A stretch of DNA of 45,806 nt from Patescibacteria group bacterium (GTDB lineage Bacteria > Patescibacteriota > Minisyncoccia > Minisyncoccales > PEYH01). Both the position numbers and the translations under genes were made by a program. The DNA is taken from NCBI GenBank assembly GCA_034722415.1, contig JAYENY010000006.1, positions 1 through 45,806 on the forward strand, in the 5' to 3' direction. The first letter of the stretch is position 1. Each line of letters opens with the position of its first letter. The notes under the pieces were generated by a model. The model worked only from the letters and a program-made list of their open reading frames with translations, had not been told where the DNA came from and ran no database searches. This document shows positions 1-45,806 of this stretch, piece after piece.

Positions 1-248
1 CGAAGTTTTTTCAAATTAAGAGAAATATTAATAACGTCTTCCATCACTCCTGACAAAGTAGAAAATTCGTGCTGGACCCCTTTTATCTTTACTCGCACAA
101 TTGCAGCTCCAGATAAAGAAGAAAGAAGAACTCTGCGCAATGAATTTCCAACCGTAATACCATAACCAGGATAAAGTGATTCTATTACGAAGGTGGCTTC
201 ATTTTCTTTTTTTTCAATAACCTTTGGTGGTTTAGATGATGAAATCAT
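1..248 (-). CDS. rpoA: DNA-directed RNA polymerase alpha subunit, N-terminal fragment (continues beyond the window's left edge)
   Basis: My reverse-strand translation from the ATG at 246-248 gives [62 protein letters not shown]..., typical of the RpoA N-terminal domain. It follows rpsD as in the alpha operon. Not in the ORF track because it is truncated. Confidence 0.85.
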
Positions 249-328
249 AGTATAAAAAATGATTAATAATAAATTAAAGTCTTTTATTTCGCTCCCTTAT
301 TTATGAAAGCGTAAATATAAAAGAATTA

Positions 329-970
329 TTATCGTGAATAAAATTCAAAAATAGAGGAAATCTCTGCTGGAGGACTCGCCTCTTCTAATGTTGGTAATCC
401 GACTATTTCTCCTTCAACCTTTTTCTTCTCAAGCTTAAGCCAACTAGGCGTTTCATACTTCTTTAAAGAAACGTCTAATTTCTTGAACATTTCTTTTTCT
501 TTTGATTTTGGAGAAAAACTTATTTTATCCCCTTTTGTAACGCTAAAACTAGGAATATCAACCTTCTTATCATTCACTAAAAAATCGCCATGAGAAACCA
601 TCTGTCGTGCCTGTGTCCGGTTAACAGAAAAACCTAATCTAAAGACAACATTGTCTAAACGATTTTCCAATTTTCTGATTAATAATTCTGAAGGATTTTC
701 TTTGCTAGAAGAAAGACGACGTGTTCTATTAAGAACATCTTTAGCATATTTGCTAAATTGTTTCTCTCGTAATCCATACCAATTTCTTAATTTCTGTTTT
801 TCTCTCAACTCTTTACCATATTCTGACAATGGTCGTCCTCTCTTTTTCTTTACTAACCCAGGAGGATAAGCTTTCTTAATCATCGGACATTTAGCAGAAA
901 AACATTTCTCTCCTTTAAGAAATAACTTTCGTCCCGTTCTCCGACAAATTTTACATTTTGCGTCTTTCAT
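329..970 (-). CDS. rpsD: 30S ribosomal protein S4 (Cys-rich zinc-finger N-terminus)
   Basis: Track ORF of 213 aa. S4 domain motif RLDNVVFRLGF...TQARQMVSHG. N-terminal CxxC...CxxxxC. Operon position between rpsK and rpoA. Confidence 0.95.
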   Translation of the reverse strand: MKDAKCKICRRTGRKLFLKGEKCFSAKCPMIKKAYPPGLVKKKRGRPLSEYGKELREKQKLRNWYGLREKQFSKYAKDVLNRTRRLSSSKENPSELLIRKLENRLDNVVFRLGFSVNRTQARQMVSHGDFLVNDKKVDIPSFSVTKGDKISFSPKSKEKEMFKKLDVSLKKYETPSWLKLEKKKVEGEIVGLPTLEEASPPAEISSIFEFYSR

Positions 971-1003
971 TTAACTTGAATAATTAAATCTTTATAATAT
1001 CTA

Positions 1004-1459
1004 TTAAACTCTTCTCTTTTTAGGGAGTCTGCAACCATTATGTGGAATTGCAGTAACATCCTCAAGAGAAACGATATTTATTCCGTGTGAGGCTAAAGCT
1101 CTAACAGCTGATTCTCTGCCTCCACCAATTCCCTTAACTTTAATACTTATTTCATCCAGTTTTAATTTCTGAATAGTTTGTGCCATTAATTCTGCAACCC
1201 TATTAGCAGCATAAGGAGTCCCCTTTTTGGTTCCTTTAAAACCGATTTTCCCAGCACTCGCCCAAAATAAAACATTTCCCTTTTCATCTGTAAGAGTTAG
1301 TATTGTATTATTATAAGAAGAATAAATATAAACAAATCCACTCTTAAAACGTTTCTGGATATTAGGCGAAGATGCAACTTTCTGCATCTTTGATTCAATA
1401 TCTTCTCGTTCTTTCAATAACTCTTCTTCGGTTTTTTTAATAACTTTTTTCTTACCCAT
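1004..1459 (-). CDS. rpsK: 30S ribosomal protein S11 (with an approx. 20-aa N-terminal extension)
   Basis: Track ORF of 151 aa. Contains YIYSSYNNTILTLTDEKGN...GFKGTKKGTPYAA, typical of S11. Operon order supports it. Confidence 0.95.
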   Translation of the reverse strand: MGKKKVIKKTEEELLKEREDIESKMQKVASSPNIQKRFKSGFVYIYSSYNNTILTLTDEKGNVLFWASAGKIGFKGTKKGTPYAANRVAELMAQTIQKLKLDEISIKVKGIGGGRESAVRALASHGINIVSLEDVTAIPHNGCRLPKKRRV

Positions 1460-1485
1460 GATTCTAAAAAACTAAATTTTATTAA

Positions 1486-1875
1486 TTATTTCGGTGCAGG
1501 AGCCCCTTTTCTTCCTGAGCCAACTGTTTTCCTTACATTACCTCTAGCTGTTCTTGAGTTAACTCTAGTAGTCTGCCCTCTAACGGGTAATCCTTTTTTA
1601 TGTCGAAGTCCGCGCCAGGAATCGATATCTTTTAATCTCTTAATAGACATCATGCGAATTTTACGAATATCTCCTTCAACTTTATAACTTGCTGTAATAA
1701 TCTCTTGAATTTTGTGTGCTTCGTCGCTTTTTAGTGTATCTACTTTCCTGTCTGGTTCAATACCGGCTTCCTTTAAAATCTTCTTGCTCAAAGTTCTGCC
1801 TATTCCAAGAACATAGGTTAATCCAATCTCTATTTGTTTTGTGGGCGGCAAATTAACGCCTGATATTCTTACCAT
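1486..1875 (-). CDS. rpsM: 30S ribosomal protein S13
   Basis: Track ORF of 129 aa. The MVRISGVNLP...GLTYVLGIG N-terminus is typical of S13. Operon order supports it. Confidence 0.95.
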   Translation of the reverse strand: MVRISGVNLPPTKQIEIGLTYVLGIGRTLSKKILKEAGIEPDRKVDTLKSDEAHKIQEIITASYKVEGDIRKIRMMSIKRLKDIDSWRGLRHKKGLPVRGQTTRVNSRTARGNVRKTVGSGRKGAPAPK

Positions 1876-1878
1876 AGA

Positions 1879-1995
1879 TTATTTTCCTTGTCTTTGTTTG
1901 TGTTTAGGATTTTTGCAAATAACATAAACACGGCCCTTTCTTCTCACGACTTTACACTTATTACAAATTTTCTTTACTGAAGATCTGACTTTCAT
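1879..1995 (-). CDS. rpmJ: 50S ribosomal protein L36 (Cys-containing form)
   Basis: Not in the track (38 aa). My translation is [38 protein letters not shown]. Classic L36 located between infA and rpsM. Confidence 0.9.
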
Positions 1996-2040
1996 AATAA
2001 AAAACAAATATTCCTATATTTGCAAAACTTAATTAGTAGA

Positions 2041-2262
2041 CTATTTCTTTCTATAGACTATTCTTCCTCTATCATCTTCAAGTGAAGCCATCTCTACTGT
2101 TACCCTGTCTCCTGGTAAAATCTTAATCCTGTGTATTCTCAGTTTTCCAGCCAAATGTGCCAAAACAACCTTATCGTTGTCTAATTTAACTCTAAAAAGA
2201 GTGCTTGGCAACGCCTCTTCGACTATTCCATCTATTCTATTGGTTTCTTTTTTTGGACTCAT
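2041..2262 (-). CDS. infA: translation initiation factor IF-1
   Basis: Track ORF of 73 aa. S1-like fold sequence GIVEEALPSTLFRVKLDNDKVVLAHLAGKLRIHRIKILPGDRVTVEM. Confidence 0.95.
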   Translation of the reverse strand: MSPKKETNRIDGIVEEALPSTLFRVKLDNDKVVLAHLAGKLRIHRIKILPGDRVTVEMASLEDDRGRIVYRKK

Positions 2263-2314
2263 TAATAAACAGTGATTAGAAGCATAACATTATTTAATTT
2301 AAGAGTCAACCGAT

Positions 2315-3622
2315 TTATTCAAACATTATAGCTATTTCAACCTTGTCTGGCTCAATGGCTACATTCCGTGCCCAAAATGGTTTAAACTCAATTTTAGGTG
2401 GTTCTAATAACTCTGGACAAATTTCTAGCGCATACCTTGAAATATCACTCCTTCCCCTGCCCTTAACAATCTCTCGTAAAGAACTTTCGTCTATTTTAGA
2501 ATAAACATCAACTGAAATTTCTAGATTTTCTTTAATCTCTTCTCCTTTAACCATGGTAGCTCCTCCTAAAACCCTCTCTGCTTCTGGTAAAAATTTAACT
2601 GTTAAAAATTCTTCTACAAAATCTTTATGTGCAGCTAAGCTAGAAATAACATATTCTTTAGCAAATTCTACGAGAAAACTAGTTTGCACTTTAAGTCCTG
2701 TTGCCCTAACTTTTATTTCATAAGTAAATGTGCTTGTTTCTTGTCCTTTCTCCGCATTTACTGCGCTTCCCTTGACAAACTCTAATTCTATACTCTTATC
2801 TAATATCTTGAAATTAGGACCAGCTGCATTTTTTAGTGCTACTTTAATTTCTTCGCGCGCTATCTCTAAAAGTTGCTTTTGCGCATTATCTAGTCCTTGC
2901 TGAGTAATTTTATGTGCGATATCCTTTCTTCCTCCTTCCATGTCAGAGAAAGATTCACCAAAAACATTATAATATAGTTGTGGAGGAGCAAAGTTTCTTA
3001 AACCAGGGATAGAAAAGATACATGGCTCAATATTATATTCCTCTCCATTCTCACTAGCTACAACAGAAACATCAACATGCCCTCCCATGGGAATAGTTAT
3101 CTTTTCTTGAGTATGGAATTGACGGATCGGTTCACTAGAAGAAAGAAATCTTGTTCCCTCTACCAAGCTAAGTGTTCTTGTGTGCTTATTATAAACCCTA
3201 ATTGTTCCATGAGCTTTTTCCTCTACGCCAACTTCGGAAGAAGGAAATTCTTTAGTAAATGTTTTCTCTAGCTCTATTGGGACAGCAGGAATAATGGTTT
3301 CAGACAAATCAATTGTAGATAAGAGAAATTCAGAGCTAGAAGTAGAAAAAACAATATTGGTGTTAAGTGTTAGCTTATCTATATGTGGGAAAAGTTCTAT
3401 TCTAACAGTTTTAGCAACAGAGAAAAACCAATAAATAACAATTGCAGATACAATCAGGGCCAAGGTCAAAAATGCCTTCTTTTTGGAAAAAGTTGGATAT
3501 TGCCTTTGTCTTTTTTCTTTAACCCTTCTAGTTGGTCTTTTAATTAAAACTTTTTTAGACCTGCCTATTAGTTCCTCTCTTTTTCCTGGTGGAATAATAT
3601 CGTAGACTTTCTTTTTTGCCAT
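2315..3622 (-). CDS. hypothetical membrane-anchored protein (basic N-terminus, one TM helix, large extracytoplasmic domain)
   Basis: Track ORF of 435 aa. Lys/Arg-rich N-terminus, then the hydrophobic segment AFLTLALIVSAIVIYWFF. I recognise no family. Tightly packed between alaS and infA. Confidence 0.6.
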   Translation of the reverse strand: MAKKKVYDIIPPGKREELIGRSKKVLIKRPTRRVKEKRQRQYPTFSKKKAFLTLALIVSAIVIYWFFSVAKTVRIELFPHIDKLTLNTNIVFSTSSSEFLLSTIDLSETIIPAVPIELEKTFTKEFPSSEVGVEEKAHGTIRVYNKHTRTLSLVEGTRFLSSSEPIRQFHTQEKITIPMGGHVDVSVVASENGEEYNIEPCIFSIPGLRNFAPPQLYYNVFGESFSDMEGGRKDIAHKITQQGLDNAQKQLLEIAREEIKVALKNAAGPNFKILDKSIELEFVKGSAVNAEKGQETSTFTYEIKVRATGLKVQTSFLVEFAKEYVISSLAAHKDFVEEFLTVKFLPEAERVLGGATMVKGEEIKENLEISVDVYSKIDESSLREIVKGRGRSDISRYALEICPELLEPPKIEFKPFWARNVAIEPDKVEIAIMFE

Positions 3623-3623
3623 A

Positions 3624-5366
3624 TTAATTTAATATTGCTTTAATTCTTCTAATGCCCGAACCTATTGACTCTTGTTTAATAATTTTAAATCTCCCAAGGT
3701 GTCCTGTCTTATTAGCGTGTGGCCCAGCACAGATCTCTTTAGAGAAATCATTTATTGAATAAACACTCACCCTATTTGGATATTTCTCTTTAAAAAATGA
3801 CAAAGCTCCATCTTGAATCGCTTCATCAAGTTCTAATTCTTCTTTCTTAATTTCTAAATTCTCCCTTATCTTTCCATTAATTAAATCTTCTATGTCCGCT
3901 ACTTCTTGATCAGTTAATTTTCTATCAAAAGAAAAATCAAACCTTAATCTTTCGCTCGTAATATTAGAACCCATTTGTTTAAGACTATCTGTTAAAATTT
4001 TTCTTAATGCAGCGTGTAAAAGATGCGTAGCAGTATGAAGTTTTATCGCTTGTTCATTCTGGTCTTCCTTACCAAGGCCACCGAACTTTTTCTCTGCTCC
4101 AACTCGAGAAATCTTTTTGTGCTCTTCTTGTAGTTTATAGAAATCTTCTATATTTTTTACCTCCTTAGAATCATCTTTTGCCCAAGACAAGCTAACTTCT
4201 AGTGGCACGCTATGAGTAGAATATAGATTAAAAATTGCTTTTCCAGTTAATTCCGTCAATTTATCATATTCTTTCCTGCCTGCTTTTATGGATGAAAAAA
4301 ATGTATCCTCTTCTTTTTGTATAACTGTCAAAATATCTTGCTTCTTACTCTCAAGCTCGGGATAAATATCTTTATAAATTTCAATTACTTTTTCTGCTAC
4401 ATCTGTTAAAAGACTCTCGCCCCCATCTATTGATTTCTTACACCTTATTGCTTTCCTTAATAATCTCCTTAAAACGTATCCTTTGTCAACTTTGGATGGC
4501 ATTATGCCTTCGCTTATTAAAAAACATGACCCCTTAATATGATCCGCAATAATTCTTACTTCTTCAATTTTTTTATCATTACCAATTATATTAATAAGTG
4601 ATTCAAATAAATCTGTTTCAAAAATTGTCTCCTTGCCCTGACTTGCGGCAGCTAATCTTTCTAATCCTAGGCCGGTATCAATTCCTTTTTTACCCCCCTT
4701 ATCTTCTATGGGGAATACTTTTTTATTCGCATCCTGATAATATTCATTAAAAACTAAGCTCCAGAGCTCAACAAATCTTCCGCAATTACATCCAAATACA
4801 CACTTTTCTCCTTTCTCGCAAGGATTATCTTTTAGCTCAAAATAAATATCTATTGTTGGCCCGCAAGGCCCCTCTGTTCCAGTAGGTCCCCAGAAGTTAT
4901 CTTCTCGTCCCATAGGGACAATCCTTTCTTTTAAAATATTATTACTAATCAGGATCTCTTTGGATTCGATATCTTCTGGTGCTTCTGAATCTCCTCCAAA
5001 ATAGCTAAACCACAGTTTATCTATTGGTAAATCACAATTCTCAAGAAAAAACTGAAGTGCTAATTTAACTGTTTCTTCTTTAAAATAATCATTGAAACTG
5101 AAATTGCCAAGCATCTCGAAAAAAGTAAGATGACTGTCATCTCCAACATCATCAATATCAGAGGTTCTTAAACATTTTTGACAACTTGCCGTTATTTTCC
5201 CAAATGGTGATTCTTTGTCTAAATAATATGGTTTAAATTGTTGCATTCCCGAGGTGGTAAAAAGGACTGATGGATCGCTAGGAATTAACGAAAAGGAAGG
5301 CACTATTTTGTGTCCTTTTTTTTCAAAAAAATCGAAAAATTCTTTACGAAGAGAATTAGATTTCAT
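3624..5366 (-). CDS. alaS: alanine--tRNA ligase, short form lacking the C-terminal (C-Ala/DHHA1-like) domain
   Basis: Track ORF 3624..5396. I prefer the internal ATG at 5366 (MKSNSLRKEFFDFFEKKGH..., the typical AlaRS N-terminus), which also removes the overlap with the upstream gene. The editing-domain motifs HTATHLLH and CAGPH are present near the C-terminus. Confidence 0.9.
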   Translation of the reverse strand: MKSNSLRKEFFDFFEKKGHKIVPSFSLIPSDPSVLFTTSGMQQFKPYYLDKESPFGKITASCQKCLRTSDIDDVGDDSHLTFFEMLGNFSFNDYFKEETVKLALQFFLENCDLPIDKLWFSYFGGDSEAPEDIESKEILISNNILKERIVPMGREDNFWGPTGTEGPCGPTIDIYFELKDNPCEKGEKCVFGCNCGRFVELWSLVFNEYYQDANKKVFPIEDKGGKKGIDTGLGLERLAAASQGKETIFETDLFESLINIIGNDKKIEEVRIIADHIKGSCFLISEGIMPSKVDKGYVLRRLLRKAIRCKKSIDGGESLLTDVAEKVIEIYKDIYPELESKKQDILTVIQKEEDTFFSSIKAGRKEYDKLTELTGKAIFNLYSTHSVPLEVSLSWAKDDSKEVKNIEDFYKLQEEHKKISRVGAEKKFGGLGKEDQNEQAIKLHTATHLLHAALRKILTDSLKQMGSNITSERLRFDFSFDRKLTDQEVADIEDLINGKIRENLEIKKEELELDEAIQDGALSFFKEKYPNRVSVYSINDFSKEICAGPHANKTGHLGRFKIIKQESIGSGIRRIKAILN

Positions 5367-5376
5367 TATTAATTCT

Positions 5377-5886
5377 TTAACTAAATCGATCCGCAATTAC
5401 AGAAGCTACATATGCTTCTGGCTTTATTTTCGCCTCAAAACCATTGCTCTTAATTAAACCAACTAGCTCTTTTATCATATCTCGAGTAGCTCCATTTTCG
5501 CCAATATCAGCATGGATATAGCGAAATTCATAATTAAGCAAATCTTTAAATTTAAGTGCTCTTTCTTCCATCGCTTCTCTTAAAACTAGTGCCAATCTGC
5601 AAGATAGTAAAACTTCTTCTGAAATTCTTTGATGAAGATTGTAGAATTTTCTATTCTTATACTTTACTTTTTTTAAAAAAAATCTCCCTCCCCAACCTTT
5701 CCGTAAAACAACTATAGCAATAGGAAAAGAAGGCTCTTCTGAAGAAGAGGAATCGCATCCTACAATAATTTCATAATTATGTTCCGGCTCTTCTTGAACA
5801 TATGAAAAAATTTCATCTAAAACTTTTTCGAAATTTAAATCTCCCCTTGTAGGGTTATAAAATTGTCCTGATATTATATCTTCCAC
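5377..5886 (-). CDS. RNase H-like YkuK/DUF458-family protein (tentative)
   Basis: Track ORF of 169 aa. My recollection of the YkuK family layout (about 170 aa, VGCDSS acidic motif near residue 45). Not verified by search. Confidence 0.45.
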   Translation of the reverse strand: MEDIISGQFYNPTRGDLNFEKVLDEIFSYVQEEPEHNYEIIVGCDSSSSEEPSFPIAIVVLRKGWGGRFFLKKVKYKNRKFYNLHQRISEEVLLSCRLALVLREAMEERALKFKDLLNYEFRYIHADIGENGATRDMIKELVGLIKSNGFEAKIKPEAYVASVIADRFS

Positions 5887-5899
5887 GCTTTGAATATTA

Positions 5900-6652
5900 T
5901 CAAAATTTCTTTAAGATAGCAATAAATTCTTTTGAATCTAAAGATGCGCCACCGACCAAAGCTCCCTCCATTCTTGCTTCTTTAATATATCCTAAAATAT
6001 TATTAGATCTTACGTTCCCGCCAAATATAATCCTTATTTTCTTAGAAATCGGTCTGTTATAAGTCTCTAATATAATTTTTCTAATTAGAATCTGTATACC
6101 AAGAGCATCTTCAAAATCACAATTCTTACGATTGCTAGTCGTGCTAATGGCCCAAACTGGCTCATAAGCAATTACAATTTTTCCAACTTGATTTCTAGAA
6201 ATACTTTCTAGCCCCTCTTTTATCTGATTTCTTAAAATTCGAAATGTTTTCCCCGTCTCTTTTTCCCCATTTGTTTCGCCGACACATAATATAGGCGTAA
6301 TCTTTTCAGCCAAACAAGCCTTTATTTTCTGATTAATTCTTTTATTAGTTTCCCCTATAGCTCTTCTTTCGCTATGTCCTACGATAACATATTTACAACC
6401 AACATCTTTAAGCATTTTGGCAGAAACTTGCCCAGTAAAAGCCCCTTCTTTCCAAAAAACATCCTGGCTTCCTAATTTAATATTTTTACCTGTTATTTTA
6501 TTTAATCCAGGCAAAAAAACAAAAGGAGGACAAACTATTATATCTACATTTAATTTTTTACCTAAGCCTTTTTTTATTTCAAACAAAAGCTTTTTTGCTC
6601 CAGCAAGAGTTGCTGGGTTAGCCTTCCAGTTTGCAATAACCAAAGATTTCAT
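5900..6652 (-). CDS. tpiA: triosephosphate isomerase
   Basis: Track ORF of 250 aa. Motifs IANWK, VGHSERR, AYEPVWAIST, GGASL. Confidence 0.93.
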   Translation of the reverse strand: MKSLVIANWKANPATLAGAKKLLFEIKKGLGKKLNVDIIVCPPFVFLPGLNKITGKNIKLGSQDVFWKEGAFTGQVSAKMLKDVGCKYVIVGHSERRAIGETNKRINQKIKACLAEKITPILCVGETNGEKETGKTFRILRNQIKEGLESISRNQVGKIVIAYEPVWAISTTSNRKNCDFEDALGIQILIRKIILETYNRPISKKIRIIFGGNVRSNNILGYIKEARMEGALVGGASLDSKEFIAILKKF

Positions 6653-7707
6653 ACCACCTGTTTTTTTAAATATTCTGCTGCTTTCTCAGGCTCAATAGTA
6701 GAAATTTCGATGCCAGTACACATCTCAAAACCAGCCATAGTCGCTGTTTTAGGCGCAATAACCCAATGCCAATGATAGTAATCGTGTTTTCTACCATCAC
6801 ATGGAGCTGTTTGGAGAAAAAAGTTATATGGAGGATCACTTAACCCTTTATTCAATTTTCTCATTGCCATAAAGAATGCTTCAGCTAATAATTTTTTCTG
6901 AGTTTCGGTTATCTTCTCAAAATATGGCAAATGTTTTTTCGGAGTAATAGATATCTCAAAAGCAGTCTTCGAGGCAAACGGACAAACAACTAAAAATTCT
7001 TTATTCTCAAAAATAAGGCGTTCATTGTATTTTTTATCCGCTTTATTCATTTGGCAATGACCACATTTTTTATGATGTTTGTAATAATTCTTTGCTCCTG
7101 ATAGGCTTCTCTTAATTTTCGGATCAATAACTGGTGTAGCAATAATCTGGGAATGAGGATGCGCAACAGAAGCACCAGCTTCAACTCCATGATTATGAAA
7201 AATAGAAATATAGTTAATGTGAGATTCTTTCATTATTTCCAAATATCTTGCTTGATAAACATCTATCAATTCTTTTATCTGCTCTACTGTAAATTCAGCA
7301 ATCTGTTTTGTGTGGTGGCGTGTGACAACCACTTCAGCTACTCCATAAGCGTTCATAAGGCTATGAAGCCCTCTTTTCCTAATGTCTAGACCATTTTGCT
7401 TAACAAAGGCTGGATATTTATTTGGAATAACAACCACACTCCAATCTTTTGGAATTAATGGAGTTTTTTCTCCGTTATTATAAGAATAAGTGCTTAATTC
7501 TCCCTTTCTAGATATTAACCATGGCGGTGCTTGAACTTCAATATTACAAAAGAAGCAATCTTTTTTAGGCACCACTTTTTTAATCCTTGTTTCTTTCTTA
7601 AATGTATCTGGTCTCTGCCCTCTGCCAGTAGCAATAACAACCCAATCTCCTGATATTAAAGCAAAACGAAGCTCTGAAGGAAATTTCAGCTTTTTATTTT
7701 TTGGCAT
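6649..7707 (-). CDS. galT: galactose-1-phosphate uridylyltransferase-like (GalT/HIT superfamily) nucleotidyltransferase
   Basis: Track ORF of 352 aa. CxxC zinc motif (DCFFCN) and the HPHSQI active-site His-Pro-His. Specificity (UDP- versus ADP-hexose) is not determinable here. Confidence 0.75.
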   Translation of the reverse strand: MPKNKKLKFPSELRFALISGDWVVIATGRGQRPDTFKKETRIKKVVPKKDCFFCNIEVQAPPWLISRKGELSTYSYNNGEKTPLIPKDWSVVVIPNKYPAFVKQNGLDIRKRGLHSLMNAYGVAEVVVTRHHTKQIAEFTVEQIKELIDVYQARYLEIMKESHINYISIFHNHGVEAGASVAHPHSQIIATPVIDPKIKRSLSGAKNYYKHHKKCGHCQMNKADKKYNERLIFENKEFLVVCPFASKTAFEISITPKKHLPYFEKITETQKKLLAEAFFMAMRKLNKGLSDPPYNFFLQTAPCDGRKHDYYHWHWVIAPKTATMAGFEMCTGIEISTIEPEKAAEYLKKQVV

Positions 7708-8422
7708 ATTTTCCTAAGATTAAATCTTTTCTCAACTTTAACATATCACTAAACATCCTTATAATATCTTTCATTTTAACCTTGCTTTCTAAATCATTAA
7801 CCCATCTAATTGGAACTTCTTTGATTTTATACTTTAATCGTTTAGCTAAAACTAAACTCTCAACATCAAAATTAAAACCTTTAGTTTTAACTTTAGAAAA
7901 AACATCTTCAGCTGCTTTAGCAGAAAATCCTTTAAATCCACACTGTGTATCTTGAAGACTCCAAAGGCCTAGAATAAATTTTCTAATAAGTTTAAAACTA
8001 TCTCCTAAAATGACTTTTCTTATCCATGGTTGAGGTGGGTCAAGAACTGCTCCTTTAACATCGCGAGAGCCAATAACAAGATCAAAGCCTTTTTCAAACC
8101 ATGGCCACATTTTTTCTACTTGATCGACAGAGGTAGAATTATCTGCATCTGTAAATAATCGATAATCCCCTTTTGCCTCAAGCATGCCTTGTGTTACCAC
8201 TCCTCCCTTCCCTTGATTCTTCTTATTATCAATTAATCTTAGGTTGGGAATTGTAAATTCCAAATCTTTTACGACTTGAGCGGTATTATCTTTAGAACCA
8301 TCATTAACAACTACAATTTCATAATCGTAATCTTGTTTCGTAAGATAACTGCTAATAGAACTAAGTGTTTTGGGCACCCTCTTTTCCTCATTGTACGCAG
8401 GAATAACAACTGATAATTTCAT
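7694..8422 (-). CDS. family 2 glycosyltransferase (dolichyl/polyprenyl-phosphate glucosyltransferase-like)
   Basis: Track ORF of 242 aa. LSVVIPAYNEE...VVNDGSKDNT...FTDADNS, a typical GT2 (GT-A) signature. Confidence 0.85.
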   Translation of the reverse strand: MKLSVVIPAYNEEKRVPKTLSSISSYLTKQDYDYEIVVVNDGSKDNTAQVVKDLEFTIPNLRLIDNKKNQGKGGVVTQGMLEAKGDYRLFTDADNSTSVDQVEKMWPWFEKGFDLVIGSRDVKGAVLDPPQPWIRKVILGDSFKLIRKFILGLWSLQDTQCGFKGFSAKAAEDVFSKVKTKGFNFDVESLVLAKRLKYKIKEVPIRWVNDLESKVKMKDIIRMFSDMLKLRKDLILGKYAKK

Positions 8423-8469
8423 AAAATTATATTAATAATTAACCTTTATTAAATTGTAGCAGAAAATCT

Positions 8470-8501
8470 AAAAAAAAGAAAAGGGCGCACAATGTGCACC
8501 C
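8470..8501 (-). terminator. rho-independent terminator of the G+C-rich cassette A
   Basis: Minus strand reads GGGTGCAC-ATT-GTGCGCCC (8-bp stem, one G:U pair) followed by TTTTCTTTTTTTT, 17 nt after the stop of the 113-aa ORF. Confidence 0.75.
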
Positions 8502-8517
8502 AGAGAAAGACTCTTTA

Positions 8518-8859
8518 CTAGTTCCATAGCTGAAACAGAAAGTCGTCTATATCATCTCTAGCAACGATAACGAAGACGACACTTATTACAGCAACAATTA
8601 TGCAAACAACCATCAATTGTAACAAATTGTGGATATATAGCGCCAAGCACACTCCACTCCACATCAATGTCATGCCTATGGCATGCCAAAGAACTCCTGA
8701 TCGAGCTTTGCTCCAAATAGTAGGTCCGAATGTTATTATAATCCCTCCTGCAGCAACTAGCACAGCTGATACCAATAAGTTGTGATGTATCAAACCAAAC
8801 GTTGCTGCTAGAATAGCACAGCCAAACCCTGCGACAAACAGACCTATCTTAAGACTCAT
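8518..8859 (-). CDS. small integral membrane protein (approx. 4 TM segments), unknown function; cassette A gene 2
   Basis: Track ORF of 113 aa, hydrophobic throughout. Strong SD AAGGGAGGAAAG immediately upstream of the ATG. Higher G+C than its neighbours. Has its own terminator. Confidence 0.7.
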   Translation of the reverse strand: MSLKIGLFVAGFGCAILAATFGLIHHNLLVSAVLVAAGGIIITFGPTIWSKARSGVLWHAIGMTLMWSGVCLALYIHNLLQLMVVCIIVAVISVVFVIVARDDIDDFLFQLWN

Positions 8860-8975
8860 CTTTCCTCCCTTAAAAAGGATTCGATCTTTGCTAAGCGAAC
8901 ATCACATTGATTTGGTTTATTGTTGCCAAGCTCAAACGAAAACGCAACAAGCCCTATCGGAGCTGAACGATTCAT
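8856..8975 (-). CDS. 39-codon small ORF translationally coupled to the downstream membrane protein; cassette A gene 1
   Basis: Not in the track. My translation is MNRSAPIGLVAFSFELGNNKPNQCDVRLAKIESFLREER. GGAGG sits 5 nt upstream of the ATG (8973-8975). Its TGA overlaps the next ATG (ATGA at 8856-8859). Confidence 0.45.
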   Translation of the reverse strand: MNRSAPIGLVAFSFELGNNKPNQCDVRLAKIESFLREER

Positions 8976-9013
8976 GTCTGCCTCCTATTCTTTTGTTTAT
9001 GAGCTAATATAGA

Positions 9014-9042
9014 AGATTACAATCTTCTTCTTATTCTGTCAA
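9014..9042 (-). promoter_or_regulatory. putative sigma70-type promoter of cassette A (TTGACA-N17-TAATCT)
   Basis: TTGACA on the minus strand at 9037-9042, inside the last codons of map. A TAATCT -10-like hexamer at 9014-9019. The spacer contains the palindrome GAAGATTGTAATCTTC. Confidence 0.35.
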
Positions 9043-9774
9043 TACGCGACTACCCGATGAGGTAATAGCAATCATATGCTCAAAATGAGCAGAAAGAGAA
9101 CCGTCCATTGTTTGAAGCCCACTATTATTTGGGGCTTTTTTGATTTTACCAGAACCCATTGTGGCCATTGGCTCAAGACAAACAACCATTCCCTCCTTAA
9201 GCTCATCTCCTTTTCTTCTTTTCCCATAATTTAGAATCTCTGGATCTTCGTGTAAATCTTTGCCAATACCGTGCCCACAAAGTTCTCTAACTATATTGAA
9301 TCCTCTTTTTTCAATATAGCGTTGAATAGTATTCCCAATATCCCCAACGGTATTGCCGGGCCTAACCTTTTTTAATGCTATTCTTAAAGATTTTTTAGTT
9401 ATCATAAGTAATCGAGCTGTTTCTGGTTTAATTTCTCCAACAGGCACTGTTATTGCCATATCACTATAAAAACCTTTGTGAATAACTCCCATATCTAAGG
9501 ATAAAATATCTCCTTTTTTCAGGATATAATCCGATGGTATTCCATGAACAATAACTTCATTAACAGAAGCACACATAACTGCTGGAAAATCATTGTACCC
9601 TAAGAATGCTGGTTTAGTTTTGGATTTAAAAATAAGCTCTTCAGCGAGCTTGTTTAATTCTTGCGTGGTAACTCCTGGCTTTACTTCTTTTTTCAAATCT
9701 CTCATAATTTGTGCCAAGATTTTTCCACCTTCTGCCATTATTTTAATTTCTTCTGGGGTTTTGATAAAAATCAT
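9031..9774 (-). CDS. map: type I methionyl aminopeptidase
   Basis: Track ORF of 247 aa. Typical MetAP motifs (VHGIP, DMG..., GHGIG). Operon position after adk. Confidence 0.95.
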   Translation of the reverse strand: MIFIKTPEEIKIMAEGGKILAQIMRDLKKEVKPGVTTQELNKLAEELIFKSKTKPAFLGYNDFPAVMCASVNEVIVHGIPSDYILKKGDILSLDMGVIHKGFYSDMAITVPVGEIKPETARLLMITKKSLRIALKKVRPGNTVGDIGNTIQRYIEKRGFNIVRELCGHGIGKDLHEDPEILNYGKRRKGDELKEGMVVCLEPMATMGSGKIKKAPNNSGLQTMDGSLSAHFEHMIAITSSGSRVLTE

Positions 9775-10436
9775 TTAATTTTTTCTAAAATTTCCTGCTC
9801 AACATCTTTAATCGATTGCTCTCCATCTATTTCAACTAAAATCCCCTTATCTTTGTAATAGTCAACAACTGGCAACACTTCCTCCTTAAACCATCTTAAT
9901 CTTTCTTTTATATCCTCTGTTTCATCGTCTTCTCTTGTGTATAACTCTCCCCCACATTTATCACATTTCTCAAGAGTTTTAAATTCTCCAATATATGGAA
10001 AAATTTTTCCGCAGTTTCTACAAATTCTTCTTTTAAGTAGTCTATCCATTGATTCCTTCTCTGAAATATTAATGAAAAGCACTTTTTTATCCGTATTCCA
10101 ATCATACCAATCAAGAGCCAATTCCATCATTTGTGCTTCAAATGTTGTTCTTGGACTACCATCAAAAACAAAGCCCTTGATTTCTGAATTTTGTTTAAAC
10201 TCTTCTAGTTTGTCCATCCAAAGCTTAAAAATTACTGGCGTCGGTACTCTTTTTCCGTCATCAATCGATTCTGCAATTTTACTTCCGGTATAATCTTCTT
10301 TCTTTTTCCGAGCTCTCAATAAATCACCACTGCCAATATATTGCAATTCAAATTTTTTCTGCAAAAGTTTTGTTTGAGTCCCCTTTCCAGCGCCAGGTGG
10401 TCCGATAATTATAATAACTTGTTTAGTGTTTTCCAT
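9771..10436 (-). CDS. adk: adenylate kinase (zinc-lid form)
   Basis: Track ORF of 221 aa. P-loop GPPGAGKGTQ. Lid with CRNCG...CDKCG. Confidence 0.95.
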   Translation of the reverse strand: MENTKQVIIIIGPPGAGKGTQTKLLQKKFELQYIGSGDLLRARKKKEDYTGSKIAESIDDGKRVPTPVIFKLWMDKLEEFKQNSEIKGFVFDGSPRTTFEAQMMELALDWYDWNTDKKVLFINISEKESMDRLLKRRICRNCGKIFPYIGEFKTLEKCDKCGGELYTREDDETEDIKERLRWFKEEVLPVVDYYKDKGILVEIDGEQSIKDVEQEILEKIK

Positions 10437-10437
10437 C

Positions 10438-11715
10438 TTAAATAGTCTCGTACTCTCTCATTTGAAGCTGAGCATTTATTTGTTTGATTGTATCTAAAAC
10501 AACAGAGACAACAATTAATAGAGATGTGCCTCCAACTAAAAATCCAAACGTAGTTACTCCTGTGGTTCCCTGAATGAAATAAGGCATAATCGCTACAGTC
10601 CCTAAAAATGTTGCTCCAATAAATAGAATACGATGAAGGATGTAGGATATAAAATGAGCAGTTGATTCTCCGGGCCTAATTCCTGGGACAAAACCCCCCA
10701 TTTTCTTTAAATTATTAGAGATAGATTTTGGATCAAAAGTAACCATGGTATAAAAATATGTAAATGCAAAAACCATGGCAAAATATGTTGCTCCCCAAGC
10801 AATACGATGATTCTGGAAATTAGCTACGCTTTGAGCAATTCTACCAACGAGACCATCTGCTCCGGCTAAGAACTGCGCTATCATTCCAGGAAACAGCATT
10901 ATTGATAATGCAAAAATAATAGGGATAACTCCTGCTGGATTAACATTTAATGGTAAATAAGTAGAAGCGCCTCCATACATTCTTTTTCCTCTAACTCTTT
11001 TCGCATAGGAAATAGGAATATTCCGCCTAGCTTCTGTTACCATAACAATGCCAACAATTATTAAAAAGGCGGCGCCAAAAAAGAATAAATAACTAGGAAG
11101 CTGTGCAGGATCCCATCCCACCATAAACTGCTGCACATTAACAGGAACGCTTGAAACAATTCCTGCAAAAATAATCAAAGATACTCCATTTCCAATCCCT
11201 TTTTCTGTAATCATTTCTCCTAACCAGACCAAGAAAAAAGTACCAGCAGTAACAGTAACAATCGAACTTATCATCATTACTAGCGGCATCTGGCCAATGG
11301 CCCCCTGTTTCTGTAACAAACTAAGCATTGCATAGCCTTGCATAATGGCCATAGGAATTGTCAAAAGACGACCATACTGATTAAATTTTTGCTTACCTGC
11401 GGCTCCCTCCTCTTTATAAATCCTTTCCATGGCAGGAAAAATCATTGTTAAAAGTTGTAAAATAATAACAGATGTAATATATGGTCCTATCCCTAACATA
11501 GCAATAGAAAGTTTAGACAATGTTCCTCCTGTAAACACATTTAATAATCCAAACATTTGAAACTTTTCGAAAAAACCCTCTAGATCCTGAATATTAACTC
11601 CTGGCACAGGAATATTTGCCATGAGACGAAAAATAAAAAGCATTGCCAAAACAAAAAGAATTTTATTTCTCAAATCCTTTATTTTAAAAATTTGAATTAA
11701 TTTATTAAAATTCAT
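10438..11715 (-). CDS. secY: preprotein translocase subunit SecY
   Basis: Track ORF of 425 aa, polytopic. Conserved SecY segments (GIGPYITSVIILQLL, GNGVSLIIFAGI). Position after rplO. Confidence 0.95.
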   Translation of the reverse strand: MNFNKLIQIFKIKDLRNKILFVLAMLFIFRLMANIPVPGVNIQDLEGFFEKFQMFGLLNVFTGGTLSKLSIAMLGIGPYITSVIILQLLTMIFPAMERIYKEEGAAGKQKFNQYGRLLTIPMAIMQGYAMLSLLQKQGAIGQMPLVMMISSIVTVTAGTFFLVWLGEMITEKGIGNGVSLIIFAGIVSSVPVNVQQFMVGWDPAQLPSYLFFFGAAFLIIVGIVMVTEARRNIPISYAKRVRGKRMYGGASTYLPLNVNPAGVIPIIFALSIMLFPGMIAQFLAGADGLVGRIAQSVANFQNHRIAWGATYFAMVFAFTYFYTMVTFDPKSISNNLKKMGGFVPGIRPGESTAHFISYILHRILFIGATFLGTVAIMPYFIQGTTGVTTFGFLVGGTSLLIVVSVVLDTIKQINAQLQMREYETI

Positions 11716-12143
11716 AATACCTTACCGCCAACTTTCTCAATTTTTGTCTTAGCTTGTTCAGAAACTTGGCAATACTTGATGGTTAGTTTTTTAGTCAAAT
11801 CTCCATTAGCCAAAATCTTTACTCCCGGCGTCTTACCTCTTATTTTACGAATTATTCTTTTATCAATCAAGGCCTTAGGGCTTACAATCTCACTATCTTC
11901 AAATTTTCGCTCAAGAATAGTTAAATTAACTTGTAATAAATCTGGTTTTTTACTTGAAACTCTATATCCTCTTAATTTTGGATATCTTTTAATTACTCCT
12001 CTAATAATTGGTTCTTTCCCTGAACCTGATCTAGATTTTTGCCCTTTCATTCCCCGACCAGAATAAGTCCCGCGTTTGCCTCCTCGGCCAACGCGTTTTT
12101 TTCTTCTCTGGGTACTACTTGGTTTTATTTGATGCAATTGCAT
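11712..12143 (-). CDS. rplO: 50S ribosomal protein L15
   Basis: Track ORF of 143 aa. GRGGKRGTYSGRGMKGQKSRSG motif. Confidence 0.95.
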   Translation of the reverse strand: MQLHQIKPSSTQRRKKRVGRGGKRGTYSGRGMKGQKSRSGSGKEPIIRGVIKRYPKLRGYRVSSKKPDLLQVNLTILERKFEDSEIVSPKALIDKRIIRKIRGKTPGVKILANGDLTKKLTIKYCQVSEQAKTKIEKVGGKVL

Positions 12144-12148
12144 ATTAT

Positions 12149-12616
12149 TTATGGCTTAAGCTTTTGCAAGGCCAACATGGTTGCTCTCGCATTATTTAAT
12201 TTATTTCTTGTGCCTCCTAAAATTTTAGAAGAAACATTTCTTATCCCAGCTAAAGTGCAAATTACTCGCACAGTTCCACCAGCTACCAACCCTCGTCCCT
12301 CTCTCTGCGGCCTTAGAAGCACTATTGCTGCTCCTAATTTAACTCTTACTTCGTGTGGAATACTACCCTCTTTAGTTATTGGCACGGTAATTAATTTTTT
12401 CTTAGCTACCTTGATTGCTTTTTCAACGGCTTGAGCAACATCTAGCCCTTTTGCCACGCCTACTCCTACTTGATTTTTCTTATCTCCAACTACAACTACT
12501 GCTCTAAATCTCATTTGTTTTCCTCCGGCAGTTACCCTAACTACCCTATTCAAAGCTAAAAGCTTTGAGTCAAACTCATCCTTCTCTTTTCTCATTGGTC
12601 GTGGTCTTTGAAACAT
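12149..12616 (-). CDS. rpsE: 30S ribosomal protein S5
   Basis: Track ORF of 155 aa. LNRVVRVTAGGKQMRFRAVVVVGD motif. Directly abuts rplO with a 5-nt gap, so there is no rpmD. Confidence 0.95.
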   Translation of the reverse strand: MFQRPRPMRKEKDEFDSKLLALNRVVRVTAGGKQMRFRAVVVVGDKKNQVGVGVAKGLDVAQAVEKAIKVAKKKLITVPITKEGSIPHEVRVKLGAAIVLLRPQREGRGLVAGGTVRVICTLAGIRNVSSKILGGTRNKLNNARATMLALQKLKP

Positions 12617-12620
12617 AATA

Positions 12621-12968
12621 TTAAAATTTTAAACCGCCTTTTCGAGCTCCCTCAGCCAAGGCTTTAATTTTTCCATGATATTTATAGCCACTTCTATCAA
12701 AAACTACTTGAACAATTTTCTTTTCTTGCGCTTTCTTCGCCATTAATTCTCCAATCTTAAACGCGGCATCCATATTATTACTTGATTCACCTTTTGCTAA
12801 TTTTAATTCTGAATCTTTAGCTGAAACAATCGTTTTATTTTTATCATCATCAATAAGCTGAGCATAAATATGTTTGTTTGATCTAAAAACACAAAGTCGA
12901 GGACGATCTGTCCTGCCATGGATTTTAGCTCTTATCCTTCTTTGTCTTTTTGCTCTGCTAAGTATCAT
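12621..12968 (-). CDS. rplR: 50S ribosomal protein L18
   Basis: Track ORF of 115 aa. RPRLCVFRSNKHIYAQLIDD motif. Confidence 0.95.
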   Translation of the reverse strand: MILSRAKRQRRIRAKIHGRTDRPRLCVFRSNKHIYAQLIDDDKNKTIVSAKDSELKLAKGESSNNMDAAFKIGELMAKKAQEKKIVQVVFDRSGYKYHGKIKALAEGARKGGLKF

Positions 12969-12979
12969 AAAATTATAGT

Positions 12980-13525
12980 TTAACTAGCTGCATCAGCTGC
13001 TCTCTTACCTACTTTTCTTATAACTTCTTCTCCTACGTATCTAATACCCTTTCCTTTATATGGCTCTGGTGGTTTAACCGCTCTAATTTGTGCAGCCATC
13101 TCTCCAACTAATTGCTTGCTTATTCCAGAAATAGTAATAATATTTTTTGCTACAGTAAATTCAATTCCTTCTGGCTTTTTAATCTTAACCAAATGAGAAA
13201 ATCCCACTTCTAATATTATCTCTTCTCCCTCAACCCTGGCCTTATATCCTACTCCTTGGATCTCTAATTGCTTTTCATATTCTTTTGTTACTCCCTGAAC
13301 TGCATTAAAGATTAAACTTCTTGTAAGCCCCCAGAAAGCATTAGATTGTTTTGTCTCTTCTTTAATTGTCGTAATAATTTGATTGTCTTTAATAACAACT
13401 TCTATTTCTGGACGAATCTGAAAACTCAACTCTCCTTTAGAGCCTTTAACTTTAAATTCTCCCTTCTCCATCTTAGCCTCTACTCCAGCCGGTATATCAA
13501 TTGGTTTTTTTCCTATACGTGACAT
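12980..13525 (-). CDS. rplF: 50S ribosomal protein L6
   Basis: Track ORF 12980..13543. I prefer the start at MSRIGKKPIDIP (13525), the canonical L6 N-terminus, which avoids overlap with rpsH. Confidence 0.93.
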   Translation of the reverse strand: MSRIGKKPIDIPAGVEAKMEKGEFKVKGSKGELSFQIRPEIEVVIKDNQIITTIKEETKQSNAFWGLTRSLIFNAVQGVTKEYEKQLEIQGVGYKARVEGEEIILEVGFSHLVKIKKPEGIEFTVAKNIITISGISKQLVGEMAAQIRAVKPPEPYKGKGIRYVGEEVIRKVGKRAADAAS

Positions 13526-13529
13526 ATAT

Positions 13530-13919
13530 TTACCAAAGTTCACAAATTATTTCTCCTCCTAAATTTTTCTTCCTTGCTTCTTCTCCGGCCATTAAGCCTT
13601 TGGGAGTAGAAACAATAACCATGCCGCGACCACCCCTTGGCGAACGAATCTTTTTAGCCTCTGTATAGATTCTTCTTCCTGGCTTAGAAACTCTTCTTAG
13701 CTCCTCTATAACTGGCTCTTTCTTATCATATTTTAAACCAATCTTAATGATTTTATTAATCTTATTCCGTTTCTTCTCGACTGATGTAATAAAATTACTT
13801 TCCAATAAAATATTCGCCAATTTATATTTTAGCTTAGAATGCGGAATCTCTACACTAGGGTGTAAAACCGCTTGAGCATTTTTTATCCTTATTAACATGT
13901 CTGCAATTGGATCTGTCAT
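13530..13919 (-). CDS. rpsH: 30S ribosomal protein S8
   Basis: Track ORF of 129 aa. MTDPIADMLIRIKNA N-terminus. Confidence 0.95.
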   Translation of the reverse strand: MTDPIADMLIRIKNAQAVLHPSVEIPHSKLKYKLANILLESNFITSVEKKRNKINKIIKIGLKYDKKEPVIEELRRVSKPGRRIYTEAKKIRSPRGGRGMVIVSTPKGLMAGEEARKKNLGGEIICELW

Positions 13920-13920
13920 A

Positions 13921-14106
13921 TTACCAACTTGATTTTCTTACTCCTGGAATCTGACCTTTGTTTGCCATTTCTCTAAAGCATATTCTACATAAGCCAAATT
14001 TTCTCATATACCCTCTCTTTCTCCCGCATCGAAAACAACGGGTAATTACTCGAGTACTATACTTTGGCTTTCTTTTTGCTTTTGCTATATGTGATAATTT
14101 AGCCAT
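13921..14106 (-). CDS. rpsN: 30S ribosomal protein S14, short zinc-binding (type Z) form
   Basis: Track ORF of 61 aa. [23 protein letters not shown]. Confidence 0.95.
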
Positions 14107-14662
14107 TTTTTTTAATTGGAAAACCCAATAATCTAAATAATTCTAAACCTTCTTCTTTTGTTTTGGCATCGTTAACGACTGTTATTTCTAATCCAAATAT
14201 TTTTCTTACTTTTTCAGGATGAATCTCTGGAAAAATAATATGTTCTTTTATTCCTATTGTTAAATTTCCTTCCTTATCAATAGCTGTTGGTTCAAGCCCT
14301 GCAAAATCTCTGGTTCGAGGAAGAACAATAAAAATTAACCTTTCTAATAAATCATACATCTTCTGCCCTCTAAGCGTTATTTTGGCTCCAACAGGTATTC
14401 CATCTCTCAATTTAAATCCAGCAATCGACTTCTTAGAATTTGTTAGAACTGGTTTTTGCCCAACAATCAAAACTAGTGCATCTAAAATCTCTGAGTATAT
14501 CTTTTCTGAATCTTTACCGCTTTTGCCAGAGATCAATCGTCCGAAACCAGTATTAACTACTACTTTTTTAATAGAAGGTACGGCCATATTGCTTTTATAC
14601 CCAAACTTTTCCCGCATTGCTGGCATTGCCTCTTTATTATATTTTTCTTTTAATCCAATCAT
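14099..14662 (-). CDS. rplE: 50S ribosomal protein L5
   Basis: Track ORF of 187 aa. Typical L5 sequence and spc-operon position. Confidence 0.95.
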
Positions 14663-14683
14663 ATTAATAATTTATCCTGATTA

Positions 14684-14989
14684 TTAAATCACTGCTTGAC
14701 ATTTTTTACAAATACGATTCTTTTTTTCTCCTTTCTTCTTATATCCTATCCTTGTGGGCTTATTACATTTAGGACAAACTAATTTAACATTAGAAGCGGA
14801 AAAAAATCCAGGCTTTTCAATAACTTGTCCCTTTTCTCCCTCTTTACGAGGACGATGATGTTTTTTCTGAATATTCACTCCTTCTGCTTGGAGTCTTTTT
14901 GTTGCAGGCGAAACCTTCAAAACCTTAGCTGTTCTTCCTTTATCATCGCCTGCGGTTATTAAAATTGTATCTCCTTGTTTGATTCTCAT
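14684..14989 (-). CDS. rplX: 50S ribosomal protein L24 (with a CxxC...CxxC pair in the C-terminal half)
   Basis: Track ORF of 101 aa. KOW motif MRIKQGDTILITAGDDKGRTAKV. Also CPKCNKPTRIGYKKKGEKKNRICKKC. Confidence 0.93.
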   Translation of the reverse strand: MRIKQGDTILITAGDDKGRTAKVLKVSPATKRLQAEGVNIQKKHHRPRKEGEKGQVIEKPGFFSASNVKLVCPKCNKPTRIGYKKKGEKKNRICKKCQAVI

Positions 14990-14994
14990 AATAT

Positions 14995-15366
14995 TTAAAT
15001 AATTTCTCTAGCTAATCCAGCAATCTTATCAAAACCTTTTGCTTTTATTTCTCGCGGAATAGGACCAAAAATTCTTCCTCCTTTAGGATTTTTTGTGGTT
15101 CCGTCAAGAATTACTACTGCATTTTCGTCAAATCTAATATATGAACCATCTTTTCTACGAAACTCTTTCCTTTGTCTAACTACCACTGCTCTAACTTTAT
15201 CATGTTTTTTTACTGGTTTTCTTGGTTCAGCTTTTTTAACTGCTGTTACTATAATATCTCCTAACTGAGCATACCTTCTTTTACTTCCACCCAACACCTT
15301 AAAACACTGAACAATCTTTGCTCCGCTATTGTCTGCAACATTTAACATTGTTTGGTCTTGAATCAT
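14995..15366 (-). CDS. rplN: 50S ribosomal protein L14
   Basis: Track ORF of 123 aa. [18 protein letters not shown]-terminus. Confidence 0.95.
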
Positions 15367-15599
15367 ATATTCTTATTAGTTACTCTCCATCGTTTATCTT
15401 TTGACATTGGTCGACATTCTTCAATAATAACCTTGTCTCCTAATTTATAATCTCCTTTTTCATCATGTGCCTTATACTTCTTATGGCTCTTGTATGTCTT
15501 TTTATACAGAGGATGTCTTTTCAATATTTCCACCCTAACAACTACTGTTTTTTGCATCTTATCCGAAACTATAATTCCTTTTAGTCTTTTTTTACTCAT
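15363..15599 (-). CDS. rpsQ: 30S ribosomal protein S17
   Basis: Track ORF of 78 aa. [17 protein letters not shown] motif. Confidence 0.93.
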
Positions 15600-15783
15600 G
15601 CTTTTTTTCTTTTAAAATAGTTAAAATTTTAGCAATGTCCTTTCTGTTCTGCCTAATTGCTCTTACGTCCTTAACTTTGCCAGCTGCTAATTCAAATCTT
15701 AAAACCCTTAACTTTTCTCTAAGCGTTCCAATCGTTTTCACAAGCTCTTTGTCTTGTTTCATTCTTAATTCTTTAACCTTCAT
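15592..15783 (-). CDS. rpmC: 50S ribosomal protein L29
   Basis: Track ORF of 63 aa. Helical L29 pattern and position between rplP and rpsQ. Confidence 0.9.
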
Positions 15784-16183
15784 GTTTAATAAATTTAGTT
15801 TTTATCCCGAATTTATGCCCTGCCTTTCTAAATGCTTCTCTTGCTATATCTTCTTCTATTCCTCCTAATTCAAAAATTATTTTACCTGGCTTAACCATTG
15901 CAACATAATGATCTACTGATCCTTTTCCTCCACCCATTGGAACTTCTACGCCTTTAGTTGTAATTGGTCTATCTGGGAAAATTCTTATCCAAAGCTTTCC
16001 CCCTTTTCTTAGGTATCTAATAATAGCTCGGCGACCTGCTTCAATTTGTCTTGCAGTTAATCTATCTGGTTCCATAGCTTTTAATCCAAAATCTCCAAAA
16101 GCGAGTTCTGACCCACGAATGGCAATCCCTTTGTTTCTCCATTTTCTCCATTTTCTGTGTTTTACTTTTTTAGGATAAAGCAT
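15773..16183 (-). CDS. rplP: 50S ribosomal protein L16
   Basis: Track ORF of 136 aa. [15 protein letters not shown]-terminus. Confidence 0.95.
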
Positions 16184-16187
16184 AATT

Positions 16188-16844
16188 TTAATTCGTCTCG
16201 AATCTATCTCCTTTGTAGATCCAAACTTTTACTCCTATTGTGCCGTAACTACAAAAAGCTTCAGTAAATCCGTAATCAATATCAGCTCTTATTGTTTGGC
16301 GTGGAAGATTCCCTTTCTGTAGCCACTCTGTTCTAGAAATAGACACTCCATTAAGCCGTCCTGATATCTGCACCCTTACTCCCTTTGCCTCTTTGTATCC
16401 ATCTACCATAGATATTGCTTGCTTCAATACTCTTCTAAACGGAAGCCTTCTTTCTATTCTTTGAGCCACCCATTGAGCGACTAACGGAGCGCTTAACCAT
16501 GGATTTTTAACTGATTTAACTTCTATTTTTAATACCTGTTTTTCGCCCGCTGTATTCTGTAAAATCTTTTTTTGGAAATAACTTTTCAGTTCTTCAATTT
16601 GTTCCCCTCCTCTTCCAATAATCAACCCTGGCCTAGAGGAATTAATAATAACAGTAATTCTATTCGGGGATCTTTCAATTTCGATCTTTTCAATCGCTGC
16701 ATCTTTAAATTTCTTAATTAAAAACTCTCTTATCCTAAAGTCCTCCTCTAAATATCTTGGAGTTTGTTTTTCGCTAAACCAGCGAGAATCCCAGTCAGAC
16801 ATTTCTCTCAAGCGGAATGATTTTGGATGGACTTTATGACTCAT
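16188..16844 (-). CDS. rpsC: 30S ribosomal protein S3
   Basis: Track ORF of 218 aa. [13 protein letters not shown]-terminus, KH domain. Confidence 0.95.
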
Positions 16845-16853
16845 ATTAAAAAA

Positions 16854-17264
16854 TTATTTTTTCTTTTTATTTTTTACTTCTATTTTTTTACCCTTAGGTT
16901 CTTCTATAACCTTAGCTTTTAACTCTTTTTCTTCTTTCTCTTTTAAACAAATAGTTATATGGCTTGTTTTTTTCTGAATTGGATATGCCCTTCCCATTGC
17001 TCTTGGTCTCCATCTTTTGAGCTTCGGTCCTTCATCAACGGTAATCTTAGAAATATATAAAATATTTTCATCAAGCTGAAAATTGTTTTTAGCATTAACA
17101 ATCGCTGATTGCAATAGCTTAGCCATGGGACGACATGCTCTTTTTGTTGTATGTTTTAAAATAACTAAAGACTGTAGAGCCATTTCTCCTCTTATTAAGT
17201 CAGCCACTAAACGAACTTTTCGTGGCGCTATCCTTAAATGTCTTAATTTAGCTATACTTTCCAT
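16854..17264 (-). CDS. rplV: 50S ribosomal protein L22 (Lys-rich C-terminal extension)
   Basis: Track ORF of 136 aa. LRIAPRKVRLVADLIRG motif. The tail is KEKEEKELKAKVIEEPKGKKIEVKNKKKK. Confidence 0.93.
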   Translation of the reverse strand: MESIAKLRHLRIAPRKVRLVADLIRGEMALQSLVILKHTTKRACRPMAKLLQSAIVNAKNNFQLDENILYISKITVDEGPKLKRWRPRAMGRAYPIQKKTSHITICLKEKEEKELKAKVIEEPKGKKIEVKNKKKK

Positions 17265-17276
17265 AGTTTTTTATTA

Positions 17277-17573
17277 CTATCCGTTATCTTTTGTTTTAGT
17301 ATCCATGCTTTTCTGCATTTTTCCTCCATGTCTTATAAACTTAGTTGTTGGAGAAAACTCTCCCAACTTATGACCAACCATATCTTCCCTAATGGGAACT
17401 GTAACAAACTCTTTGCCATTATGAACTCCAAAAACGAATCCAACCATCTCTGGAACAATGACACAAGATCTCGACCATGTTCTAATGGCTGTTTTGTCTC
17501 CTTTCTTCATTTTATCAATCTTTTTCATGACCCTTGGGTCTATATATGGTCCTTTTTTAAGCGATCTACTCAT
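17277..17573 (-). CDS. rpsS: 30S ribosomal protein S19
   Basis: Track ORF of 98 aa. [13 protein letters not shown]-terminus. Confidence 0.95.
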
Positions 17574-17574
17574 A

Positions 17575-18396
17575 TTATTTCTTTCTTCTTTGAATTATAA
17601 ATTTATCTGTTTTTTTTCTATTCCTTGTTTTTTTACCAAGAGCTATTTTGCCCCATGGAGTCTTTGGATATTTCATTCCAATACCCGTTCTTCCCTCTCC
17701 TCCACCATGAGGATGATCATGTGGAGTCATAGCTGAACCACGTACTGTAGGCCTTATGCCTTTATATCTTTTTCTTCCTGCCTTGCCAAGTATAACATAC
17801 CTATGCTCTGGTCGCGAAACCGCACCAATAGAAGCAAAGCACTCTTTATGTAATTTTCTTAATTCGCTAGAAGGCATTTTAATATGAACATATTTACCTT
17901 CTATTCCCATAATTTTTGCTGCACTTCCAGCAGATCTTACTAACTTACCGCCTCCTCCTGGAACAAGTTCAATATTATAAATTTCTGTTCCAATAGGAAT
18001 ATTCTTAATTTTCATTCTATTGCCTGGCTTTAAGTCTGCACTATCACTTGCTATAATTTCATCTTCTTTTTTAAGCCCTTGTGGAGCCAAATAATATGCT
18101 TTTTTTCCATCTTTATCCTCTACCAAAGCAATGAAAGCTGTGCGGTTAGGATCATATTCTAAGGCCATAACCTTCATTGGGCTATCAATATCTCTACGAG
18201 CAAAATCTACTAATCTATAAAGTCGTTTTGCCCCGCCTCCTCTATGGCGAACAGTAATTCTTCCCTTACTACCTCTGCCAGATTTCTTTTTTAATGGAGT
18301 AACCAAACACTTCTCTGGTCTTTTTTTATCCAAAGAGGAAAAATCTTCCATTGTTCCATGTCTTCTTCCTGGTGATGTTGGTTTATACTTTTTCAT
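17575..18396 (-). CDS. rplB: 50S ribosomal protein L2
   Basis: Track ORF of 273 aa. [13 protein letters not shown] and HPHGGGEGR motifs. Confidence 0.95.
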
Positions 18397-18401
18397 AAAA
18401 A

Positions 18402-18908
18402 TTATCTAGGTAAAACTTCTATTTCCTGTCCTTTTTTAATTTTAACAATTGCCTTTTTATATCCCTTTCTCCATCCTTGAGTCTTTCCTAAACGCCTTTT
18501 TTTCGGTGGTACATTAATAATCCTTACACTTTCTACTTTCACTCCATATACATCTGATACGGCTTTCTTAATCTCTATCTTATTAGAACGACTAGAAACT
18601 CTAAACATATATTGATTCTCGCTAGTTAACTCAGTAGCCTTTTCTGTAATATGTGGCCTTTTTAACACTTTCCATGCAACTTCTGACTTAATTATCTTTT
18701 TAGGCTTAGCAACTTTAACTGGTGCTTCAACTGTTTTCTCTTTTTCTTTCTTGATAGTCTCCTTTTTCTTTACTGCTGGCTTTCCTTTCTTTTCTGTTAA
18801 CGGTTTGGGTTTCTTTTTAACTTCTTTTTCTTTTCCAAAATCCTTCCGAGATCTCTGTGGTTCGGGTTTTTCTTTTAATTTCTTTTTGAAAACATCAAAT
18901 ACTGACAT
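18402..18908 (-). CDS. rplW: 50S ribosomal protein L23 with an approx. 70-aa Lys-rich N-terminal extension
   Basis: Track ORF of 168 aa. The C-terminal approx. 95 aa (VLKRPHITEKAT...AIVKIKKGQEIE) look like L23. The N-terminus is a low-complexity K/E/P tract. Confidence 0.9.
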   Translation of the reverse strand: MSVFDVFKKKLKEKPEPQRSRKDFGKEKEVKKKPKPLTEKKGKPAVKKKETIKKEKEKTVEAPVKVAKPKKIIKSEVAWKVLKRPHITEKATELTSENQYMFRVSSRSNKIEIKKAVSDVYGVKVESVRIINVPPKKRRLGKTQGWRKGYKKAIVKIKKGQEIEVLPR

Positions 18909-18909
18909 G

Positions 18910-19554
18910 TTATTTTAGAAAAGTATCTTTAATTGTTTTGATTGATTCTTCTGATAAAATTAGATATTTAAAAGAAAGAATATCTAGAATATTTAAATTG
19001 CGAGCTTCTATAAGCTCAACTCCTGGGATATTTTTAATTGCCTTTAAAAGAACGTCGTCTTTTTTCGGAACAACAATAAGAGAACTTTTAAGGGCTTCTT
19101 TTTTCATCTTTTTTAATAAATTATTTAAAAGATTATAAAGAATCTTTGTTTTTGGTTCTTCGATTGAAATCTTGTCAATAACTAATATTTCATTATCGTT
19201 GGCTTTAGCGGAAAGCGCGGAAAATAGCGCTGCTCTTCTCATATTTTTAGGAATAACCTTCTTGTAATTCCTATCGTTTCTAGGGCCAAATGTAATTCCC
19301 CCACCCTTCCATATGGGCGATCTACTTGAGCCATGTCTTGCTCGCCCAGTTCCTTTTTGTCTCCATGGTTTTCGGCCTCCACCTCGAACCTCTCCTTTAT
19401 TTTTTGTGTGAGCTGTTACCTGTCTTTTATTTGATTGCATACTAACAACCACCTGATGTATTAAATCTGGATTAAAATCTTTTTCAAAGATTTCTTTAGG
19501 CAGTTTTACTTGCCCTATTTTCTCGCCTTTTTGGTTGTATGTATTGACATTCAT
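18910..19554 (-). CDS. rplD: 50S ribosomal protein L4
   Basis: Track ORF of 214 aa. RGGGRKPWRQKGTGRARHGS motif. Confidence 0.95.
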   Translation of the reverse strand: MNVNTYNQKGEKIGQVKLPKEIFEKDFNPDLIHQVVVSMQSNKRQVTAHTKNKGEVRGGGRKPWRQKGTGRARHGSSRSPIWKGGGITFGPRNDRNYKKVIPKNMRRAALFSALSAKANDNEILVIDKISIEEPKTKILYNLLNNLLKKMKKEALKSSLIVVPKKDDVLLKAIKNIPGVELIEARNLNILDILSFKYLILSEESIKTIKDTFLK

Positions 19555-19572
19555 GGTTTAATTTGGTATGAT
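19544..19572 (+). promoter_or_regulatory. near-consensus sigma70 promoter of cassette B (TTGACA-N17-TATGAT with extended TG)
   Basis: TTGACA at 19544-19549, just downstream on the plus strand of the rplD start codon (19552-19554, opposite strand). A 17-nt spacer ends in TGG. TATGAT at 19567-19572. Confidence 0.6.
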
Positions 19573-19600
19573 ATAAATATCTCATCGGGAGGTGAAGATA

Positions 19601-19777
19601 ATGCGAGTAGTTATCATTCATGCATGTTTGTCGGCGCTAGCAATCTTTGTAACAGGAACACTCATTCACTGGATTACAGGGTCGATTGCATGGGCTTCTA
19701 CCACAGGAGTTACTGTTCTGGTCTTGGCGGGTCTAGATTTTTGGCGCAGGATCCAGAACGGACAGGTGTATATGTGA
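19601..19777 (+). CDS. 58-aa two-TM small membrane protein encoded antisense inside the S10 operon (cassette B)
   Basis: Track ORF 19592..19777 with a GTG start. I prefer the ATG at 19601, 8 nt after GGGAGG (19587-19592). The sequence is MRVVIIHACLSALAIFVTGTLIHWITGSIAWASTTGVTVLVLAGLDFWRRIQNGQVYM. Two hydrophobic stretches. A promoter upstream and a hairpin plus T7 run downstream. Confidence 0.6.
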   Translation: MRVVIIHACLSALAIFVTGTLIHWITGSIAWASTTGVTVLVLAGLDFWRRIQNGQVYM

Positions 19778-19788
19778 TACGCATCTCA

Positions 19789-19842
19789 CACCTCGCACAT
19801 CGCGCATCGAAGGCCACAAGGCTAGAGGTGCGCACTTTTTTT
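19789..19842 (+). terminator. putative intrinsic terminator of cassette B
   Basis: GCGCA(19802-06)...TGCGC(19829-33) stem, or alternatively CACCTC(19789-94)/GAGGTG(19825-30). An inner GGCC-ACAA-GGCT hairpin. Followed by a TTTTTTT run (19836-42) that overlaps the rplC stop codon on the other strand. Confidence 0.5.
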
Positions 19843-20431
19843 ATCCTCTAATCTCTAATAACGTTCCTCTCCTTCCTGGAATTGCCCCTTTTATGGCAAT
19901 CTGATTTTTTTCTTTATTAATTTGTATAATTTCTAAATTTTTAACTGTTATTCTATCTACCCCCATCCTCCCAGGCATTTTCCTTCCTTTTATAACTCTT
20001 TGAGGATAAGCTGATCCAATAGATCCAATTCTTCTCTCTCCGTGTTTTACTCCATGTCCTTTTCCAAATCCGTGAAATCCCCATCTTTTTACTCCACCCT
20101 GAAATCCTTTTCCCTTGGAAATCCCTGTTACAATCACATTGTCTCCCTCTTCAAAAGCTTCTGTATTTATTATATCTCCAATCTTTAATTCAAATTCTTT
20201 AACCTTAAATTCTTTTAAATATCTATATGGTCTTGTTTTATTTGTTTTTTTAATTTTCTTTTCTTTTAGCTTTTCAAATCCAATCTGGATTGCAGAAAAT
20301 CCGTTATCATCTTGCTTTTTTATTTCTGTAACAAAACAGGGGCCTGCTTCAACTAAGGTTACAGGAATTACTTTATTTTCTTTCCAAATCTGAGACATCT
20401 CTATTTTTTTGGCTAGTATAAACTTACTCAT
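19841..20431 (-). CDS. rplC: 50S ribosomal protein L3
   Basis: Track ORF 19841..20455. I prefer the start at MSKFILAKKIEMSQIW (20431), which resembles the canonical L3 N-terminus. Confidence 0.93.
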   Translation of the reverse strand: MSKFILAKKIEMSQIWKENKVIPVTLVEAGPCFVTEIKKQDDNGFSAIQIGFEKLKEKKIKKTNKTRPYRYLKEFKVKEFELKIGDIINTEAFEEGDNVIVTGISKGKGFQGGVKRWGFHGFGKGHGVKHGERRIGSIGSAYPQRVIKGRKMPGRMGVDRITVKNLEIIQINKEKNQIAIKGAIPGRRGTLLEIRG

Positions 20432-20489
20432 TTTTTTATAATTCTTCAGCAACAATTCGTAATATTTCTTTGAAACAAAATACCGGGCG

Positions 20490-20584
20490 CTAACCCGACA
20501 TTTAATGTTTGACGAGGGTTAGTATCCAGTTATTTTAACTGTTGGATATCGTTTTTCATATTTCAAGAACACATTTGGTGTTCT
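20490..20584 (-). other. three tandem stem-loops in the unusually long rpsJ-rplC spacer
   Basis: Plus-strand coordinates. CTAACCC(20490-96)/GGGTTAG(20516-22) with an inner ACAT/ATGT pairing. TATCCAGTT.../...AACTG-TT-GGATA (20523-20548). AGAACAC/GTGTTCT (20566-20584). The spacer is about 160 nt, where rpsJ and rplC usually nearly abut. Confidence 0.4.
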
Positions 20585-20594
20585 GGACTTGACC

Positions 20595-20933
20595 CTAAAT
20601 TTTAATTTGAATATCTACTCCTGTTGGTAGATTTAAGTTAGTCAACGATTCAACTACTTTTTGATCAGATTTTAAAATATCAATCAGTCTCTTGTGCACT
20701 CTAACTTCAAACTGTTCTCTTGCGTCTTTATGAACAAAGCTAGAACGATTAACTGTATATTTGTGAATTTCTGTTGGTAATGGAACTGGTCCACAGATTT
20801 CAGCGCCGTAACGTAAAACTGTCTCAACTATTTGTCGAGCGCTTTTATCTAATACCTTATTATCATAAGCCTTAAGCTTAATTCTAATCTTAGGTAATGA
20901 TGTTTCTGTCTTTTCCTTCGTTTTTGTAGCCAT
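20595..20933 (-). CDS. rpsJ: 30S ribosomal protein S10
   Basis: Track ORF of 112 aa. [14 protein letters not shown] motif. Position after tuf. Confidence 0.95.
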
Positions 20934-20952
20934 GTTCTAAAGAACAGTTGAC

Positions 20953-20980
20953 AAACTCCCTTACCTAGATAAGGGAGTTT
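20953..20980 (-). other. perfect 11-bp hairpin between tuf and rpsJ (attenuator or processing element?)
   Basis: AAACTCCCTTA (20953-63) / TAAGGGAGTTT (20970-80) with a 6-nt loop. There is no clear U-run after it on the minus strand. Confidence 0.45.
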
Positions 20981-20986
20981 AGAAAA

Positions 20987-22186
20987 TTATTTAATTATTT
21001 TTGTAACTACTCCTGCACCGACAGTTCTTCCACCTTCTCTGATAGCAAACCTTTGTTTTTCTTCCATGGCAATTGGAGCAATCAACTTAACTGTCAAATT
21101 AGCAGTATCTCCAGGCATTACCATCTCTGTTCCCTCTGGTAGAATAACGTCGCCAGTGATATCAGTAGTTCTAATGTAAAACTGTGGTTTATAGCCCTTA
21201 AAGAATGGAGTATGACGACCACCCTCTTCTTTAGTTAATGCATAAACCTCTACTTCAAATTCTGTATGTGGAGTAATAGAACCAGGCTTTGCCAAAACTT
21301 GCCCTCTCTCAACATCTTCCTTCTTTGTTCCTCTTAAAAGAATTCCAACATTATCTCCGGCTCTTCCTTCGTCTAATATTCTATTAAACATTTCAACGCT
21401 TACAGCAGTAGTTTTGGTAGTTTCTCTTATTCCTACTAATTCTACTTCTTCTCCTGAATTAACTATTCCTCTTTCGATCCTACCAGTAGCAACAGTTCCC
21501 CTTCCTTCAATTGAGAAAACATCTTCAATAGCCATTAAAAATGGTTTATCAACTGGTCTTTCTGGTTCTGGGATATAATCATCTAATGCTTTGATTAACT
21601 CTAGGATTGGCTTAGCTGCTTCATCATCAGCAGAACTTACTTCTACTGCTTTTACGGCAGATCCGCGAATAATTGGGACATCATCCCCAGGGAATTCATA
21701 TTTCTTTAAAAGCTCCCTTATTTCTGATTCAACTAAATCAATCATCTCTGGATCATCAACAGCGTCGCATTTATTTATAAAAACAGTAAGAGCTGGCACG
21801 CCTACTTGGCGGGCTAAAAGGATATGCTCTCTTGTTTGGGGCATAGGGCCATCAACAGCTGAAACTACTAGAATAGCTCCGTCCATCTGAGCGGCTCCAG
21901 TAATCATATTTTTAATATAATCACTATGACCCGGGCAATCGATGTGAGCATAATGCCTCTTTTCGCTCTCATACTCAACATGGGCAATATTAATAGTAAG
22001 TCCTCTCGCCTTTTCTTCAGGCGCAGCATCAATTTGATCTATCGCCTTTTCAGAAGTGCGAAGACCTTTTAATGATAGAACCTTTAAGATAGCTGCTGTT
22101 AAAGTGGTTTTACCATGGTCAACGTGACCAATGGTTCCAACATTAACATGAGGTTTTGTTCGTTCAAATTTTTCTTTCTCTGCCAT
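20987..22186 (-). CDS. tuf: elongation factor Tu
   Basis: Track ORF of 399 aa. [19 protein letters not shown] motifs. Confidence 0.97.
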
Positions 22187-22274
22187 AATTTTTTTTAATA
22201 ATTAATTATACTAAGCATACTTAAACGACTAAAAAAGTCAAGATGCGTAACTTCTCACGCTTTCTACTCTAGCA

Positions 22275-22586
22275 TTAAAATGGTAAATCTTCAACTGTTA
22301 ATTCATTCGACGGCATCTCTTCTTCTGTAAGTAAATCAGTTCTTTGAATAACTTCTGATTCCTTCTTCCCCATATCTTTCACCTTTTCTGTGCTTTTGTC
22401 AAGCACATTTTCGGGGAAAAGAGAATCTTCCTTTTTTTCTATTACAGAATCCTGTGAAGATTCAAGAGGTAGTGACTGTTGACTGCTTTCAAATGGAGAA
22501 ACAATCAAAATTGGTTCGCCATTCTCTACAATGATCACCTTTGCCCTCTCTTTATCCATTATCTTTTTTAGCTGCTTTAAGTCCAT
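22275..22586 (-). CDS. hypothetical acidic protein; Phd/YefM-like N-terminus, C-terminal ...VEDLPF tail
   Basis: Track ORF of 103 aa. AKVIIVENGEPILIVSPFE resembles the antitoxin-type beta-strand motif. The rest is a Ser/Glu-rich, apparently disordered region. Lies between fusA and tuf. Confidence 0.55.
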   Translation of the reverse strand: MDLKQLKKIMDKERAKVIIVENGEPILIVSPFESSQQSLPLESSQDSVIEKKEDSLFPENVLDKSTEKVKDMGKKESEVIQRTDLLTEEEMPSNELTVEDLPF

Positions 22587-22609
22587 AAATTATTTAATGA
22601 TTTATTTTT

Positions 22610-24712
22610 TTAACTTTTACCCTCGACTATTTGTTGAGTAATGTTAGCTGGAACTTGTTCATAATGACTAAACTCCATTGTAAATCCGCCCCTACCATGA
22701 GTAGTAGACCTTAAGGAAGTAGCATAACCAAACATTTCTGCCAATGGAACAGTTGCTTCTATCACTTTCATGGCTGCCCTATCAAAACTTTCTTTAATTC
22801 CACCCCTTCTAGAGCTTAAATCACCGATTGTGTCTCCAAAAGATTCAGATGGAACAGTTACTTCTAATCTCATAATTGGTTCAAGTAAAATTGGCTTTGC
22901 TTGTCTAGCAGCTGTTTGAAATGCTTGCGAACCAGCTATTTTAAAGGCTGCCTCAGAAGAGTCTACGTCATGAAAAGATCCATCATAAAGAGTTACTTCC
23001 ACGTCTACTATTGGATATCCTGCTATAACACCCTTAGTTAAAGCTTCTTTCACTCCCTTTCGAACAGCAGGAATAAATTCTTTTGGAATAACGCCTCCTT
23101 TAATTTCATCAATAAATTCAAATCCTTCTCCTCTTTCTTTTGGTTTAATCTTTAACCAAACATGACCATATTGCCCTCTACCACCACTCTGCTTAATATA
23201 TTTACCCTCTGCTTTTGATTCGTCAAGAATGGTTTCCTTGTATGCAACTTGTGGTCTGCCAATTCCAGCTTCTACATTAAACTCTTTCTTCATTCTGTCC
23301 ACTAATATCTCTAAATGTAACTCCCCCATTCCTGAAATAATGGTTTCTCCAGTTTCTTCGTCAGTCCTAATTTTAAAAGTTGGATCTTCCTCAGATAATT
23401 TTTTCAAAGCTAATCCTAATTTTTCTTGATCTGCTTTGGTTTTAGGTTCGATTCTAATAGAAATTACCGGCTCTGGAAATGATATTTCTTCTAAAACAAT
23501 TGGATTTTCTATATCGCAAAATGTATGTCCAGTAGTAACATTCTTTAATCCAATAGCAGCTGCAATATCTCCAGCATAAAGCTCCTCGATATCCTCTCTA
23601 CTATTAGCGTGCATTCTCACCATCCTTCCAAATCGAATCTTATCTCCAGTGCTTGAATTTAAAAGCGCGGTTCCAGAAGTTAACTTTCCAGAATAAATAC
23701 GGAAATATGTTAAAGCACCCACAAATGGGTCAGTAGCTATTTTAAAGGCTAAGGCAGAAAAAGGTTCTTCGTCTTCTGCTTTCCTCTGAGTATCTTCTCC
23801 TGTTTTGGGATTCTTGCCAGTAACTGGAGGTAGTTCTGATGGGCTTGGAAAATAATAAATTACGCCATCTAAAAATTGTTGTACTCCTTTATTCTTTAAG
23901 GCAGAACCACAAAATACAGGAACTAAATTACAACTAATAACTCCTTTTCGAATTGCTGCTCTAATCTCCTTTATATCAAGCTCTTTTCCTTCTAAATATT
24001 TTTCTAAAAGATCGTGGTCTTCTGCAGCTACTTTTTCAAGCATTTTATTCCTCCATTCTTGGGCCTTCTCTTTCATATCATCTGGTATGTCTTCTGATAT
24101 TACATTTTCTCCGTGCCCGCCCTCAAATTTCAATAATTTCATAGTAATCAAATCAATCGCTCCAGAAAAATCAGCTTCCTGACCAACTGGAATTTGTAGA
24201 GCTACAGCATTGGATGTAAGCCGATCCAAAATGGTTTGCAAACTATATTCAAAATTTGCACCCATTCGATCTAATTTATTAACAAAACACATTCTAGGAA
24301 CATTATATTTATCTGCCTGACGCCAAACAGTTTCTGATTGAGCTTCTACTCCTGCCACTCCGTCGAATATGACAATAGCGCCATCAAGGACACGTAAAGA
24401 ACGCTGAACTTCAGCTGTAAAATCAATATGTCCTGGAGTATCAATAATATTTATTTTATGTTGCCTTTCTTGATTATCTCCATCTTCTAATGGATGCCAA
24501 AAACAAGTTGTTGCTGCTGAAGTAATCGTAATTCCCCTTTCTCTTTCTTGCTCCATCCAATCCATAACAGCTTCTCCTTGATGAACCTCACCTATTTTAT
24601 GAGAGATTCCTGTGTAAAATAAAACTCGCTCGGTTATTGTGGTTTTACCGGCGTCAATATGGGCAATAATGCCAATATTTCTACATTTTTCCATTGGGAA
24701 TTGTCTGGGCAT
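22610..24712 (-). CDS. fusA: elongation factor G
   Basis: Track ORF of 700 aa. [28 protein letters not shown] motifs. Confidence 0.97.
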
Positions 24713-24767
24713 AAATCTTAAATATCGATATGTTTAAATACCGAAACTGTAAAATATTATTTTATAA

Positions 24768-25226
24768 CTACCATCTAAAATGCGCGAATGCTTTGTTGGC
24801 TTCAGCCATTCTGTGAACGTTTTCTTTCTTTTTAATTGCTTTTCCTGTATTATCGGCTCCCTCGAGTAATTCTTTTGCTAATCGTTCACTCATTGACCCC
24901 TTTCCTTCTTTTGCAGCTCCGATAATCCAGCGCATAGACAATGCTAATCGTCTTTCTTTTGAAACTTCAACTGGTACTTGATATTTAGCTCCTCCTATCC
25001 TTCGTGACCTAACCTCTAAAGCAGGTGAAGTATTCTGAATAGCCTTTTCGAAAAGCTCAACTGGATCCTGTTTACCTTTTTCTTTTAAAACCTCGAGAGC
25101 ATCATAAACTATCTTTCGAGCCACGCTCTTTTTTCCTTGTTCCATTACATAATTAATAAATTTAGCAATAATAATATTGTTATAGCGAGGATCTGGAATT
25201 AATTCAATTTTCTTTTTTTTAGCCAT
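24768..25226 (-). CDS. rpsG: 30S ribosomal protein S7
   Basis: Track ORF of 152 aa. Typical S7 C-terminus ...NKAFAHFRW. Confidence 0.95.
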   Translation of the reverse strand: MAKKKKIELIPDPRYNNIIIAKFINYVMEQGKKSVARKIVYDALEVLKEKGKQDPVELFEKAIQNTSPALEVRSRRIGGAKYQVPVEVSKERRLALSMRWIIGAAKEGKGSMSERLAKELLEGADNTGKAIKKKENVHRMAEANKAFAHFRW

Positions 25227-25231
25227 ATTAT

Positions 25232-25642
25232 TTAAACTGATTTTTTGGTTCCATATTTACTTCTTCCTTGTTTTCTTCCTTCTACTCCACCAGCGTCTAA
25301 TACTCCTCTTACAACATGGTATCTAACTCCAGGCAAATCTCTAACTCCCCCTCCCCTTATCATGACTACAGAATGCTCTTGAAGTTGATGTCCTTCTCCT
25401 GGGATATAGGCAGTTACTTCCATGCCGTTACTCAAGCGAACTCTCGCCACCTTTCTTAAAGCAGAATTCGGTTTCTTTGGAGTGCTTGTAAAAACTCTAA
25501 GACAAACACCTCTCTTAAAAGGAGAAGAATGTTTTTTTGGTCTATTTTTTAATGTATTAAAACTAAAATCCGTAGCAGGAGTCTTGCTCTTTTTTATCTT
25601 CCTTTTCCGTCCTTTTTTAATTAGTTGATGTATTGTTGGCAT
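25232..25642 (-). CDS. rpsL: 30S ribosomal protein S12
   Basis: Track ORF of 136 aa. [13 protein letters not shown]-terminus and [16 protein letters not shown] motif. Confidence 0.97.
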
Positions 25643-25685
25643 ATCGTTGAATTAGCATTTAACATAACAAATCATTAATTTTTTG

Positions 25686-26318
25686 TCAAACCGGGATTCC
25701 TGTTATTAAAGTCATTAACCAGATAACTATTTTGATAATATATTCAAAAAGAAAAAAGATAATAAAAATTAAGACAAATAATCCGTATTGAGATAAAAAG
25801 ATTTTAATTTTTTCAGCGCTTCGAGGTAAAAAGGCAAAAAGAATATGTGAGCCATCAAGAGGTGGAAATGGCATTAGATTAAAAACAGCTAGAATAAGAT
25901 TTATTTGAACAATATATAGAAAAATAAAAGCAATTCCTTGAGTAGGGTAAAATCCCGGCAAAAATCTTAAAATTAATCCAAAAATTAATGCTAAAGAAAT
26001 ATTTGCCAAGGGCCCTGCTATTGCTACTTTTGCACTTCCATATTTCTGGTCTTTAAAATTTCGCGGATTAACTGGTACTGGCTTTGCCCAACCAAAAATT
26101 ATCCCTCCAGTACCAAAAAAATTCATTAAGATTAAAATCCCTGGCAAAATAATAGAGCCAACTGGATCTAAATGTTTCAACGGATTAAGAGTTAAACGCT
26201 TTGCATATTTAGCCGTAGGATCACCTAATGCATAAGCAACCCAACCGTGCGCAACCTCGTGAAAAACCACTGAAAACAAAAAAATGATTATTGCAATTAA
26301 TATTTCTAATCCTGCCAT
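25686..26318 (-). CDS. site-2 protease family (M50) membrane zinc metalloprotease
   Basis: Track ORF of 210 aa, polytopic. HEVAHG zinc motif in the first TM region. NLMPFPPLDG motif. Confidence 0.8.
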   Translation of the reverse strand: MAGLEILIAIIIFLFSVVFHEVAHGWVAYALGDPTAKYAKRLTLNPLKHLDPVGSIILPGILILMNFFGTGGIIFGWAKPVPVNPRNFKDQKYGSAKVAIAGPLANISLALIFGLILRFLPGFYPTQGIAFIFLYIVQINLILAVFNLMPFPPLDGSHILFAFLPRSAEKIKIFLSQYGLFVLIFIIFFLFEYIIKIVIWLMTLITGIPV

Positions 26319-26348
26319 AGTATTGATATCTTAACAGAAAGTGTTATT

Positions 26349-26386
26349 AAAGAAAAGTGCGGCACAGCTGTTATTAGCTCTGCCGC
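26349..26386 (-). terminator. rho-independent terminator of cassette D
   Basis: Minus strand reads GCGGCAGAGCT-AATAAC-AGCTGTGCCGC (10 of 11 bp) followed by ACTTTTCTTT. Confidence 0.7.
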
Positions 26387-26424
26387 GAGTAAATTTGCCA
26401 ATCAATCTTGACTGTTTCCCTTAT

Positions 26425-26694
26425 TCAATCGTCTGAAATAAGGGCTAGAACCCGTTGACAAGCGCTATGAAGAGTCTCTCCTTTCCGACGATTCAAGTAG
26501 ATGTCATTCTTATCCACATAACTTACTCCAGCTTCTTGAGCTTTCTTACCAACAAGAACTTCTTTGATTCTTCGAGCTACTCCAGAATCGTCAGGTGGTC
26601 TTATAACGTAACGCTGGACACTGAGGTCCCATGCGCCCTCAAACTTAACTGTACGACCACAAACTTGAATAGAATACATCAAGAAATTAGGCAT
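26425..26694 (-). CDS. hypothetical soluble 89-aa protein (cassette D)
   Basis: Track ORF. GGGAGG (26699-26704, minus strand) lies 4 nt upstream of the ATG. Visibly higher G+C. Own promoter-like element and terminator. I recognise no family. Confidence 0.6.
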   Translation of the reverse strand: MPNFLMYSIQVCGRTVKFEGAWDLSVQRYVIRPPDDSGVARRIKEVLVGKKAQEAGVSYVDKNDIYLNRRKGETLHSACQRVLALISDD

Positions 26695-26719
26695 TATTCC
26701 TCCCTTTGGTACTGTTCAT

Positions 26720-26747
26720 ATCTTAATGAAATAGAAAAAAATGTCAA
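26720..26747 (-). promoter_or_regulatory. putative promoter of cassette D (TTGACA-N16-TAAGAT)
   Basis: Minus-strand TTGACA at 26742-26747 and TAAGAT at 26720-26725. Confidence 0.4.
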
Positions 26748-26753
26748 ATCTTC

Positions 26754-26782
26754 TTGCCAAATCACAAAAAATAGATTACAAT
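26754..26782 (+). promoter_or_regulatory. putative rpmB promoter (TTGCCA-N17-TACAAT)
   Basis: TTGCCA at 26754-26759 and TACAAT at 26777-26782, about 30 nt upstream of the rpmB ATG. Confidence 0.45.
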
Positions 26783-26811
26783 CTTCATATATTTGATACT
26801 TAAAGAAAACT

Positions 26812-27000
26812 ATGCCTAGAATTTGTGCAATTTGTGGAAAAAAATCAACAATGGGTAGGAAATATAACAAGCTGATGTCTAAATATAATCCTACGCCTAA
26901 AAAACGCAAAAAACCCAACCTTCAATGGGGTATTTTGCCTTCTGGTGAAAGAGCTAAAATTTGTACTCGTTGCAAAAAGACACTGTTAAAACAAAGATAA
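26812..27000 (+). CDS. rpmB: 50S ribosomal protein L28 (Cys-containing form)
   Basis: Track ORF of 62 aa. MPRICAICGKKSTMG...PNLQ...CTRCKK is typical of L28. One of only two plus-strand genes I accept; the other is the 58-aa cassette B ORF. Confidence 0.88.
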   Translation: MPRICAICGKKSTMGRKYNKLMSKYNPTPKKRKKPNLQWGILPSGERAKICTRCKKTLLKQR

Positions 27001-27032
27001 ATTAAGAAAAATATATTGTAGGGTTTTCAATG

Positions 27033-27063
27033 AAAAAACGGAGAAAGATTCTCCGCTTTTTTG
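27033..27063. terminator. bidirectional terminator shared by the convergent rpmB and serpin genes
   Basis: AAAAAA-CGGAGAA-AGA-TTCTCCG-CTTTTTT, a 7-bp stem flanked by an A-run and a T-run. Confidence 0.75.
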
Positions 27064-27081
27064 TTCTCTACTTTTTAAAAA

Positions 27082-28359
27082 TTAAATATTTGGATTCGTT
27101 ACTCTACCCATAAACAGAATATTTCCCGTTAGATTATGTTCAATCAAAAACATAAATGGATGATCTGCGCGGAATGTTAATATTTTCGGTTCATTATTTG
27201 GGCCAGCTGATAATTCTTCCATTATAACGGCAGTAGCTGCAGCTGCCTCTGTCCCCTCTTCATTCACCTCAACAAAAGCTTGATGAATAACTTCGCTTAT
27301 AAACAAATCCTTATCCCCTGTCATCCCCGAAAAATCTGCTGAAGCTGATAGGGCGATAGGCATTCCCATCTCGCGTAAATCTTCAGCCATAAGATATTTA
27401 GTTTCAAACTTAAATTTAGGAATGAATATTTTAACTCTTTCTTCTTTTAACTCTTCTTTCCATTTTAATAAGTTTTGAGAATTAAATAAATTTTCTAACT
27501 TGTCCAGATTATCCTCTTTTGGAAGAAAAATTAACATAGACAATTCTTCACCCGAATAAGGCATTTCTAAAATCTGAAGATCTTCATTCTCTGCGTAATT
27601 GAATCTTGCCTCTTTGTCAGTACGTTCCATCATTGAAACTCTAACAATATTATTTTTGTCTATCTTAAAATCTTGGTCCCTAGTATTGTCTTCGTCAAAT
27701 TGTTGGACCCAACTCCCCTTGAAATAAATAGCATTTGTAAGGACTAATCTTGTGGCTGGATTAAGAACGTTTTTAGGGATTAAATCCTTTATTTTATTAT
27801 TTGTTTTCTCCTCCACCCAATTATTAATTATTATTCTTGCTTTTTCAGCATTTCTCTGAAAATCTACATTTGTTACTTTTCCACCATAATATTGGTCTAT
27901 GATATTAAAATAATCATTTAAAAACTCAAAATTCTTTTCCGCCCAAAGTGCGTTGGCTGTATGTAGCTTATAATCTTTATCTTCTCTATTTATCTCACCG
28001 AACATTTTAGCATATTCTGTTCTTCGTCTCTCATCATCGTCGGGGAAATAAAATACTGAACGCATTTGTTCGGCAGTCTCTCCTCTTGCCCCTTCATATG
28101 TCATTGCTAAAGAAGAAGACATGCTATAAGGCGAGAAAAAAATATTGCCTTCCTCTTTGTTTTTTAAATAATAATAAAAATCCAAAGCAAATTCATTATT
28201 AGCTTCGGTAACATTAGCTACGTCTTCTGGGTCTATCTTTGTTCTTGGAGTTACAGGATTTAATCCTGGAATATAAAATTCGTCTTCTTGAAATAGAAAT
28301 ATAGCAATAGCAACAATGACCAACCCTATTATTATAATTGTGAAAATTTTCCAATTCAT
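27082..28359 (-). CDS. serpin (serine protease inhibitor) with an N-terminal membrane anchor or signal
   Basis: Track ORF of 425 aa. FFSPYSMSSSLAMTYEGARGETAEQM. Inhibitory-type hinge EEGTEAAAATAV. FRADHPFMFLI. N-terminal hydrophobic helix IFTIIIIGLVIVAIAIFLF. Confidence 0.88.
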   Translation of the reverse strand: MNWKIFTIIIIGLVIVAIAIFLFQEDEFYIPGLNPVTPRTKIDPEDVANVTEANNEFALDFYYYLKNKEEGNIFFSPYSMSSSLAMTYEGARGETAEQMRSVFYFPDDDERRRTEYAKMFGEINREDKDYKLHTANALWAEKNFEFLNDYFNIIDQYYGGKVTNVDFQRNAEKARIIINNWVEEKTNNKIKDLIPKNVLNPATRLVLTNAIYFKGSWVQQFDEDNTRDQDFKIDKNNIVRVSMMERTDKEARFNYAENEDLQILEMPYSGEELSMLIFLPKEDNLDKLENLFNSQNLLKWKEELKEERVKIFIPKFKFETKYLMAEDLREMGMPIALSASADFSGMTGDKDLFISEVIHQAFVEVNEEGTEAAAATAVIMEELSAGPNNEPKILTFRADHPFMFLIEHNLTGNILFMGRVTNPNI

Positions 28360-28413
28360 ATTAATCTTCTTATTAATTATTCTTATCCTTTATCTTAACA
28401 TGATTTAAATAAT

Positions 28414-28477
28414 AAAAAATCCAACCTTGCGGTTGAAAAAAATTGAAGGGGCCAAGACTATAGTCCTAGCTCCCTTC
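28414..28477 (-). terminator. two tandem intrinsic terminators ending cassette C
   Basis: Minus strand reads GAAGGG-A-GCTAGGAC-TATA-GTCTTGGC-C-CCTTC then AATTTTTTT. This is followed by CAACC-GCAA-GGTTG then GATTTTTT. Confidence 0.7.
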
Positions 28478-28486
28478 GTATTGTTC

Positions 28487-28642
28487 CTAACTCGTTGCGT
28501 CAGGAAGCCTATCTCTAATCGTGAGCGGTTCATGCCCAGATCTCTGCATTCTAACGCGGCGAAGATATTCGAGCCACCTGGCTTCCCGATCTTTTTTAGC
28601 ATTAGTCACCGCTGAAATCTTAGCGCAACCTGCTGCCTTCAT
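28487..28642 (-). CDS. 51-codon basic small ORF (cassette C), coding status uncertain
   Basis: Not in the track. My translation is MKAAGCAKISAVTNAKKDREARWLEYLRRVRMQRSGHEPLTIRDRLPDATS. GAGGGAGGG (28651-28659) lies 8 nt upstream of the ATG (28640-28642). The stop TAG is 10 nt before the terminator stem. Confidence 0.4.
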   Translation of the reverse strand: MKAAGCAKISAVTNAKKDREARWLEYLRRVRMQRSGHEPLTIRDRLPDATS

Positions 28643-28848
28643 TAATACCACCCTCCCTCGATCTCCTTAAACTCCGAACTAATTCAGAGACTAAGGAAAT
28701 ATAGAGAGGAGAAGGTGGCGCCATTGCTTGCCACCTTCTCCGAACAGGGCTCTCAACCCATGGGAACAATCGGAGAAAAATTATTTTAACTTTCCTTCGA
28801 TTGCTCCCGGAGGGAGGAGCAATCATTGTGAAATGTACTAGAGAGTAC
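28643..28848 (-). ncRNA. approx. 200-nt G+C-rich structured leader, or the 5' part of an unclassified ncRNA (cassette C)
   Basis: Minus-strand hairpins: GTACT-CTCT-AGTAC; ATTGCTCC-[TCCCTCCG]-GGAGCAAT; a perfect 11-bp GAGAAGGTGGC/GCCACCTTCTC stem that competes with TTCTCCG/CGGAGAA; and AAGGAAA/TTTCCTT. The loop CCTCCCTC is complementary to the downstream SD GAGGGAGG. Confidence 0.4.
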
Positions 28849-28854
28849 ACCAAT

Positions 28855-28883
28855 ACCATATCATACTCTCTCTAGCTTGTCAA
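28855..28883 (-). promoter_or_regulatory. putative promoter of cassette C (TTGACA-N17-TATGGT with extended TG)
   Basis: Minus-strand TTGACA at 28878-28883, just upstream of the stop codon (28872-28874) at the 3' end of the HIT gene. TGA-TATGGT with the -10 hexamer at 28855-28860. Confidence 0.5.
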
Positions 28884-29273
28884 TAGCTGAACAACTTCTT
28901 CAAAATCATTTCCTTTATATACTCCTCTTGGCAACATTTTAACCATGTCCTCTTTATATCTTGGAACAACATGAAAATGGATATGATCTATCTGTTGTCC
29001 AGCCATAATTCCATTTCTCTGAAAAATATTAATAGCTTCCGCATTTAATTTTTCCTTCAGTAATTTTGCAACTTTCTGAACCTCAACTATCAATTTTTGC
29101 AATTCATCGGATGATATATCAAACACATCCTGATAGTGTTTCTTTGGAATAACTAACGAATGTCCTCTTGTGTAGGGATTAATGTCCAAAAACACAAAAA
29201 CGTTATCTGTCTCGTATACTTTGTGTGCTAAAATCTGACCCTTTAGTATTTTACAAAAAATACAATTTTCCAT
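28872..29273 (-). CDS. HIT (histidine triad) family hydrolase
   Basis: Track ORF of 133 aa. CIFCKI N-terminus and the HIHFHVVPR histidine triad. Confidence 0.9.
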   Translation of the reverse strand: MENCIFCKILKGQILAHKVYETDNVFVFLDINPYTRGHSLVIPKKHYQDVFDISSDELQKLIVEVQKVAKLLKEKLNAEAINIFQRNGIMAGQQIDHIHFHVVPRYKEDMVKMLPRGVYKGNDFEEVVQLLTS

Positions 29274-29364
29274 AATTTTCTATTTTTATCTCCTTTCCTT
29301 TACTAATTTTGAAGGGAAAAATAAGCAAATGCAGAAATAGAGACAAATATATAGTGATAAATAA

Positions 29365-30444
29365 TTATTTAATAATTCCTGCTCCTAGACAAACGCTACC
29401 GTTATAAAAAGCAGCAATTTGACCAGGCGTAATAGCTTTTTGAGGCTCTTTAAAAATCAATTTCCAATCCACTTGTGCCGAGCCTCCTAAGGCTAAGGTA
29501 GCTTTAGATAAAGACTGTCTGTACCGAATCCTTGCTGTAACTTTTATCGGGCTTTCTGGCTTTTTATTAGAAATAAAGTTTACATCTGATAGGAATACTT
29601 CTTTATTAAAAAGTTCTAAGCTTTTTGAATCGTTAGTTACTATTAATATATTATTTTTTTTATCAAAATCTATTACCCAAAATGGACCTTGGGCTAACTT
29701 GATTCCTTTTCTCTGTCCAATGGTATAAAAATGAAGCCCTTGATGATTTCCTAAAACATTGCCATCTATGTCACAAATTTTTCCCGGCTTATTGCCAATC
29801 TCTTGTTCTAAAAAGTCTGGCATTAATTTATTATTCACGAAACAAAGATCTTGACTTTCTCGAGAAATAAACTCAATCTCTTCTTTTTTAGCAATTTGAT
29901 AAATTTCTTTTTTTGTATAACCTCCTAATGGCAAAATTAATTTTGAAAGATATTTCTGGTTTAATAGAGACAAAAAATATGTTTGGTCTTTTTCTTCATC
30001 TTTTGCTCGCAGTAATTGAAAATTAGAATTATCTTTTTCCACTCGAGCATAATGGCCAGTTGCGATATAGTCAGCATTCTTTTCCTCAGCAAAATTTAAA
30101 AGAGAAGCGAGTTTTACATCGCGATTACAAAAAACACAAGGACTTGGAGTTTGATTTTTCTTTAAGCTTTCTAAAAAATAATCTATAATACTTTTTTTAA
30201 ATTCTTTCGATGCGTCAACAATAAAATGAGGAGTTCCATATTTTTCACAAACTCTTTTAGCTCTCTTAAGGCTATCCTCTGAACAACAAAAATTTTCTTT
30301 TAATTTATTTTTCGGATTTTCCCAAAAAGCAAACTTTAGAGAAACTCCCAACACTTCAAAACCCTGTTCTTTTAAAAGAAACAGGGCAACTGAGGAATCA
30401 ACTCCTCCAGACATTCCTAATGCTACTGTCTTCTTACTTCCCAT
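29365..30444 (-). CDS. mnmA: tRNA-specific 2-thiouridylase MnmA
   Basis: Track ORF 29365..30465. I prefer the start at MGSKKTVALGMSGGVDSSVA (30444, PP-loop), which avoids overlap with iscU. Confidence 0.9.
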   Translation of the reverse strand: MGSKKTVALGMSGGVDSSVALFLLKEQGFEVLGVSLKFAFWENPKNKLKENFCCSEDSLKRAKRVCEKYGTPHFIVDASKEFKKSIIDYFLESLKKNQTPSPCVFCNRDVKLASLLNFAEEKNADYIATGHYARVEKDNSNFQLLRAKDEEKDQTYFLSLLNQKYLSKLILPLGGYTKKEIYQIAKKEEIEFISRESQDLCFVNNKLMPDFLEQEIGNKPGKICDIDGNVLGNHQGLHFYTIGQRKGIKLAQGPFWVIDFDKKNNILIVTNDSKSLELFNKEVFLSDVNFISNKKPESPIKVTARIRYRQSLSKATLALGGSAQVDWKLIFKEPQKAITPGQIAAFYNGSVCLGAGIIK

Positions 30445-30826
30445 CTCTTTTTGAACGATAATCATCTACTGCGGCATGTAGTGCATCAATTGCTAAGATA
30501 GAACAATGAACCTTTATGTCAGGCAATTCTCCTAGCTCTTTTAAAACATTATTTTTGTTCAGCTTTAGCGCTTGATTAATTGTTTTTCCTTTTGCTAGTT
30601 CTGTGATTATACTACTAGAAGCTAATGCGGCAACGCATCCAAAAGTTTCAAAGGAAATATCCTGAATAACCTCTTCTCCTTTTTTATTCTTATTAATCTT
30701 TATATAAAGCCAAAGCACATCTCCACAAACTGGATTGCCAACTTTTCCTAACCCATCATAATCCTTTAGTTTTCCATAATTATGAGGATTTCTAAAAGCT
30801 TCGATGACTTTTTTAGAATAAGGCAT
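30434..30826 (-). CDS. iscU: IscU/NifU-like Fe-S cluster scaffold protein
   Basis: Track ORF of 130 aa. Three conserved Cys contexts (NPVCGD, FGCVAA, HCSILA). Confidence 0.88.
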   Translation of the reverse strand: MPYSKKVIEAFRNPHNYGKLKDYDGLGKVGNPVCGDVLWLYIKINKNKKGEEVIQDISFETFGCVAALASSSIITELAKGKTINQALKLNKNNVLKELGELPDIKVHCSILAIDALHAAVDDYRSKRDGK

Positions 30827-30827
30827 A

Positions 30828-31970
30828 TTAAAATGGCGAAATTTTTCTTAATTTTTCAACTATGTCTTTTAAAACTTCCAAAGTTTTATTAATCTCTTCC
30901 TTTGTATTAAATCGACTCAAGCTAAATCGCACAGTGCTGTTAACTTCCTGAGGAGTTAATCCAATAGACAATAATGATTGATTAGACTCCAAAGAATGAG
31001 AAGAACATGCAGAGCCTGTGGCCACACATATTCCTTCTAAGTCTAAGGAAGCAACGGTTGCCTCTCCTTCTATTCCAAAAAATGTAGCACTTAAAATATG
31101 ACACAATCCATTCTCATCTTGCGGTCCATTTATTTTGACTTTTGAAATCTCAAGTAATCCTTGTCTTAATTGATTTTTTAATCCAGCGATGTATTCAATG
31201 TGCTTTTTATCTAATCCAATTTCTACTGCCTTTGCAAAGCCAACAATTCCTGGAACGTTGTCGGTTCCAGAACGCATTCCTCTTTCATGTCCTCCACCAT
31301 GCTGATATGACTCTATCTTTGTTCCTTTTCTAATATATAGTGCGCCGACACCTTTTGGCCCATGAATTTTATGACCATTTATGCTTATTAAATCTACTAA
31401 TTGTTTTTCAACATCGATCTCTGTTTTGGTATAACTCTGGCAAGCATCAATATGAAAATAGACATCATTCTTTTTGCAAATCTTAGCGATTCTTTCTAAA
31501 TTTTGGATAGTGCCAATTTCGTTTTGACCATGGATCACAGAAACTAAAATAGTTTCTGATTTAATCTCTTTTTCTAGATCCTCTGGATTAACAAATCCAT
31601 TTTCATCAACGCCTAAAATACTTATTTCAAATCCTTGTGTCTCAAGCCATTTGTAAACATTTAAAACTGATTTATGTTCAACTTTTGTAGTAATAATATG
31701 ATTGCCCTTGTCCTTGTTCGCAAAAGCAACTCCTTTAATCGCAAAATTATTTGATTCTGTTCCTCCAGAAGTAAAGACTATCTCTTCTGGGTTAGCCTTG
31801 ATAGATTCAGCGATAATGCTTCTTGCTTTATTCATTGCTTCTTTGGCTCTTTCTCCCATTTGATGAGGTGAAGAAGCGTTTCCATAATTTTTCTCAAAAA
31901 AAGGAAGCATTTCTTCGAATGCTAAAGGATCAATTTTAGTTGTAGATGCATTATCTAAATATATTGTCAT
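30828..31970 (-). CDS. iscS: cysteine desulfurase (IscS/NifS family, PLP-dependent)
   Basis: Track ORF 30828..31997. The likely start is MTIYLDNASTT (31970). SINGHKIHGPKG (PLP Lys) and the GSACSS active-site Cys loop. Confidence 0.9.
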   Translation of the reverse strand: MTIYLDNASTTKIDPLAFEEMLPFFEKNYGNASSPHQMGERAKEAMNKARSIIAESIKANPEEIVFTSGGTESNNFAIKGVAFANKDKGNHIITTKVEHKSVLNVYKWLETQGFEISILGVDENGFVNPEDLEKEIKSETILVSVIHGQNEIGTIQNLERIAKICKKNDVYFHIDACQSYTKTEIDVEKQLVDLISINGHKIHGPKGVGALYIRKGTKIESYQHGGGHERGMRSGTDNVPGIVGFAKAVEIGLDKKHIEYIAGLKNQLRQGLLEISKVKINGPQDENGLCHILSATFFGIEGEATVASLDLEGICVATGSACSSHSLESNQSLLSIGLTPQEVNSTVRFSLSRFNTKEEINKTLEVLKDIVEKLRKISPF

Positions 31971-32132
31971 AAAACTTAATGGACCCTGCGTTTTCATTCT
32001 AGGGTTTTCCGGGTATTTTCTCCAAAATGGTTGTCCTCACGAATATCCTAAAAGGATATGCAAATATTGGATTCCCGTAAGAAAGTATAGTGCCGAAAAA
32101 TGATCTAGAAGATAACAACAGAGTCCACATTC

Positions 32133-32162
32133 ATAGTACTGATAAATAAGAGGCGCTGTCAA
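32133..32162 (-). promoter_or_regulatory. putative promoter of the iscS-iscU-mnmA operon (TTGACA-N18-TACTAT)
   Basis: Minus-strand TTGACA at 32157-32162 and TACTAT at 32133-32138. This leaves a leader of about 130-155 nt before iscS. Confidence 0.45.
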
Positions 32163-32166
32163 GCAA

Positions 32167-32754
32167 TTACATTACATCATCTTCGGCTCTCTTATAGTCA
32201 AAAATTTCTTCTGGAGCAAACCAAAAGCTTATTTCATGTTCCGCCTCTTCTGGTGTCTCAGAAGCATGAACTAAATTACGAACAGATCGCTTGTCTCGAT
32301 TTGCAGCAGTAGGGTCATCTACTGAAAAATCACCTCGAATAGTTCCCATATCAGCATCAGCTGGCATTGTTGGTCCAACTATTTTCCTTACCATTTTAAT
32401 AGCGTGAATACCTTCTATTACTACTTTAACCATTGGTCCTGATGTCAAATATTCAATAAGCCAGGTTCTTACTAATTTACCCACTTCTAAAGAATCATCA
32501 CTACCTAACTCTTTCTTAGCATCAAAACCATGCTCTTTGTAATTGCTCAAAGTTTTTTCGCCCAATCGCTTAATCCAAGTCTCGTCTTGAGGGTAATGCC
32601 GGTCTACTTGAGATTTGTCAGCCCAAAACATTCGCAAAGCGATAATTTTTAACCCTCTTCTTTCTATTCTGCTAACTATTTCTCCGGCCAATCCCCTTTT
32701 TACTGAGTCTGGCTTAAGAATAAGAAGGGTTCGTTCTTTTTTTGGATGAGACAT
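32167..32754 (-). CDS. ndk: nucleoside diphosphate kinase (long form, 195 aa)
   Basis: Track ORF. ERTLLILKPDSVKRGLAGEIVSRIERRGLKIIALRM and NLVHASE (active-site His). Confidence 0.9.
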   Translation of the reverse strand: MSHPKKERTLLILKPDSVKRGLAGEIVSRIERRGLKIIALRMFWADKSQVDRHYPQDETWIKRLGEKTLSNYKEHGFDAKKELGSDDSLEVGKLVRTWLIEYLTSGPMVKVVIEGIHAIKMVRKIVGPTMPADADMGTIRGDFSVDDPTAANRDKRSVRNLVHASETPEEAEHEISFWFAPEEIFDYKRAEDDVM

Positions 32755-33563
32755 ATATCTTTTTCTTTACTTGTTTGTAAAACCTTTATACCAGATTCTT
32801 CAAGTCTTGCCAAGACAATCGGAGACGGGTGTCCATAAGAATTATCTCTGCCTACAGAGATTATGGCCAAATCTGGATCCACTGCTTTTAAAAATTCTTC
32901 CGAGCTTGAAGTTTTGCTCCCATGATGAGGCACCTTTAAAATGTCTGCCTTTAATAGGATTTCATTTTCAATTAGGGCATTCTCTATAGTTTTAGAAATA
33001 TCACCGGTAAAAAGAATCTTCTCTTCATCTGTATTAAGCATCATAACAATCGATGTATCGTTCATGGCACTAACTTGCCTTCCTTCTAGCGATTGAAACG
33101 GATACAAAATTTCAAAAAATCTTTCCCCTGGCAAATGAATTACTAATCCTCTTTCTGCAATCCAGATGTTTGATCCTTCGTTTTTAATAGCTTCTTGCCA
33201 TTCTTCGAAAAGAGAACTCTTTCCAATGGCTCCTGTCCATAAAATATTTTTTATCTCGTAATTTTCTAAAACTTCCAAAAATCCAAAAACATGATCCTTG
33301 TCTGAATGAGTTAGAATAATCAAATCGATTGTTCTATCCCAAAAAGGCATTCTTTGTTCTAATTTTTTAATAAGAGTATTATCTGGCCCTGAATCAATTA
33401 AAACCTGATGTCCTTGTGAAGTTTCAATAAAAATGCTATCGCCTTGTCCAATATCTAAAAAACAAACCTCAAGACCTTTGTCTTGAGATTGTTCAAAAAT
33501 TATTGACCAAGAAAAAAGATTCAGAATAAATAGGATAATTAAAATAGTGGTTTTTTTCTGCAT
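32700..33563 (-). CDS. ComEC/Rec2-type metallo-beta-lactamase-fold protein (stand-alone MBL domain with an N-terminal TM helix)
   Basis: Track ORF of 287 aa. DIGQGDSIFIE...VLIDSG, LTHSDKDH, PHHGS motifs. The 3' end overlaps the ndk start by 55 nt. Confidence 0.75.
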   Translation of the reverse strand: MQKKTTILIILFILNLFSWSIIFEQSQDKGLEVCFLDIGQGDSIFIETSQGHQVLIDSGPDNTLIKKLEQRMPFWDRTIDLIILTHSDKDHVFGFLEVLENYEIKNILWTGAIGKSSLFEEWQEAIKNEGSNIWIAERGLVIHLPGERFFEILYPFQSLEGRQVSAMNDTSIVMMLNTDEEKILFTGDISKTIENALIENEILLKADILKVPHHGSKTSSSEEFLKAVDPDLAIISVGRDNSYGHPSPIVLARLEESGIKVLQTSKEKDICLIQKKNEPFLFLSQTQ

Positions 33564-33604
33564 TACCTAATTCTATCTGAAATTTCTTCAAAAGAAAACT
33601 CTTT

Positions 33605-34120
33605 TTATTCTGGGCTAATCTTAAAAAATTTTTCCATAAGAATCCCATTGATAATAGAAAATAAGATCATATAGAAAGTAAGCACTACTACAAATGTTGG
33701 TCCAAAATAATAAATCATCATCGGTAAAATAGAAATCTTAACTGCTCGGTTATAGAAAAAAGTAACTACGAAAGCGTCTCTCATCCCGTGCTCTTTCAGC
33801 TCTGATAAGAATGGATACCACATATATGATGGGCCAGTAGACAAAATCCCTCCAATAATTGATATAAGCCACCCTTTAATGCCGGCGTTTTTTCCTAATG
33901 ACCTGGTTATTTTTTTTGCATTAAAAAATGAGTTTGAAAGAAACATAAAAAAGACTACCAGAGCGAATATAGGAAAAATCTGTTTCAACAGCTGTAAAAA
34001 TGCTAGAAAAGATTGCTTTGCCAAAGGAAAATTTACTAATGCTAAAATTAGATATAATGCTATAACTAATAAAAGAAAAATCAATTTGCCATTATTCTTT
34101 TTTGAAAAATCTTTATTCAT
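33605..34120 (-). CDS. small permease subunit (two-component/split permease family, tentative)
   Basis: Track ORF of 171 aa, 4-5 TM. Overlaps the upstream partner by 4 nt. Family assignment is from memory of paired approx. 150-170-aa permease genes. Confidence 0.5.
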   Translation of the reverse strand: MNKDFSKKNNGKLIFLLLVIALYLILALVNFPLAKQSFLAFLQLLKQIFPIFALVVFFMFLSNSFFNAKKITRSLGKNAGIKGWLISIIGGILSTGPSYMWYPFLSELKEHGMRDAFVVTFFYNRAVKISILPMMIYYFGPTFVVVLTFYMILFSIINGILMEKFFKISPE

Positions 34121-34542
34121 AAAAATGATAAAGTTAAAGTCGTTAAAACAGCAATGGCTAACGCGCTAACAAAGCTCAATAAATTTCTGGTCATGGCAAA
34201 CTTCTTTCCAAAGACCAAAGCTTCTGCTGGTAATTGGAATACTCCAACAGTTACCCATGATAAAATAAAGGCAATAACAGCAATTAAACTTACCCCGTGA
34301 TTTAAAAGCTCTCCTCCTATAATATAGCTTGTTACGGGTTGTCCAATAGCAACACTCCCTAATGTAGCTCCAAGCAAGGGGTCAATAATTTTATTGCCTA
34401 CAAATATTACGTTATAAAAATCTTTTGGCACCACTGTTATAAATAAAGCGACCAACATAATTACTCCCAAAATCATTGGAATAATTTGCTTAAAACTTTT
34501 AAGCGTTTTTATAAAATTTTCTTTTATTCTTAATAAAGTCAT
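34117..34542 (-). CDS. small permease subunit (partner of 33605..34120)
   Basis: Track ORF of 141 aa, about 4 TM. Translationally coupled (ATGA-type 4-nt overlap). Confidence 0.5.
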   Translation of the reverse strand: MTLLRIKENFIKTLKSFKQIIPMILGVIMLVALFITVVPKDFYNVIFVGNKIIDPLLGATLGSVAIGQPVTSYIIGGELLNHGVSLIAVIAFILSWVTVGVFQLPAEALVFGKKFAMTRNLLSFVSALAIAVLTTLTLSFL

Positions 34543-34559
34543 TTTAAATATTTGAAACT

Positions 34560-34841
34560 TTAAACACTTGGAAGAATCTTAATTGCTTTTCCTCCAACTA
34601 TAGCTTCAGTCATTTTTTTATAAGCTGAACAAAGAATTCTCTGGAAAGTGCTTTGAGATGTATTCATTCTTTTAGCGCACTCTGTTTGATCTAAATCTTT
34701 AATATTCCTTAACCGTAAAGCTTCTACTTCTTCAATGGTTAATTCAACCACCTCTAAGCGACTCATAGGCACTCCTTGTGGCTTATAATATTTAACATTT
34801 GGGGAAAACCTTATTCTTCTTTTATGTCTTGGTCTTGGCAT
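34560..34841 (-). CDS. DUF134 (UPF0251) family putative DNA-binding protein
   Basis: Track ORF of 93 aa. MPRPRHKRRIRFSPNVKYYKPQGVP...LTIEEVEALRL...SQSTFQRIL matches my memory of DUF134. Confidence 0.7.
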   Translation of the reverse strand: MPRPRHKRRIRFSPNVKYYKPQGVPMSRLEVVELTIEEVEALRLRNIKDLDQTECAKRMNTSQSTFQRILCSAYKKMTEAIVGGKAIKILPSV

Positions 34842-34870
34842 AATTTTAGTATTATGATAATTTTAATTCA

Positions 34871-34920
34871 AGAAGGCCTTTTCCCCGCCCCTAAAAAGGA
34901 GCGGGGTCTCTGGGCCTTCT
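34871..34920 (-). other. nested G+C-rich stem-loop between the DUF5320 and DUF134 genes
   Basis: Outer AGAAGGCC/GGCCTTCT (8 bp). Inner CCCCGCTCC/GGGGCGGGG (9 bp including one G:U) with loop TTTTTA on the minus strand. Not followed by a U-run. Confidence 0.55.
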
Positions 34921-34921
34921 T

Positions 34922-35164
34922 TTATTTCTTGCTTAATTCACTAAGACGCTCTTTGATTGCTTTTAGTTCCTCTTCTAATGCTTTAGTTTCCTCGGTTAAC
35001 ATCTCTTTTTCTTCTGTATTAGTTATTGATCTTGCATAACATCCAAATCTTCCTCTTCCGAAACCAAAACCTCTTCCTCGAGCAACTCCAGCACCACATG
35101 AGCCTAATCCTCTTCCTGTTCTTGGTCCAGCACCTGCTGGGCCCATTCCATTTTGATATGGCAT
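34922..35164 (-). CDS. DUF5320 family protein (Gly/Arg-rich N-terminus plus coiled-coil C-terminus)
   Basis: Track ORF of 80 aa. MPYQNGMGPAGAGPRTGRGLGSCGAG...GRGFGFGRG then a helical E/K-rich tail, as I recall for DUF5320. Confidence 0.65.
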   Translation of the reverse strand: MPYQNGMGPAGAGPRTGRGLGSCGAGVARGRGFGFGRGRFGCYARSITNTEEKEMLTEETKALEEELKAIKERLSELSKK

Positions 35165-35213
35165 AATTTTATTAATTTAATTATTTTTTATTTCACTACG
35201 ACCTTTCAGTTAT

Positions 35214-35242
35214 GAGTATATACCCATAATAATTCTCTGTCA
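35214..35242 (-). promoter_or_regulatory. putative promoter of the DUF5320-DUF134-permease unit (TTGACA-N17-TATACT)
   Basis: Minus-strand TTGACA at 35237-35242 and TATACT at 35214-35219. Confidence 0.45.
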
Positions 35243-35364
35243 AGTCTTTTTTTGCGTAAATAAGAAAAAACTGACTAAAAAATATTTTTGCCAGCTTTCG
35301 CAATAAATAATGCTTGTAAATAATTAGGGGATCCCCTTTTTCGGTCAAATGCTAAAATTCAAAT

Positions 35365-36546
35365 CTAAAAAATATTAAATGGCAATAAACCAAAGAAATA
35401 ATAAAGGCCAAGTAATAATAAAACAATCGAAGCAACCAAGCTAGCTGCAACCATAAATTTTCCAGAAGCAATCCAAATCTTTCTTGTCCAAACAGCAATC
35501 AAGAAAATAACTATCTCGTCAAGCATATAGAAAAGAATAAACACAAACAAGTAAATTAAATAAGAAGACGAAGATAGGTCTGCTTGAGCAAGCGCTCCGG
35601 CGAAAATAACAGGCAAATAGGCCGAACAAGGAAATTCTATTACTGTAATAATAGCAGCGAAAATAATTATGCTTCCTGCTAGCGCTGCAACACTCGCTGT
35701 CTTTTTAAAAGAATCCTTAAGTTTCTTGTTTAATTTCTGAGAAAGATTGCTTTCCCCAACTTCGCAAACAGCTCCTTGCTTTCTATACTTAATAAATTGT
35801 CTGAAAAAATATACTGCACCAAAAAGTGCTAAGAATCCGACAAAAATTTCCATGTATCTTAAATAAGAACCTAATATAGAAAAAAACTGATACCAAAGAA
35901 ATATCAATACTCCATAGATGATCCCAGTTGTTAAAAGAAAGGTACCTCCTAGGATTAGTGTCTTTTTTCTTGATTTAAATGCTAAAACCATTCCTAAAAT
36001 TAGAACAATAACTCCTAGAGAACAAACATTAAAGCCATCAAATAATCCTAAAATAACAGCCAAGGCAAATAAAGAATGTTCTTTGGGGTTTACCTCTCCT
36101 AAAAAAGGAATTTTAAGCCTCCCTTCATCTTCTAATAAAGGAAGACCCATTTTTGTACGAATAGCATTTTCTATTTTTTTCCCCATCCCCTCTTCACTAT
36201 CAAACCCTAAGAAGAACTCTGAACCAACAAATGTCATGGGAACCAAACCAAGATATTTCTCAACCTTAGACTCTTTGCACAGTTTCTTCATCAATATTGC
36301 GCCTTCGGGATCTTCGCTATCATAATTGTGAATAATAATCTTGGGATATTTTTCCTCCATTCTGATTAAAAATTTTGCTTCGTCCGCGCAATGGGGACAT
36401 CCTTGACTATGAAAAAAATATATTTCTATTTTTTCACTTATCTCTTCTGCTAGTATCCGATCATTAGGCACAAAAAGAAAACCACCCAAAAATAATGCAA
36501 GGGTTAGCCCAAGAAAAAACCCTTTCTTTATAAGAAAATTATCCAT
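35365..36546 (-). CDS. thioredoxin-like domain fused to a CcdA/DsbD-type transmembrane thiol-disulfide transporter
   Basis: Track ORF of 393 aa. N-terminal TM helix, CPHC motif in a thioredoxin-like module, then about 6 TM with Cys in TM regions (FNVCSL, EFPCSAY). Confidence 0.7.
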   Translation of the reverse strand: MDNFLIKKGFFLGLTLALFLGGFLFVPNDRILAEEISEKIEIYFFHSQGCPHCADEAKFLIRMEEKYPKIIIHNYDSEDPEGAILMKKLCKESKVEKYLGLVPMTFVGSEFFLGFDSEEGMGKKIENAIRTKMGLPLLEDEGRLKIPFLGEVNPKEHSLFALAVILGLFDGFNVCSLGVIVLILGMVLAFKSRKKTLILGGTFLLTTGIIYGVLIFLWYQFFSILGSYLRYMEIFVGFLALFGAVYFFRQFIKYRKQGAVCEVGESNLSQKLNKKLKDSFKKTASVAALAGSIIIFAAIITVIEFPCSAYLPVIFAGALAQADLSSSSYLIYLFVFILFYMLDEIVIFLIAVWTRKIWIASGKFMVAASLVASIVLLLLGLYYFFGLLPFNIF

Positions 36547-36581
36547 TTCCTTGAAAAATAAATCTAATTAATAATTTAATT

Positions 36582-36773
36582 TTATTTGTTTTCTGTATCC
36601 TCCTCTATCGCTCCAAAAGGACAAACTTTTGAACCACCGCACTCTTCTAGTTTCTCATGATCAATTACTATAGCCTTCATATCGTCTCCTAGCTTTGTTG
36701 AACCAGGACACGCCTGGACACAAGTGCCGCAACCAATACATCTTTCTTTATTTATTTTAAATTTTTTAGTCAT
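36582..36773 (-). CDS. small 4Fe-4S ferredoxin
   Basis: Track ORF of 63 aa. CIGCGTCVQACP plus a distal ...VCP. Confidence 0.85.
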   Translation of the reverse strand: MTKKFKINKERCIGCGTCVQACPGSTKLGDDMKAIVIDHEKLEECGGSKVCPFGAIEEDTENK

Positions 36774-36796
36774 AAAACTATTTTAATACATTTAAA

Positions 36797-37765
36797 TTAT
36801 TTGAGCAACAATTGAAAAAGAAAGAATAAAACATAAATGAATAGAAGAATCTTTGCTTCTCTTTTCGTAATTTCATCTCCTGTTTTAGAGAAAATTAAAA
36901 ACATTAGAACAGTAATTCCTGTAAAGATAAAGGCACAAAGATATAAGGCAGTACTATAAATTCTAAAGGGACTAATAAGACAAGTTATTCCTAATATTAA
37001 TGCGGAATTAATTATAATAGAGCCAAAGACATTCCCTAAAACCATTTCTTTCTCTTTCATAATAACTGACCGAATTCCAAAACTTAATTCTGGCAAAGAA
37101 GTGCCTAGGGCTACAATTAACGCACCTATTAACACTAAAGACAAATTAAATTGTTGTGCAAGCCTAGTGCCAAAGAAAACAATGGCTTGAGCGGTCAAAA
37201 TTATGAGTCCAAAGCTTAAAAGAAAAATTATTAAGTCTCTAAAAAACAACCTAAAGTTCTTAATTGTTACTTCTGATTCTTCGTCCTTATCTAAAAATGT
37301 TTTTTTGAATCTTCGTTGGGATAATATAAGCTCTCTGAAATAAAAGACAAGGGCAATAATTAAAATTACTCCATCAATCCGAGACGCTTCTCCATCCATA
37401 ATTAAAAGCAATGGCAATAGCGCATATAGACCAGCAAACATCAAAGATCGTTGTATAGTTCTCCCTTTAAGCTTTATTTTCCCTCCCATAAGAACAGCTA
37501 CTCCGATAATAAGGGTAAACAAAATTATATTAGAACCAATAACATTACCGAAAGAAAGCTCAGACTTACCAGCAAGAGATGCAGTTATTCCTACAAAGAA
37601 TTCAGGCATTGAGCTTACTAAACCCATAAGCAATGAAGCAACAATAAATTTCTTCCAATTCAAAAAATCCGCTATTTTCATCAGTGATCTTACAGCCCAA
37701 GAGCCTGCCTTAGCTAAAACCAAGCAAGAGATGATAAAAAATAAAATATGTAATCCAACACTCAT
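36797..37765 (-). CDS. Na+/Ca2+ exchanger family (CaCA, YrbG-like) membrane protein
   Basis: Track ORF of 322 aa. Two alpha-repeat motifs (GNVIGSNI and GNVFGSII) and about 10 TM. Confidence 0.8.
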   Translation of the reverse strand: MSVGLHILFFIISCLVLAKAGSWAVRSLMKIADFLNWKKFIVASLLMGLVSSMPEFFVGITASLAGKSELSFGNVIGSNIILFTLIIGVAVLMGGKIKLKGRTIQRSLMFAGLYALLPLLLIMDGEASRIDGVILIIALVFYFRELILSQRRFKKTFLDKDEESEVTIKNFRLFFRDLIIFLLSFGLIILTAQAIVFFGTRLAQQFNLSLVLIGALIVALGTSLPELSFGIRSVIMKEKEMVLGNVFGSIIINSALILGITCLISPFRIYSTALYLCAFIFTGITVLMFLIFSKTGDEITKREAKILLFIYVLFFLFQLLLK

Positions 37766-37792
37766 AATAAATAATAATTAATTTGTAATTAT

Positions 37793-40408
37793 CTAAGTTT
37801 GATGACGAACAATAAAATAATGTTTAACGGCTTCAATTAAGAATATTTCTAGAAATCCCAGTCCCAATACAATCCACCAATCATAGAAATGCAAAGGAAT
37901 GGTCCTTAATAGGTTGTTAAAAAATGGAACATACAAAGCAACAAAAAGGGCTATAAATCCCACTACCCAACCCGTGAGTAATACTTTGTTGGAAAAAATA
38001 TTAATATGCCACAAATTCCTTTCTAAGCTTTTACAGGAAAAGACATAAAATAAAGAATCAACTGCCAATGCCGCAAAAATCATTGTCCTTATGTAAATAA
38101 CATCTGTCCCATAAGCGCAAAGCCAGAAAAATAAACCCAAAAGGAATAAATCGGTGATTAATCCAATGGCGAAAATTATTACTTTCATTTCCTTGGTTAA
38201 AAGAGGTACTCCTTGTTTTGATGGCTTACGTTTCATTAACCCCTTCTCTTTCGATTCAAATGCCAAGGCTAAGCTAGGCAAACCATCTTCAACTAAATTT
38301 ATCCACAAAACCTGAACAGCAGTAAGAGGTAAAAACCACGGTTGGTTAAAAATTGTTGCAATAACCATGCTCCCTCCAATTAAGATAACCTCTGTGAAAC
38401 TGTCAGACAGCAAGTAAGTAATAACTCTTCTAATATTACTCAAGATTGCCCTGCCCTCTTCTACTGCAGCGACAATAATACTAAAGCTATCGTTCAAAAG
38501 AATCAAGTCTGAAATTTCTTTAGCAACGGTTGTTCCTGAACCAATAGCCACTCCAATATCTGCTTTTTTCAAAGCTGGAGCATCGTTAATCCCATCACCG
38601 GTCATCGCTACGACCTCTCCCCTGTCTTGCCATGCTTTAACTATCCTCATTTTATGCTTTGGTTCTACTCTCGCATAAATTTGTAAATCTTCTAGTTTTC
38701 CTTGGAGCTCTTTTTCAGAAAGCTTATCTACTTCCTTTCCTTCTATAATGTTATTCTTCGCTATTTTGAATCCTAATTGTTTGCCAACAGATTTGGCTGT
38801 TAATTTATGATCACCTGTCATGATAATTGTTCTCATGCCAGCATTCCGACAAATCTTCATTGCTTCTTTAGCTTCTTTTCTCAATGGATCAGAAAGCCCT
38901 AATAGTGCAACAATCTCTAATTTCTTAAAAGTTACATCACTAATCTTTGTTTTTGGTGTTTTCTTCTTGGCAAGAGCGATTATCCTGTACCCCTGGCCAG
39001 CCATCTTTACAAGCTCTTTCTCCCATTCCTGTTTGTCTACAATCTCTAAGTTGGACATTTCTAAAAGATTTTCTGGCGCTCCAGCAACAAAAAGGACATT
39101 ACTTTCATTTTCTTTATGAAGAGTAGCTAGAAATTTCCTTTGATTATCAAACGGCATTTCATCGATTTTTGGAAACTCTTGGTCTATCTCTTCTTTTGAA
39201 AAGCCGCCCTTGAGACCAAACAAAATCATTGCCCTCCCAGTCGGATCTCCTCTAACAATCCACTCTTTCCTTGGGTCCGCTATATTCTCAATAAATGCTT
39301 CATTACAAAGAGCAGCAATTTTATAAGCTAAATCATTTGTTTCAGTTTTAGAAGAAGAACTAAAAAGCTGGCCAGAAGTTAATACTTCTGTTACCTTTAT
39401 TTTCCCTTGGGTTAAAGTAGCTGTTTTATCTGTACAAATAACCGAGGTGCTGCCCAATGTTTCTGCTGCGACTAATTTTCTAACTAATCCTTTCTTCTTT
39501 AAAATTCTCTGCATTCCTAATGCTAGAATAACAGTCATTGCCACTGGTAACCCTTCCGGAATAGCAGCTACAGCAATTGCCACTGCAATAGTAAACATTT
39601 CCACAAACTCTCCTCCAGTAACCATCCCTTCAATAAAAATACATAAACAAACAAAAATAATTATTCCACTAACTATTTTAGAAAAATGAGCTAATTTTTT
39701 CTGATAAGGCGTTGCTTCTTCCTCTGTCTCTTTTACTGTGGTAGCTATCTTCCCAAGCTCTGTCGTTGCTCCTATATCTGTAAGCATGGCTCTTGCTTTC
39801 CCTTGCTCTACGATTGTACCCATATATACCATATTATCTCTATCCGCCATCGTTGTATCTGATGATAAAATCTTATCGTCTTTCTTGGCTGGCAACCATT
39901 CTCCAGTCAAAGCCATCTCATTGATTTTAAATTGATGTACTTCAATAATCCGACCATCAGCAGGAACCTTATCTCCTGCTTCTAAAATAATAATATCTCC
40001 AGGGACTAAATCAGAAGTATCGATAATTTTAATATTGTTTCCACGTAAAACTTTTGCTTTATGTTTTACTGCTTTTTTCAGCTCTGACAATGCTCGCGAT
40101 GCCTTAAACTCTTGGATATAGCCTATGACAGTATTTAAAATAACAGCTCCAAAAATAACAATCGCATCTGTTTTGTGTCCAAGAACTAAAACAATAATTC
40201 CTGCAATTAGTAGGATATAAATTAACGGACTACGAAATTGTTCTAAAAATATTCTTAATTTAGGAGCCGACTGTTCCTTGGGAAGTAAATTTTGACCGTA
40301 TTCTATCTGTCGCTCCAAAGCTTCATTATCTGTAAGCCCCTTTTTTATGTCAGATCCTAAAATTTTCGTTGCCTCTTTTATGGATAAATTGTGCCATCTT
40401 GCAATCAT
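37793..40408 (-). CDS. P-type (P2, Ca2+-ATPase-like) cation-transporting ATPase
   Basis: Track ORF of 871 aa. TGEW/TGES-like actuator region, phosphorylation site CTDKTATLT, MTGDHKLTA and TGDGINDAPALKKADIGVA motifs. Confidence 0.9.
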   Translation of the reverse strand: MIARWHNLSIKEATKILGSDIKKGLTDNEALERQIEYGQNLLPKEQSAPKLRIFLEQFRSPLIYILLIAGIIVLVLGHKTDAIVIFGAVILNTVIGYIQEFKASRALSELKKAVKHKAKVLRGNNIKIIDTSDLVPGDIIILEAGDKVPADGRIIEVHQFKINEMALTGEWLPAKKDDKILSSDTTMADRDNMVYMGTIVEQGKARAMLTDIGATTELGKIATTVKETEEEATPYQKKLAHFSKIVSGIIIFVCLCIFIEGMVTGGEFVEMFTIAVAIAVAAIPEGLPVAMTVILALGMQRILKKKGLVRKLVAAETLGSTSVICTDKTATLTQGKIKVTEVLTSGQLFSSSSKTETNDLAYKIAALCNEAFIENIADPRKEWIVRGDPTGRAMILFGLKGGFSKEEIDQEFPKIDEMPFDNQRKFLATLHKENESNVLFVAGAPENLLEMSNLEIVDKQEWEKELVKMAGQGYRIIALAKKKTPKTKISDVTFKKLEIVALLGLSDPLRKEAKEAMKICRNAGMRTIIMTGDHKLTAKSVGKQLGFKIAKNNIIEGKEVDKLSEKELQGKLEDLQIYARVEPKHKMRIVKAWQDRGEVVAMTGDGINDAPALKKADIGVAIGSGTTVAKEISDLILLNDSFSIIVAAVEEGRAILSNIRRVITYLLSDSFTEVILIGGSMVIATIFNQPWFLPLTAVQVLWINLVEDGLPSLALAFESKEKGLMKRKPSKQGVPLLTKEMKVIIFAIGLITDLFLLGLFFWLCAYGTDVIYIRTMIFAALAVDSLFYVFSCKSLERNLWHINIFSNKVLLTGWVVGFIALFVALYVPFFNNLLRTIPLHFYDWWIVLGLGFLEIFLIEAVKHYFIVRHQT

Positions 40409-40440
40409 TCCCCTATTTTAACTTAAAAAAAATATTATCT

Positions 40441-40470
40441 CAAATAAAACAATCCACTTTAAGTGGATTG
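40441..40470 (-). terminator. intrinsic terminator after the 155-aa membrane protein gene
   Basis: Minus strand reads CAATCCACT-TAA-AGTGGATTG (9 bp) followed by TTTTATTTG. Confidence 0.65.
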
Positions 40471-40515
40471 CTTTCTAAAAACACTCAAATTAAATAATTT
40501 TAACGTTATTATCTC

Positions 40516-40983
40516 TTAAACTTCCCTTCTATCTTTAGTCTCGCGACGGATAATAAGCCAATGGTAGAGATATAAAGGAAGGCCAACCAAAATCAGAGAT
40601 GTGTTTGTAGCCGCATCACGATGCCTCCTGCTAGTTAAGTAATCTATTCCTTCTCCTTTCTCCTCCCACCGCTTATACTCTTCAAGCCAACTCCTAATTT
40701 GAACTCTCTCTGATTCACTCAATTCTGCTCCATCTCCTGCCTGCTCAATCTTTTCAATAGGCATAGAAGGAGATAATGGTCTCATATAATCCATTTTCAT
40801 ATCCTGTTCTGCCTTTGTGAAAACAAATGCTTTTAGCCCCATGTTAACAAATCTCACACTACCAGAAATTAAAAGAGCTAAACCTACTAACGCAAAAAGA
40901 TAAAGATAAATTGTCCTAATTAAAGGATGGTGTTCCCTATTATTTGTTGGAGAATTTTTTTTATTCTTCATATTTTTTATCAA
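40516..40983 (-). CDS. hypothetical membrane protein (2 TM flanking a charged loop)
   Basis: Track ORF of 155 aa. I recognise no family. Confidence 0.55.
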   Translation of the reverse strand: MIKNMKNKKNSPTNNREHHPLIRTIYLYLFALVGLALLISGSVRFVNMGLKAFVFTKAEQDMKMDYMRPLSPSMPIEKIEQAGDGAELSESERVQIRSWLEEYKRWEEKGEGIDYLTSRRHRDAATNTSLILVGLPLYLYHWLIIRRETKDRREV

Positions 40984-41359
40984 TTTTCATAATTTCCCTC
41001 GACCTTTTCTTAATTGTAGCCATATAAAGCAAAATAGACGACACGATAAACGGAGCCCCCATAACAATCGCCACTAGCGAATTGTTTTGAGTAGCGATAA
41101 TAAAAATGAAAACCATTAAGGATAACCCTGATAGAAGAAGTAAGTGAGCTCCTAATTTCTTACTCCAAAACGCAACACCAGTGCTAATCGCAGCAAAGAA
41201 TAGAAATGTAACAAATAAAATTCCCTTAACACGGAGTTGCCCCTGATTTATAAAAATCTCTAGCCCTCCTTCGCTAATAGCGAATAAAGAAAAAAAGATT
41301 ATTGCTGGGAGACTAATTAACCGCGAAAGCCAAATTAAAATTTTTTGGGCAGTAATCAT
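40961..41359 (-). CDS. hypothetical membrane protein (approx. 4 TM)
   Basis: Track ORF of 132 aa, hydrophobic. Overlaps the downstream gene by 23 nt. Confidence 0.55.
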   Translation of the reverse strand: MITAQKILIWLSRLISLPAIIFFSLFAISEGGLEIFINQGQLRVKGILFVTFLFFAAISTGVAFWSKKLGAHLLLLSGLSLMVFIFIIATQNNSLVAIVMGAPFIVSSILLYMATIKKRSREIMKIDKKYEE

Positions 41360-41438
41360 TTTTTTAAATTATAAATATCTAAATATTAATAAAGTATAAC
41401 ACAATCTTTGAAAAGAATCTGTGGAAAATTGATTCAAG

Positions 41439-41461
41439 AAAACAAAAGAGCCTAACGGCTC
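41439..41461 (-). terminator. intrinsic terminator after the RRM protein gene
   Basis: Minus strand reads GAGCC-GTTA-GGCTC followed by TTTTGTTTT. Confidence 0.6.
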
Positions 41462-41494
41462 CTCTGTTTTTAAATTTAACACTGCGAAAGAATT

Positions 41495-41755
41495 TTAAAA
41501 GCTTTTCTTCATTGGTTTAGCTTCATCTACCACTATAGTTCTTCCTCCAAACTCTTTTCCGTTCAATGTGTCAATTGCTTTTTGAGCTTCCTCTTCAGAG
41601 GACATCTCAACGAAGCCAAATCCTTTAGAACGACCAGAAATCTTATCTACTATAATAGTTGCAGAATCTACTGTTCCAGCTTCTGCAAATAAATCCTTAA
41701 GAGCATCTTCGGTTGTCTCGTAAGGGAGACCTCCGACGTATAGCTTATTGCTCAT
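41495..41755 (-). CDS. RNA-binding protein with a single RRM domain
   Basis: Track ORF of 86 aa. RNP-2 LYVGGL and RNP-1 KGFGFVEM. Confidence 0.9.
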   Translation of the reverse strand: MSNKLYVGGLPYETTEDALKDLFAEAGTVDSATIIVDKISGRSKGFGFVEMSSEEEAQKAIDTLNGKEFGGRTIVVDEAKPMKKSF

Positions 41756-41822
41756 TGTTTTCCTAATCTTTGTAATTTATTAATTCTTCGACCTTGATTT
41801 CTTATACTAAGAAACATTCTCT

Positions 41823-41851
41823 AATATATATCAATTTTGCACCTATGTCAA
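41823..41851 (-). promoter_or_regulatory. putative promoter of the RRM protein gene (TTGACA-N17-TATATT)
   Basis: Minus-strand TTGACA at 41846-41851 and TATATT at 41823-41828. The leader of about 60 nt contains the hairpin TTTCTTA-GTA-TAAGAAA. Confidence 0.45.
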
Positions 41852-41869
41852 GATCTGACAGAATATAAA

Positions 41870-42445
41870 TTAATACTCTTCACACATAACTTGATAAAAG
41901 CTTTTTGGATGATCACAAGAGGGACATTTCTCTAGTGCTTCTATCCCAAAATGAACATATCCGCATTCTCGACAAAGCCATGATACTTCTTGCTCTTTTT
42001 TGAAAACCGCTCCTGACTCTACTTTGTCTAAAAGTTTTTGAAATCTATCTTCGTGATGTTTCTCAGCAATAGCAATTGCTTTTAGTCTATTGGCTATATC
42101 TTGTAATCCTTCTTCTTCAGCAATTTTAGCAAATTCTGGATACATTTGAATATGCTCATAATTCTCTCCAGCAATAGCGGCCTTAAGGTTCTCAACTGTA
42201 TTACCGTATGTCGTTGCAGCTCCTGATTCCACCTTAATTTCTCCTGTTTGGTCTTTGTTTAATTCTTGAATGTGCTCAAACAATCTCTTGGCGTGCACTT
42301 TCTCATTCTCTGCGGTTATCAAAAAAATTGCTGCTATTTGTTCAAACCCCTCTTTCTTAGCAATCTTGGCATAGAAATCATAACGATTCCTTGCTTGGCT
42401 TTCACCGATAAACGCTTTTGTTAAATTCTCAATTGTTTTTGTCAT
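41870..42445 (-). CDS. rubrerythrin
   Basis: Track ORF of 191 aa. Ferritin-like ExxH motifs and a C-terminal rubredoxin-like CRECG...CPSC. Confidence 0.9.
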   Translation of the reverse strand: MTKTIENLTKAFIGESQARNRYDFYAKIAKKEGFEQIAAIFLITAENEKVHAKRLFEHIQELNKDQTGEIKVESGAATTYGNTVENLKAAIAGENYEHIQMYPEFAKIAEEEGLQDIANRLKAIAIAEKHHEDRFQKLLDKVESGAVFKKEQEVSWLCRECGYVHFGIEALEKCPSCDHPKSFYQVMCEEY

Positions 42446-42484
42446 TTTTTTTAATTAATAATTATATCTTATCTTAACATTAAC

Positions 42485-43420
42485 TTACTTTAATGTCTGT
42501 AAATACTTAAAAATGCTTTCAGCGGCAACTGCTCCCTCGCTTGAAGCATTCACAATTTGCCTAAACCCATTAGAATTAGTAGTAATATCTCCTGCTGCCC
42601 AAATTCCTTTTTCGCTTGCTCTCTGATCTCCTTCAACCTTTATATACCCAGCTTGATCAAGATCTAAATCCAACTCTTTTGCCAAATCTGTTCGGGGAAT
42701 AGTGCCAATTTCAATAAATAACCCATGAATTGAAATTTCTTTCTGCCCATTATGTGAATTATCTAAAACAATTCCCTCTAATTTGTCTTTCCCCTTAACT
42801 TCAGTCACCTGTGTATTATAAATAACTTCTATTTTGTCATTTTCTAATAATTGTTGAATCCATGCCACTTCTCCACGCATTTTCTCTCCCCTATAAATCT
42901 GATAAACATGTTTTGCTATTTCAGACAGATATAGCGAGGCTGTATGGGCGCTGTCGCTACCGCCTATAACCGCTACTGTCTTGTCTTGATAAAACATAGC
43001 ATCACAAGTTGCACAATAGGAAATTCCCTTTCCTAAAAATCGATCTTCATTGGGTAATTCCAATTTACGATGCTTTGTTCCAATGGCTAGAAGCAATGTT
43101 TTTGCTAAAATATCGTGTCCTAGTCCAGTTGAAATCGTAAATCCATTCTTTTCTTTCCTTATCTTAGTAACTTGATCTATCAAAATCGAAGCACCTAATG
43201 ATTGGGCGTGATCCTGCATTTTTTCAGTTAGCTCTCTTCCTGTTACCTCTTTCTCTGAGGGGAAATTACAGATTTTGTGAGCTTCAAACACTAATCCTCC
43301 CATGGCCTGGCCAATAATTAAATTATCCACCCTATACCGAGAAGCATATATAGATGCTGTTAGTCCAGCTGGGCCAGTTCCAATAATGACTAATGGATAT
43401 TCTTTTTTAATATTTGTCAT
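42485..43420 (-). CDS. trxB: thioredoxin-disulfide reductase family flavoprotein
   Basis: Track ORF of 311 aa. GTGPAG FAD motif and the CATCDA redox centre. The NADPH-site motif is divergent (IYRGEKMRG in place of HRRDxFRA). Confidence 0.85.
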   Translation of the reverse strand: MTNIKKEYPLVIIGTGPAGLTASIYASRYRVDNLIIGQAMGGLVFEAHKICNFPSEKEVTGRELTEKMQDHAQSLGASILIDQVTKIRKEKNGFTISTGLGHDILAKTLLLAIGTKHRKLELPNEDRFLGKGISYCATCDAMFYQDKTVAVIGGSDSAHTASLYLSEIAKHVYQIYRGEKMRGEVAWIQQLLENDKIEVIYNTQVTEVKGKDKLEGIVLDNSHNGQKEISIHGLFIEIGTIPRTDLAKELDLDLDQAGYIKVEGDQRASEKGIWAAGDITTNSNGFRQIVNASSEGAVAAESIFKYLQTLK

Positions 43421-43451
43421 ATTATAGTATGGTTTTAAATATTCTTCCTCC

Positions 43452-44687
43452 CTATAAATTACCCCTTAATCGTTCTGCTGAAAGTATTTTTTTAATAGCT
43501 AGAATATAGGATAATGTTCTTAAATCAATTCTCTCTTGTTTCTCTTGGAAAAAACTAAAAACTTTTTTCCACGAAGAAATCATTTTCGATTCAAATAGTC
43601 CTTCTAAGTATTTTTCGTCTAGAATATTTCCGGTTCTATTCTGTGTCCATTCAAAATAGCTAGCTACCACACCTCCAGCGTTAACCAAAATATCTGGAAT
43701 AATTTTAACTCCCTTATTAAAAAGAATTTTATCCGCGTCGTAAGTAATTGGCCCATTAGCTATCTCAATAATATATTCAGACTGAATTCGATCAACATTT
43801 TCTTTAGTGATTTGATTTTCTAACGCTGCAAGAACCAATACATCTACTTTTAATTCTAACAATTCTTCATTACTTACTTTTCTACCATTAAAATCAGCAC
43901 TCACTTCTTTCTTTTCGTTTTTAACTTTTGACAAACCTTTAATATCTAACCCTTTTTCATCGTGTACTCCTCCTTTGCTGTCACTCACCGCAACAACCTT
44001 AAAACCACTTTCATTAAGCATGCGTGCAATATTTTGTCCTGCATTGCCGAATCCTTGGATAGCAAATGTTAATTCTTTTTTTTGCTCTCCTATTAAATCT
44101 TTAACAACCTCTTTAATAACAATAAATGCACCTTTAGCTGTTGCATCATCTCGCAGGGAGCAGCCCTGCAATTCTAATGGTTTACCAGTAATCATTCCAG
44201 GTTCATGATGCCCAACCTTTTTCTCATATTCATCTAACATCCATGCCATTATTTGAGAGTTGGTGTAAACATCAGGCGCAGGGATGTCAATATCTTGTCC
44301 CAATACATTAAAAAAACCATCAACAAATTTCCGACTAATTTCTTGCAATGTTTCGGAATCTACTTCTTTTGGATTAAATTTAACTCCTCCCTTGGCTCCA
44401 CCATAAGGCAAGTCAACCAAAGAATTTTTTATCATCATCCAAAAAGATAAAGATTTTACCTCGTCCTCAGAAACATTGGGATGAAAACGGATTCCCCCTT
44501 TCCCTGGCCCCAAGGCATCACTAAAAAGAATCCGCCAAGCTAATATTTTTTTACCATCAATATTTAACTCATCCTTACTGATTCTTTTAGGAATTGAAAG
44601 TAATTCTATTTCTTTGTCACTTAATTTTTCAATTTTTTGAATATCCTCTAATCTGCGGAGAATATTATCAAATATTTTTGTTGCCAT
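43452..44687 (-). CDS. Glu/Leu/Phe/Val dehydrogenase family enzyme, glutamate dehydrogenase-like
   Basis: Track ORF of 411 aa. GPGKGGIRFHP and LPYGGAKGG motifs, plus the GFGNAG Rossmann motif. Confidence 0.88.
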   Translation of the reverse strand: MATKIFDNILRRLEDIQKIEKLSDKEIELLSIPKRISKDELNIDGKKILAWRILFSDALGPGKGGIRFHPNVSEDEVKSLSFWMMIKNSLVDLPYGGAKGGVKFNPKEVDSETLQEISRKFVDGFFNVLGQDIDIPAPDVYTNSQIMAWMLDEYEKKVGHHEPGMITGKPLELQGCSLRDDATAKGAFIVIKEVVKDLIGEQKKELTFAIQGFGNAGQNIARMLNESGFKVVAVSDSKGGVHDEKGLDIKGLSKVKNEKKEVSADFNGRKVSNEELLELKVDVLVLAALENQITKENVDRIQSEYIIEIANGPITYDADKILFNKGVKIIPDILVNAGGVVASYFEWTQNRTGNILDEKYLEGLFESKMISSWKKVFSFFQEKQERIDLRTLSYILAIKKILSAERLRGNL

Positions 44688-44726
44688 AAACTTTTCTCAA
44701 TTTAATTTTAAAATATCAGAAATAAA

Positions 44727-45056
44727 TTAAATTTCTTTTTCAAGTTCAGACTTAAAAACTTCCTTAGCTCTTAATCCTATGAATTCCTTTATAATCTTTC
44801 CGTCTTTGAAAAGCTTCATATTTGGAATGCCTTGAATATCATATTCAACTGCTAGCTCGGTATGCTCAGGATTCGCTGTATCTAACTTTGCAATCTTTAA
44901 TTTTCCATCTAATTCTTCTGATAATTCGTCTAGTATTGGAATCATCATAAGGCAAGGCTGACACCACGGCGCCCAAAAATCAACCAAAACAGGAATTTCT
45001 GATTTTAAAACTTCTTGTTCAAAATTCTCTTTAGTTAGGTCTATTGTTTTTGACAT
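44727..45056 (-). CDS. trxA: thioredoxin (active site WCQPC)
   Basis: Track ORF of 109 aa. VLVDFWAPWCQPC. Confidence 0.9.
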   Translation of the reverse strand: MSKTIDLTKENFEQEVLKSEIPVLVDFWAPWCQPCLMMIPILDELSEELDGKLKIAKLDTANPEHTELAVEYDIQGIPNMKLFKDGKIIKEFIGLRAKEVFKSELEKEI

Positions 45057-45085
45057 ATTTTTTTTAAATTTGAATTTTAATCCTA

Positions 45086-45328
45086 TTAATTCTTAATTAA
45101 CTCTTTAAAAAACTTTTTGCAAACTTCGTCTTTCTTCCCCTTTTTACACGACCCAAGGCAATCAACAAATTCTTCCTCAAGATATTTAAGAGATAAAGAA
45201 TCTATAGCGGATCGCGCTGCTTTCATCTGGGCCAAGACGGCGAAACAACCCTTTTTTTCTTTTATCATTTTATCTAGACCCTTCATTTGACCAACAATGT
45301 TATTAATAAGTTGGTGCTGATTTTTCAT
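45086..45328 (-). CDS. CsoR/RcnR/CstR-family (DUF156) metal/thiol-sensing transcriptional repressor
   Basis: Track ORF of 80 aa. Helical-bundle pattern. Cys28 and Cys57 have the family's 29-residue spacing. There is no His at the intervening ligand position. Confidence 0.75.
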   Translation of the reverse strand: MKNQHQLINNIVGQMKGLDKMIKEKKGCFAVLAQMKAARSAIDSLSLKYLEEEFVDCLGSCKKGKKDEVCKKFFKELIKN

Positions 45329-45370
45329 ATTTTTTTAGTTATTATTTGACAGTTAATTTTAATTATCCAT

Positions 45371-45400
45371 ATTTTATCATACACCCCCATAGGGTGTCAA
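45371..45400 (-). promoter_or_regulatory. promoter (TTGACA-N18-TAAAAT) with an embedded G/C-tract inverted repeat, the putative operator of the CsoR-family repressor
   Basis: ACACCC-CCATA-GGGTGT at 45381-45397. Minus-strand TTGACA at 45395-45400 and TAAAAT at 45371-45376. Resembles the GC-tract palindromes bound by CsoR-type repressors. Confidence 0.55.
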
Positions 45401-45446
45401 GAGGATAAACAATAATTGGGGATAAATTTCCGAAAAAAATATATTT

Positions 45447-45806
45447 CTATTTATTTGTATCCCCTATAAATTCTTTGCAAATGATATAGAATTCTCTACT
45501 TTGCTTTCTTGTGGCCTCAGGGCTAAACCTTTTAACTGTCTTAAAATAATCTTTTAAGATTTTAACAAATCTTGCGGTCTCTTCGCTTTCAAATATCTTC
45601 AAAACTAAATGGCCCTTTTTCTTTAAAAATCTTTTGGCAATTTTAAACGTTTCTTCTGATAATTCGAGAGATTCATCAGCGTCTGCAAATTTAACTCCAG
45701 TGGTTTTTGGAGCCATGTCATAAACTATTACATCAAATATTACTTCCTTACTTAAAAATTTTAAAATCTCTCCATTTTTTTGACTAGATAAAACTTCTCT
45801 AATATC
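45447..45806 (-). CDS. rlmE: RlmE/FtsJ-type rRNA 2'-O-methyltransferase, C-terminal part (the N-terminus lies beyond the window's right edge)
   Basis: The track ORF starts at an internal Met. The reading frame stays open to the window edge (...FDVIVYDMAPKTTGV...LVLKIFESE...), as in FtsJ-like methyltransferases. Confidence 0.7.
   Translation of the reverse strand, partial: DIREVLSSQKNGEILKFLSKEVIFDVIVYDMAPKTTGVKFADADESLELSEETFKIAKRFLKKKGHLVLKIFESEETARFVKILKDYFKTVKRFSPEATRKQSREFYIICKEFIGDTNK

What the first reader, a model, noticed from the sequence alone, without database searches (positions are those of the whole stretch)
8423..28883. Four G+C-rich mini-cassettes with strong Shine-Dalgarno sites in an otherwise SD-less core genome
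Housekeeping starts in this window have no purine-rich SD upstream: tuf (..aaaaaaaattATG), rpsJ (..ctttagaacATG), rpsL (..tcaacgatATG) and fusA (..taagatttATG), and the same holds for trxA, rubrerythrin, the serpin, HIT and others. In contrast, five starts carry GGGAGG or GGAGG at 4-8 nt spacing: 8975, 8859, 19601, 26694 and 28642. All five lie in short segments that are visibly G+C-richer than their surroundings. My hand count gives about 47% for 19601-19780 and about 53% for 28501-28560, against about 28% for 19441-19500. Each segment also has its own TTGACA -35 box, which abuts or overlaps the end of the neighbouring conserved gene, and its own GC-rich intrinsic terminator. This matches the architecture of moron-like insertions: an autonomous promoter-ORF-terminator unit of foreign composition. 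Here the units are wedged into core operon junctions (map/GT2, rplD/rplC, S2P/rpmB, HIT/serpin). They could be a dispersed family of acquired small-protein or RNA genes that use a different translation-initiation regime from the host genes.
Basis: partly seen in the sequence, partly recalled or inferred. Interest (0 to 1): 0.75.

Follow-up and report, generated by a model that had tools for sequence, protein, structure and literature searches.

The report
SD-led small genes in SD-poor CPR genome
In a tiny-genome (Patescibacteria/CPR) bacterium whose genes almost never use the classical ribosome-binding site, the only genes in this window that do are five small G+C-rich genes; they have four different histories, and one sits behind a conserved, previously uncatalogued regulatory RNA leader.

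Summary
In this 34.5% GC Parcubacteria-like window, 52 of 58 ORFs lack any SD. All five sense-strand GGAGG motifs outside core genes sit 4-9 nt before an ATG that opens a small ORF. These ORFs have GC 0.41-0.50 and GC3 0.31-0.44, against 0.24±0.03 for core genes.

The interpretation, one dispersed family of moron-like insertions, is only partly right. The four units are unrelated to each other.
- R2 (19555-19840) is a real ~265-nt lineage-specific insertion between rplC and rplD. It carries an orphan 58-aa membrane ORF antisense to the S10 operon.
- R3 (p89) lies in an rpmB|S2P slot that holds different SD-led, GC-rich promoter-ORF-terminator units in several relatives and is empty in others.
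- R1 is a slot after map. Its first SD is shared with the closest relative, but the gene behind it differs.
- R4 is not an insertion. It has a conserved promoter and a ~200-nt structured leader, with covariation-supported helices that sequester the SD. The leader precedes a conserved 43-74-aa basic protein. Rfam, Pfam and PDB give no match.

No phage source was found. Function, translation and the 16S anti-SD remain untested.

The parts
8856..8975 (-). R1: p39, a 39-codon ORF with SD GGAGG at 8985-8981 (5-nt spacing). Its stop overlaps the next start (ATGA).
   Evidence: The gene was called in the Logan contig. The region from the map stop to this SD aligns with L001, where the SD leads a DUF218 gene.
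8518..8859 (-). R1: TM113, a 113-aa very hydrophobic protein (GRAVY 1.41) with SD GGGAGG at 8869-8864 (4-nt spacing).
   Evidence: No Pfam, PADLOC or PHROG family. No relative in any fetched locus. The only viral hit is a 26-aa low-complexity match.
8483..8501 (-). R1: intrinsic terminator (8-bp stem with 6 GC pairs, then a T-run).
19544..19572 (+). R2: promoter TTGACA-17-TATGAT (11/12 match, TG-extended). The -35 box lies inside rplD codons 3-5 on the other strand; L001 has TTGACT at that position.
19601..19777 (+). R2: as58, a 58-aa hydrophobic ORF antisense to the S10 operon, with SD GGGAGG at 19587-19592 (8-nt spacing).
   Evidence: It lies within a ~265-nt insertion absent from L001, L003, L004, L006 and L007. 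No homologue among 5.8 billion proteins, in viral contigs or in the fetched loci.
19801..19841 (+). R2: terminator hairpin (GCGCAUC...GGUGCGC) plus U7. It abuts the rplC stop codon and is unidirectional, because the operon strand reads an A-run before the stem.
26720..26747 (-). R3: promoter TTGACA-16-TAAGAT, directly after the conserved TTGGCAAGA box of the rpmB|S2P spacer.
   Evidence: The same TTGGCAAGA..TTGAC(A/T)tttt..TAAGAT layout occurs in L003 and L015.
26425..26694 (-). R3: p89, an 89-aa soluble protein (also called as 84 aa from Met6), with SD GGGAGG at 26704-26699 (4-nt spacing).
   Evidence: AlphaFold2 gives pLDDT 87.5 and pTM 0.78 with a beta-beta-beta-alpha-alpha-beta-beta-alpha order. 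No PDB fold match (best E 0.13). Full-length homologue L015a (blastp 1e-5).
26349..26386 (-). R3: terminator (GCGGCAGAGCU..AGCUGUGCCGC plus a U-run). It is homologous, with compensatory changes, to the terminator before S2P in L003/L004.
28855..28883 (-). R4: promoter TTGACA-17-(TGA)TATGGT. The -35 box overlaps the last codons of HIT. It is conserved even where HIT is deleted (L001).
28643..28849 (-). R4: structured 5' leader. H1 pairs 28825-28816 with 28807-28798, and its loop carries the invariant CCCUCC (28814-28809). H2 pairs 28808-28788 with 28782-28762 and excludes H1. H3 pairs 28741-28730 with 28719-28708. The SD helix pairs 28710-28703 with 28658-28651.
   Evidence: H2: 21 pairs, 95% paired, 9 pairs with compensatory changes, 0/500 shuffles reach this, slid controls at most 3. 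H1: 97.5% paired, mostly invariant. SD helix: 23 pairs, 10 with compensatory changes. The SD is paired in the MFE fold of all 8 homologues. No Rfam family at gathering or at E up to 10.
28487..28642 (-). R4: p51, a 51-aa basic protein (12 K+R, 6 D+E) with SD GGGAGGG at 28657-28651 (9 nt from the GGAGG core to the ATG).
   Evidence: Homologues of 43-74 aa follow the same leader in L014/L022, L023, L001/L017/L018, L006, L007, L020, L021 and L015. Two were called independently as 51-aa proteins (P0002, P0003). No Pfam or PDB match.
28436..28477 (-). R4: terminator hairpin plus U7.
28620..28859 (-). 'p79' ORF overlapping the R4 leader. It is judged spurious: its conservation is conservation of the RNA.
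   Evidence: tblastn hits in L001 and L007 coincide with the leader. Indels of 1-2 nt between homologues break the frame.

Best explanation
The four segments are four unrelated, independently transcribed small-gene units. What they share is their mode of translation initiation. In this Parcubacteria-like CPR genome nearly all genes start behind A/U-rich, SD-free sequence. A small minority of short, G+C-rich, mostly clade-restricted genes carry a canonical GGAGG 4-9 nt before ATG.

Shown:
(i) R4 is a vertically inherited locus. It has a strong promoter and a ~200-nt leader with two mutually exclusive helices (H1 and H2). A third helix buries the SD, paired either with a nearby pyrimidine strand or with the invariant distal CCCUCC. 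A conserved small basic protein follows.
(ii) R3 is one occupant of a variable rpmB|S2P slot. In relatives this slot holds other SD-led, GC-rich promoter-ORF-terminator units or nothing. p89 is predicted to be a folded protein.
(iii) R1 is a slot after map whose SD is ancestral but whose gene content differs from the closest relative.
(iv) R2 is a recent ~265-nt insertion. It places a promoter-SD-58-aa membrane ORF-terminator unit antisense between rplC and rplD.

Inferred:
- The 16S rRNA of this lineage keeps a usable CCUCC anti-SD.
- G+C-rich, structured mRNAs cannot use the unstructured-leader route of core genes, so they depend on SD pairing.
- For R4 this dependence is exploited for control. 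When H2 forms, the 5' CCCUCC strand is free to close on the SD (translation off). When H1 forms, CCCUCC is held in a hairpin loop. The trigger is unknown.
- as58 most likely acts as a small membrane-active peptide. Its mRNA is fully complementary to the abundant S10-operon transcript, an arrangement like a type I toxin.
For: - SD scarcity and the five exceptions.
- The same scarcity in relatives, whose rare strong-SD genes are again small GC-rich orphans: L003 96 aa, L015 98 and 93 aa, L021 115 aa, L023 103 aa, L001 DUF218.
- Atypical GC3.
- R2 as an insertion. Other inserts at operon junctions (an MNT-plus-HEPN-looking pair in L008, read by eye from the translations, and an antisense TM unit in L021).
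- R3 slot variation and homologous flanks.
- p89 fold confidence.
- R1 shared SD.
- R4 conservation and structure.
- p51 family.
- All SD cores read GGAGG, the complement of the canonical anti-SD core.
- Literature: the anti-SD motif was detected in only 48% of Parcubacteria 16S genes and bS21 is often absent (PMC9297842). An SD-blind lineage with a single SD-led autoregulated gene is known in Bacteroidia (PMC9976891 and PMC13000453, abstracts only).
Against: - No expression or translation data exist.
- The 16S 3' end of this organism or its relatives could not be retrieved, so SD function is inferred from position only.
- as58, p39 and TM113 have no homologue anywhere. as58 was not called by the gene finder used for the Logan contig.
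- p51 shows only weak purifying selection (5 synonymous against 7 non-synonymous codon changes between L014 and L023), and its model is of low confidence (pLDDT 68.5).
- The link between GC-rich mRNA and a need for SD is an inference, not a test.
- The baseline covers only 45 kb plus about 200 kb of relatives, and it is rich in ribosomal genes.
Confidence: 0.6

Rival explanations
1. One reading: all four are moron-like insertions of foreign DNA, members of one dispersed family of acquired small-protein genes that brought their own SD-based initiation signals.
For: - Autonomous promoter, SD, ORF and terminator layout.
- GC3 above the core maximum.
- R2 is absent from five relatives.
- The R3 slot is empty in L001, L006, L007 and L020.
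- Unrelated cargo occupies the same slot in L021 and L023.
Against: - No similarity among the four units.
- R4 is conserved across at least nine contigs, including its promoter, leader and ORF.
- The R1 SD is shared with L001.
- The R3 flanks are homologous in L003/L004, and its promoter region in L015.
- No phage, plasmid-like or defence homologues, and no phage genes in the window.
- High GC persists in conserved members, so it is not a sign of recent arrival.
Confidence: 0.1
2. The ORFs are not translated. The GC-rich islands are structured non-coding RNAs, and the GGAGG motifs are simply strands of helices. Examples would be an antisense RNA that modulates rplC/rplD expression and a small RNA from R4.
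For: - All four transcripts fold better than shuffles: z = -8.25, -4.4, -2.3 and -3.2.
- The R4 SD is demonstrably part of a conserved helix.
- as58, p39 and TM113 are complete orphans.
- R2 is antisense to an operon.
Against: - All five sense-strand GGAGG motifs outside core genes are followed by ATG at SD-like spacing and by an open frame.
- p89 gives a confident fold from only six sequences and has a full-length homologue.
- The p51 start, frame, length and motifs are kept through indels that are multiples of 3 nt.
- TM113 and as58 encode clean hydrophobic helices.
- The z-scores of R1-R3 include their terminators.
Confidence: 0.15
3. as58 (R2) is specifically the toxin of a type I toxin-antitoxin-like module, and the S10-operon mRNA serves as the antisense antitoxin. 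When ribosomal-protein transcription falls, as58 mRNA escapes pairing and the peptide damages or depolarises the membrane.
For: - 58 aa, hydrophobic, with a strong promoter and SD.
- The 5' end of the transcript can fold over the SD.
- Full antisense overlap with a highly expressed operon.
- The same junction in L008 carries a pair of ORFs that read like an MNT antitoxin and a HEPN toxin; this was judged by eye from the translations and not profile-checked.
- L021 carries an analogous antisense TM-protein unit in the str operon.
Against: - No homology to any known type I toxin family.
- The ORF has two hydrophobic segments rather than the usual one.
- No dedicated antitoxin RNA promoter is evident.
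- No expression or toxicity data exist.
- It could equally be a benign small membrane protein or a regulator of the operon through transcriptional interference.
Confidence: 0.25
4. Assembly or binning artefact: the GC-rich inserts are chimeric joins from other organisms.
For: Atypical composition. The organism is seen in a single sequencing run.
Against: - Independent Logan contigs are 99.99% identical across R1, R3 and R4 and keep the R2 gap.
- The inserts are short and flanked on both sides by collinear core genes.
- Analogous units occur in other assemblies.
Confidence: 0.02

Closest known systems
Phage morons (autonomous promoter-ORF-terminator units inserted between conserved prophage genes)
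   Same: Self-contained transcription units with atypical base composition, wedged between conserved genes. R2 and the R3 slot show presence/absence among relatives.
   Different: The units sit in core chromosomal operon junctions of a CPR bacterium, not in a prophage. No phage relatives were found. R4 and the R1 SD are ancestral, not inserted.
Type I toxin-antitoxin systems (small hydrophobic toxin whose mRNA is controlled by an overlapping antisense RNA)
   Same: as58 is a 58-aa hydrophobic peptide with a strong promoter and SD, and its mRNA is fully overlapped by an opposing transcript.
   Different: The opposing transcript is a ribosomal-protein operon mRNA, not a dedicated small RNA. There is no sequence relationship to known toxin families. 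Toxicity is untested.
SD-sequestering cis-regulatory leaders (translational riboswitches, RNA thermometers, ribosomal-protein autoregulatory leaders)
   Same: The R4 leader has covariation-supported helices, a pair of mutually exclusive helices, and an SD buried in a conserved helix directly before the regulated ORF.
   Different: It matches no Rfam family. The trigger (ligand, temperature or protein) is unknown. The regulated gene is an uncharacterised 43-74-aa basic protein. The most conserved element is a hairpin loop that reads like the 16S anti-SD core (CCCUCC).
Bacteroidia rpsU/bS21 circuit (an SD-blind lineage in which one gene keeps a strong SD and is autoregulated through anti-SD availability; PMC9976891, PMC7797042, PMC13000453)
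   Same: An SD-poor genome in which a rare small basic-protein gene retains a strong, conserved SD.
   Different: p51 is not bS21 (hhalign probability 0.4%). Several unrelated genes here use SD, not one. Whether the anti-SD is present or occluded in this lineage is unknown.
SD-poor translation in Parcubacteria (Tsurumaki et al. 2022, PMC9297842)
   Same: The window fits the reported pattern of a Parcubacteria subgroup with little or no SD/anti-SD use. The uL23 N-terminal extension reported there is also seen here (168 aa).
   Different: In the passages retrieved (term search), that paper reports anti-SD motif loss. It does not describe a minority class of SD-led small genes there.

Membership tests
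Phage moron | Lies inside a phage or prophage genome between conserved phage genes | tested here: not met
   The neighbours are map/GT2, rplC/rplD, rpmB/S2P and HIT/serpin. No viral relatives and no significant PHROG hits.
Phage moron | Own promoter and terminator flanking a single ORF or small operon | tested here: met
   The R1 promoter is doubtful.
Phage moron | Base composition unlike the host, and presence/absence among related genomes | tested here: inconclusive
   Composition is atypical for all units. Presence/absence is shown for R2 and the R3 slot. R4 is present in every relative examined that covers the locus, and the R1 SD is shared.
Type I toxin-antitoxin (as58) | Small (under ~60 aa) hydrophobic membrane peptide | tested here: met
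   58 aa, GRAVY 1.03, best 19-residue window 2.2.
Type I toxin-antitoxin (as58) | Overlapping antisense RNA that blocks translation or stability of the toxin mRNA | tested here: inconclusive
   The S10-operon strand is fully complementary. No dedicated antitoxin promoter was identified, and there are no RNA data.
Type I toxin-antitoxin (as58) | Sequence membership in a known toxin family | tested here: not met
   No Pfam hit above noise. No homologue in 5.8 billion proteins.
Type I toxin-antitoxin (as58) | Growth inhibition on expression | not testable with these tools
   This needs an experiment.
SD-sequestering cis-regulatory RNA (R4 leader) | Secondary structure conserved with compensatory changes | tested here: met
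   H2: 9 of 21 pairs compensatory, 0/500 shuffles. SD helix: 10 of 23 pairs compensatory.
SD-sequestering cis-regulatory RNA (R4 leader) | The SD of the downstream ORF is base-paired in the conserved structure | tested here: met
SD-sequestering cis-regulatory RNA (R4 leader) | Alternative, mutually exclusive pairings (switch) | tested here: met
   H1 and H2 share the strand GGGAGCAAUC. Both are at least 95% paired across homologues. H1 rests mostly on invariant pairs, so its support is weaker.
SD-sequestering cis-regulatory RNA (R4 leader) | A defined trigger (ligand, temperature or protein) that shifts the equilibrium | not testable with these tools
   None identified.
Any Rfam family (R1-R4) | Score at or above the family's gathering threshold | tested here: not met
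   0 hits in the whole window. The best hit in R4 at E up to 10 was 20 bits against a 63-bit cutoff.
Bacteroidia-type rpsU SD autoregulation | The SD-led gene encodes bS21 | tested here: not met
   hhalign of the p51 family against E. coli bS21 gives probability 0.4%. No Pfam S21 hit.
Bacteroidia-type rpsU SD autoregulation | Anti-SD present in 16S rRNA but occluded on the ribosome | not testable with these tools
   No 16S sequence is present in the window or in any fetched locus.
Ribosome modulation factor (RMF) | Sequence similarity to RMF | tested here: not met
   hhalign probability 0.4%, only 4 aligned columns.

The most novel reading that the evidence does not exclude
The SD-led genes form a separately controlled translation regime. 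The invariant CCCUCC hairpin of the R4 leader would mimic the 16S anti-SD tail, and p51 would be a ribosome- or RNA-associated factor. Together they would set how much SD-dependent initiation the cell allows. The SD-led small genes (membrane peptides and slot proteins) would then be switched as a group. This would be a CPR counterpart of the bS21/rpsU circuit of Flavobacteria.
Probability: 0.06. Interest if true: 0.85.

Novelty: new member of a known kind. Interest (0 to 1): 0.5.

Why it matters
CPR/Patescibacteria are uncultivated for the most part, and how they start translation is poorly understood. Part of the Parcubacteria even seem to lack the anti-SD (PMC9297842).

A small, well-defined set of SD-led genes in an otherwise SD-free genome gives a direct handle on three questions. 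Is the anti-SD still functional? Which mRNAs need it? Is SD access used for regulation?

The R4 leader with p51 is a concrete, conserved candidate for a new cis-regulatory RNA and small-protein family in this clade. The antisense membrane-peptide units inside ribosomal-protein operons (window R2 and L021), together with the toxin-antitoxin-like pair in L008, suggest that operon junctions act as landing sites for selfish or accessory mini-genes in very small genomes.

Tried and rejected
- Rfam on the whole window (gathering) and on R4 (E up to 10): nothing credible.
- tRNA/tmRNA scan: none. I considered tmRNA, RNase P, SRP and 6S identities for R4 by eye. I dropped them because of the SD-ATG-ORF layout and the lack of any covariance-model hit.
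- Pfam, NCBIfam, PADLOC and PHROGs on all five peptides and on slot proteins from relatives: no family.
- PDB sequence search with p51: none.
- Homology searches. as58 gave none. p89 found only itself. The profile of slot proteins found only 6 orphans. p51 found 2 small relatives.
- Viral contigs with as58 and TM113: nothing credible.
- p51 as RMF or bS21: rejected by hhalign.
- p79 as a protein: rejected, because its conservation is conservation of the RNA.
- The rplC-rplD gap in L009 as an analogous insert: rejected. It is a repetitive C-terminal extension of rplC. L011 has a gap of similar size but was not inspected.
- Flanking repeats. None at R2. A 17-nt imperfect direct repeat flanks p89 (26318-26334 and 26710-26726) but is within chance expectation.
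- Strain variants lacking the inserts: none. The organism appears in only one run.
- 16S 3' end in the fetched loci: not present.
- AlphaFold2 of p51: low confidence, one long helix.
- p39 as a remnant of the DUF218 gene: DNA similarity stops at the SD, so this is unresolved.

Full report
**What the window is.** The window is 34.5% GC, and almost all genes are on the minus strand. It carries the str/S10/spc ribosomal-protein operons, secY-adk-map, a GT2 glycosyltransferase, a site-2 protease (S2P), rpmB, a serpin, HIT, mnmA and nifS/nifU. The closest public relatives are MAGs labelled Saccharibacteria, Patescibacteria, Parcubacteria or Nealsonbacteria. L001 is the closest, at 71-95% amino-acid identity with the same gene order. 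uL23 has the N-terminal extension reported for CPR (PMC9297842). Logan contigs from run SRR26901924 are 99.99% identical to the window over R1, R3 and R4 and reproduce the rplC-rplD gap. The segments are therefore genuinely present in the genome.

**Checking the observation.** 52 of 58 ORFs of at least 80 aa have no SD-like motif. GGAGG occurs 77 times, mostly as glycine codons inside genes. All five sense-strand copies outside core genes are followed by ATG at 4-9 nt and open ORFs of 39, 113, 58, 89 and 51 codons. These ORFs have GC 0.41-0.50 and GC3 0.31-0.44. Core genes have GC3 0.242±0.033 with a maximum of 0.31. Consensus promoters and terminators are present for R2, R3 and R4. R1 has a terminator but only a poor -10.

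**R2 (19555-19840).** Alignment of the rplC-rplD junction with five relatives shows 2-25 nt between the two genes in the relatives and 286 nt here, which is a clean ~265-nt insertion. On the plus strand, antisense to the operon, it carries four elements in order:
- a promoter, TTGACA-17-TATGAT, with an 11/12 match and a TG extension;
- GGGAGG followed 8 nt later by ATG;
- a 58-codon ORF with two hydrophobic segments;
- a hairpin plus U7 that ends at the rplC stop codon.

The -35 box lies within rplD codons 3-5, and L001 has TTGACT at that position, so it largely pre-existed. The peptide has no homologue in 5.8 billion proteins, in viral contigs or in any fetched locus. No flanking repeats were found.

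Two relatives show that such junctions accept inserts. L008 carries a pair of ORFs between rplC and rplD that I read as a nucleotidyltransferase-type antitoxin and a HEPN-type toxin, from the translations only and without a profile search; the last 22 codons of rplC are duplicated beside them. L021 carries a promoter-SD-115-aa membrane ORF-terminator unit at 54% GC, antisense between fusA and the conserved orf103.

I therefore accept R2 as an acquired mini-gene. The type-I-toxin-like reading, with the S10 mRNA as built-in antisense, is attractive but untested.

**R3 (26319-26811).** In L001 the rpmB-S2P spacer is about 90 nt, with TTGGCA...TACAAT. In the window a ~400-nt unit follows the conserved TTGGCAAGA box. 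It consists of TTGACA-16-TAAGAT, GGGAGG, p89 and a terminator.

The same slot is empty in L001, L006, L007 and L020; in L008 the tblastn coordinates leave only a ~160-nt gap, which I did not inspect. It is filled elsewhere:
- L003/L004: 95-107-aa proteins (P0005, P0007, P0008).
- L015: two tandem ORFs of 98 and 93 aa.
- L023: a 103-aa ORF behind aataGGGAGG.
- L021: two units of about 133 and 94 aa, with slot GC 0.47 against 0.37 for the locus.

Each of these has its own SD, and most have their own promoter and terminator. p89 and L015a are full-length homologues (blastp 1e-5). The others are not detectably related.

The flanks tell a different story. The window, L003 and L015 share the TTGGCAAGA..TTGAC(A/T)tttt..TAAGAT promoter layout. 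The window and L003/L004 share the terminator, with compensatory changes, and the S2P leader. R3 is thus an old resident of a variable slot and not a fresh insertion. Either the cargo diverges extremely fast or it is exchanged between conserved flanks.

AlphaFold2 on six sequences gives a confident model (pLDDT 87.5, pTM 0.78) with no PDB fold match. p89 is therefore probably a real protein of unknown function.

**R1 (8423-9030).** The sequence from the map stop to AACAAAAGAATAGGAGG aligns with L001. In L001 that SD leads a DUF218-domain gene. In the window it leads p39, which is ATGA-coupled to TM113. The bodies of both ORFs are orphans. R1 is a downstream-of-map slot with an ancestral SD and different cargo. 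It may be transcribed with the spc-secY-adk-map operon, because its own -10 box is weak.

**R4 (28360-28871).** R4 is not an insertion. The promoter, about 170 nt of leader, the SD-ATG and a small ORF are conserved in L001. There the leader is about 91-93% identical over ~107 nt, while the flanking proteins are about 71% identical. A pattern scan of metagenome contigs, together with later loci, recovered the element in L014/L022, L017/L018, L020, L021, L015, L023, L006 and L007. It always follows HIT or a HIT remnant and lies before serpin, a tRNA or rpmB.

The whole transcript folds far better than shuffles (-175 kcal/mol, z = -8.25). The structural evidence for each element is:
- H2 (28808-28788 with 28782-28762): 21 pairs, 95% paired, 9 pairs with compensatory changes, 0/500 shuffles, slid controls at most 3.
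- H1 (28825-28816 with 28807-28798): uses the same GGGAGCAAUC strand and so excludes H2. It is 97.5% paired but mostly invariant.
- H1 loop: the invariant CCCUCC.
- SD strand (28658-28651): pairs with a proximal pyrimidine strand in a conserved helix (23 pairs, 10 with compensatory changes). In the MFE folds of the window, L014 and L015 it pairs instead with the distal CCCUCC. It is paired in all eight homologues.

No Rfam family matches. The 'p79' ORF over the leader is an artefact of RNA conservation.

The downstream ORF (p51) keeps its start, its frame through 3-nt indels, its length (51 aa in four members) and the motifs MK.A..CA and Q(R/Q)SG(R)H. Selection on the protein looks weak, and the model is a low-confidence single helix. 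It is not RMF or bS21.

I read R4 as a translational control leader of unknown trigger in front of a small basic protein.

**General picture.** Relatives are equally SD-poor, and their rare strong-SD genes are again small, GC-rich and clade-restricted. A conserved clade-specific small protein with host-like composition and no SD (orf103, 22275-22586) provides the contrast. All SD cores read GGAGG, which argues for a canonical anti-SD, but I could not retrieve a 16S end.

The literature reports the anti-SD motif in only 48% of Parcubacteria 16S genes and frequent absence of bS21 (PMC9297842). In Bacteroidia an SD-blind ribosome coexists with a single SD-led autoregulated gene (PMC9976891 and PMC13000453, abstracts only).

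The best-supported summary has three parts. A minority, SD-dependent class of small genes exists in this SD-poor clade. Some members are mobile or replaceable (R2, the R3 slot cargo, R1 cargo). One member (R4) is ancient and uses its SD as a regulatory target.

**Verdict.** This is neither one family nor phage morons. R2 and the slot cargo behave like acquired cassettes, and R4 is a conserved riboregulated small gene. Novelty is moderate: a new candidate RNA leader and small-protein family, and a clear SD against non-SD split in a CPR lineage. All functional statements remain inferences.

Noticed in passing
L008:8174-9091: A pair of ORFs (138 aa and 143 aa) is inserted between rplC and rplD. 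I read them from the translations as a nucleotidyltransferase-type antitoxin and a HEPN-type toxin; no profile search was run. The last 22 codons of rplC are duplicated at 9024-9089, as if the insert restored or copied the gene end.
   Followed up: partly
L021:11740-12190 (minus strand): A unit at 54% GC with TTGACT promoter, AAGGAGGT, a GTG start, a 115-aa four-segment membrane ORF and a terminator. It lies antisense between fusA and the conserved orf103 of the str operon. It parallels window R2 but is unrelated in sequence.
   Followed up: partly
window 22275-22586 (-): A 103-aa acidic ORF between fusA and tuf with no Pfam or NCBIfam family. It is conserved in L001, L003, L004, L006, L007, L008, L017 and L021 (37-72% identity). 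It is AT-rich and has no SD, so it is a clade-specific gene with host-like features.
   Followed up: partly
L007:4-1389: Directly upstream of the R4 element in L007 are a 334-aa ORF with a reverse-transcriptase-like YADD motif and, on the other strand, a 137-aa ORF that resembles four-helix-bundle (Avd / 23S IVS) proteins. This could be a diversity-generating retroelement. It was read by eye only.
   Followed up: no
L001:489-545: HIT is reduced to a short remnant: the N-terminal codons MEDCIFCKIIKGE are joined to the C-terminal end. The R4 promoter that overlapped its 3' end is kept intact.
   Followed up: partly
L023:8432-8975: S2P appears frameshifted or split. A 57-aa N-terminal ORF is followed by tblastn matches in another frame.
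   Followed up: no
window 26318-26334 and 26710-26726: An imperfect 17-nt direct repeat (14/17; TTAAGATAT.AA.A.TA on the gene strand) lies just before the p89 SD and just before the S2P ATG. It brackets 392 nt. It is within chance expectation for this AT-rich stretch, but the positions are suggestive.
   Followed up: partly
L023:7885-7960 and L003:1-60: G+C-rich repeated or hairpin-forming sequence (e.g. cgcccccgt...acgggggcg, with gagaacgggggcggaaag twice). In L023 it lies between the conserved TTGGCAAGA box and the slot-gene promoter; in L003 it lies just upstream of that box.
   Followed up: no
L009:8926-9140: rplC carries a C-terminal extension of tandem EETPV(A/V) repeats. This explains the apparent 247-nt rplC-rplD gap there. 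L011 shows a similar gap in the tblastn table but was not inspected.
   Followed up: partly
L020:900-1010: Tandem aaacaattaaacaact repeats fill the rpmB-S2P spacer in this relative.
   Followed up: no
L008:7225-7583: The rpsJ-rplC spacer is about 360 nt, against about 140-160 nt in the window and L001. It contains arginine/glycine/proline-rich spurious-looking ORFs, so it may be another G+C-rich insert or a structured RNA.
   Followed up: no
window 18402-18908 (-): uL23 is 168 aa, with a lysine-rich N-terminal extension of about 75 aa. This matches the CPR-specific extension described in PMC9297842.
   Followed up: partly

Follow-up and report, generated by a model that had tools for sequence, protein, structure and literature searches.

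A predicted antisense membrane-peptide gene in the rplC-rplD spacer of the Patescibacteria S10 operon, and its possible silencing by operon transcription

In the stretch of Patescibacteria DNA analysed here (45.8 kb; hereafter the window), the spacer between the ribosomal-protein genes rplC and rplD carries a complete expression unit for a 58-aa hydrophobic peptide, encoded antisense to the S10 operon. The same arrangement occurs in four further lineages of the CPR, and we are highly confident that it represents a real coding gene. Read as a whole, the comparative evidence leaves us about evenly poised on a broader proposal: that this is an independently transcribed gene for a membrane peptide, that its expression and that of the operon would exclude one another, and that its product would resemble type I toxins.

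Results

An expression unit fitted exactly to the rplC-rplD spacer

The minus strand, which is the strand of all genes of the window, carries rpsJ, rplC, rplD and rplW, and the plus strand carries the peptide unit inside the rplC-rplD spacer. On the minus strand, rplD (18910-19554) encodes L4 (Pfam Ribosomal_L4, E 9e-68) and rplC (19841-20431; Ribosomal_L3) encodes L3, with the start chosen by an independent gene call. rplD has no ribosome-binding site and is uncoupled from rplC. The intervening 286 nt (19555-19840) have a GC content of 0.47 vs 0.33 in the flanks and constitute an insertion, or a retention, relative to close relatives. The statement of the sequence-only reading that the two genes usually sit almost end to end was borne out by about 30 other relatives, in which rplC and rplD overlap or are separated by 5-75 nt, with one spacer of 123 nt. 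The strain has been assembled a second time, independently (Logan SRR26901924), with an identical spacer, which rules out an assembly artefact.

The plus-strand promoter consists of a -35 element, TTGACA (19544-19549), inside rplD codons 2-4 (N-V-N), and 17 nt further on an extended -10 element, TGgTATGAT (19564-19572), comprising TG at 19564-19565 and TATGAT at 19567-19572. It matches at 11/12 positions in addition to the TG, and is the only one with a TG among the two sites scoring at least 11/12 in a 10-kb scan of both strands. The ribosome-binding site GGGAGGTG (19587-19594, plus) has a GGAGG core ending 8 nt ahead of the ATG, and the 58-codon ORF MRVVIIHACLSALAIFVTGTLIHWITGSIAWASTTGVTVLVLAGLDFWRRIQNGQVYM extends on the plus strand from this ATG at 19601 to a stop codon at 19775-19777 (19601-19777). 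An intrinsic terminator follows on the same strand, with a hairpin GCGCATC...GGTGCGC at 19802-19833 (-18.7 kcal/mol, z -5.2) and a T7 run at 19836-19842, the last two T of which fall within the rplC stop codon (19841-19843). Read in the operon sense, the hairpin reaches only -12.8 and lacks a U tail. The unit is therefore confined exactly to the spacer, reaching into rplD codons at the -35 and into the rplC stop at the T-run. With its start placed from the position of the -10, the predicted peptide mRNA would span 19579-19842 on the plus strand, approximately 264 nt comprising a 22-nt 5' UTR, the ORF and a 65-nt 3' UTR. The sequence-only reading had located promoter, ribosome-binding site, ATG, ORF, hairpin with T7 and overlap with the rplC stop, and every one of these positions was confirmed.

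In three of the five carrier transcripts the minimum-energy fold pairs the ribosome-binding site with the 3' UTR; shuffled 3' UTRs pair at least equally. Masking of the ribosome-binding site by an anti-SD in the 3' UTR, in the style of hok or aapA1, had looked attractive from these folds but showed no excess over the shuffled controls and was dropped as evidence.

The encoded peptide has hydrophobic segments at approximately residues 3-25 and 29-48, a basic C-terminal tail and a GRAVY of 1.03. The initial description of a two-TM peptide stood in so far as hydropathy alone gives two hydrophobic segments; single-sequence AlphaFold, run with no alignment, instead returned one long helix (pLDDT 94), a model that leaves the topology undecided. 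The product is most likely a membrane helical hairpin, and its insertion into the membrane is predicted. The ORF also departs from the window genes in composition (GC 0.47 and GC3 0.45 vs 0.347 and 0.249; about 5 standard deviations off), and no other plus-strand ORF of 30-100 aa in the window combines hydrophobicity with a strong ribosome-binding site ahead of it. A longer plus-strand frame at 19510-19851 (113 aa) was considered and rejected, being non-hydrophobic, unconserved and without a ribosome-binding site.

The unit recurs in other lineages with its reading frame kept

Antisense units occupy the same junction in four further CPR lineages: L043 (278-nt spacer, 56 aa, called as a gene by JGI), L041/L042 (51 aa), L019 (275-nt spacer, 55-57 aa) and L051 (295-nt spacer, 52 aa). 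Every carrier has a start ATG, and its hairpin leads into a run of T6-7 adjoining the rplC stop; a strong ribosome-binding site sits at the equivalent position in all five. The terminator hairpins of the four other carriers range from -12.7 to -20.7 kcal/mol. TTGACA is perfect in 5/5 carriers; the equivalent -10/-35 promoters score 12/12 in L051, 11/12 in L043 and 10/12 in L019, and the -10 of L041 reads TATAAC, without the final T. In a sixth lineage (L056/L057) an analogous antisense ORF of 69 aa with two hydrophobic segments is found in the rpsJ-rplC spacer. Four of these six peptide ORFs (five at rplC-rplD, one at rpsJ-rplC) had never been called as genes, and the remaining two are singleton clusters among 15 billion proteins.

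The five rplC-rplD carriers encode peptides of 48-58 aa with GRAVY values of 0.8-1.4 and two hydrophobic stretches each. Between promoter and T-run their DNA is mostly unalignable, promoter and terminator being the best conserved parts. At the protein level the window peptide is 56% identical to that of L041 (tblastn E ~2e-14). In this pair, the only alignable one, pS is 0.67, pN 0.30 and dN/dS approximately 0.22, 11 codons differ synonymously only, and each of the five remaining frames is either closed or fares worse. Such a pattern shows purifying selection on the peptide reading frame. The peptides of the window and L043 are approximately 30% identical, as against 89% for their L4 proteins, and homology between them is marginal (E ~0.04-0.08 in a tiny database). 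No significant similarity was found between the window peptide and those of L019 or L051, which may have diverged far or have come to occupy the site independently. Synonymous divergence among the five lineages runs from 0.6 to above 1.7. Excess synonymous divergence was also considered as a sign of allelic replacement and set aside: the dS of the peptide (1.7) lies within the range of the flanking rplW (1.6) and is not diagnostic.

An ORF of this length arises in approximately 8% of shuffles, and for each carrier instance the chance of an ORF matching or exceeding the observed length is 0.04-0.11. The full ordered set of signals in four further lineages places the unit beyond chance. The central claim of the sequence-only reading, that the strand opposite the S10 operon holds a self-contained unit coding for a protein, was upheld, since promoter, ribosome-binding site, ATG, hydrophobic frame of 48-58 codons and terminator recur together in five lineages. 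What the relatives showed was the opposite of a spacer conserved as RNA structure without its reading frame: the frame is kept and the nucleotide sequence is largely unalignable.

Searches for known peptide, RNA and mobile-element families

No family in Pfam, NCBIfam or PADLOC matched the peptide at or above threshold, the best being DUF3021 (E 0.02, under the cut-off), and in PHROGs the best match reached E 0.35 only, to a family of unknown function. The same Pfam, NCBIfam and PADLOC comparisons gave no sequence membership in the described type I toxin families (Hok, Ldr, TisB, Fst, Ibs, ShoB, TxpA and others). A word-indexed search of 5.8 billion clustered proteins yielded no homologue, and phmmer against 1.84 billion representatives returned only two matches, both spurious, to repetitive proteins of 912 and 710 aa. 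A profile built from four of the peptides retrieved L043's own product alone, and an exact peptide look-up found no record. Neither scans of metagenome and viral contigs with the back-translated peptide nor blastn against phages and plasmids gave anything relevant. No phage or holin context emerged from PHROGs, Pfam, viral contigs or phage blastn, the neighbours being ribosomal-protein genes. Rfam had no match in the whole window at gathering thresholds, and at E up to 10 it gave chance-level matches only in the region 19400-20700. No repeats, transposase or further copies of the unit were present in the window or the carrier loci.

Patchy presence of the unit at a junction that accepts cargo

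Close relatives without the unit have rplC-rplD spacers of 14-22 nt, which look like deletion scars. Two of these empty sites retain both ends of the unit, namely AAAAAGAG and TACCAAATTAAATT in L049 and AAAAGTGC and ATTAGATTAAATT in L045. The -35 is retained among the close non-carriers in L048 only, and is decayed in L001, L049 and L045. In a tree of L3 and L4, carriers and non-carriers are mixed inside one tight clade. L041 has, in addition to the peptide unit and beside it, a HepT/MNT toxin-antitoxin pair inserted at the rplC-rplD junction, together with duplicated rplD 5' and rplC 3' ends; the site therefore accepts accessory toxin-antitoxin cargo. Patchy presence with scar alleles, fast divergence and the HepT/MNT insertion together speak, circumstantially, for a toxin-like or accessory nature of the peptide gene.

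Predicted read-through of the operon across the unit

The spacer contains no terminator-like site on the operon strand, and no internal operon-strand promoter for rplD is conserved across the five carriers. A candidate promoter of this kind was discounted as a conserved feature because it matches at only 9/12 positions and is present in two of the five carriers (the window and L051). From these observations, together with the weak operon-sense hairpin and the placement of every gene of the window on the operon strand, we infer that operon transcription passes through the peptide unit, as is consistent with the sequence. RNA polymerase coming from rpsJ and rplC would then have to cross the unit in order to reach rplD and the genes downstream, the layout of a 'noncontiguous operon'. 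Heavy transcription of the operon would be expected to occlude the near-consensus antisense promoter and to cause polymerase collisions, and the two transcripts, perfectly complementary over approximately 264 nt, would offer a substrate for a double-strand-specific RNase. The peptide is probably silenced in this way by operon read-through, so that it would be made only while the ribosomal-protein genes are weakly transcribed, and activity of the peptide promoter would in turn lower the output of rplD and the downstream genes. Mutual exclusion of peptide and operon expression is, on the layout of these signals, somewhat favoured.

The operon transcript could in this arrangement play the role of an antisense antitoxin, which would allow the peptide to be tolerated at the junction. 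The peptide itself is most likely a dispensable membrane peptide of type-I-toxin-like character, and this is the least certain step of the proposal. Toxin-like action as such is plausible but somewhat less likely than not. Against the proposal stand the two hydrophobic segments, the lack of a dedicated antitoxin RNA and the lack of a homologue in the databases searched.

Discussion

Comparison with known systems

Classic type I toxins have one hydrophobic segment, and two are atypical. The systems hok/sok, tisB/istR-1, fst/RNAII, txpA/ratA, bsrG/SR4 and aapA/isoA share with the unit described here a hydrophobic peptide of under 60 aa, a strong promoter of its own and a structured mRNA. A further point of likeness, predicted here, is that a convergent antisense transcript covers the whole of the peptide mRNA; others are a patchy distribution with rapid turnover and repeated loss, and the presence of another toxin-antitoxin module nearby (L041). 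They differ in that there is no dedicated small antitoxin RNA here, the candidate partner being the mRNA of an essential ribosomal-protein operon, in that the peptide carries a second hydrophobic segment, and in that it matches none of the described toxin families.

Class II holins and pinholins (two TM segments, approximately 65-95 aa) likewise combine small size, a pair of hydrophobic segments and a charged C-terminus. The peptide is shorter, lies in no phage or lysis-gene context and has no holin match in PHROGs or Pfam, and the resemblance is one of topology only. The HepT/MNT (HEPN/nucleotidyltransferase) pair of L041 likewise occupies the rplC-rplD junction; it is, however, a protein-protein system on the operon strand, without sequence relation to the peptide, and is absent from the window.

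The gene layout has its closest parallel in noncontiguous operons and excludons, such as menE-menC-MW1733-ytkD of S. aureus and the Listeria excludons, where the transcript of an operon must cross an embedded gene of opposite direction (PMC11034616, PMC7154746). An opposite-strand gene between operon genes, as found here too, predicts interference and cleavage of the RNA duplex. The present case differs in its host, the S10 ribosomal-protein operon of CPR bacteria, for which co-transcription is a prediction, and in the tight fit of a tiny gene to its spacer, with the promoter in codons of the downstream gene and the terminator over the stop of the upstream one.

Alternative explanations

All of the evidence for a coding gene also applies to a benign small membrane protein, such as one that modulates a membrane complex in stationary phase or under stress; its expression would be timed inversely to ribosome synthesis, without any toxin-antitoxin logic. 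Ordinary genes are often embedded in noncontiguous operons (PMC11034616), the peptide matched no toxin or defence model, two hydrophobic segments are uncommon in type I toxins, and the repeated clean loss of the unit speaks for a gene that is dispensable and not addictive. Against such a protein stand the very fast turnover seen in the low peptide identity of the window and L043 beside their well-conserved L4, the patchy distribution and the toxin-antitoxin pair adjoining the unit in L041. A near-consensus promoter pointing head-on into an essential operon would, moreover, be a costly site for a routine gene. We regard a harmless protein as a genuine possibility that falls short of being probable.

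The remaining explanations deny the peptide a present role. A non-coding antisense RNA, or antisense transcription itself, could tune the rplC/rplD ratio with the ORF incidental, and indeed the plus-strand fold beats shuffled sequences (z -3.0) and promoter and terminator are the parts best conserved. All five units, however, retain a strong ribosome-binding site, an ATG and the hydrophobic frame of 48-58 codons despite their turnover, the one alignable pair has the low dN/dS given above, Rfam offered no match and no conserved interior structure is evident in interiors that do not align; this explanation is improbable. Cis-regulatory leaders are frequent in ribosomal-protein operons, and the spacer might serve as an operon-sense leader of rplD, for instance for autoregulation by L4 binding, with the antisense signals coincidental. 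While the missing ribosome-binding site of rplD and its uncoupling from rplC would suit such a leader, the operon-sense fold is unremarkable (z -1.3), Rfam is again silent, the spacer is missing in the closest relatives and its interior is unconserved among carriers, and an ordered antisense signal set seen five times would have to be accidental. We consider a leader very unlikely, and no less so a decaying, functionless relic of an inserted mobile element or other foreign DNA. The GC and GC3 outliers, the patchy presence and a recombinogenic junction, with its duplicated rplD 5' and rplC 3' ends in L041, are what a relic could leave behind; but the unit is intact in five lineages across the synonymous divergence reported above, its frame is under purifying selection, and the window and loci contain no repeat, transposase or second copy, just as phages and plasmids gave no match.

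Implications

The proposal of a type-I-toxin-like peptide held in check by the operon can be taken one step further, to an undescribed family of antisense membrane-peptide genes in S10-operon spacers of CPR/Patescibacteria, at rplC-rplD and in another lineage at rpsJ-rplC, that would act as a type I toxin switch without an antitoxin gene, the operon mRNA being the silencer. A fall in ribosome synthesis would then release the membrane-active peptide and lead to growth arrest or dormancy. We offer this extension as speculation and think it rather doubtful. If the mechanism holds, it would extend type I toxin-antitoxin logic to an essential housekeeping mRNA as the antitoxin, would make the output of a membrane-active peptide run inversely to ribosome production as a hard-wired property of the locus, no dedicated regulator being needed, and would provide a minimal toggle between growth and dormancy in bacteria of tiny genomes and poorly understood physiology. 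Ribosomal-protein operons would also join the short list of documented noncontiguous operons.

Small genes in such 'impossible' places are systematically missed, and the rplC-rplD junction, a variable hotspot in this lineage, is cheap to screen. Two minor observations concern the history of the unit. Carriers have in common a terminator loop of the form CC-[A/G]CAA-GG; as a proof of common descent this was downgraded, since the same loop type is present in an unrelated terminator of the window at approximately 28425-28441. In N-terminal similarity of L4 to the window, L019 (z 3.9) and L051 (z 2.7) are the top outliers. High scores are also found for L4 proteins of non-carriers obtained by homologue search (P0025, P0033; also the L052-L057 loci, which form a separate clade in the L3 and L4 tree), so that the similarity may reflect a lineage effect and not transfer of the unit together with the rplD 5' flank.

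An antisense membrane-protein gene between rplC and rplD

The spacer between rplC and rplD holds a real, conserved-but-dispensable and unannotated gene, one of a family of small predicted membrane-protein genes that a CPR clade carries antisense within its S10 operon. This confirms and strengthens the sequence-only observation. The region forms a portion of the str/S10/spc ribosomal-protein cluster of an AT-rich CPR/Patescibacteria member, whose nearest L4 proteins are encoded by metagenome-assembled genomes that bear the labels Patescibacteria, Parcubacteria, Kuenen-, Buchanan- and Magasanikbacteria. All genes of the 45.8-kb window are on the minus strand, including rplD (L4; 18910-19554, Pfam E = 9e-68) and rplC (L3; 19841-20431, Pfam E = 2e-15), both also called in an independent assembly. 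The spacer (286 nt, 19555-19840) forms a compositional island: its GC is 0.47 versus 0.33 in the flanks. It is not an assembly artefact, because another assembly of this strain (Logan SRR26901924; 1 mismatch in 6,002 nt, outside the spacer) has the identical spacer.

A complete plus-strand expression unit had been proposed here, and every element of it was located where expected. The promoter scan identified a -35 TTGACA (19544-19549) and a -10 TATGAT (19567-19572), separated by 17 nt that include the TG of an extended -10 (19564-19565). This promoter scored 11/12 and is one of two sites of at least 11/12, and the sole one with TG, in a 10-kb scan of both strands. A ribosome-binding site (GGGAGGTG, 19587-19594) precedes the ATG at 19601, which opens a 58-codon ORF with its stop at 19775-19777. 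Downstream on the same strand are a terminator hairpin (19802-19833; -18.7 kcal/mol, z = -5.2) and a T7 run (19836-19842), the last two T of which belong to the rplC stop codon. The predicted 58-aa product was indeed strongly hydrophobic (GRAVY 1.03) and comprises two hydrophobic stretches plus a basic tail; among the plus-strand ORFs of 30-100 aa in the window it alone combined hydrophobicity with a strong ribosome-binding site.

A 113-codon TTG-initiated plus-strand frame (19510-19851) spans the whole spacer in a different frame and enters rplC antisense; lacking a ribosome-binding site, not hydrophobic and not kept in the other genomes carrying the unit, it is most likely spurious. A second hairpin and T-run (ATTGCCCCTTTTATGGCAAT CTGATTTTTT) occurs at 19881-19910 on the plus strand, inside the rplC 3′ coding region about 40 nt past the peptide terminator, and has a counterpart in relative L043 (2184-2152, minus strand). 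It is built from conserved rplC codons and may either serve as a reserve terminator for antisense read-through or simply follow from the coding sequence.

Recurrence of the unit among CPR relatives

As the sequence-only reading held, rplC and rplD normally nearly abut: in about 30 other CPR relatives the two genes overlap or lie 5-75 nt apart, with one spacer of 123 nt. The spacer is 22 nt in L001, the closest sampled genome (L4 88% identical). A unit of the same kind, again antisense to the operon, occupies this junction in four further lineages. L043 (L4 89% identical to the window) has a 278-nt spacer, a -10 of TATCAT (11/12) and a 56-aa ORF called as a gene by JGI, while L041/L042 (90%) have 262 nt up to a duplicated rplD 5′ fragment, a weakened, unscored -10 (TATAAC) and 51 aa. 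The more distant L019 (61%) and L051 (58-68%) have spacers of 275 and 295 nt, -10 elements CACAAT (10/12) and TATAAT (12/12), and ORFs of 55-57 and 52 aa, respectively. All five carriers share a perfect TTGACA drawn from rplD codons 2-4, a -10 exactly 17 nt beyond it with TG, and a strong ribosome-binding site with ATG. The ORF of 48-58 codons encodes two hydrophobic stretches (GRAVY 0.8-1.4) in each, and a 3′ UTR of 63-85 nt ends in a hairpin (-12.7 to -20.7 kcal/mol) and T6-7 running into the rplC stop codon.

In L056/L057 (L4 62% identical to the window) rplC and rplD overlap. Their rpsJ-rplC spacer is enlarged, at 410 nt, and contains an analogous antisense unit (L056 534-943; L057 195-404) with TTGACT, 17 nt including TG, TATCAT, AGGAGG and ATG, its promoter abutting the rplC start codon. 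The JGI-called ORF of 69 aa has two hydrophobic segments (MKVPSIYVIGTGLCVLGALAAIIMGAVPKLDPRMFWLGVSIYGCLIIAGMVEVFRTKPSPEKKPKADDA) and is followed by a hairpin, GCGATC..GATCGC.

Coding evidence and orphan status

Between the promoter block and the T-run the DNA of the five carriers barely aligns, and despite this divergence frame, length, ribosome-binding site and hydrophobicity are kept. Shuffling yields an ORF of at least the observed length with a frequency of 4-11% per instance, which makes five independent chance occurrences very unlikely. Between the window and L041 the peptide identity is 56% (tblastn E ~2e-14), and both peptides have HA.LS.LAI, LI.W.T.SIA, TGVT and LAG.DFWRR. Over their 51 aligned codons pS was 0.67 and pN 0.30 (dN/dS ~0.22), 11 codons differed only synonymously, and the remaining five frames were worse or closed. 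The L043 peptide aligned marginally through a common core, H-x-[IV]-T-G-S-[IF]...T-G-[VI]-[TS]-V. No significant peptide similarity was found for L019 and L051, whose products may be very diverged or may be separate occupants of the same site. Conservation in relatives of RNA structure without the reading frame had been named as grounds for refutation; the opposite was seen, the frame being kept while the DNA diverged, which by that criterion supports a gene rather than an RNA element.

No homologues of the window peptide were found in Pfam, NCBIfam, PHROGs, PADLOC, 5.8 billion proteins or 1.84 billion representatives, nor any relatives by metagenome and viral contig scans, phage and plasmid blastn or exact peptide look-up. 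Of the six ORFs, counting five at the rplC-rplD junction and the L056/L057 analogue, just those of L043 and L057 had gene calls, and each of these two products forms a singleton cluster in a set of about 15 billion proteins.

Gain, loss and divergence

A neighbour-joining tree of L3 and L4 (401 columns) mixes the carriers (the window, L043 and L041) with the non-carriers L001, L048 and L049 inside a single tight clade, and places L019 and L051, both carriers, as a sister pair. The empty sites of non-carriers resemble deletion scars. That of L049 reads AAAAAGAG joined to TACCAAATTAAATT, that is, the A-run and first terminator-stem bases fused to half of the -10 and the promoter spacer; that of L045 reads AAAAGTGC joined to ATTAGATTAAATT; and AAAAGC joined to ATTA(G/A)ATT occurs in L048 and at the right-hand junction of L041. 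Because of this scar-like appearance, repeated loss from an ancestral occupied state is the more parsimonious history, though the unit may instead have been inserted into a pre-existing spacer. Perfect TTGACA is present in 5/5 carriers versus 1/4 close non-carriers, consistent with selection maintaining the promoter in genomes that have the unit. Protein-level evolution of the peptide is 4-7 times as fast as that of its ribosomal-protein neighbours (dN 0.38 versus 0.05-0.10), and its dS, 1.7, is comparable to that of rplW.

The first 45 L4 residues of L019 (rplD 2746-3390) and L051 (rplD 2501-3268) are 84% similar to the window, versus 54-63% for the rest; in N-terminal similarity these two are the top outliers (z = 3.9 and 2.7) in a set of about 120 L4 proteins. 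The rplD 5′ end may have travelled with the unit by recombination, or this may be a lineage effect, since two non-carrier L4 proteins from the homologue search (P0025, P0033) also have high values. The ENA contig of L049 has no called rplB between rplW and rpsS (3704-4347), where the gap is 644 nt and rplB takes about 820 nt in other relatives; this may reflect a frameshift or an assembly problem.

The rplC-rplD junction is a hotspot. In L041 (1291-2500; also in L042) the operon strand carries a HepT/MNT toxin-antitoxin pair (PF01934/PF18765), with the peptide unit on one side and rplD on the other. Bordering the pair are two duplicated pieces, a 23-codon fragment of the rplD 5′ end (1553-1621) and a copy of the rplC 3′ end, from which HepT takes its last codons and stop (LEIRG-stop). 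The arrangement suggests Campbell-type integration by a single crossover between the junction and a homologous copy of it on a circle.

Predicted operon read-through and a possible regulatory mechanism

Within the spacer, the operon strand showed no terminator-like signal; read in the operon sense, the hairpin is weaker (-12.8 kcal/mol) and no U-run follows it. The candidate internal rplD promoter is weak and not conserved. The near-palindromic sequence of the peptide -10 region (19555-19572; 19596-19568 on the minus strand) creates a weak promoter-like site on the operon strand (TTCACC-17-TATCAT, 9/12), overlapping the peptide -10. This site would give rplD an mRNA leader of only about 7 nt, and a like 9/12 site is present in L051 and absent from L043, L019 and L041. 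RNA polymerase arriving from upstream would have to cross the peptide unit to express rplD and downstream genes, an operon crossing an oppositely oriented gene being the noncontiguous operon or excludon architecture (PMC11034616, PMC7154746).

The footprint of the peptide promoter would cover the rplD start and the two transcription units would converge over about 264 bp, so that high operon transcription would be expected to occlude the promoter, dislodge open complexes and cause collisions. The peptide mRNA, if made, would also be fully complementary to the operon mRNA, and with these effects combined the peptide would be made only when ribosomal-protein transcription drops. Firing of its promoter would in turn lower expression of rplD and downstream genes, giving mutual inhibition. 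The proposed inverse coupling is plausible and fits the architecture.

Is the peptide a toxin?

By analogy, the unit may work in the manner of a type I toxin-antitoxin locus or of a noncontiguous operon. Structurally it matches the latter, for which co-transcription is predicted here. The least secure part of the reading is that the peptide acts as a toxin. Its size and hydrophobicity, the near-consensus promoter, the fast turnover, the patchiness with repeated loss and the HepT/MNT neighbour in L041 all point that way, and it can be argued that an antitoxin-less toxin could persist only where a strong antisense transcript pre-exists. However, the peptide has two hydrophobic segments and matches no described toxin family, the unit lacks the dedicated antitoxin RNA of type I loci, and sequestration of the ribosome-binding site did not exceed control levels. 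Membership of the holins, also raised by the sequence-only reading, was not supported. Our literature search found no paper on an antisense gene in the rplC-rplD spacer or on type I toxins in Patescibacteria.

Other elements in the ribosomal-protein cluster

The rpsJ-rplC spacer of the window (20432-20594, operon on the minus strand) contains a conserved block, GGATACTAACCC ... ATGCCGGG-TTAG..-CCCGGTATTTTGT, without an Rfam match. Relatives have it in spacers of 84-213 nt (L041 562-699; L043 1428-1631; L044 1220-1432; L047 1757-1888; L049 1755-1887; L051 1432-1632; L052 851-934). RNAalifold folds it into a 9-bp hairpin with a U-rich tract after it, and an upstream CTAACCC can pair with GGGTTAG, giving alternative terminator/antiterminator pairings; the block is a candidate transcription attenuator or ribosomal-protein leader after rpsJ.

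A 512-nt gap of raised GC (0.43) at 28360-28871, minus strand, gave no significant Rfam match. On that strand it has a TTGACA...TATGAT-like promoter (~28882-28855), a strong ribosome-binding site (GGGAGGGTGG), a basic 51-aa ORF (28642-28487; MKAAGCAKISAVTNAKKDREARWLEYLRRVRMQRSGHEPLTIRDRLPDATS) and two terminator hairpins, one with a CCGCAAGG loop.

Follow-up and report, generated by a model that had tools for sequence, protein, structure and literature searches.

What is the G+C-rich island between positions 28,414 and 28,883 of a 45,806-nucleotide stretch (hereafter the window) from the genome of an ultra-small bacterium of the Patescibacteria? An earlier note on this DNA had offered two readings: a structured leader followed by a 51-codon open reading frame (ORF), or an unclassified non-coding RNA. 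We here describe the transcription unit, its relatives and its predicted folds, and weigh what the leader may do.

The transcription unit and its relatives

The minus strand from 28883 to 28414 reads as one promoter-to-terminator unit, comprising a promoter, a leader of ~205 nt, the 51-codon ORF and two terminators (Table 1). As all of these features lie on the minus strand, the earlier note had named two of its motifs by their minus-strand sequences, and the consensus-like promoter and two tandem terminators that it reported are indeed where it placed them. The promoter is composed of a -35 TTGACA (28883-28878), a 17-nt spacer and an extended -10 element, TG-n-TATGGT, with TATGGT at 28860-28855. 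The -35 box falls within the final codons (LLT) of the HIT gene. Relatives carry TTGACA-17-TATAGT (11/12 matches) or TTGACA-16-TATAAT (12/12) at the matching position, and the promoter is conserved and equally strong in those checked (G001, G018 and G004). Given the promoter spacing, transcription would start at ~28848, and the predicted transcript, from leader to terminators, would span ~413-435 nt. Terminator T1, a stem-loop (28477-28445) followed by UUUUUUU, was missed by a simple terminator scan because its stem contains internal mismatches; sequences homologous to it are present in G004 and L049. For T2, the scan placed the stem-loop at 28437-28420, followed by the U run. The G+C content is 44-47.5% across 28400-28899 against ~29-34% in the flanks, bearing out the description of a G+C-rich island in AT-rich surroundings. 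The minus strand folds with -182.9 kcal/mol (z = -9.15 against dinucleotide shuffles, none of 100 being as good), and the plus strand with z = -6.3. The unit is single-copy in its genome. Judged from these signals, it is an independent gene with a strong promoter of its own.

Table 1. Features of the unit, all on the minus strand, in order of transcription.
Feature	Sequence	Position	Strand	Basis
Sigma-70-type promoter, near-consensus		28855..28883	-	consensus scan, 10/12 matches
P0, 5'-terminal hairpin	UGUACU-CUCU-AGUACA	28834..28849	-	predicted folds
Conserved single-stranded stretch (family consensus C-UUU-n-CA)	UUUCACAAU	28825..28833	-	invariant columns
Strand A, pairs with B in early alternative hairpin	GAUUGCUCC	28816..28824	-	covariation
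C-rich loop (aSD1)	UCCCUCC	28809..28815	-	complementarity to purine tract
Strand B, shared; 5' half pairs with A or C	GGGAGCAAUCGAAGGAAA	28791..28808	-	covariation
Strand C, forms 18-bp B:C hairpin (loop 28781-28790)	UUUUUCUCCGAUUGUUCCC	28762..28780	-	covariation
P3, small hairpin	GGG-UUGAGAG-CCC	28747..28759	-	conservation, covariation
P4, 12-bp perfect stem with 10-nt loop	GGAGAAGGUGGC / GCCACCUUCUCC	28708..28741	-	fold
Second pyrimidine tract (aSD2), directly 5' of P5	CCUCUCU	28703..28709	-	fold with A:B enforced
P5 hairpin, adjoins purine tract upstream	UUUCCUUAG-UCUCUGAA-UUAG-UUCGGAG-UUUAAGGAGA	28662..28699	-	conservation
Purine tract, ends 9 nt before AUG	GAGGGAGG	28652..28659	-	complementarity, conservation
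CDS, 51-aa basic protein	MKAAGCAKISAVTNAKKDREARWLEYLRRVRMQRSGHEPLTIRDRLPDATS	28487..28642 (stop 28489-28487)	-	conserved frame
Terminator T1	GAAGGGAGCUAGGAC-UAUA-GUCUUGGCCCCUUC then AAUUUUUUU	28436..28477	-	fold and by reading
Terminator T2	UUCAACC-GCAA-GGUUGGA then UUUUUU	28414..28437	-	terminator scan

RNase P RNA and tmRNA typically stand out in A+T-rich genomes as G+C-rich islands of 350-400 nt. Both identities were rejected for this unit: RNase P RNA was found elsewhere (RNaseP_bact_a, G000:C14:16352-16680, 126 bits), and tmRNA lies on another contig (C18:4866-5206). Taking a covariance-model score at or above a family's gathering threshold as membership, we found no match to Rfam 15 in the whole window or in five homologous loci; the families covered include RNase P RNA, tmRNA, 6S, SRP RNA, riboswitches and OLE/GOLLD/ROOL/HEARO/raiA. 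At E values up to 10, the region 28300-29000 yielded chance miRNA-type matches alone, none above 20 bits. Two of the checks that the earlier note had proposed came out in favour of its first reading, in that the covariance-model search explains the region by no known family, and related copies exist whose helices covary.

Homologues were found in eight of the nine genera of one Patescibacteria (CPR) family. The element was not found outside that family among the 401 order-level and 401 class-level genomes searched, nor was any copy present in the viral contigs searched. Two order-level matches, G167 (43.6 bits) and G064 (30.6 bits), were not counted as members, because they possess only a hairpin like B:C (see below) before unrelated ORFs, and a match in genus g7 (L028, 26 bits) looks spurious. 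Full-text literature searches returned nothing on the leader motif or on the loss of the anti-SD in Patescibacteria. Between the window and G001, the 5' module of the leader is 90% identical and the encoded proteins are 31% identical. By these comparisons, the leader belongs to a structured-RNA family that had not been catalogued before and is restricted to a single family of Patescibacteria.

Alternative helices in the leader

The position of the predicted hairpin P0 is occupied in relatives by hairpins of other sequences (GUACAC..GUGUGC in G004 and GUGC..GUAC in G018). Downstream of UUUCACAAU we found a three-strand module, in which strand B has a choice of partner: pairing with strand A closes a hairpin around a CCCUCC loop, and pairing with strand C makes the 18-bp hairpin. 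Both pairings are marked by covariation. In A:B, 99.4% of cells are paired over nine pairs, six of which changed on both sides; none of 500 shuffles reached the observed level, and slid registers were 15-56% paired. In B:C, 94.4% of cells are paired over 18 pairs, 13 of which changed on both sides, and the cells so changed numbered 43 against 10.7 in the shuffles (0/500 had as many), with 42-64% paired in slid registers. Each helix exceeded all 500 shuffles on four of five measures as well as all slid registers; the weak measure for B:C was the count of further pair types, which 61 of the 500 shuffles reached. Columns 45-53 of alignment A4 participate in both helices, and in genera g3, g4, g5 and g8 changes in one strand are matched in the other two. 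In folds predicted at nascent lengths, A:B has formed at 52 nt, B:C at 90 nt and the helix closing the 5' end of the leader onto the start region at 200 nt; the predicted equilibrium favours the B:C form over the A:B form by 14 kcal/mol.

The comparative evidence thus indicates that two mutually exclusive 5' helices are both evolutionarily maintained. The earlier note was right in proposing alternative helices, which we recognize in the much stronger pair A:B and B:C, and wrong about the 7-bp helix UUCUCCG/CGGAGAA that it named as one of them: this helix is present in the window's copy, and its pairing is lost in relatives (the counterpart in G001, UUCUUCG / CGGACGG, is unpaired). The dual-helix signature points to a folding pathway or a switch rather than to a single static structure.

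The remainder of the leader is a series of hairpins. In P3, two of the four pairs covary (UA/GC and GC/AU), and most copies with a long leader conserve the motif (A)CGAGAG in its loop. The perfect stem described earlier, P4, does exist; it had been placed at 28711-28742, ~2 nt off its actual strands at 28741-28730 and 28719-28708, and it comprises 12 bp with one further G-C pair instead of 11 bp. P4 of the window is a cut-down form: in relatives the domain is ~50 nt longer, its outer stem covaries, and an inner part, missing from the window's copy, pairs GGA(U)GGUG with (GAUCn)ACCUCCUUAC. The second pyrimidine tract, aSD2, pairs with AGGGAGG when A:B is enforced in the fold, and relatives have (A)CCUCC or CACCCU at its position. 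The sequence of P5 is highly conserved, with compensated variants noticed by reading in G018 (UUCCCGA/UCGGGGU), G021 and the second G010 copy. A consensus fold of six relatives retained the closing helix, B:C, P3, P4 and P5. In two short-leader copies (G008 and L050), the 5' module stands directly before the purine tract without P3-P5, which therefore appear to be dispensable.

The start region and the encoded protein

The 8-mer CCUCCCUC (28817-28810) is exactly complementary to GAGGGAGG (28659-28652), as had been claimed for a hairpin loop and a downstream SD-like tract. GAGGGAGG occurs ten times in the 552-kb genome with both strands counted, two of these being the complementary pair in the unit. 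A purine tract (GGGGGA, GGAGGG or GGGAGG) is found at the matching position in every ORF-bearing copy, and CCUCC is kept in the aSD1 loop in seven of the eight genera having the element, genus g4 having GUCUC opposite GAGAG. The C-rich loop and the purine tract are paired in the consensus fold of the six relatives. We detected no cognate-specific covariation between the two, as the duplex energies are -16.1 kcal/mol for cognate and -15.6 kcal/mol for non-cognate combinations, and specific co-evolution of loop and tract was rejected on that ground; covariation cannot support the closing helix, because its two tracts barely vary. The predicted closed form also pairs UUUCACAAU with a UGAA in the start-codon region, a pairing seen in the single-sequence fold only; this UGAA, which follows the first base of the start codon, does not vary.

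No CCUCC anti-SD was found in the 16S rRNA of the family, nor in 27 of the 29 sampled relatives in the order. A GGAGG-type tract nine nucleotides before the start thus lacks the usual explanation, since the ribosomes are apparently devoid of the anti-SD, and GAGGGAGG is more likely a docking partner of the C-rich tracts than a ribosome-binding site. Despite its SD look, the purine tract is probably a docking site for the C-rich tracts of the leader itself. The 'SD sequestration' suggested earlier would accordingly be a masking of the start region, not a competition with 16S rRNA; its loop-to-tract pairing is plausible and kept in the consensus fold, and the cognate-specific covariation is what the suggestion lacks. 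The tract is predicted to be >99% paired from 4 to 55 C and to be masked in both the A:B and B:C forms; thus the model alone shows no ON state. Approximately 5% of the long ORFs in the genome carry GGAGG at -14 to -8.

The 51-codon ORF is, by comparison of homologues, a real and fast-evolving protein gene. At 40% residue divergence the frame and length are still the same, length is constant within subgroups, and Arg codons switch synonymously among the homologues. The products, 51-75 aa long and sharing the motifs MK.A..CA..S / LDR..GRR / QRSG(R)HE / DRF, are basic and hydrophilic without any hydrophobic stretch, in agreement with the basic, non-hydrophobic peptide described earlier. They match no Pfam or NCBIfam family; some nine family members of the 51-aa protein were found among 1.84 billion representatives, and an AlphaFold2 model of it is one long helix (pLDDT 77). 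RMF (PF04957) had come into consideration from a local likeness (AHQRSG / RAHQRG) and gained no Pfam support: there was no match, RMF included, at E up to 10 for five members or up to 1 for three more. Neither of the two longer ORFs is conserved, consistent with the earlier view that they look non-coding. The 79-aa ORF (28620-28859, minus strand) overlaps with the leader, and the leader is conserved in the manner of helices; genus g9 lacks the ATG of this ORF, and in G001 the frame is only 39 codons long. This ORF and the 65-aa ORF (28405-28602, minus strand) were both rejected as genes, having neither a purine tract nor a relative.

The cargo behind the leader is not constant. In genus g4, the leader precedes an unrelated 110-aa ORF (hhalign probability 0.1%), as a portable regulatory module would, and autoregulation by the encoded protein is weakened as an explanation by this unrelated cargo. 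In two copies (G007 and G010 contig 15), the 5' module is followed by a terminator only, with no ORF. The L058 copy is clearly disrupted.

A proposed leader for translational control, and its alternatives

Most of the tests spoke for the first of the two earlier readings, a structured leader before a real 51-codon ORF. We consider it reasonably probable (roughly 0.58) that the leader is a cis-acting translational control element that holds the start region shut by default. In the model, A and B would pair first, holding the C-rich tract in the hairpin loop. Strand C, once transcribed, would displace A to give the longer B:C hairpin, whereupon the freed A with CCUCCCUC could pair with GAGGGAGG, and the stretch 5' of A with the AUG-proximal UGAA. 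P3, P4 and P5 would then be enclosed in one multi-branch domain and the initiation region buried. The pyrimidine tract next to P5 might serve as a local mask of the purine tract whenever the first tract is unavailable. Holding A:B, or occupying strand C, would shift the masking of the start from one tract to the other; candidate triggers are a protein or a ligand, cleavage of the long B:C helix by an RNase, and the speed of transcription. What the sequences show are the signals for transcription, the conservation, the two alternative helices, by covariation, and a real ORF; we infer the order of folding, the equation of masking with a block of translation and the existence of a trigger.

Among the closest parallels are the hok and aapA-IsoA systems. 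Three-strand coupled covariation and an early hairpin were reportedly described in hok-family mRNAs by Gultyaev, Franch and Gerdes in 1997, and successive SD-masking hairpins in aapA3 reportedly by Masachis et al. in 2019. Like these mRNAs, the leader has one strand with a choice of two partners, both pairings being upheld by coupled covariation. It also shares with them an early 5' hairpin that, by prediction, gives way to another as the RNA is transcribed, two or more pyrimidine tracts able to mask the purine tract, and a final form predicted to close the 5' end onto the start region. This hallmark, together with a small, basic and fast-evolving ORF whose start is always masked in the predictions, would suit a type I toxin-antitoxin-like mRNA, in which a harmful small protein is held untranslated, by metastable 5' hairpins and a succession of anti-SD tracts, until the RNA is processed. 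We nevertheless regard this as very improbable. Of the analogy with type I toxin leaders drawn in the earlier note, the alternative 5' structures alone hold, and the toxin itself finds no support: the peptide is hydrophilic and predicted to be a single long soluble helix instead of a membrane peptide, and the unit contains no conserved antisense promoter. Consensus scans, which weak promoters could escape, revealed none of at least 10/12 matches in the window's unit and none conserved in position in G001, G018 and G004. Moreover, the unit lacks further copies in the genome, no neighbour of the toxin-antitoxin type is evident, its sequence is dissimilar to hok and aapA, there is no sign of activating 3' processing, and the ribosome of this lineage, unlike theirs, has no anti-SD.

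The same switching architecture recalls translational riboswitches. The thiM TPP riboswitch has an anti-anti-SD / anti-SD / SD arrangement, and here, too, a portable 5' leader stands upstream of unrelated genes, a shared strand chooses between two covariation-supported helices, and masking of the start region is the predicted output. If the leader bound a ligand, P0-P3 or P3-P5 would be the aptamer and A/B/C the expression platform, and the conserved loop and linker motifs C-UUU-n-CA, (A)CGAGAG and CACUAGAU would fit such a role. We find this improbable, as no aptamer or ligand is recognisable and no Rfam riboswitch matches at E up to 10, the hairpins form a string in which no conserved multi-helix junction is obvious, much of the leader (P3-P5) is dispensable in the short-leader copies, the cargo proteins offer no metabolic hint, and the distribution is very narrow. 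RNA thermometers such as ROSE and fourU likewise mask the start region by pairing within the 5' UTR, as is predicted here. The present leader is much larger, and its masking helices are predicted to be far too stable, leaving <1% of the purine tract unpaired from 4 to 55 C; because the predicted masking is insensitive to temperature, the thermosensor named earlier as an analogue is unlikely and was rejected. The idea of a G+C-rich spacer with fortuitous hairpins, a chance ORF and no function has practically no probability left. It draws on the fact that G+C-rich sequence generally folds well, and is refuted by the comparative data: the fold far surpasses its dinucleotide shuffles, the element is conserved in eight genera with compensatory changes in two helices, the promoter is conserved, and the ORF is kept open at constant length.

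It is also possible, though we think it unlikely, that the RNA acts mainly or additionally in trans, its C-rich loop and tracts pairing with G-rich tracts before other genes and the ORF being a passenger. It would then be a dual-function RNA like RNAIII/hld of S. aureus, a structured RNA of ~0.4-0.5 kb that also encodes a small peptide, or would resemble the C-rich-loop sRNAs RsaE/RoxS, whose C-rich hairpin loops, like those of RNAIII, are complementary to ribosome-binding regions rich in G. Conservation is far higher in the 5' module than in the ORF, the cargo varies between genera, CCUCC is displayed in the hairpin loop of the A:B form, and the two copies with no ORF fit a trans-acting RNA better than a cis leader. 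The GGAGG tracts before the long ORFs, found despite a 16S rRNA without anti-SD, could for that reason be sRNA target sites. On the other hand, most copies have an ORF with a conserved purine tract downstream, and the ORF-less ones may be decaying remnants, as the disrupted L058 copy would suggest. In contrast to RNAIII, to which there is no homology, the loop finds its best complement of the whole unit within the same molecule, in the purine tract. It is attractive, if highly improbable, to speculate that in a lineage without CCUCC in its 16S rRNA this RNA is the cell's carrier of an anti-SD-like sequence, acting in trans on the minority of genes that retain strong GGAGG tracts. It has up to three CCUCC tracts, and in relatives with the long P4 one of them is part of GAUCnACCUCCUUAC, a near-exact copy of the canonical bacterial 16S 3' tail, paired to the GGA(U)GGUG mini-SD. 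If this were true, the RNA might be a dedicated repressor or an adaptor coupling GGAGG mRNAs to anti-SD-less ribosomes; alternatively, it could serve as a decoy, drawing off a factor by which the SD:anti-SD helix was formerly recognised.

Whichever way it acts, and we favour the cis-acting control of translation, the leader comes from a group, the CPR or Patescibacteria, whose structured regulatory RNAs are almost unexplored. With its promoter, several helices and covariation, it is defined well enough for a new RNA family. Two mutually exclusive helices, both visibly under evolutionary upkeep, make an unusual natural case, and the element offers a handle on the control of initiation in SD-independent bacteria. 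The small lineage-specific protein is a tractable orphan, and its tight control, as predicted here, suggests a dose-sensitive role.

The unit, its signals and known RNA families

An earlier note on this DNA had proposed, for positions 28414-28883, a structured leader with an anti-Shine-Dalgarno (anti-SD) loop followed by a 51-codon ORF, or an unclassified non-coding RNA; the unit is on the minus strand. The promoter and the two terminators that it described were found around the ORF, its 8-nt complementary pair lies exactly where it had been placed, and its perfect stem is present, albeit off by ~2 nt. Two longer ORFs, which looked non-coding there, are both unconserved. The G+C content at 28400-28899 is 44-47.5%, against ~29-34% in the flanks, and the minus-strand RNA is predicted to fold at -182.9 kcal/mol (z = -9.15 versus dinucleotide shuffles), the plus strand being weaker in the same test (z = -6.3). 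One member of the complementary pair, GAGGGAGG, occurs 10 times on both strands of the whole genome (552 kb, 97% complete), and two of these occurrences are the pair itself.

Features of the unit and examples of GGAGG-led genes in the window
Feature	Position	Strand	Remark
Sigma-70-type promoter	28883-28855	minus	TTGACA-17-TATGGT, extended -10; overlaps last HIT-gene codons
8-nt complementary pair	28817-28810; 28659-28652	minus	CCUCCCUC; GAGGGAGG
Perfect stem	28741-28708	minus	
51-codon ORF	28642-28487	minus	
Two intrinsic terminators		minus	3' of the 51-codon ORF
GGAGG-led gene	26425-26694	minus	
GGAGG-led gene	19601-19777	plus	
GGAGG-led gene	8518-8859	minus	

No known RNA family accounts for the region, a point that the earlier note had left to a database search: Rfam 15 gave no match in the whole window at the gathering threshold, no meaningful match in the region at E up to 10, and none at five homologous loci. 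RNase P RNA and tmRNA, either of which might produce such a local rise in G+C against an A+T-rich background, sit on contigs 14 and 18, respectively, and were excluded. Thus, the obvious explanations of the island are eliminated.

Relatives of the element and the small protein

Homologues were sought first by BLAST and then by covariance search, with two models built on the 5' module. Of the 26 genomes in the window's family, 13-14 were found to carry the element, and these cover eight of the nine genera; no convincing copy appeared in 401 order-wide or 401 class-wide sampled genomes, and viral contigs had no copy. Further variants came from metagenomes, by a pattern scan, and from look-ups of contigs. 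Promoters of the relatives are near-consensus (11-12 of 12 matches) and often lie within the HIT-gene end, downstream of mnmA. From the promoter onwards, the copies share hairpin P0, a conserved single-stranded C-UUU-n-CA, a module of strands A, B and C whose loop contains CCUCC, a small P3 hairpin with an (A)CGAGAG loop, a variable P4 domain, a pyrimidine tract, a conserved hairpin P5, an SD-like purine tract 8-10 nt upstream of the start codon, the small ORF and terminators. P4 is shortened in the window's copy, and the module directly adjoins the purine tract in the copies of genome G008 and locus L050. In relatives with a long P4, GGA(U)GGUG pairs with GAUCnACCUCCUUAC, which nearly matches the canonical 3' tail of 16S rRNA; the window's copy lacks this part.

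Three loci deserve separate mention. The second copy in genome G010 lacks strand A, and its 54-aa ORF is of the type seen in the window. Directly upstream of this copy lies a match to the type III hammerhead ribozyme (L034:1444-1498, contig C22; 46.1 bits against a gathering threshold of 48.5, E = 2e-9). In metagenome contig Ga0180732_1000882 (L058, ~7100-7400), the sequence is intact from the HIT gene through the promoter to the 5' module, and unrelated DNA with other ORFs follows strand C; this looks like a unit disrupted by insertion or deletion. The leader also seems rearranged at L022 (G008 contig C22), where P4- and P5-like sequences (GCUAGAUC..., CCUUUAGCUUCUAGAA..GGGCUUAAGG) lie ~330-480 nt downstream of the ORF; the copy has a short leader, and these sequences stand between its terminators and another strong promoter, close to the latter.

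The 51-aa product is one of a small family of basic proteins, 51-75 aa long, that share the motifs MK.A..CA..S, LDR..GRR, QRSG(R)HE and DRF/DRL; only ~9 members emerged when 1.84 billion representatives were searched with a profile, and neither Pfam nor NCBIfam gave a match. AlphaFold2 predicts a single long helix (mean pLDDT 77). Synonymous codons differ at conserved residues (the Arg of LDR is CGT, AGG or AGA), and pairs diverged at 40% of residues keep frame and length (51 versus 51, 57 versus 57). Differences at the three codon positions number 15/12/19 in close pairs and 29/22/43 in distant pairs, the third-position excess being modest in the former and clearer in the latter. Judging from these differences, the protein is real, but under weak or diversifying constraint. 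The cargo is not constant: genus g4 has this leader in front of a Cys-rich, unrelated protein of ~110 aa, and the G007 copy and one of two G010 copies are followed by no ORF.

16S rRNA ends and start contexts

The 16S rRNA gene of the window's genome ends ...UAGAUCACACAAUUUUU and lacks CCUCC, the canonical anti-SD, reading GAUCACACAAUUUUU (contig C10, ~30448-30520, outside the window). CCUCC is missing in all nine family genomes with a 16S end (loci L065-L103, including the order sample), with none within 700 nt past the end in the eight of these besides the window's genome; across the order, 27 of 29 sampled ends lack it and the other two keep GGAUCACCUCCUU. In the window's genome, GGAGG lies upstream of the start in just 5% of long ORFs (24 of 472), and GGAG/GAGG shows no enrichment there. 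Translation in this lineage is therefore largely SD-independent, a subject on which a full-text literature search for Shine-Dalgarno and Patescibacteria returned nothing relevant. ORFs with a perfect AAGGAGG(U) are mostly G+C-richer (0.41-0.54 versus 0.34 genome-wide), often small and stand-alone. Start-upstream regions are enriched in AAUAA/UAAUU/AUAAU, which could complement the A/U-rich 16S tail. Given this start context, the strictly conserved purine tract is more readily understood as pairing with C-rich tracts of the leader than as a site where 16S rRNA docks.

The downstream serpin gene has no purine tract and exemplifies the SD-free context, with a conserved A/U-rich stretch, AAGGAUAAGAAUAAUUAAUAA(N)AUAUG (28360-28413), present also at L002 and L049. 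The first ~250 nt past the 16S 3' end at L065-L073 contain a structured spacer that is conserved, GUCGACU..GUUGAAGAUUGAGAAUUCUAUUUUCAAC..AUCGAGUCAUCU..GGGACAACUCUAAGAAUU, as well as an intrinsic terminator. In most of these genomes tRNA-Ile comes next, and the 16S gene thus seems to be transcribed separately from the genes 3' of it.

Alternative helices and the proposed control of translation

Strand B (GGGAGCAAUC...) can form a 9-bp hairpin with strand A (GAUUGCUCC), leaving a C-rich tract as the loop, or an 18-bp hairpin with strand C (...GAUUGUUCCC). Covariation, for which the earlier note had suggested a test, was present in both helices when scored on 19 distinct sequences with 500 column shuffles and slid registers as controls. 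In A:B, 99.4% of cells are paired and 6 of 9 pairs changed on both sides (slid registers, 15-56% paired); in B:C, these values are 94.4% and 13 of 18 (42-64%). Each helix beat all 500 shuffles on four of five measures; the number of further pair types in B:C was reached by 61 of 500. All three strands changed together in genera g3, g4, g5 and g8 (in g5, A = GGUUGGGAC, B = GUCCCAGCC, C = GGCUGGGAU), and this coupled covariation is strong comparative evidence that both conformations matter.

In minimum-energy folds of growing transcripts, A:B forms by nt 52, B:C by nt 90, and by nt 200 the freed A-plus-C-rich tract pairs with the purine tract, enclosing P3-P5. This closing helix is retained when six relatives are folded to a consensus; its cognate and non-cognate duplexes have similar scores, so it lies beyond a covariation test. 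At predicted equilibrium, B:C is favoured by 14 kcal/mol over a structure with A:B enforced, and in that structure a second pyrimidine tract masks the purine tract instead. Since the purine tract is predicted to be masked in both forms and >99% base-paired over the range 4-55 °C, the modelled default state is closed and a simple thermometer, an analogy drawn in the earlier note, is unlikely.

We favour, at a probability of about 0.6, a new cis-acting translational control leader; with its conserved two-state 5' module, it would keep the start region shut, and a small, dose-sensitive protein untranslated, until a signal acts. The order of folding, the translation effect and the trigger are inferred. 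It is considerably less probable that the RNA acts in trans, or has a dual function, through its C-rich loop. A riboswitch is improbable, and a type I-toxin-like mRNA about as improbable.
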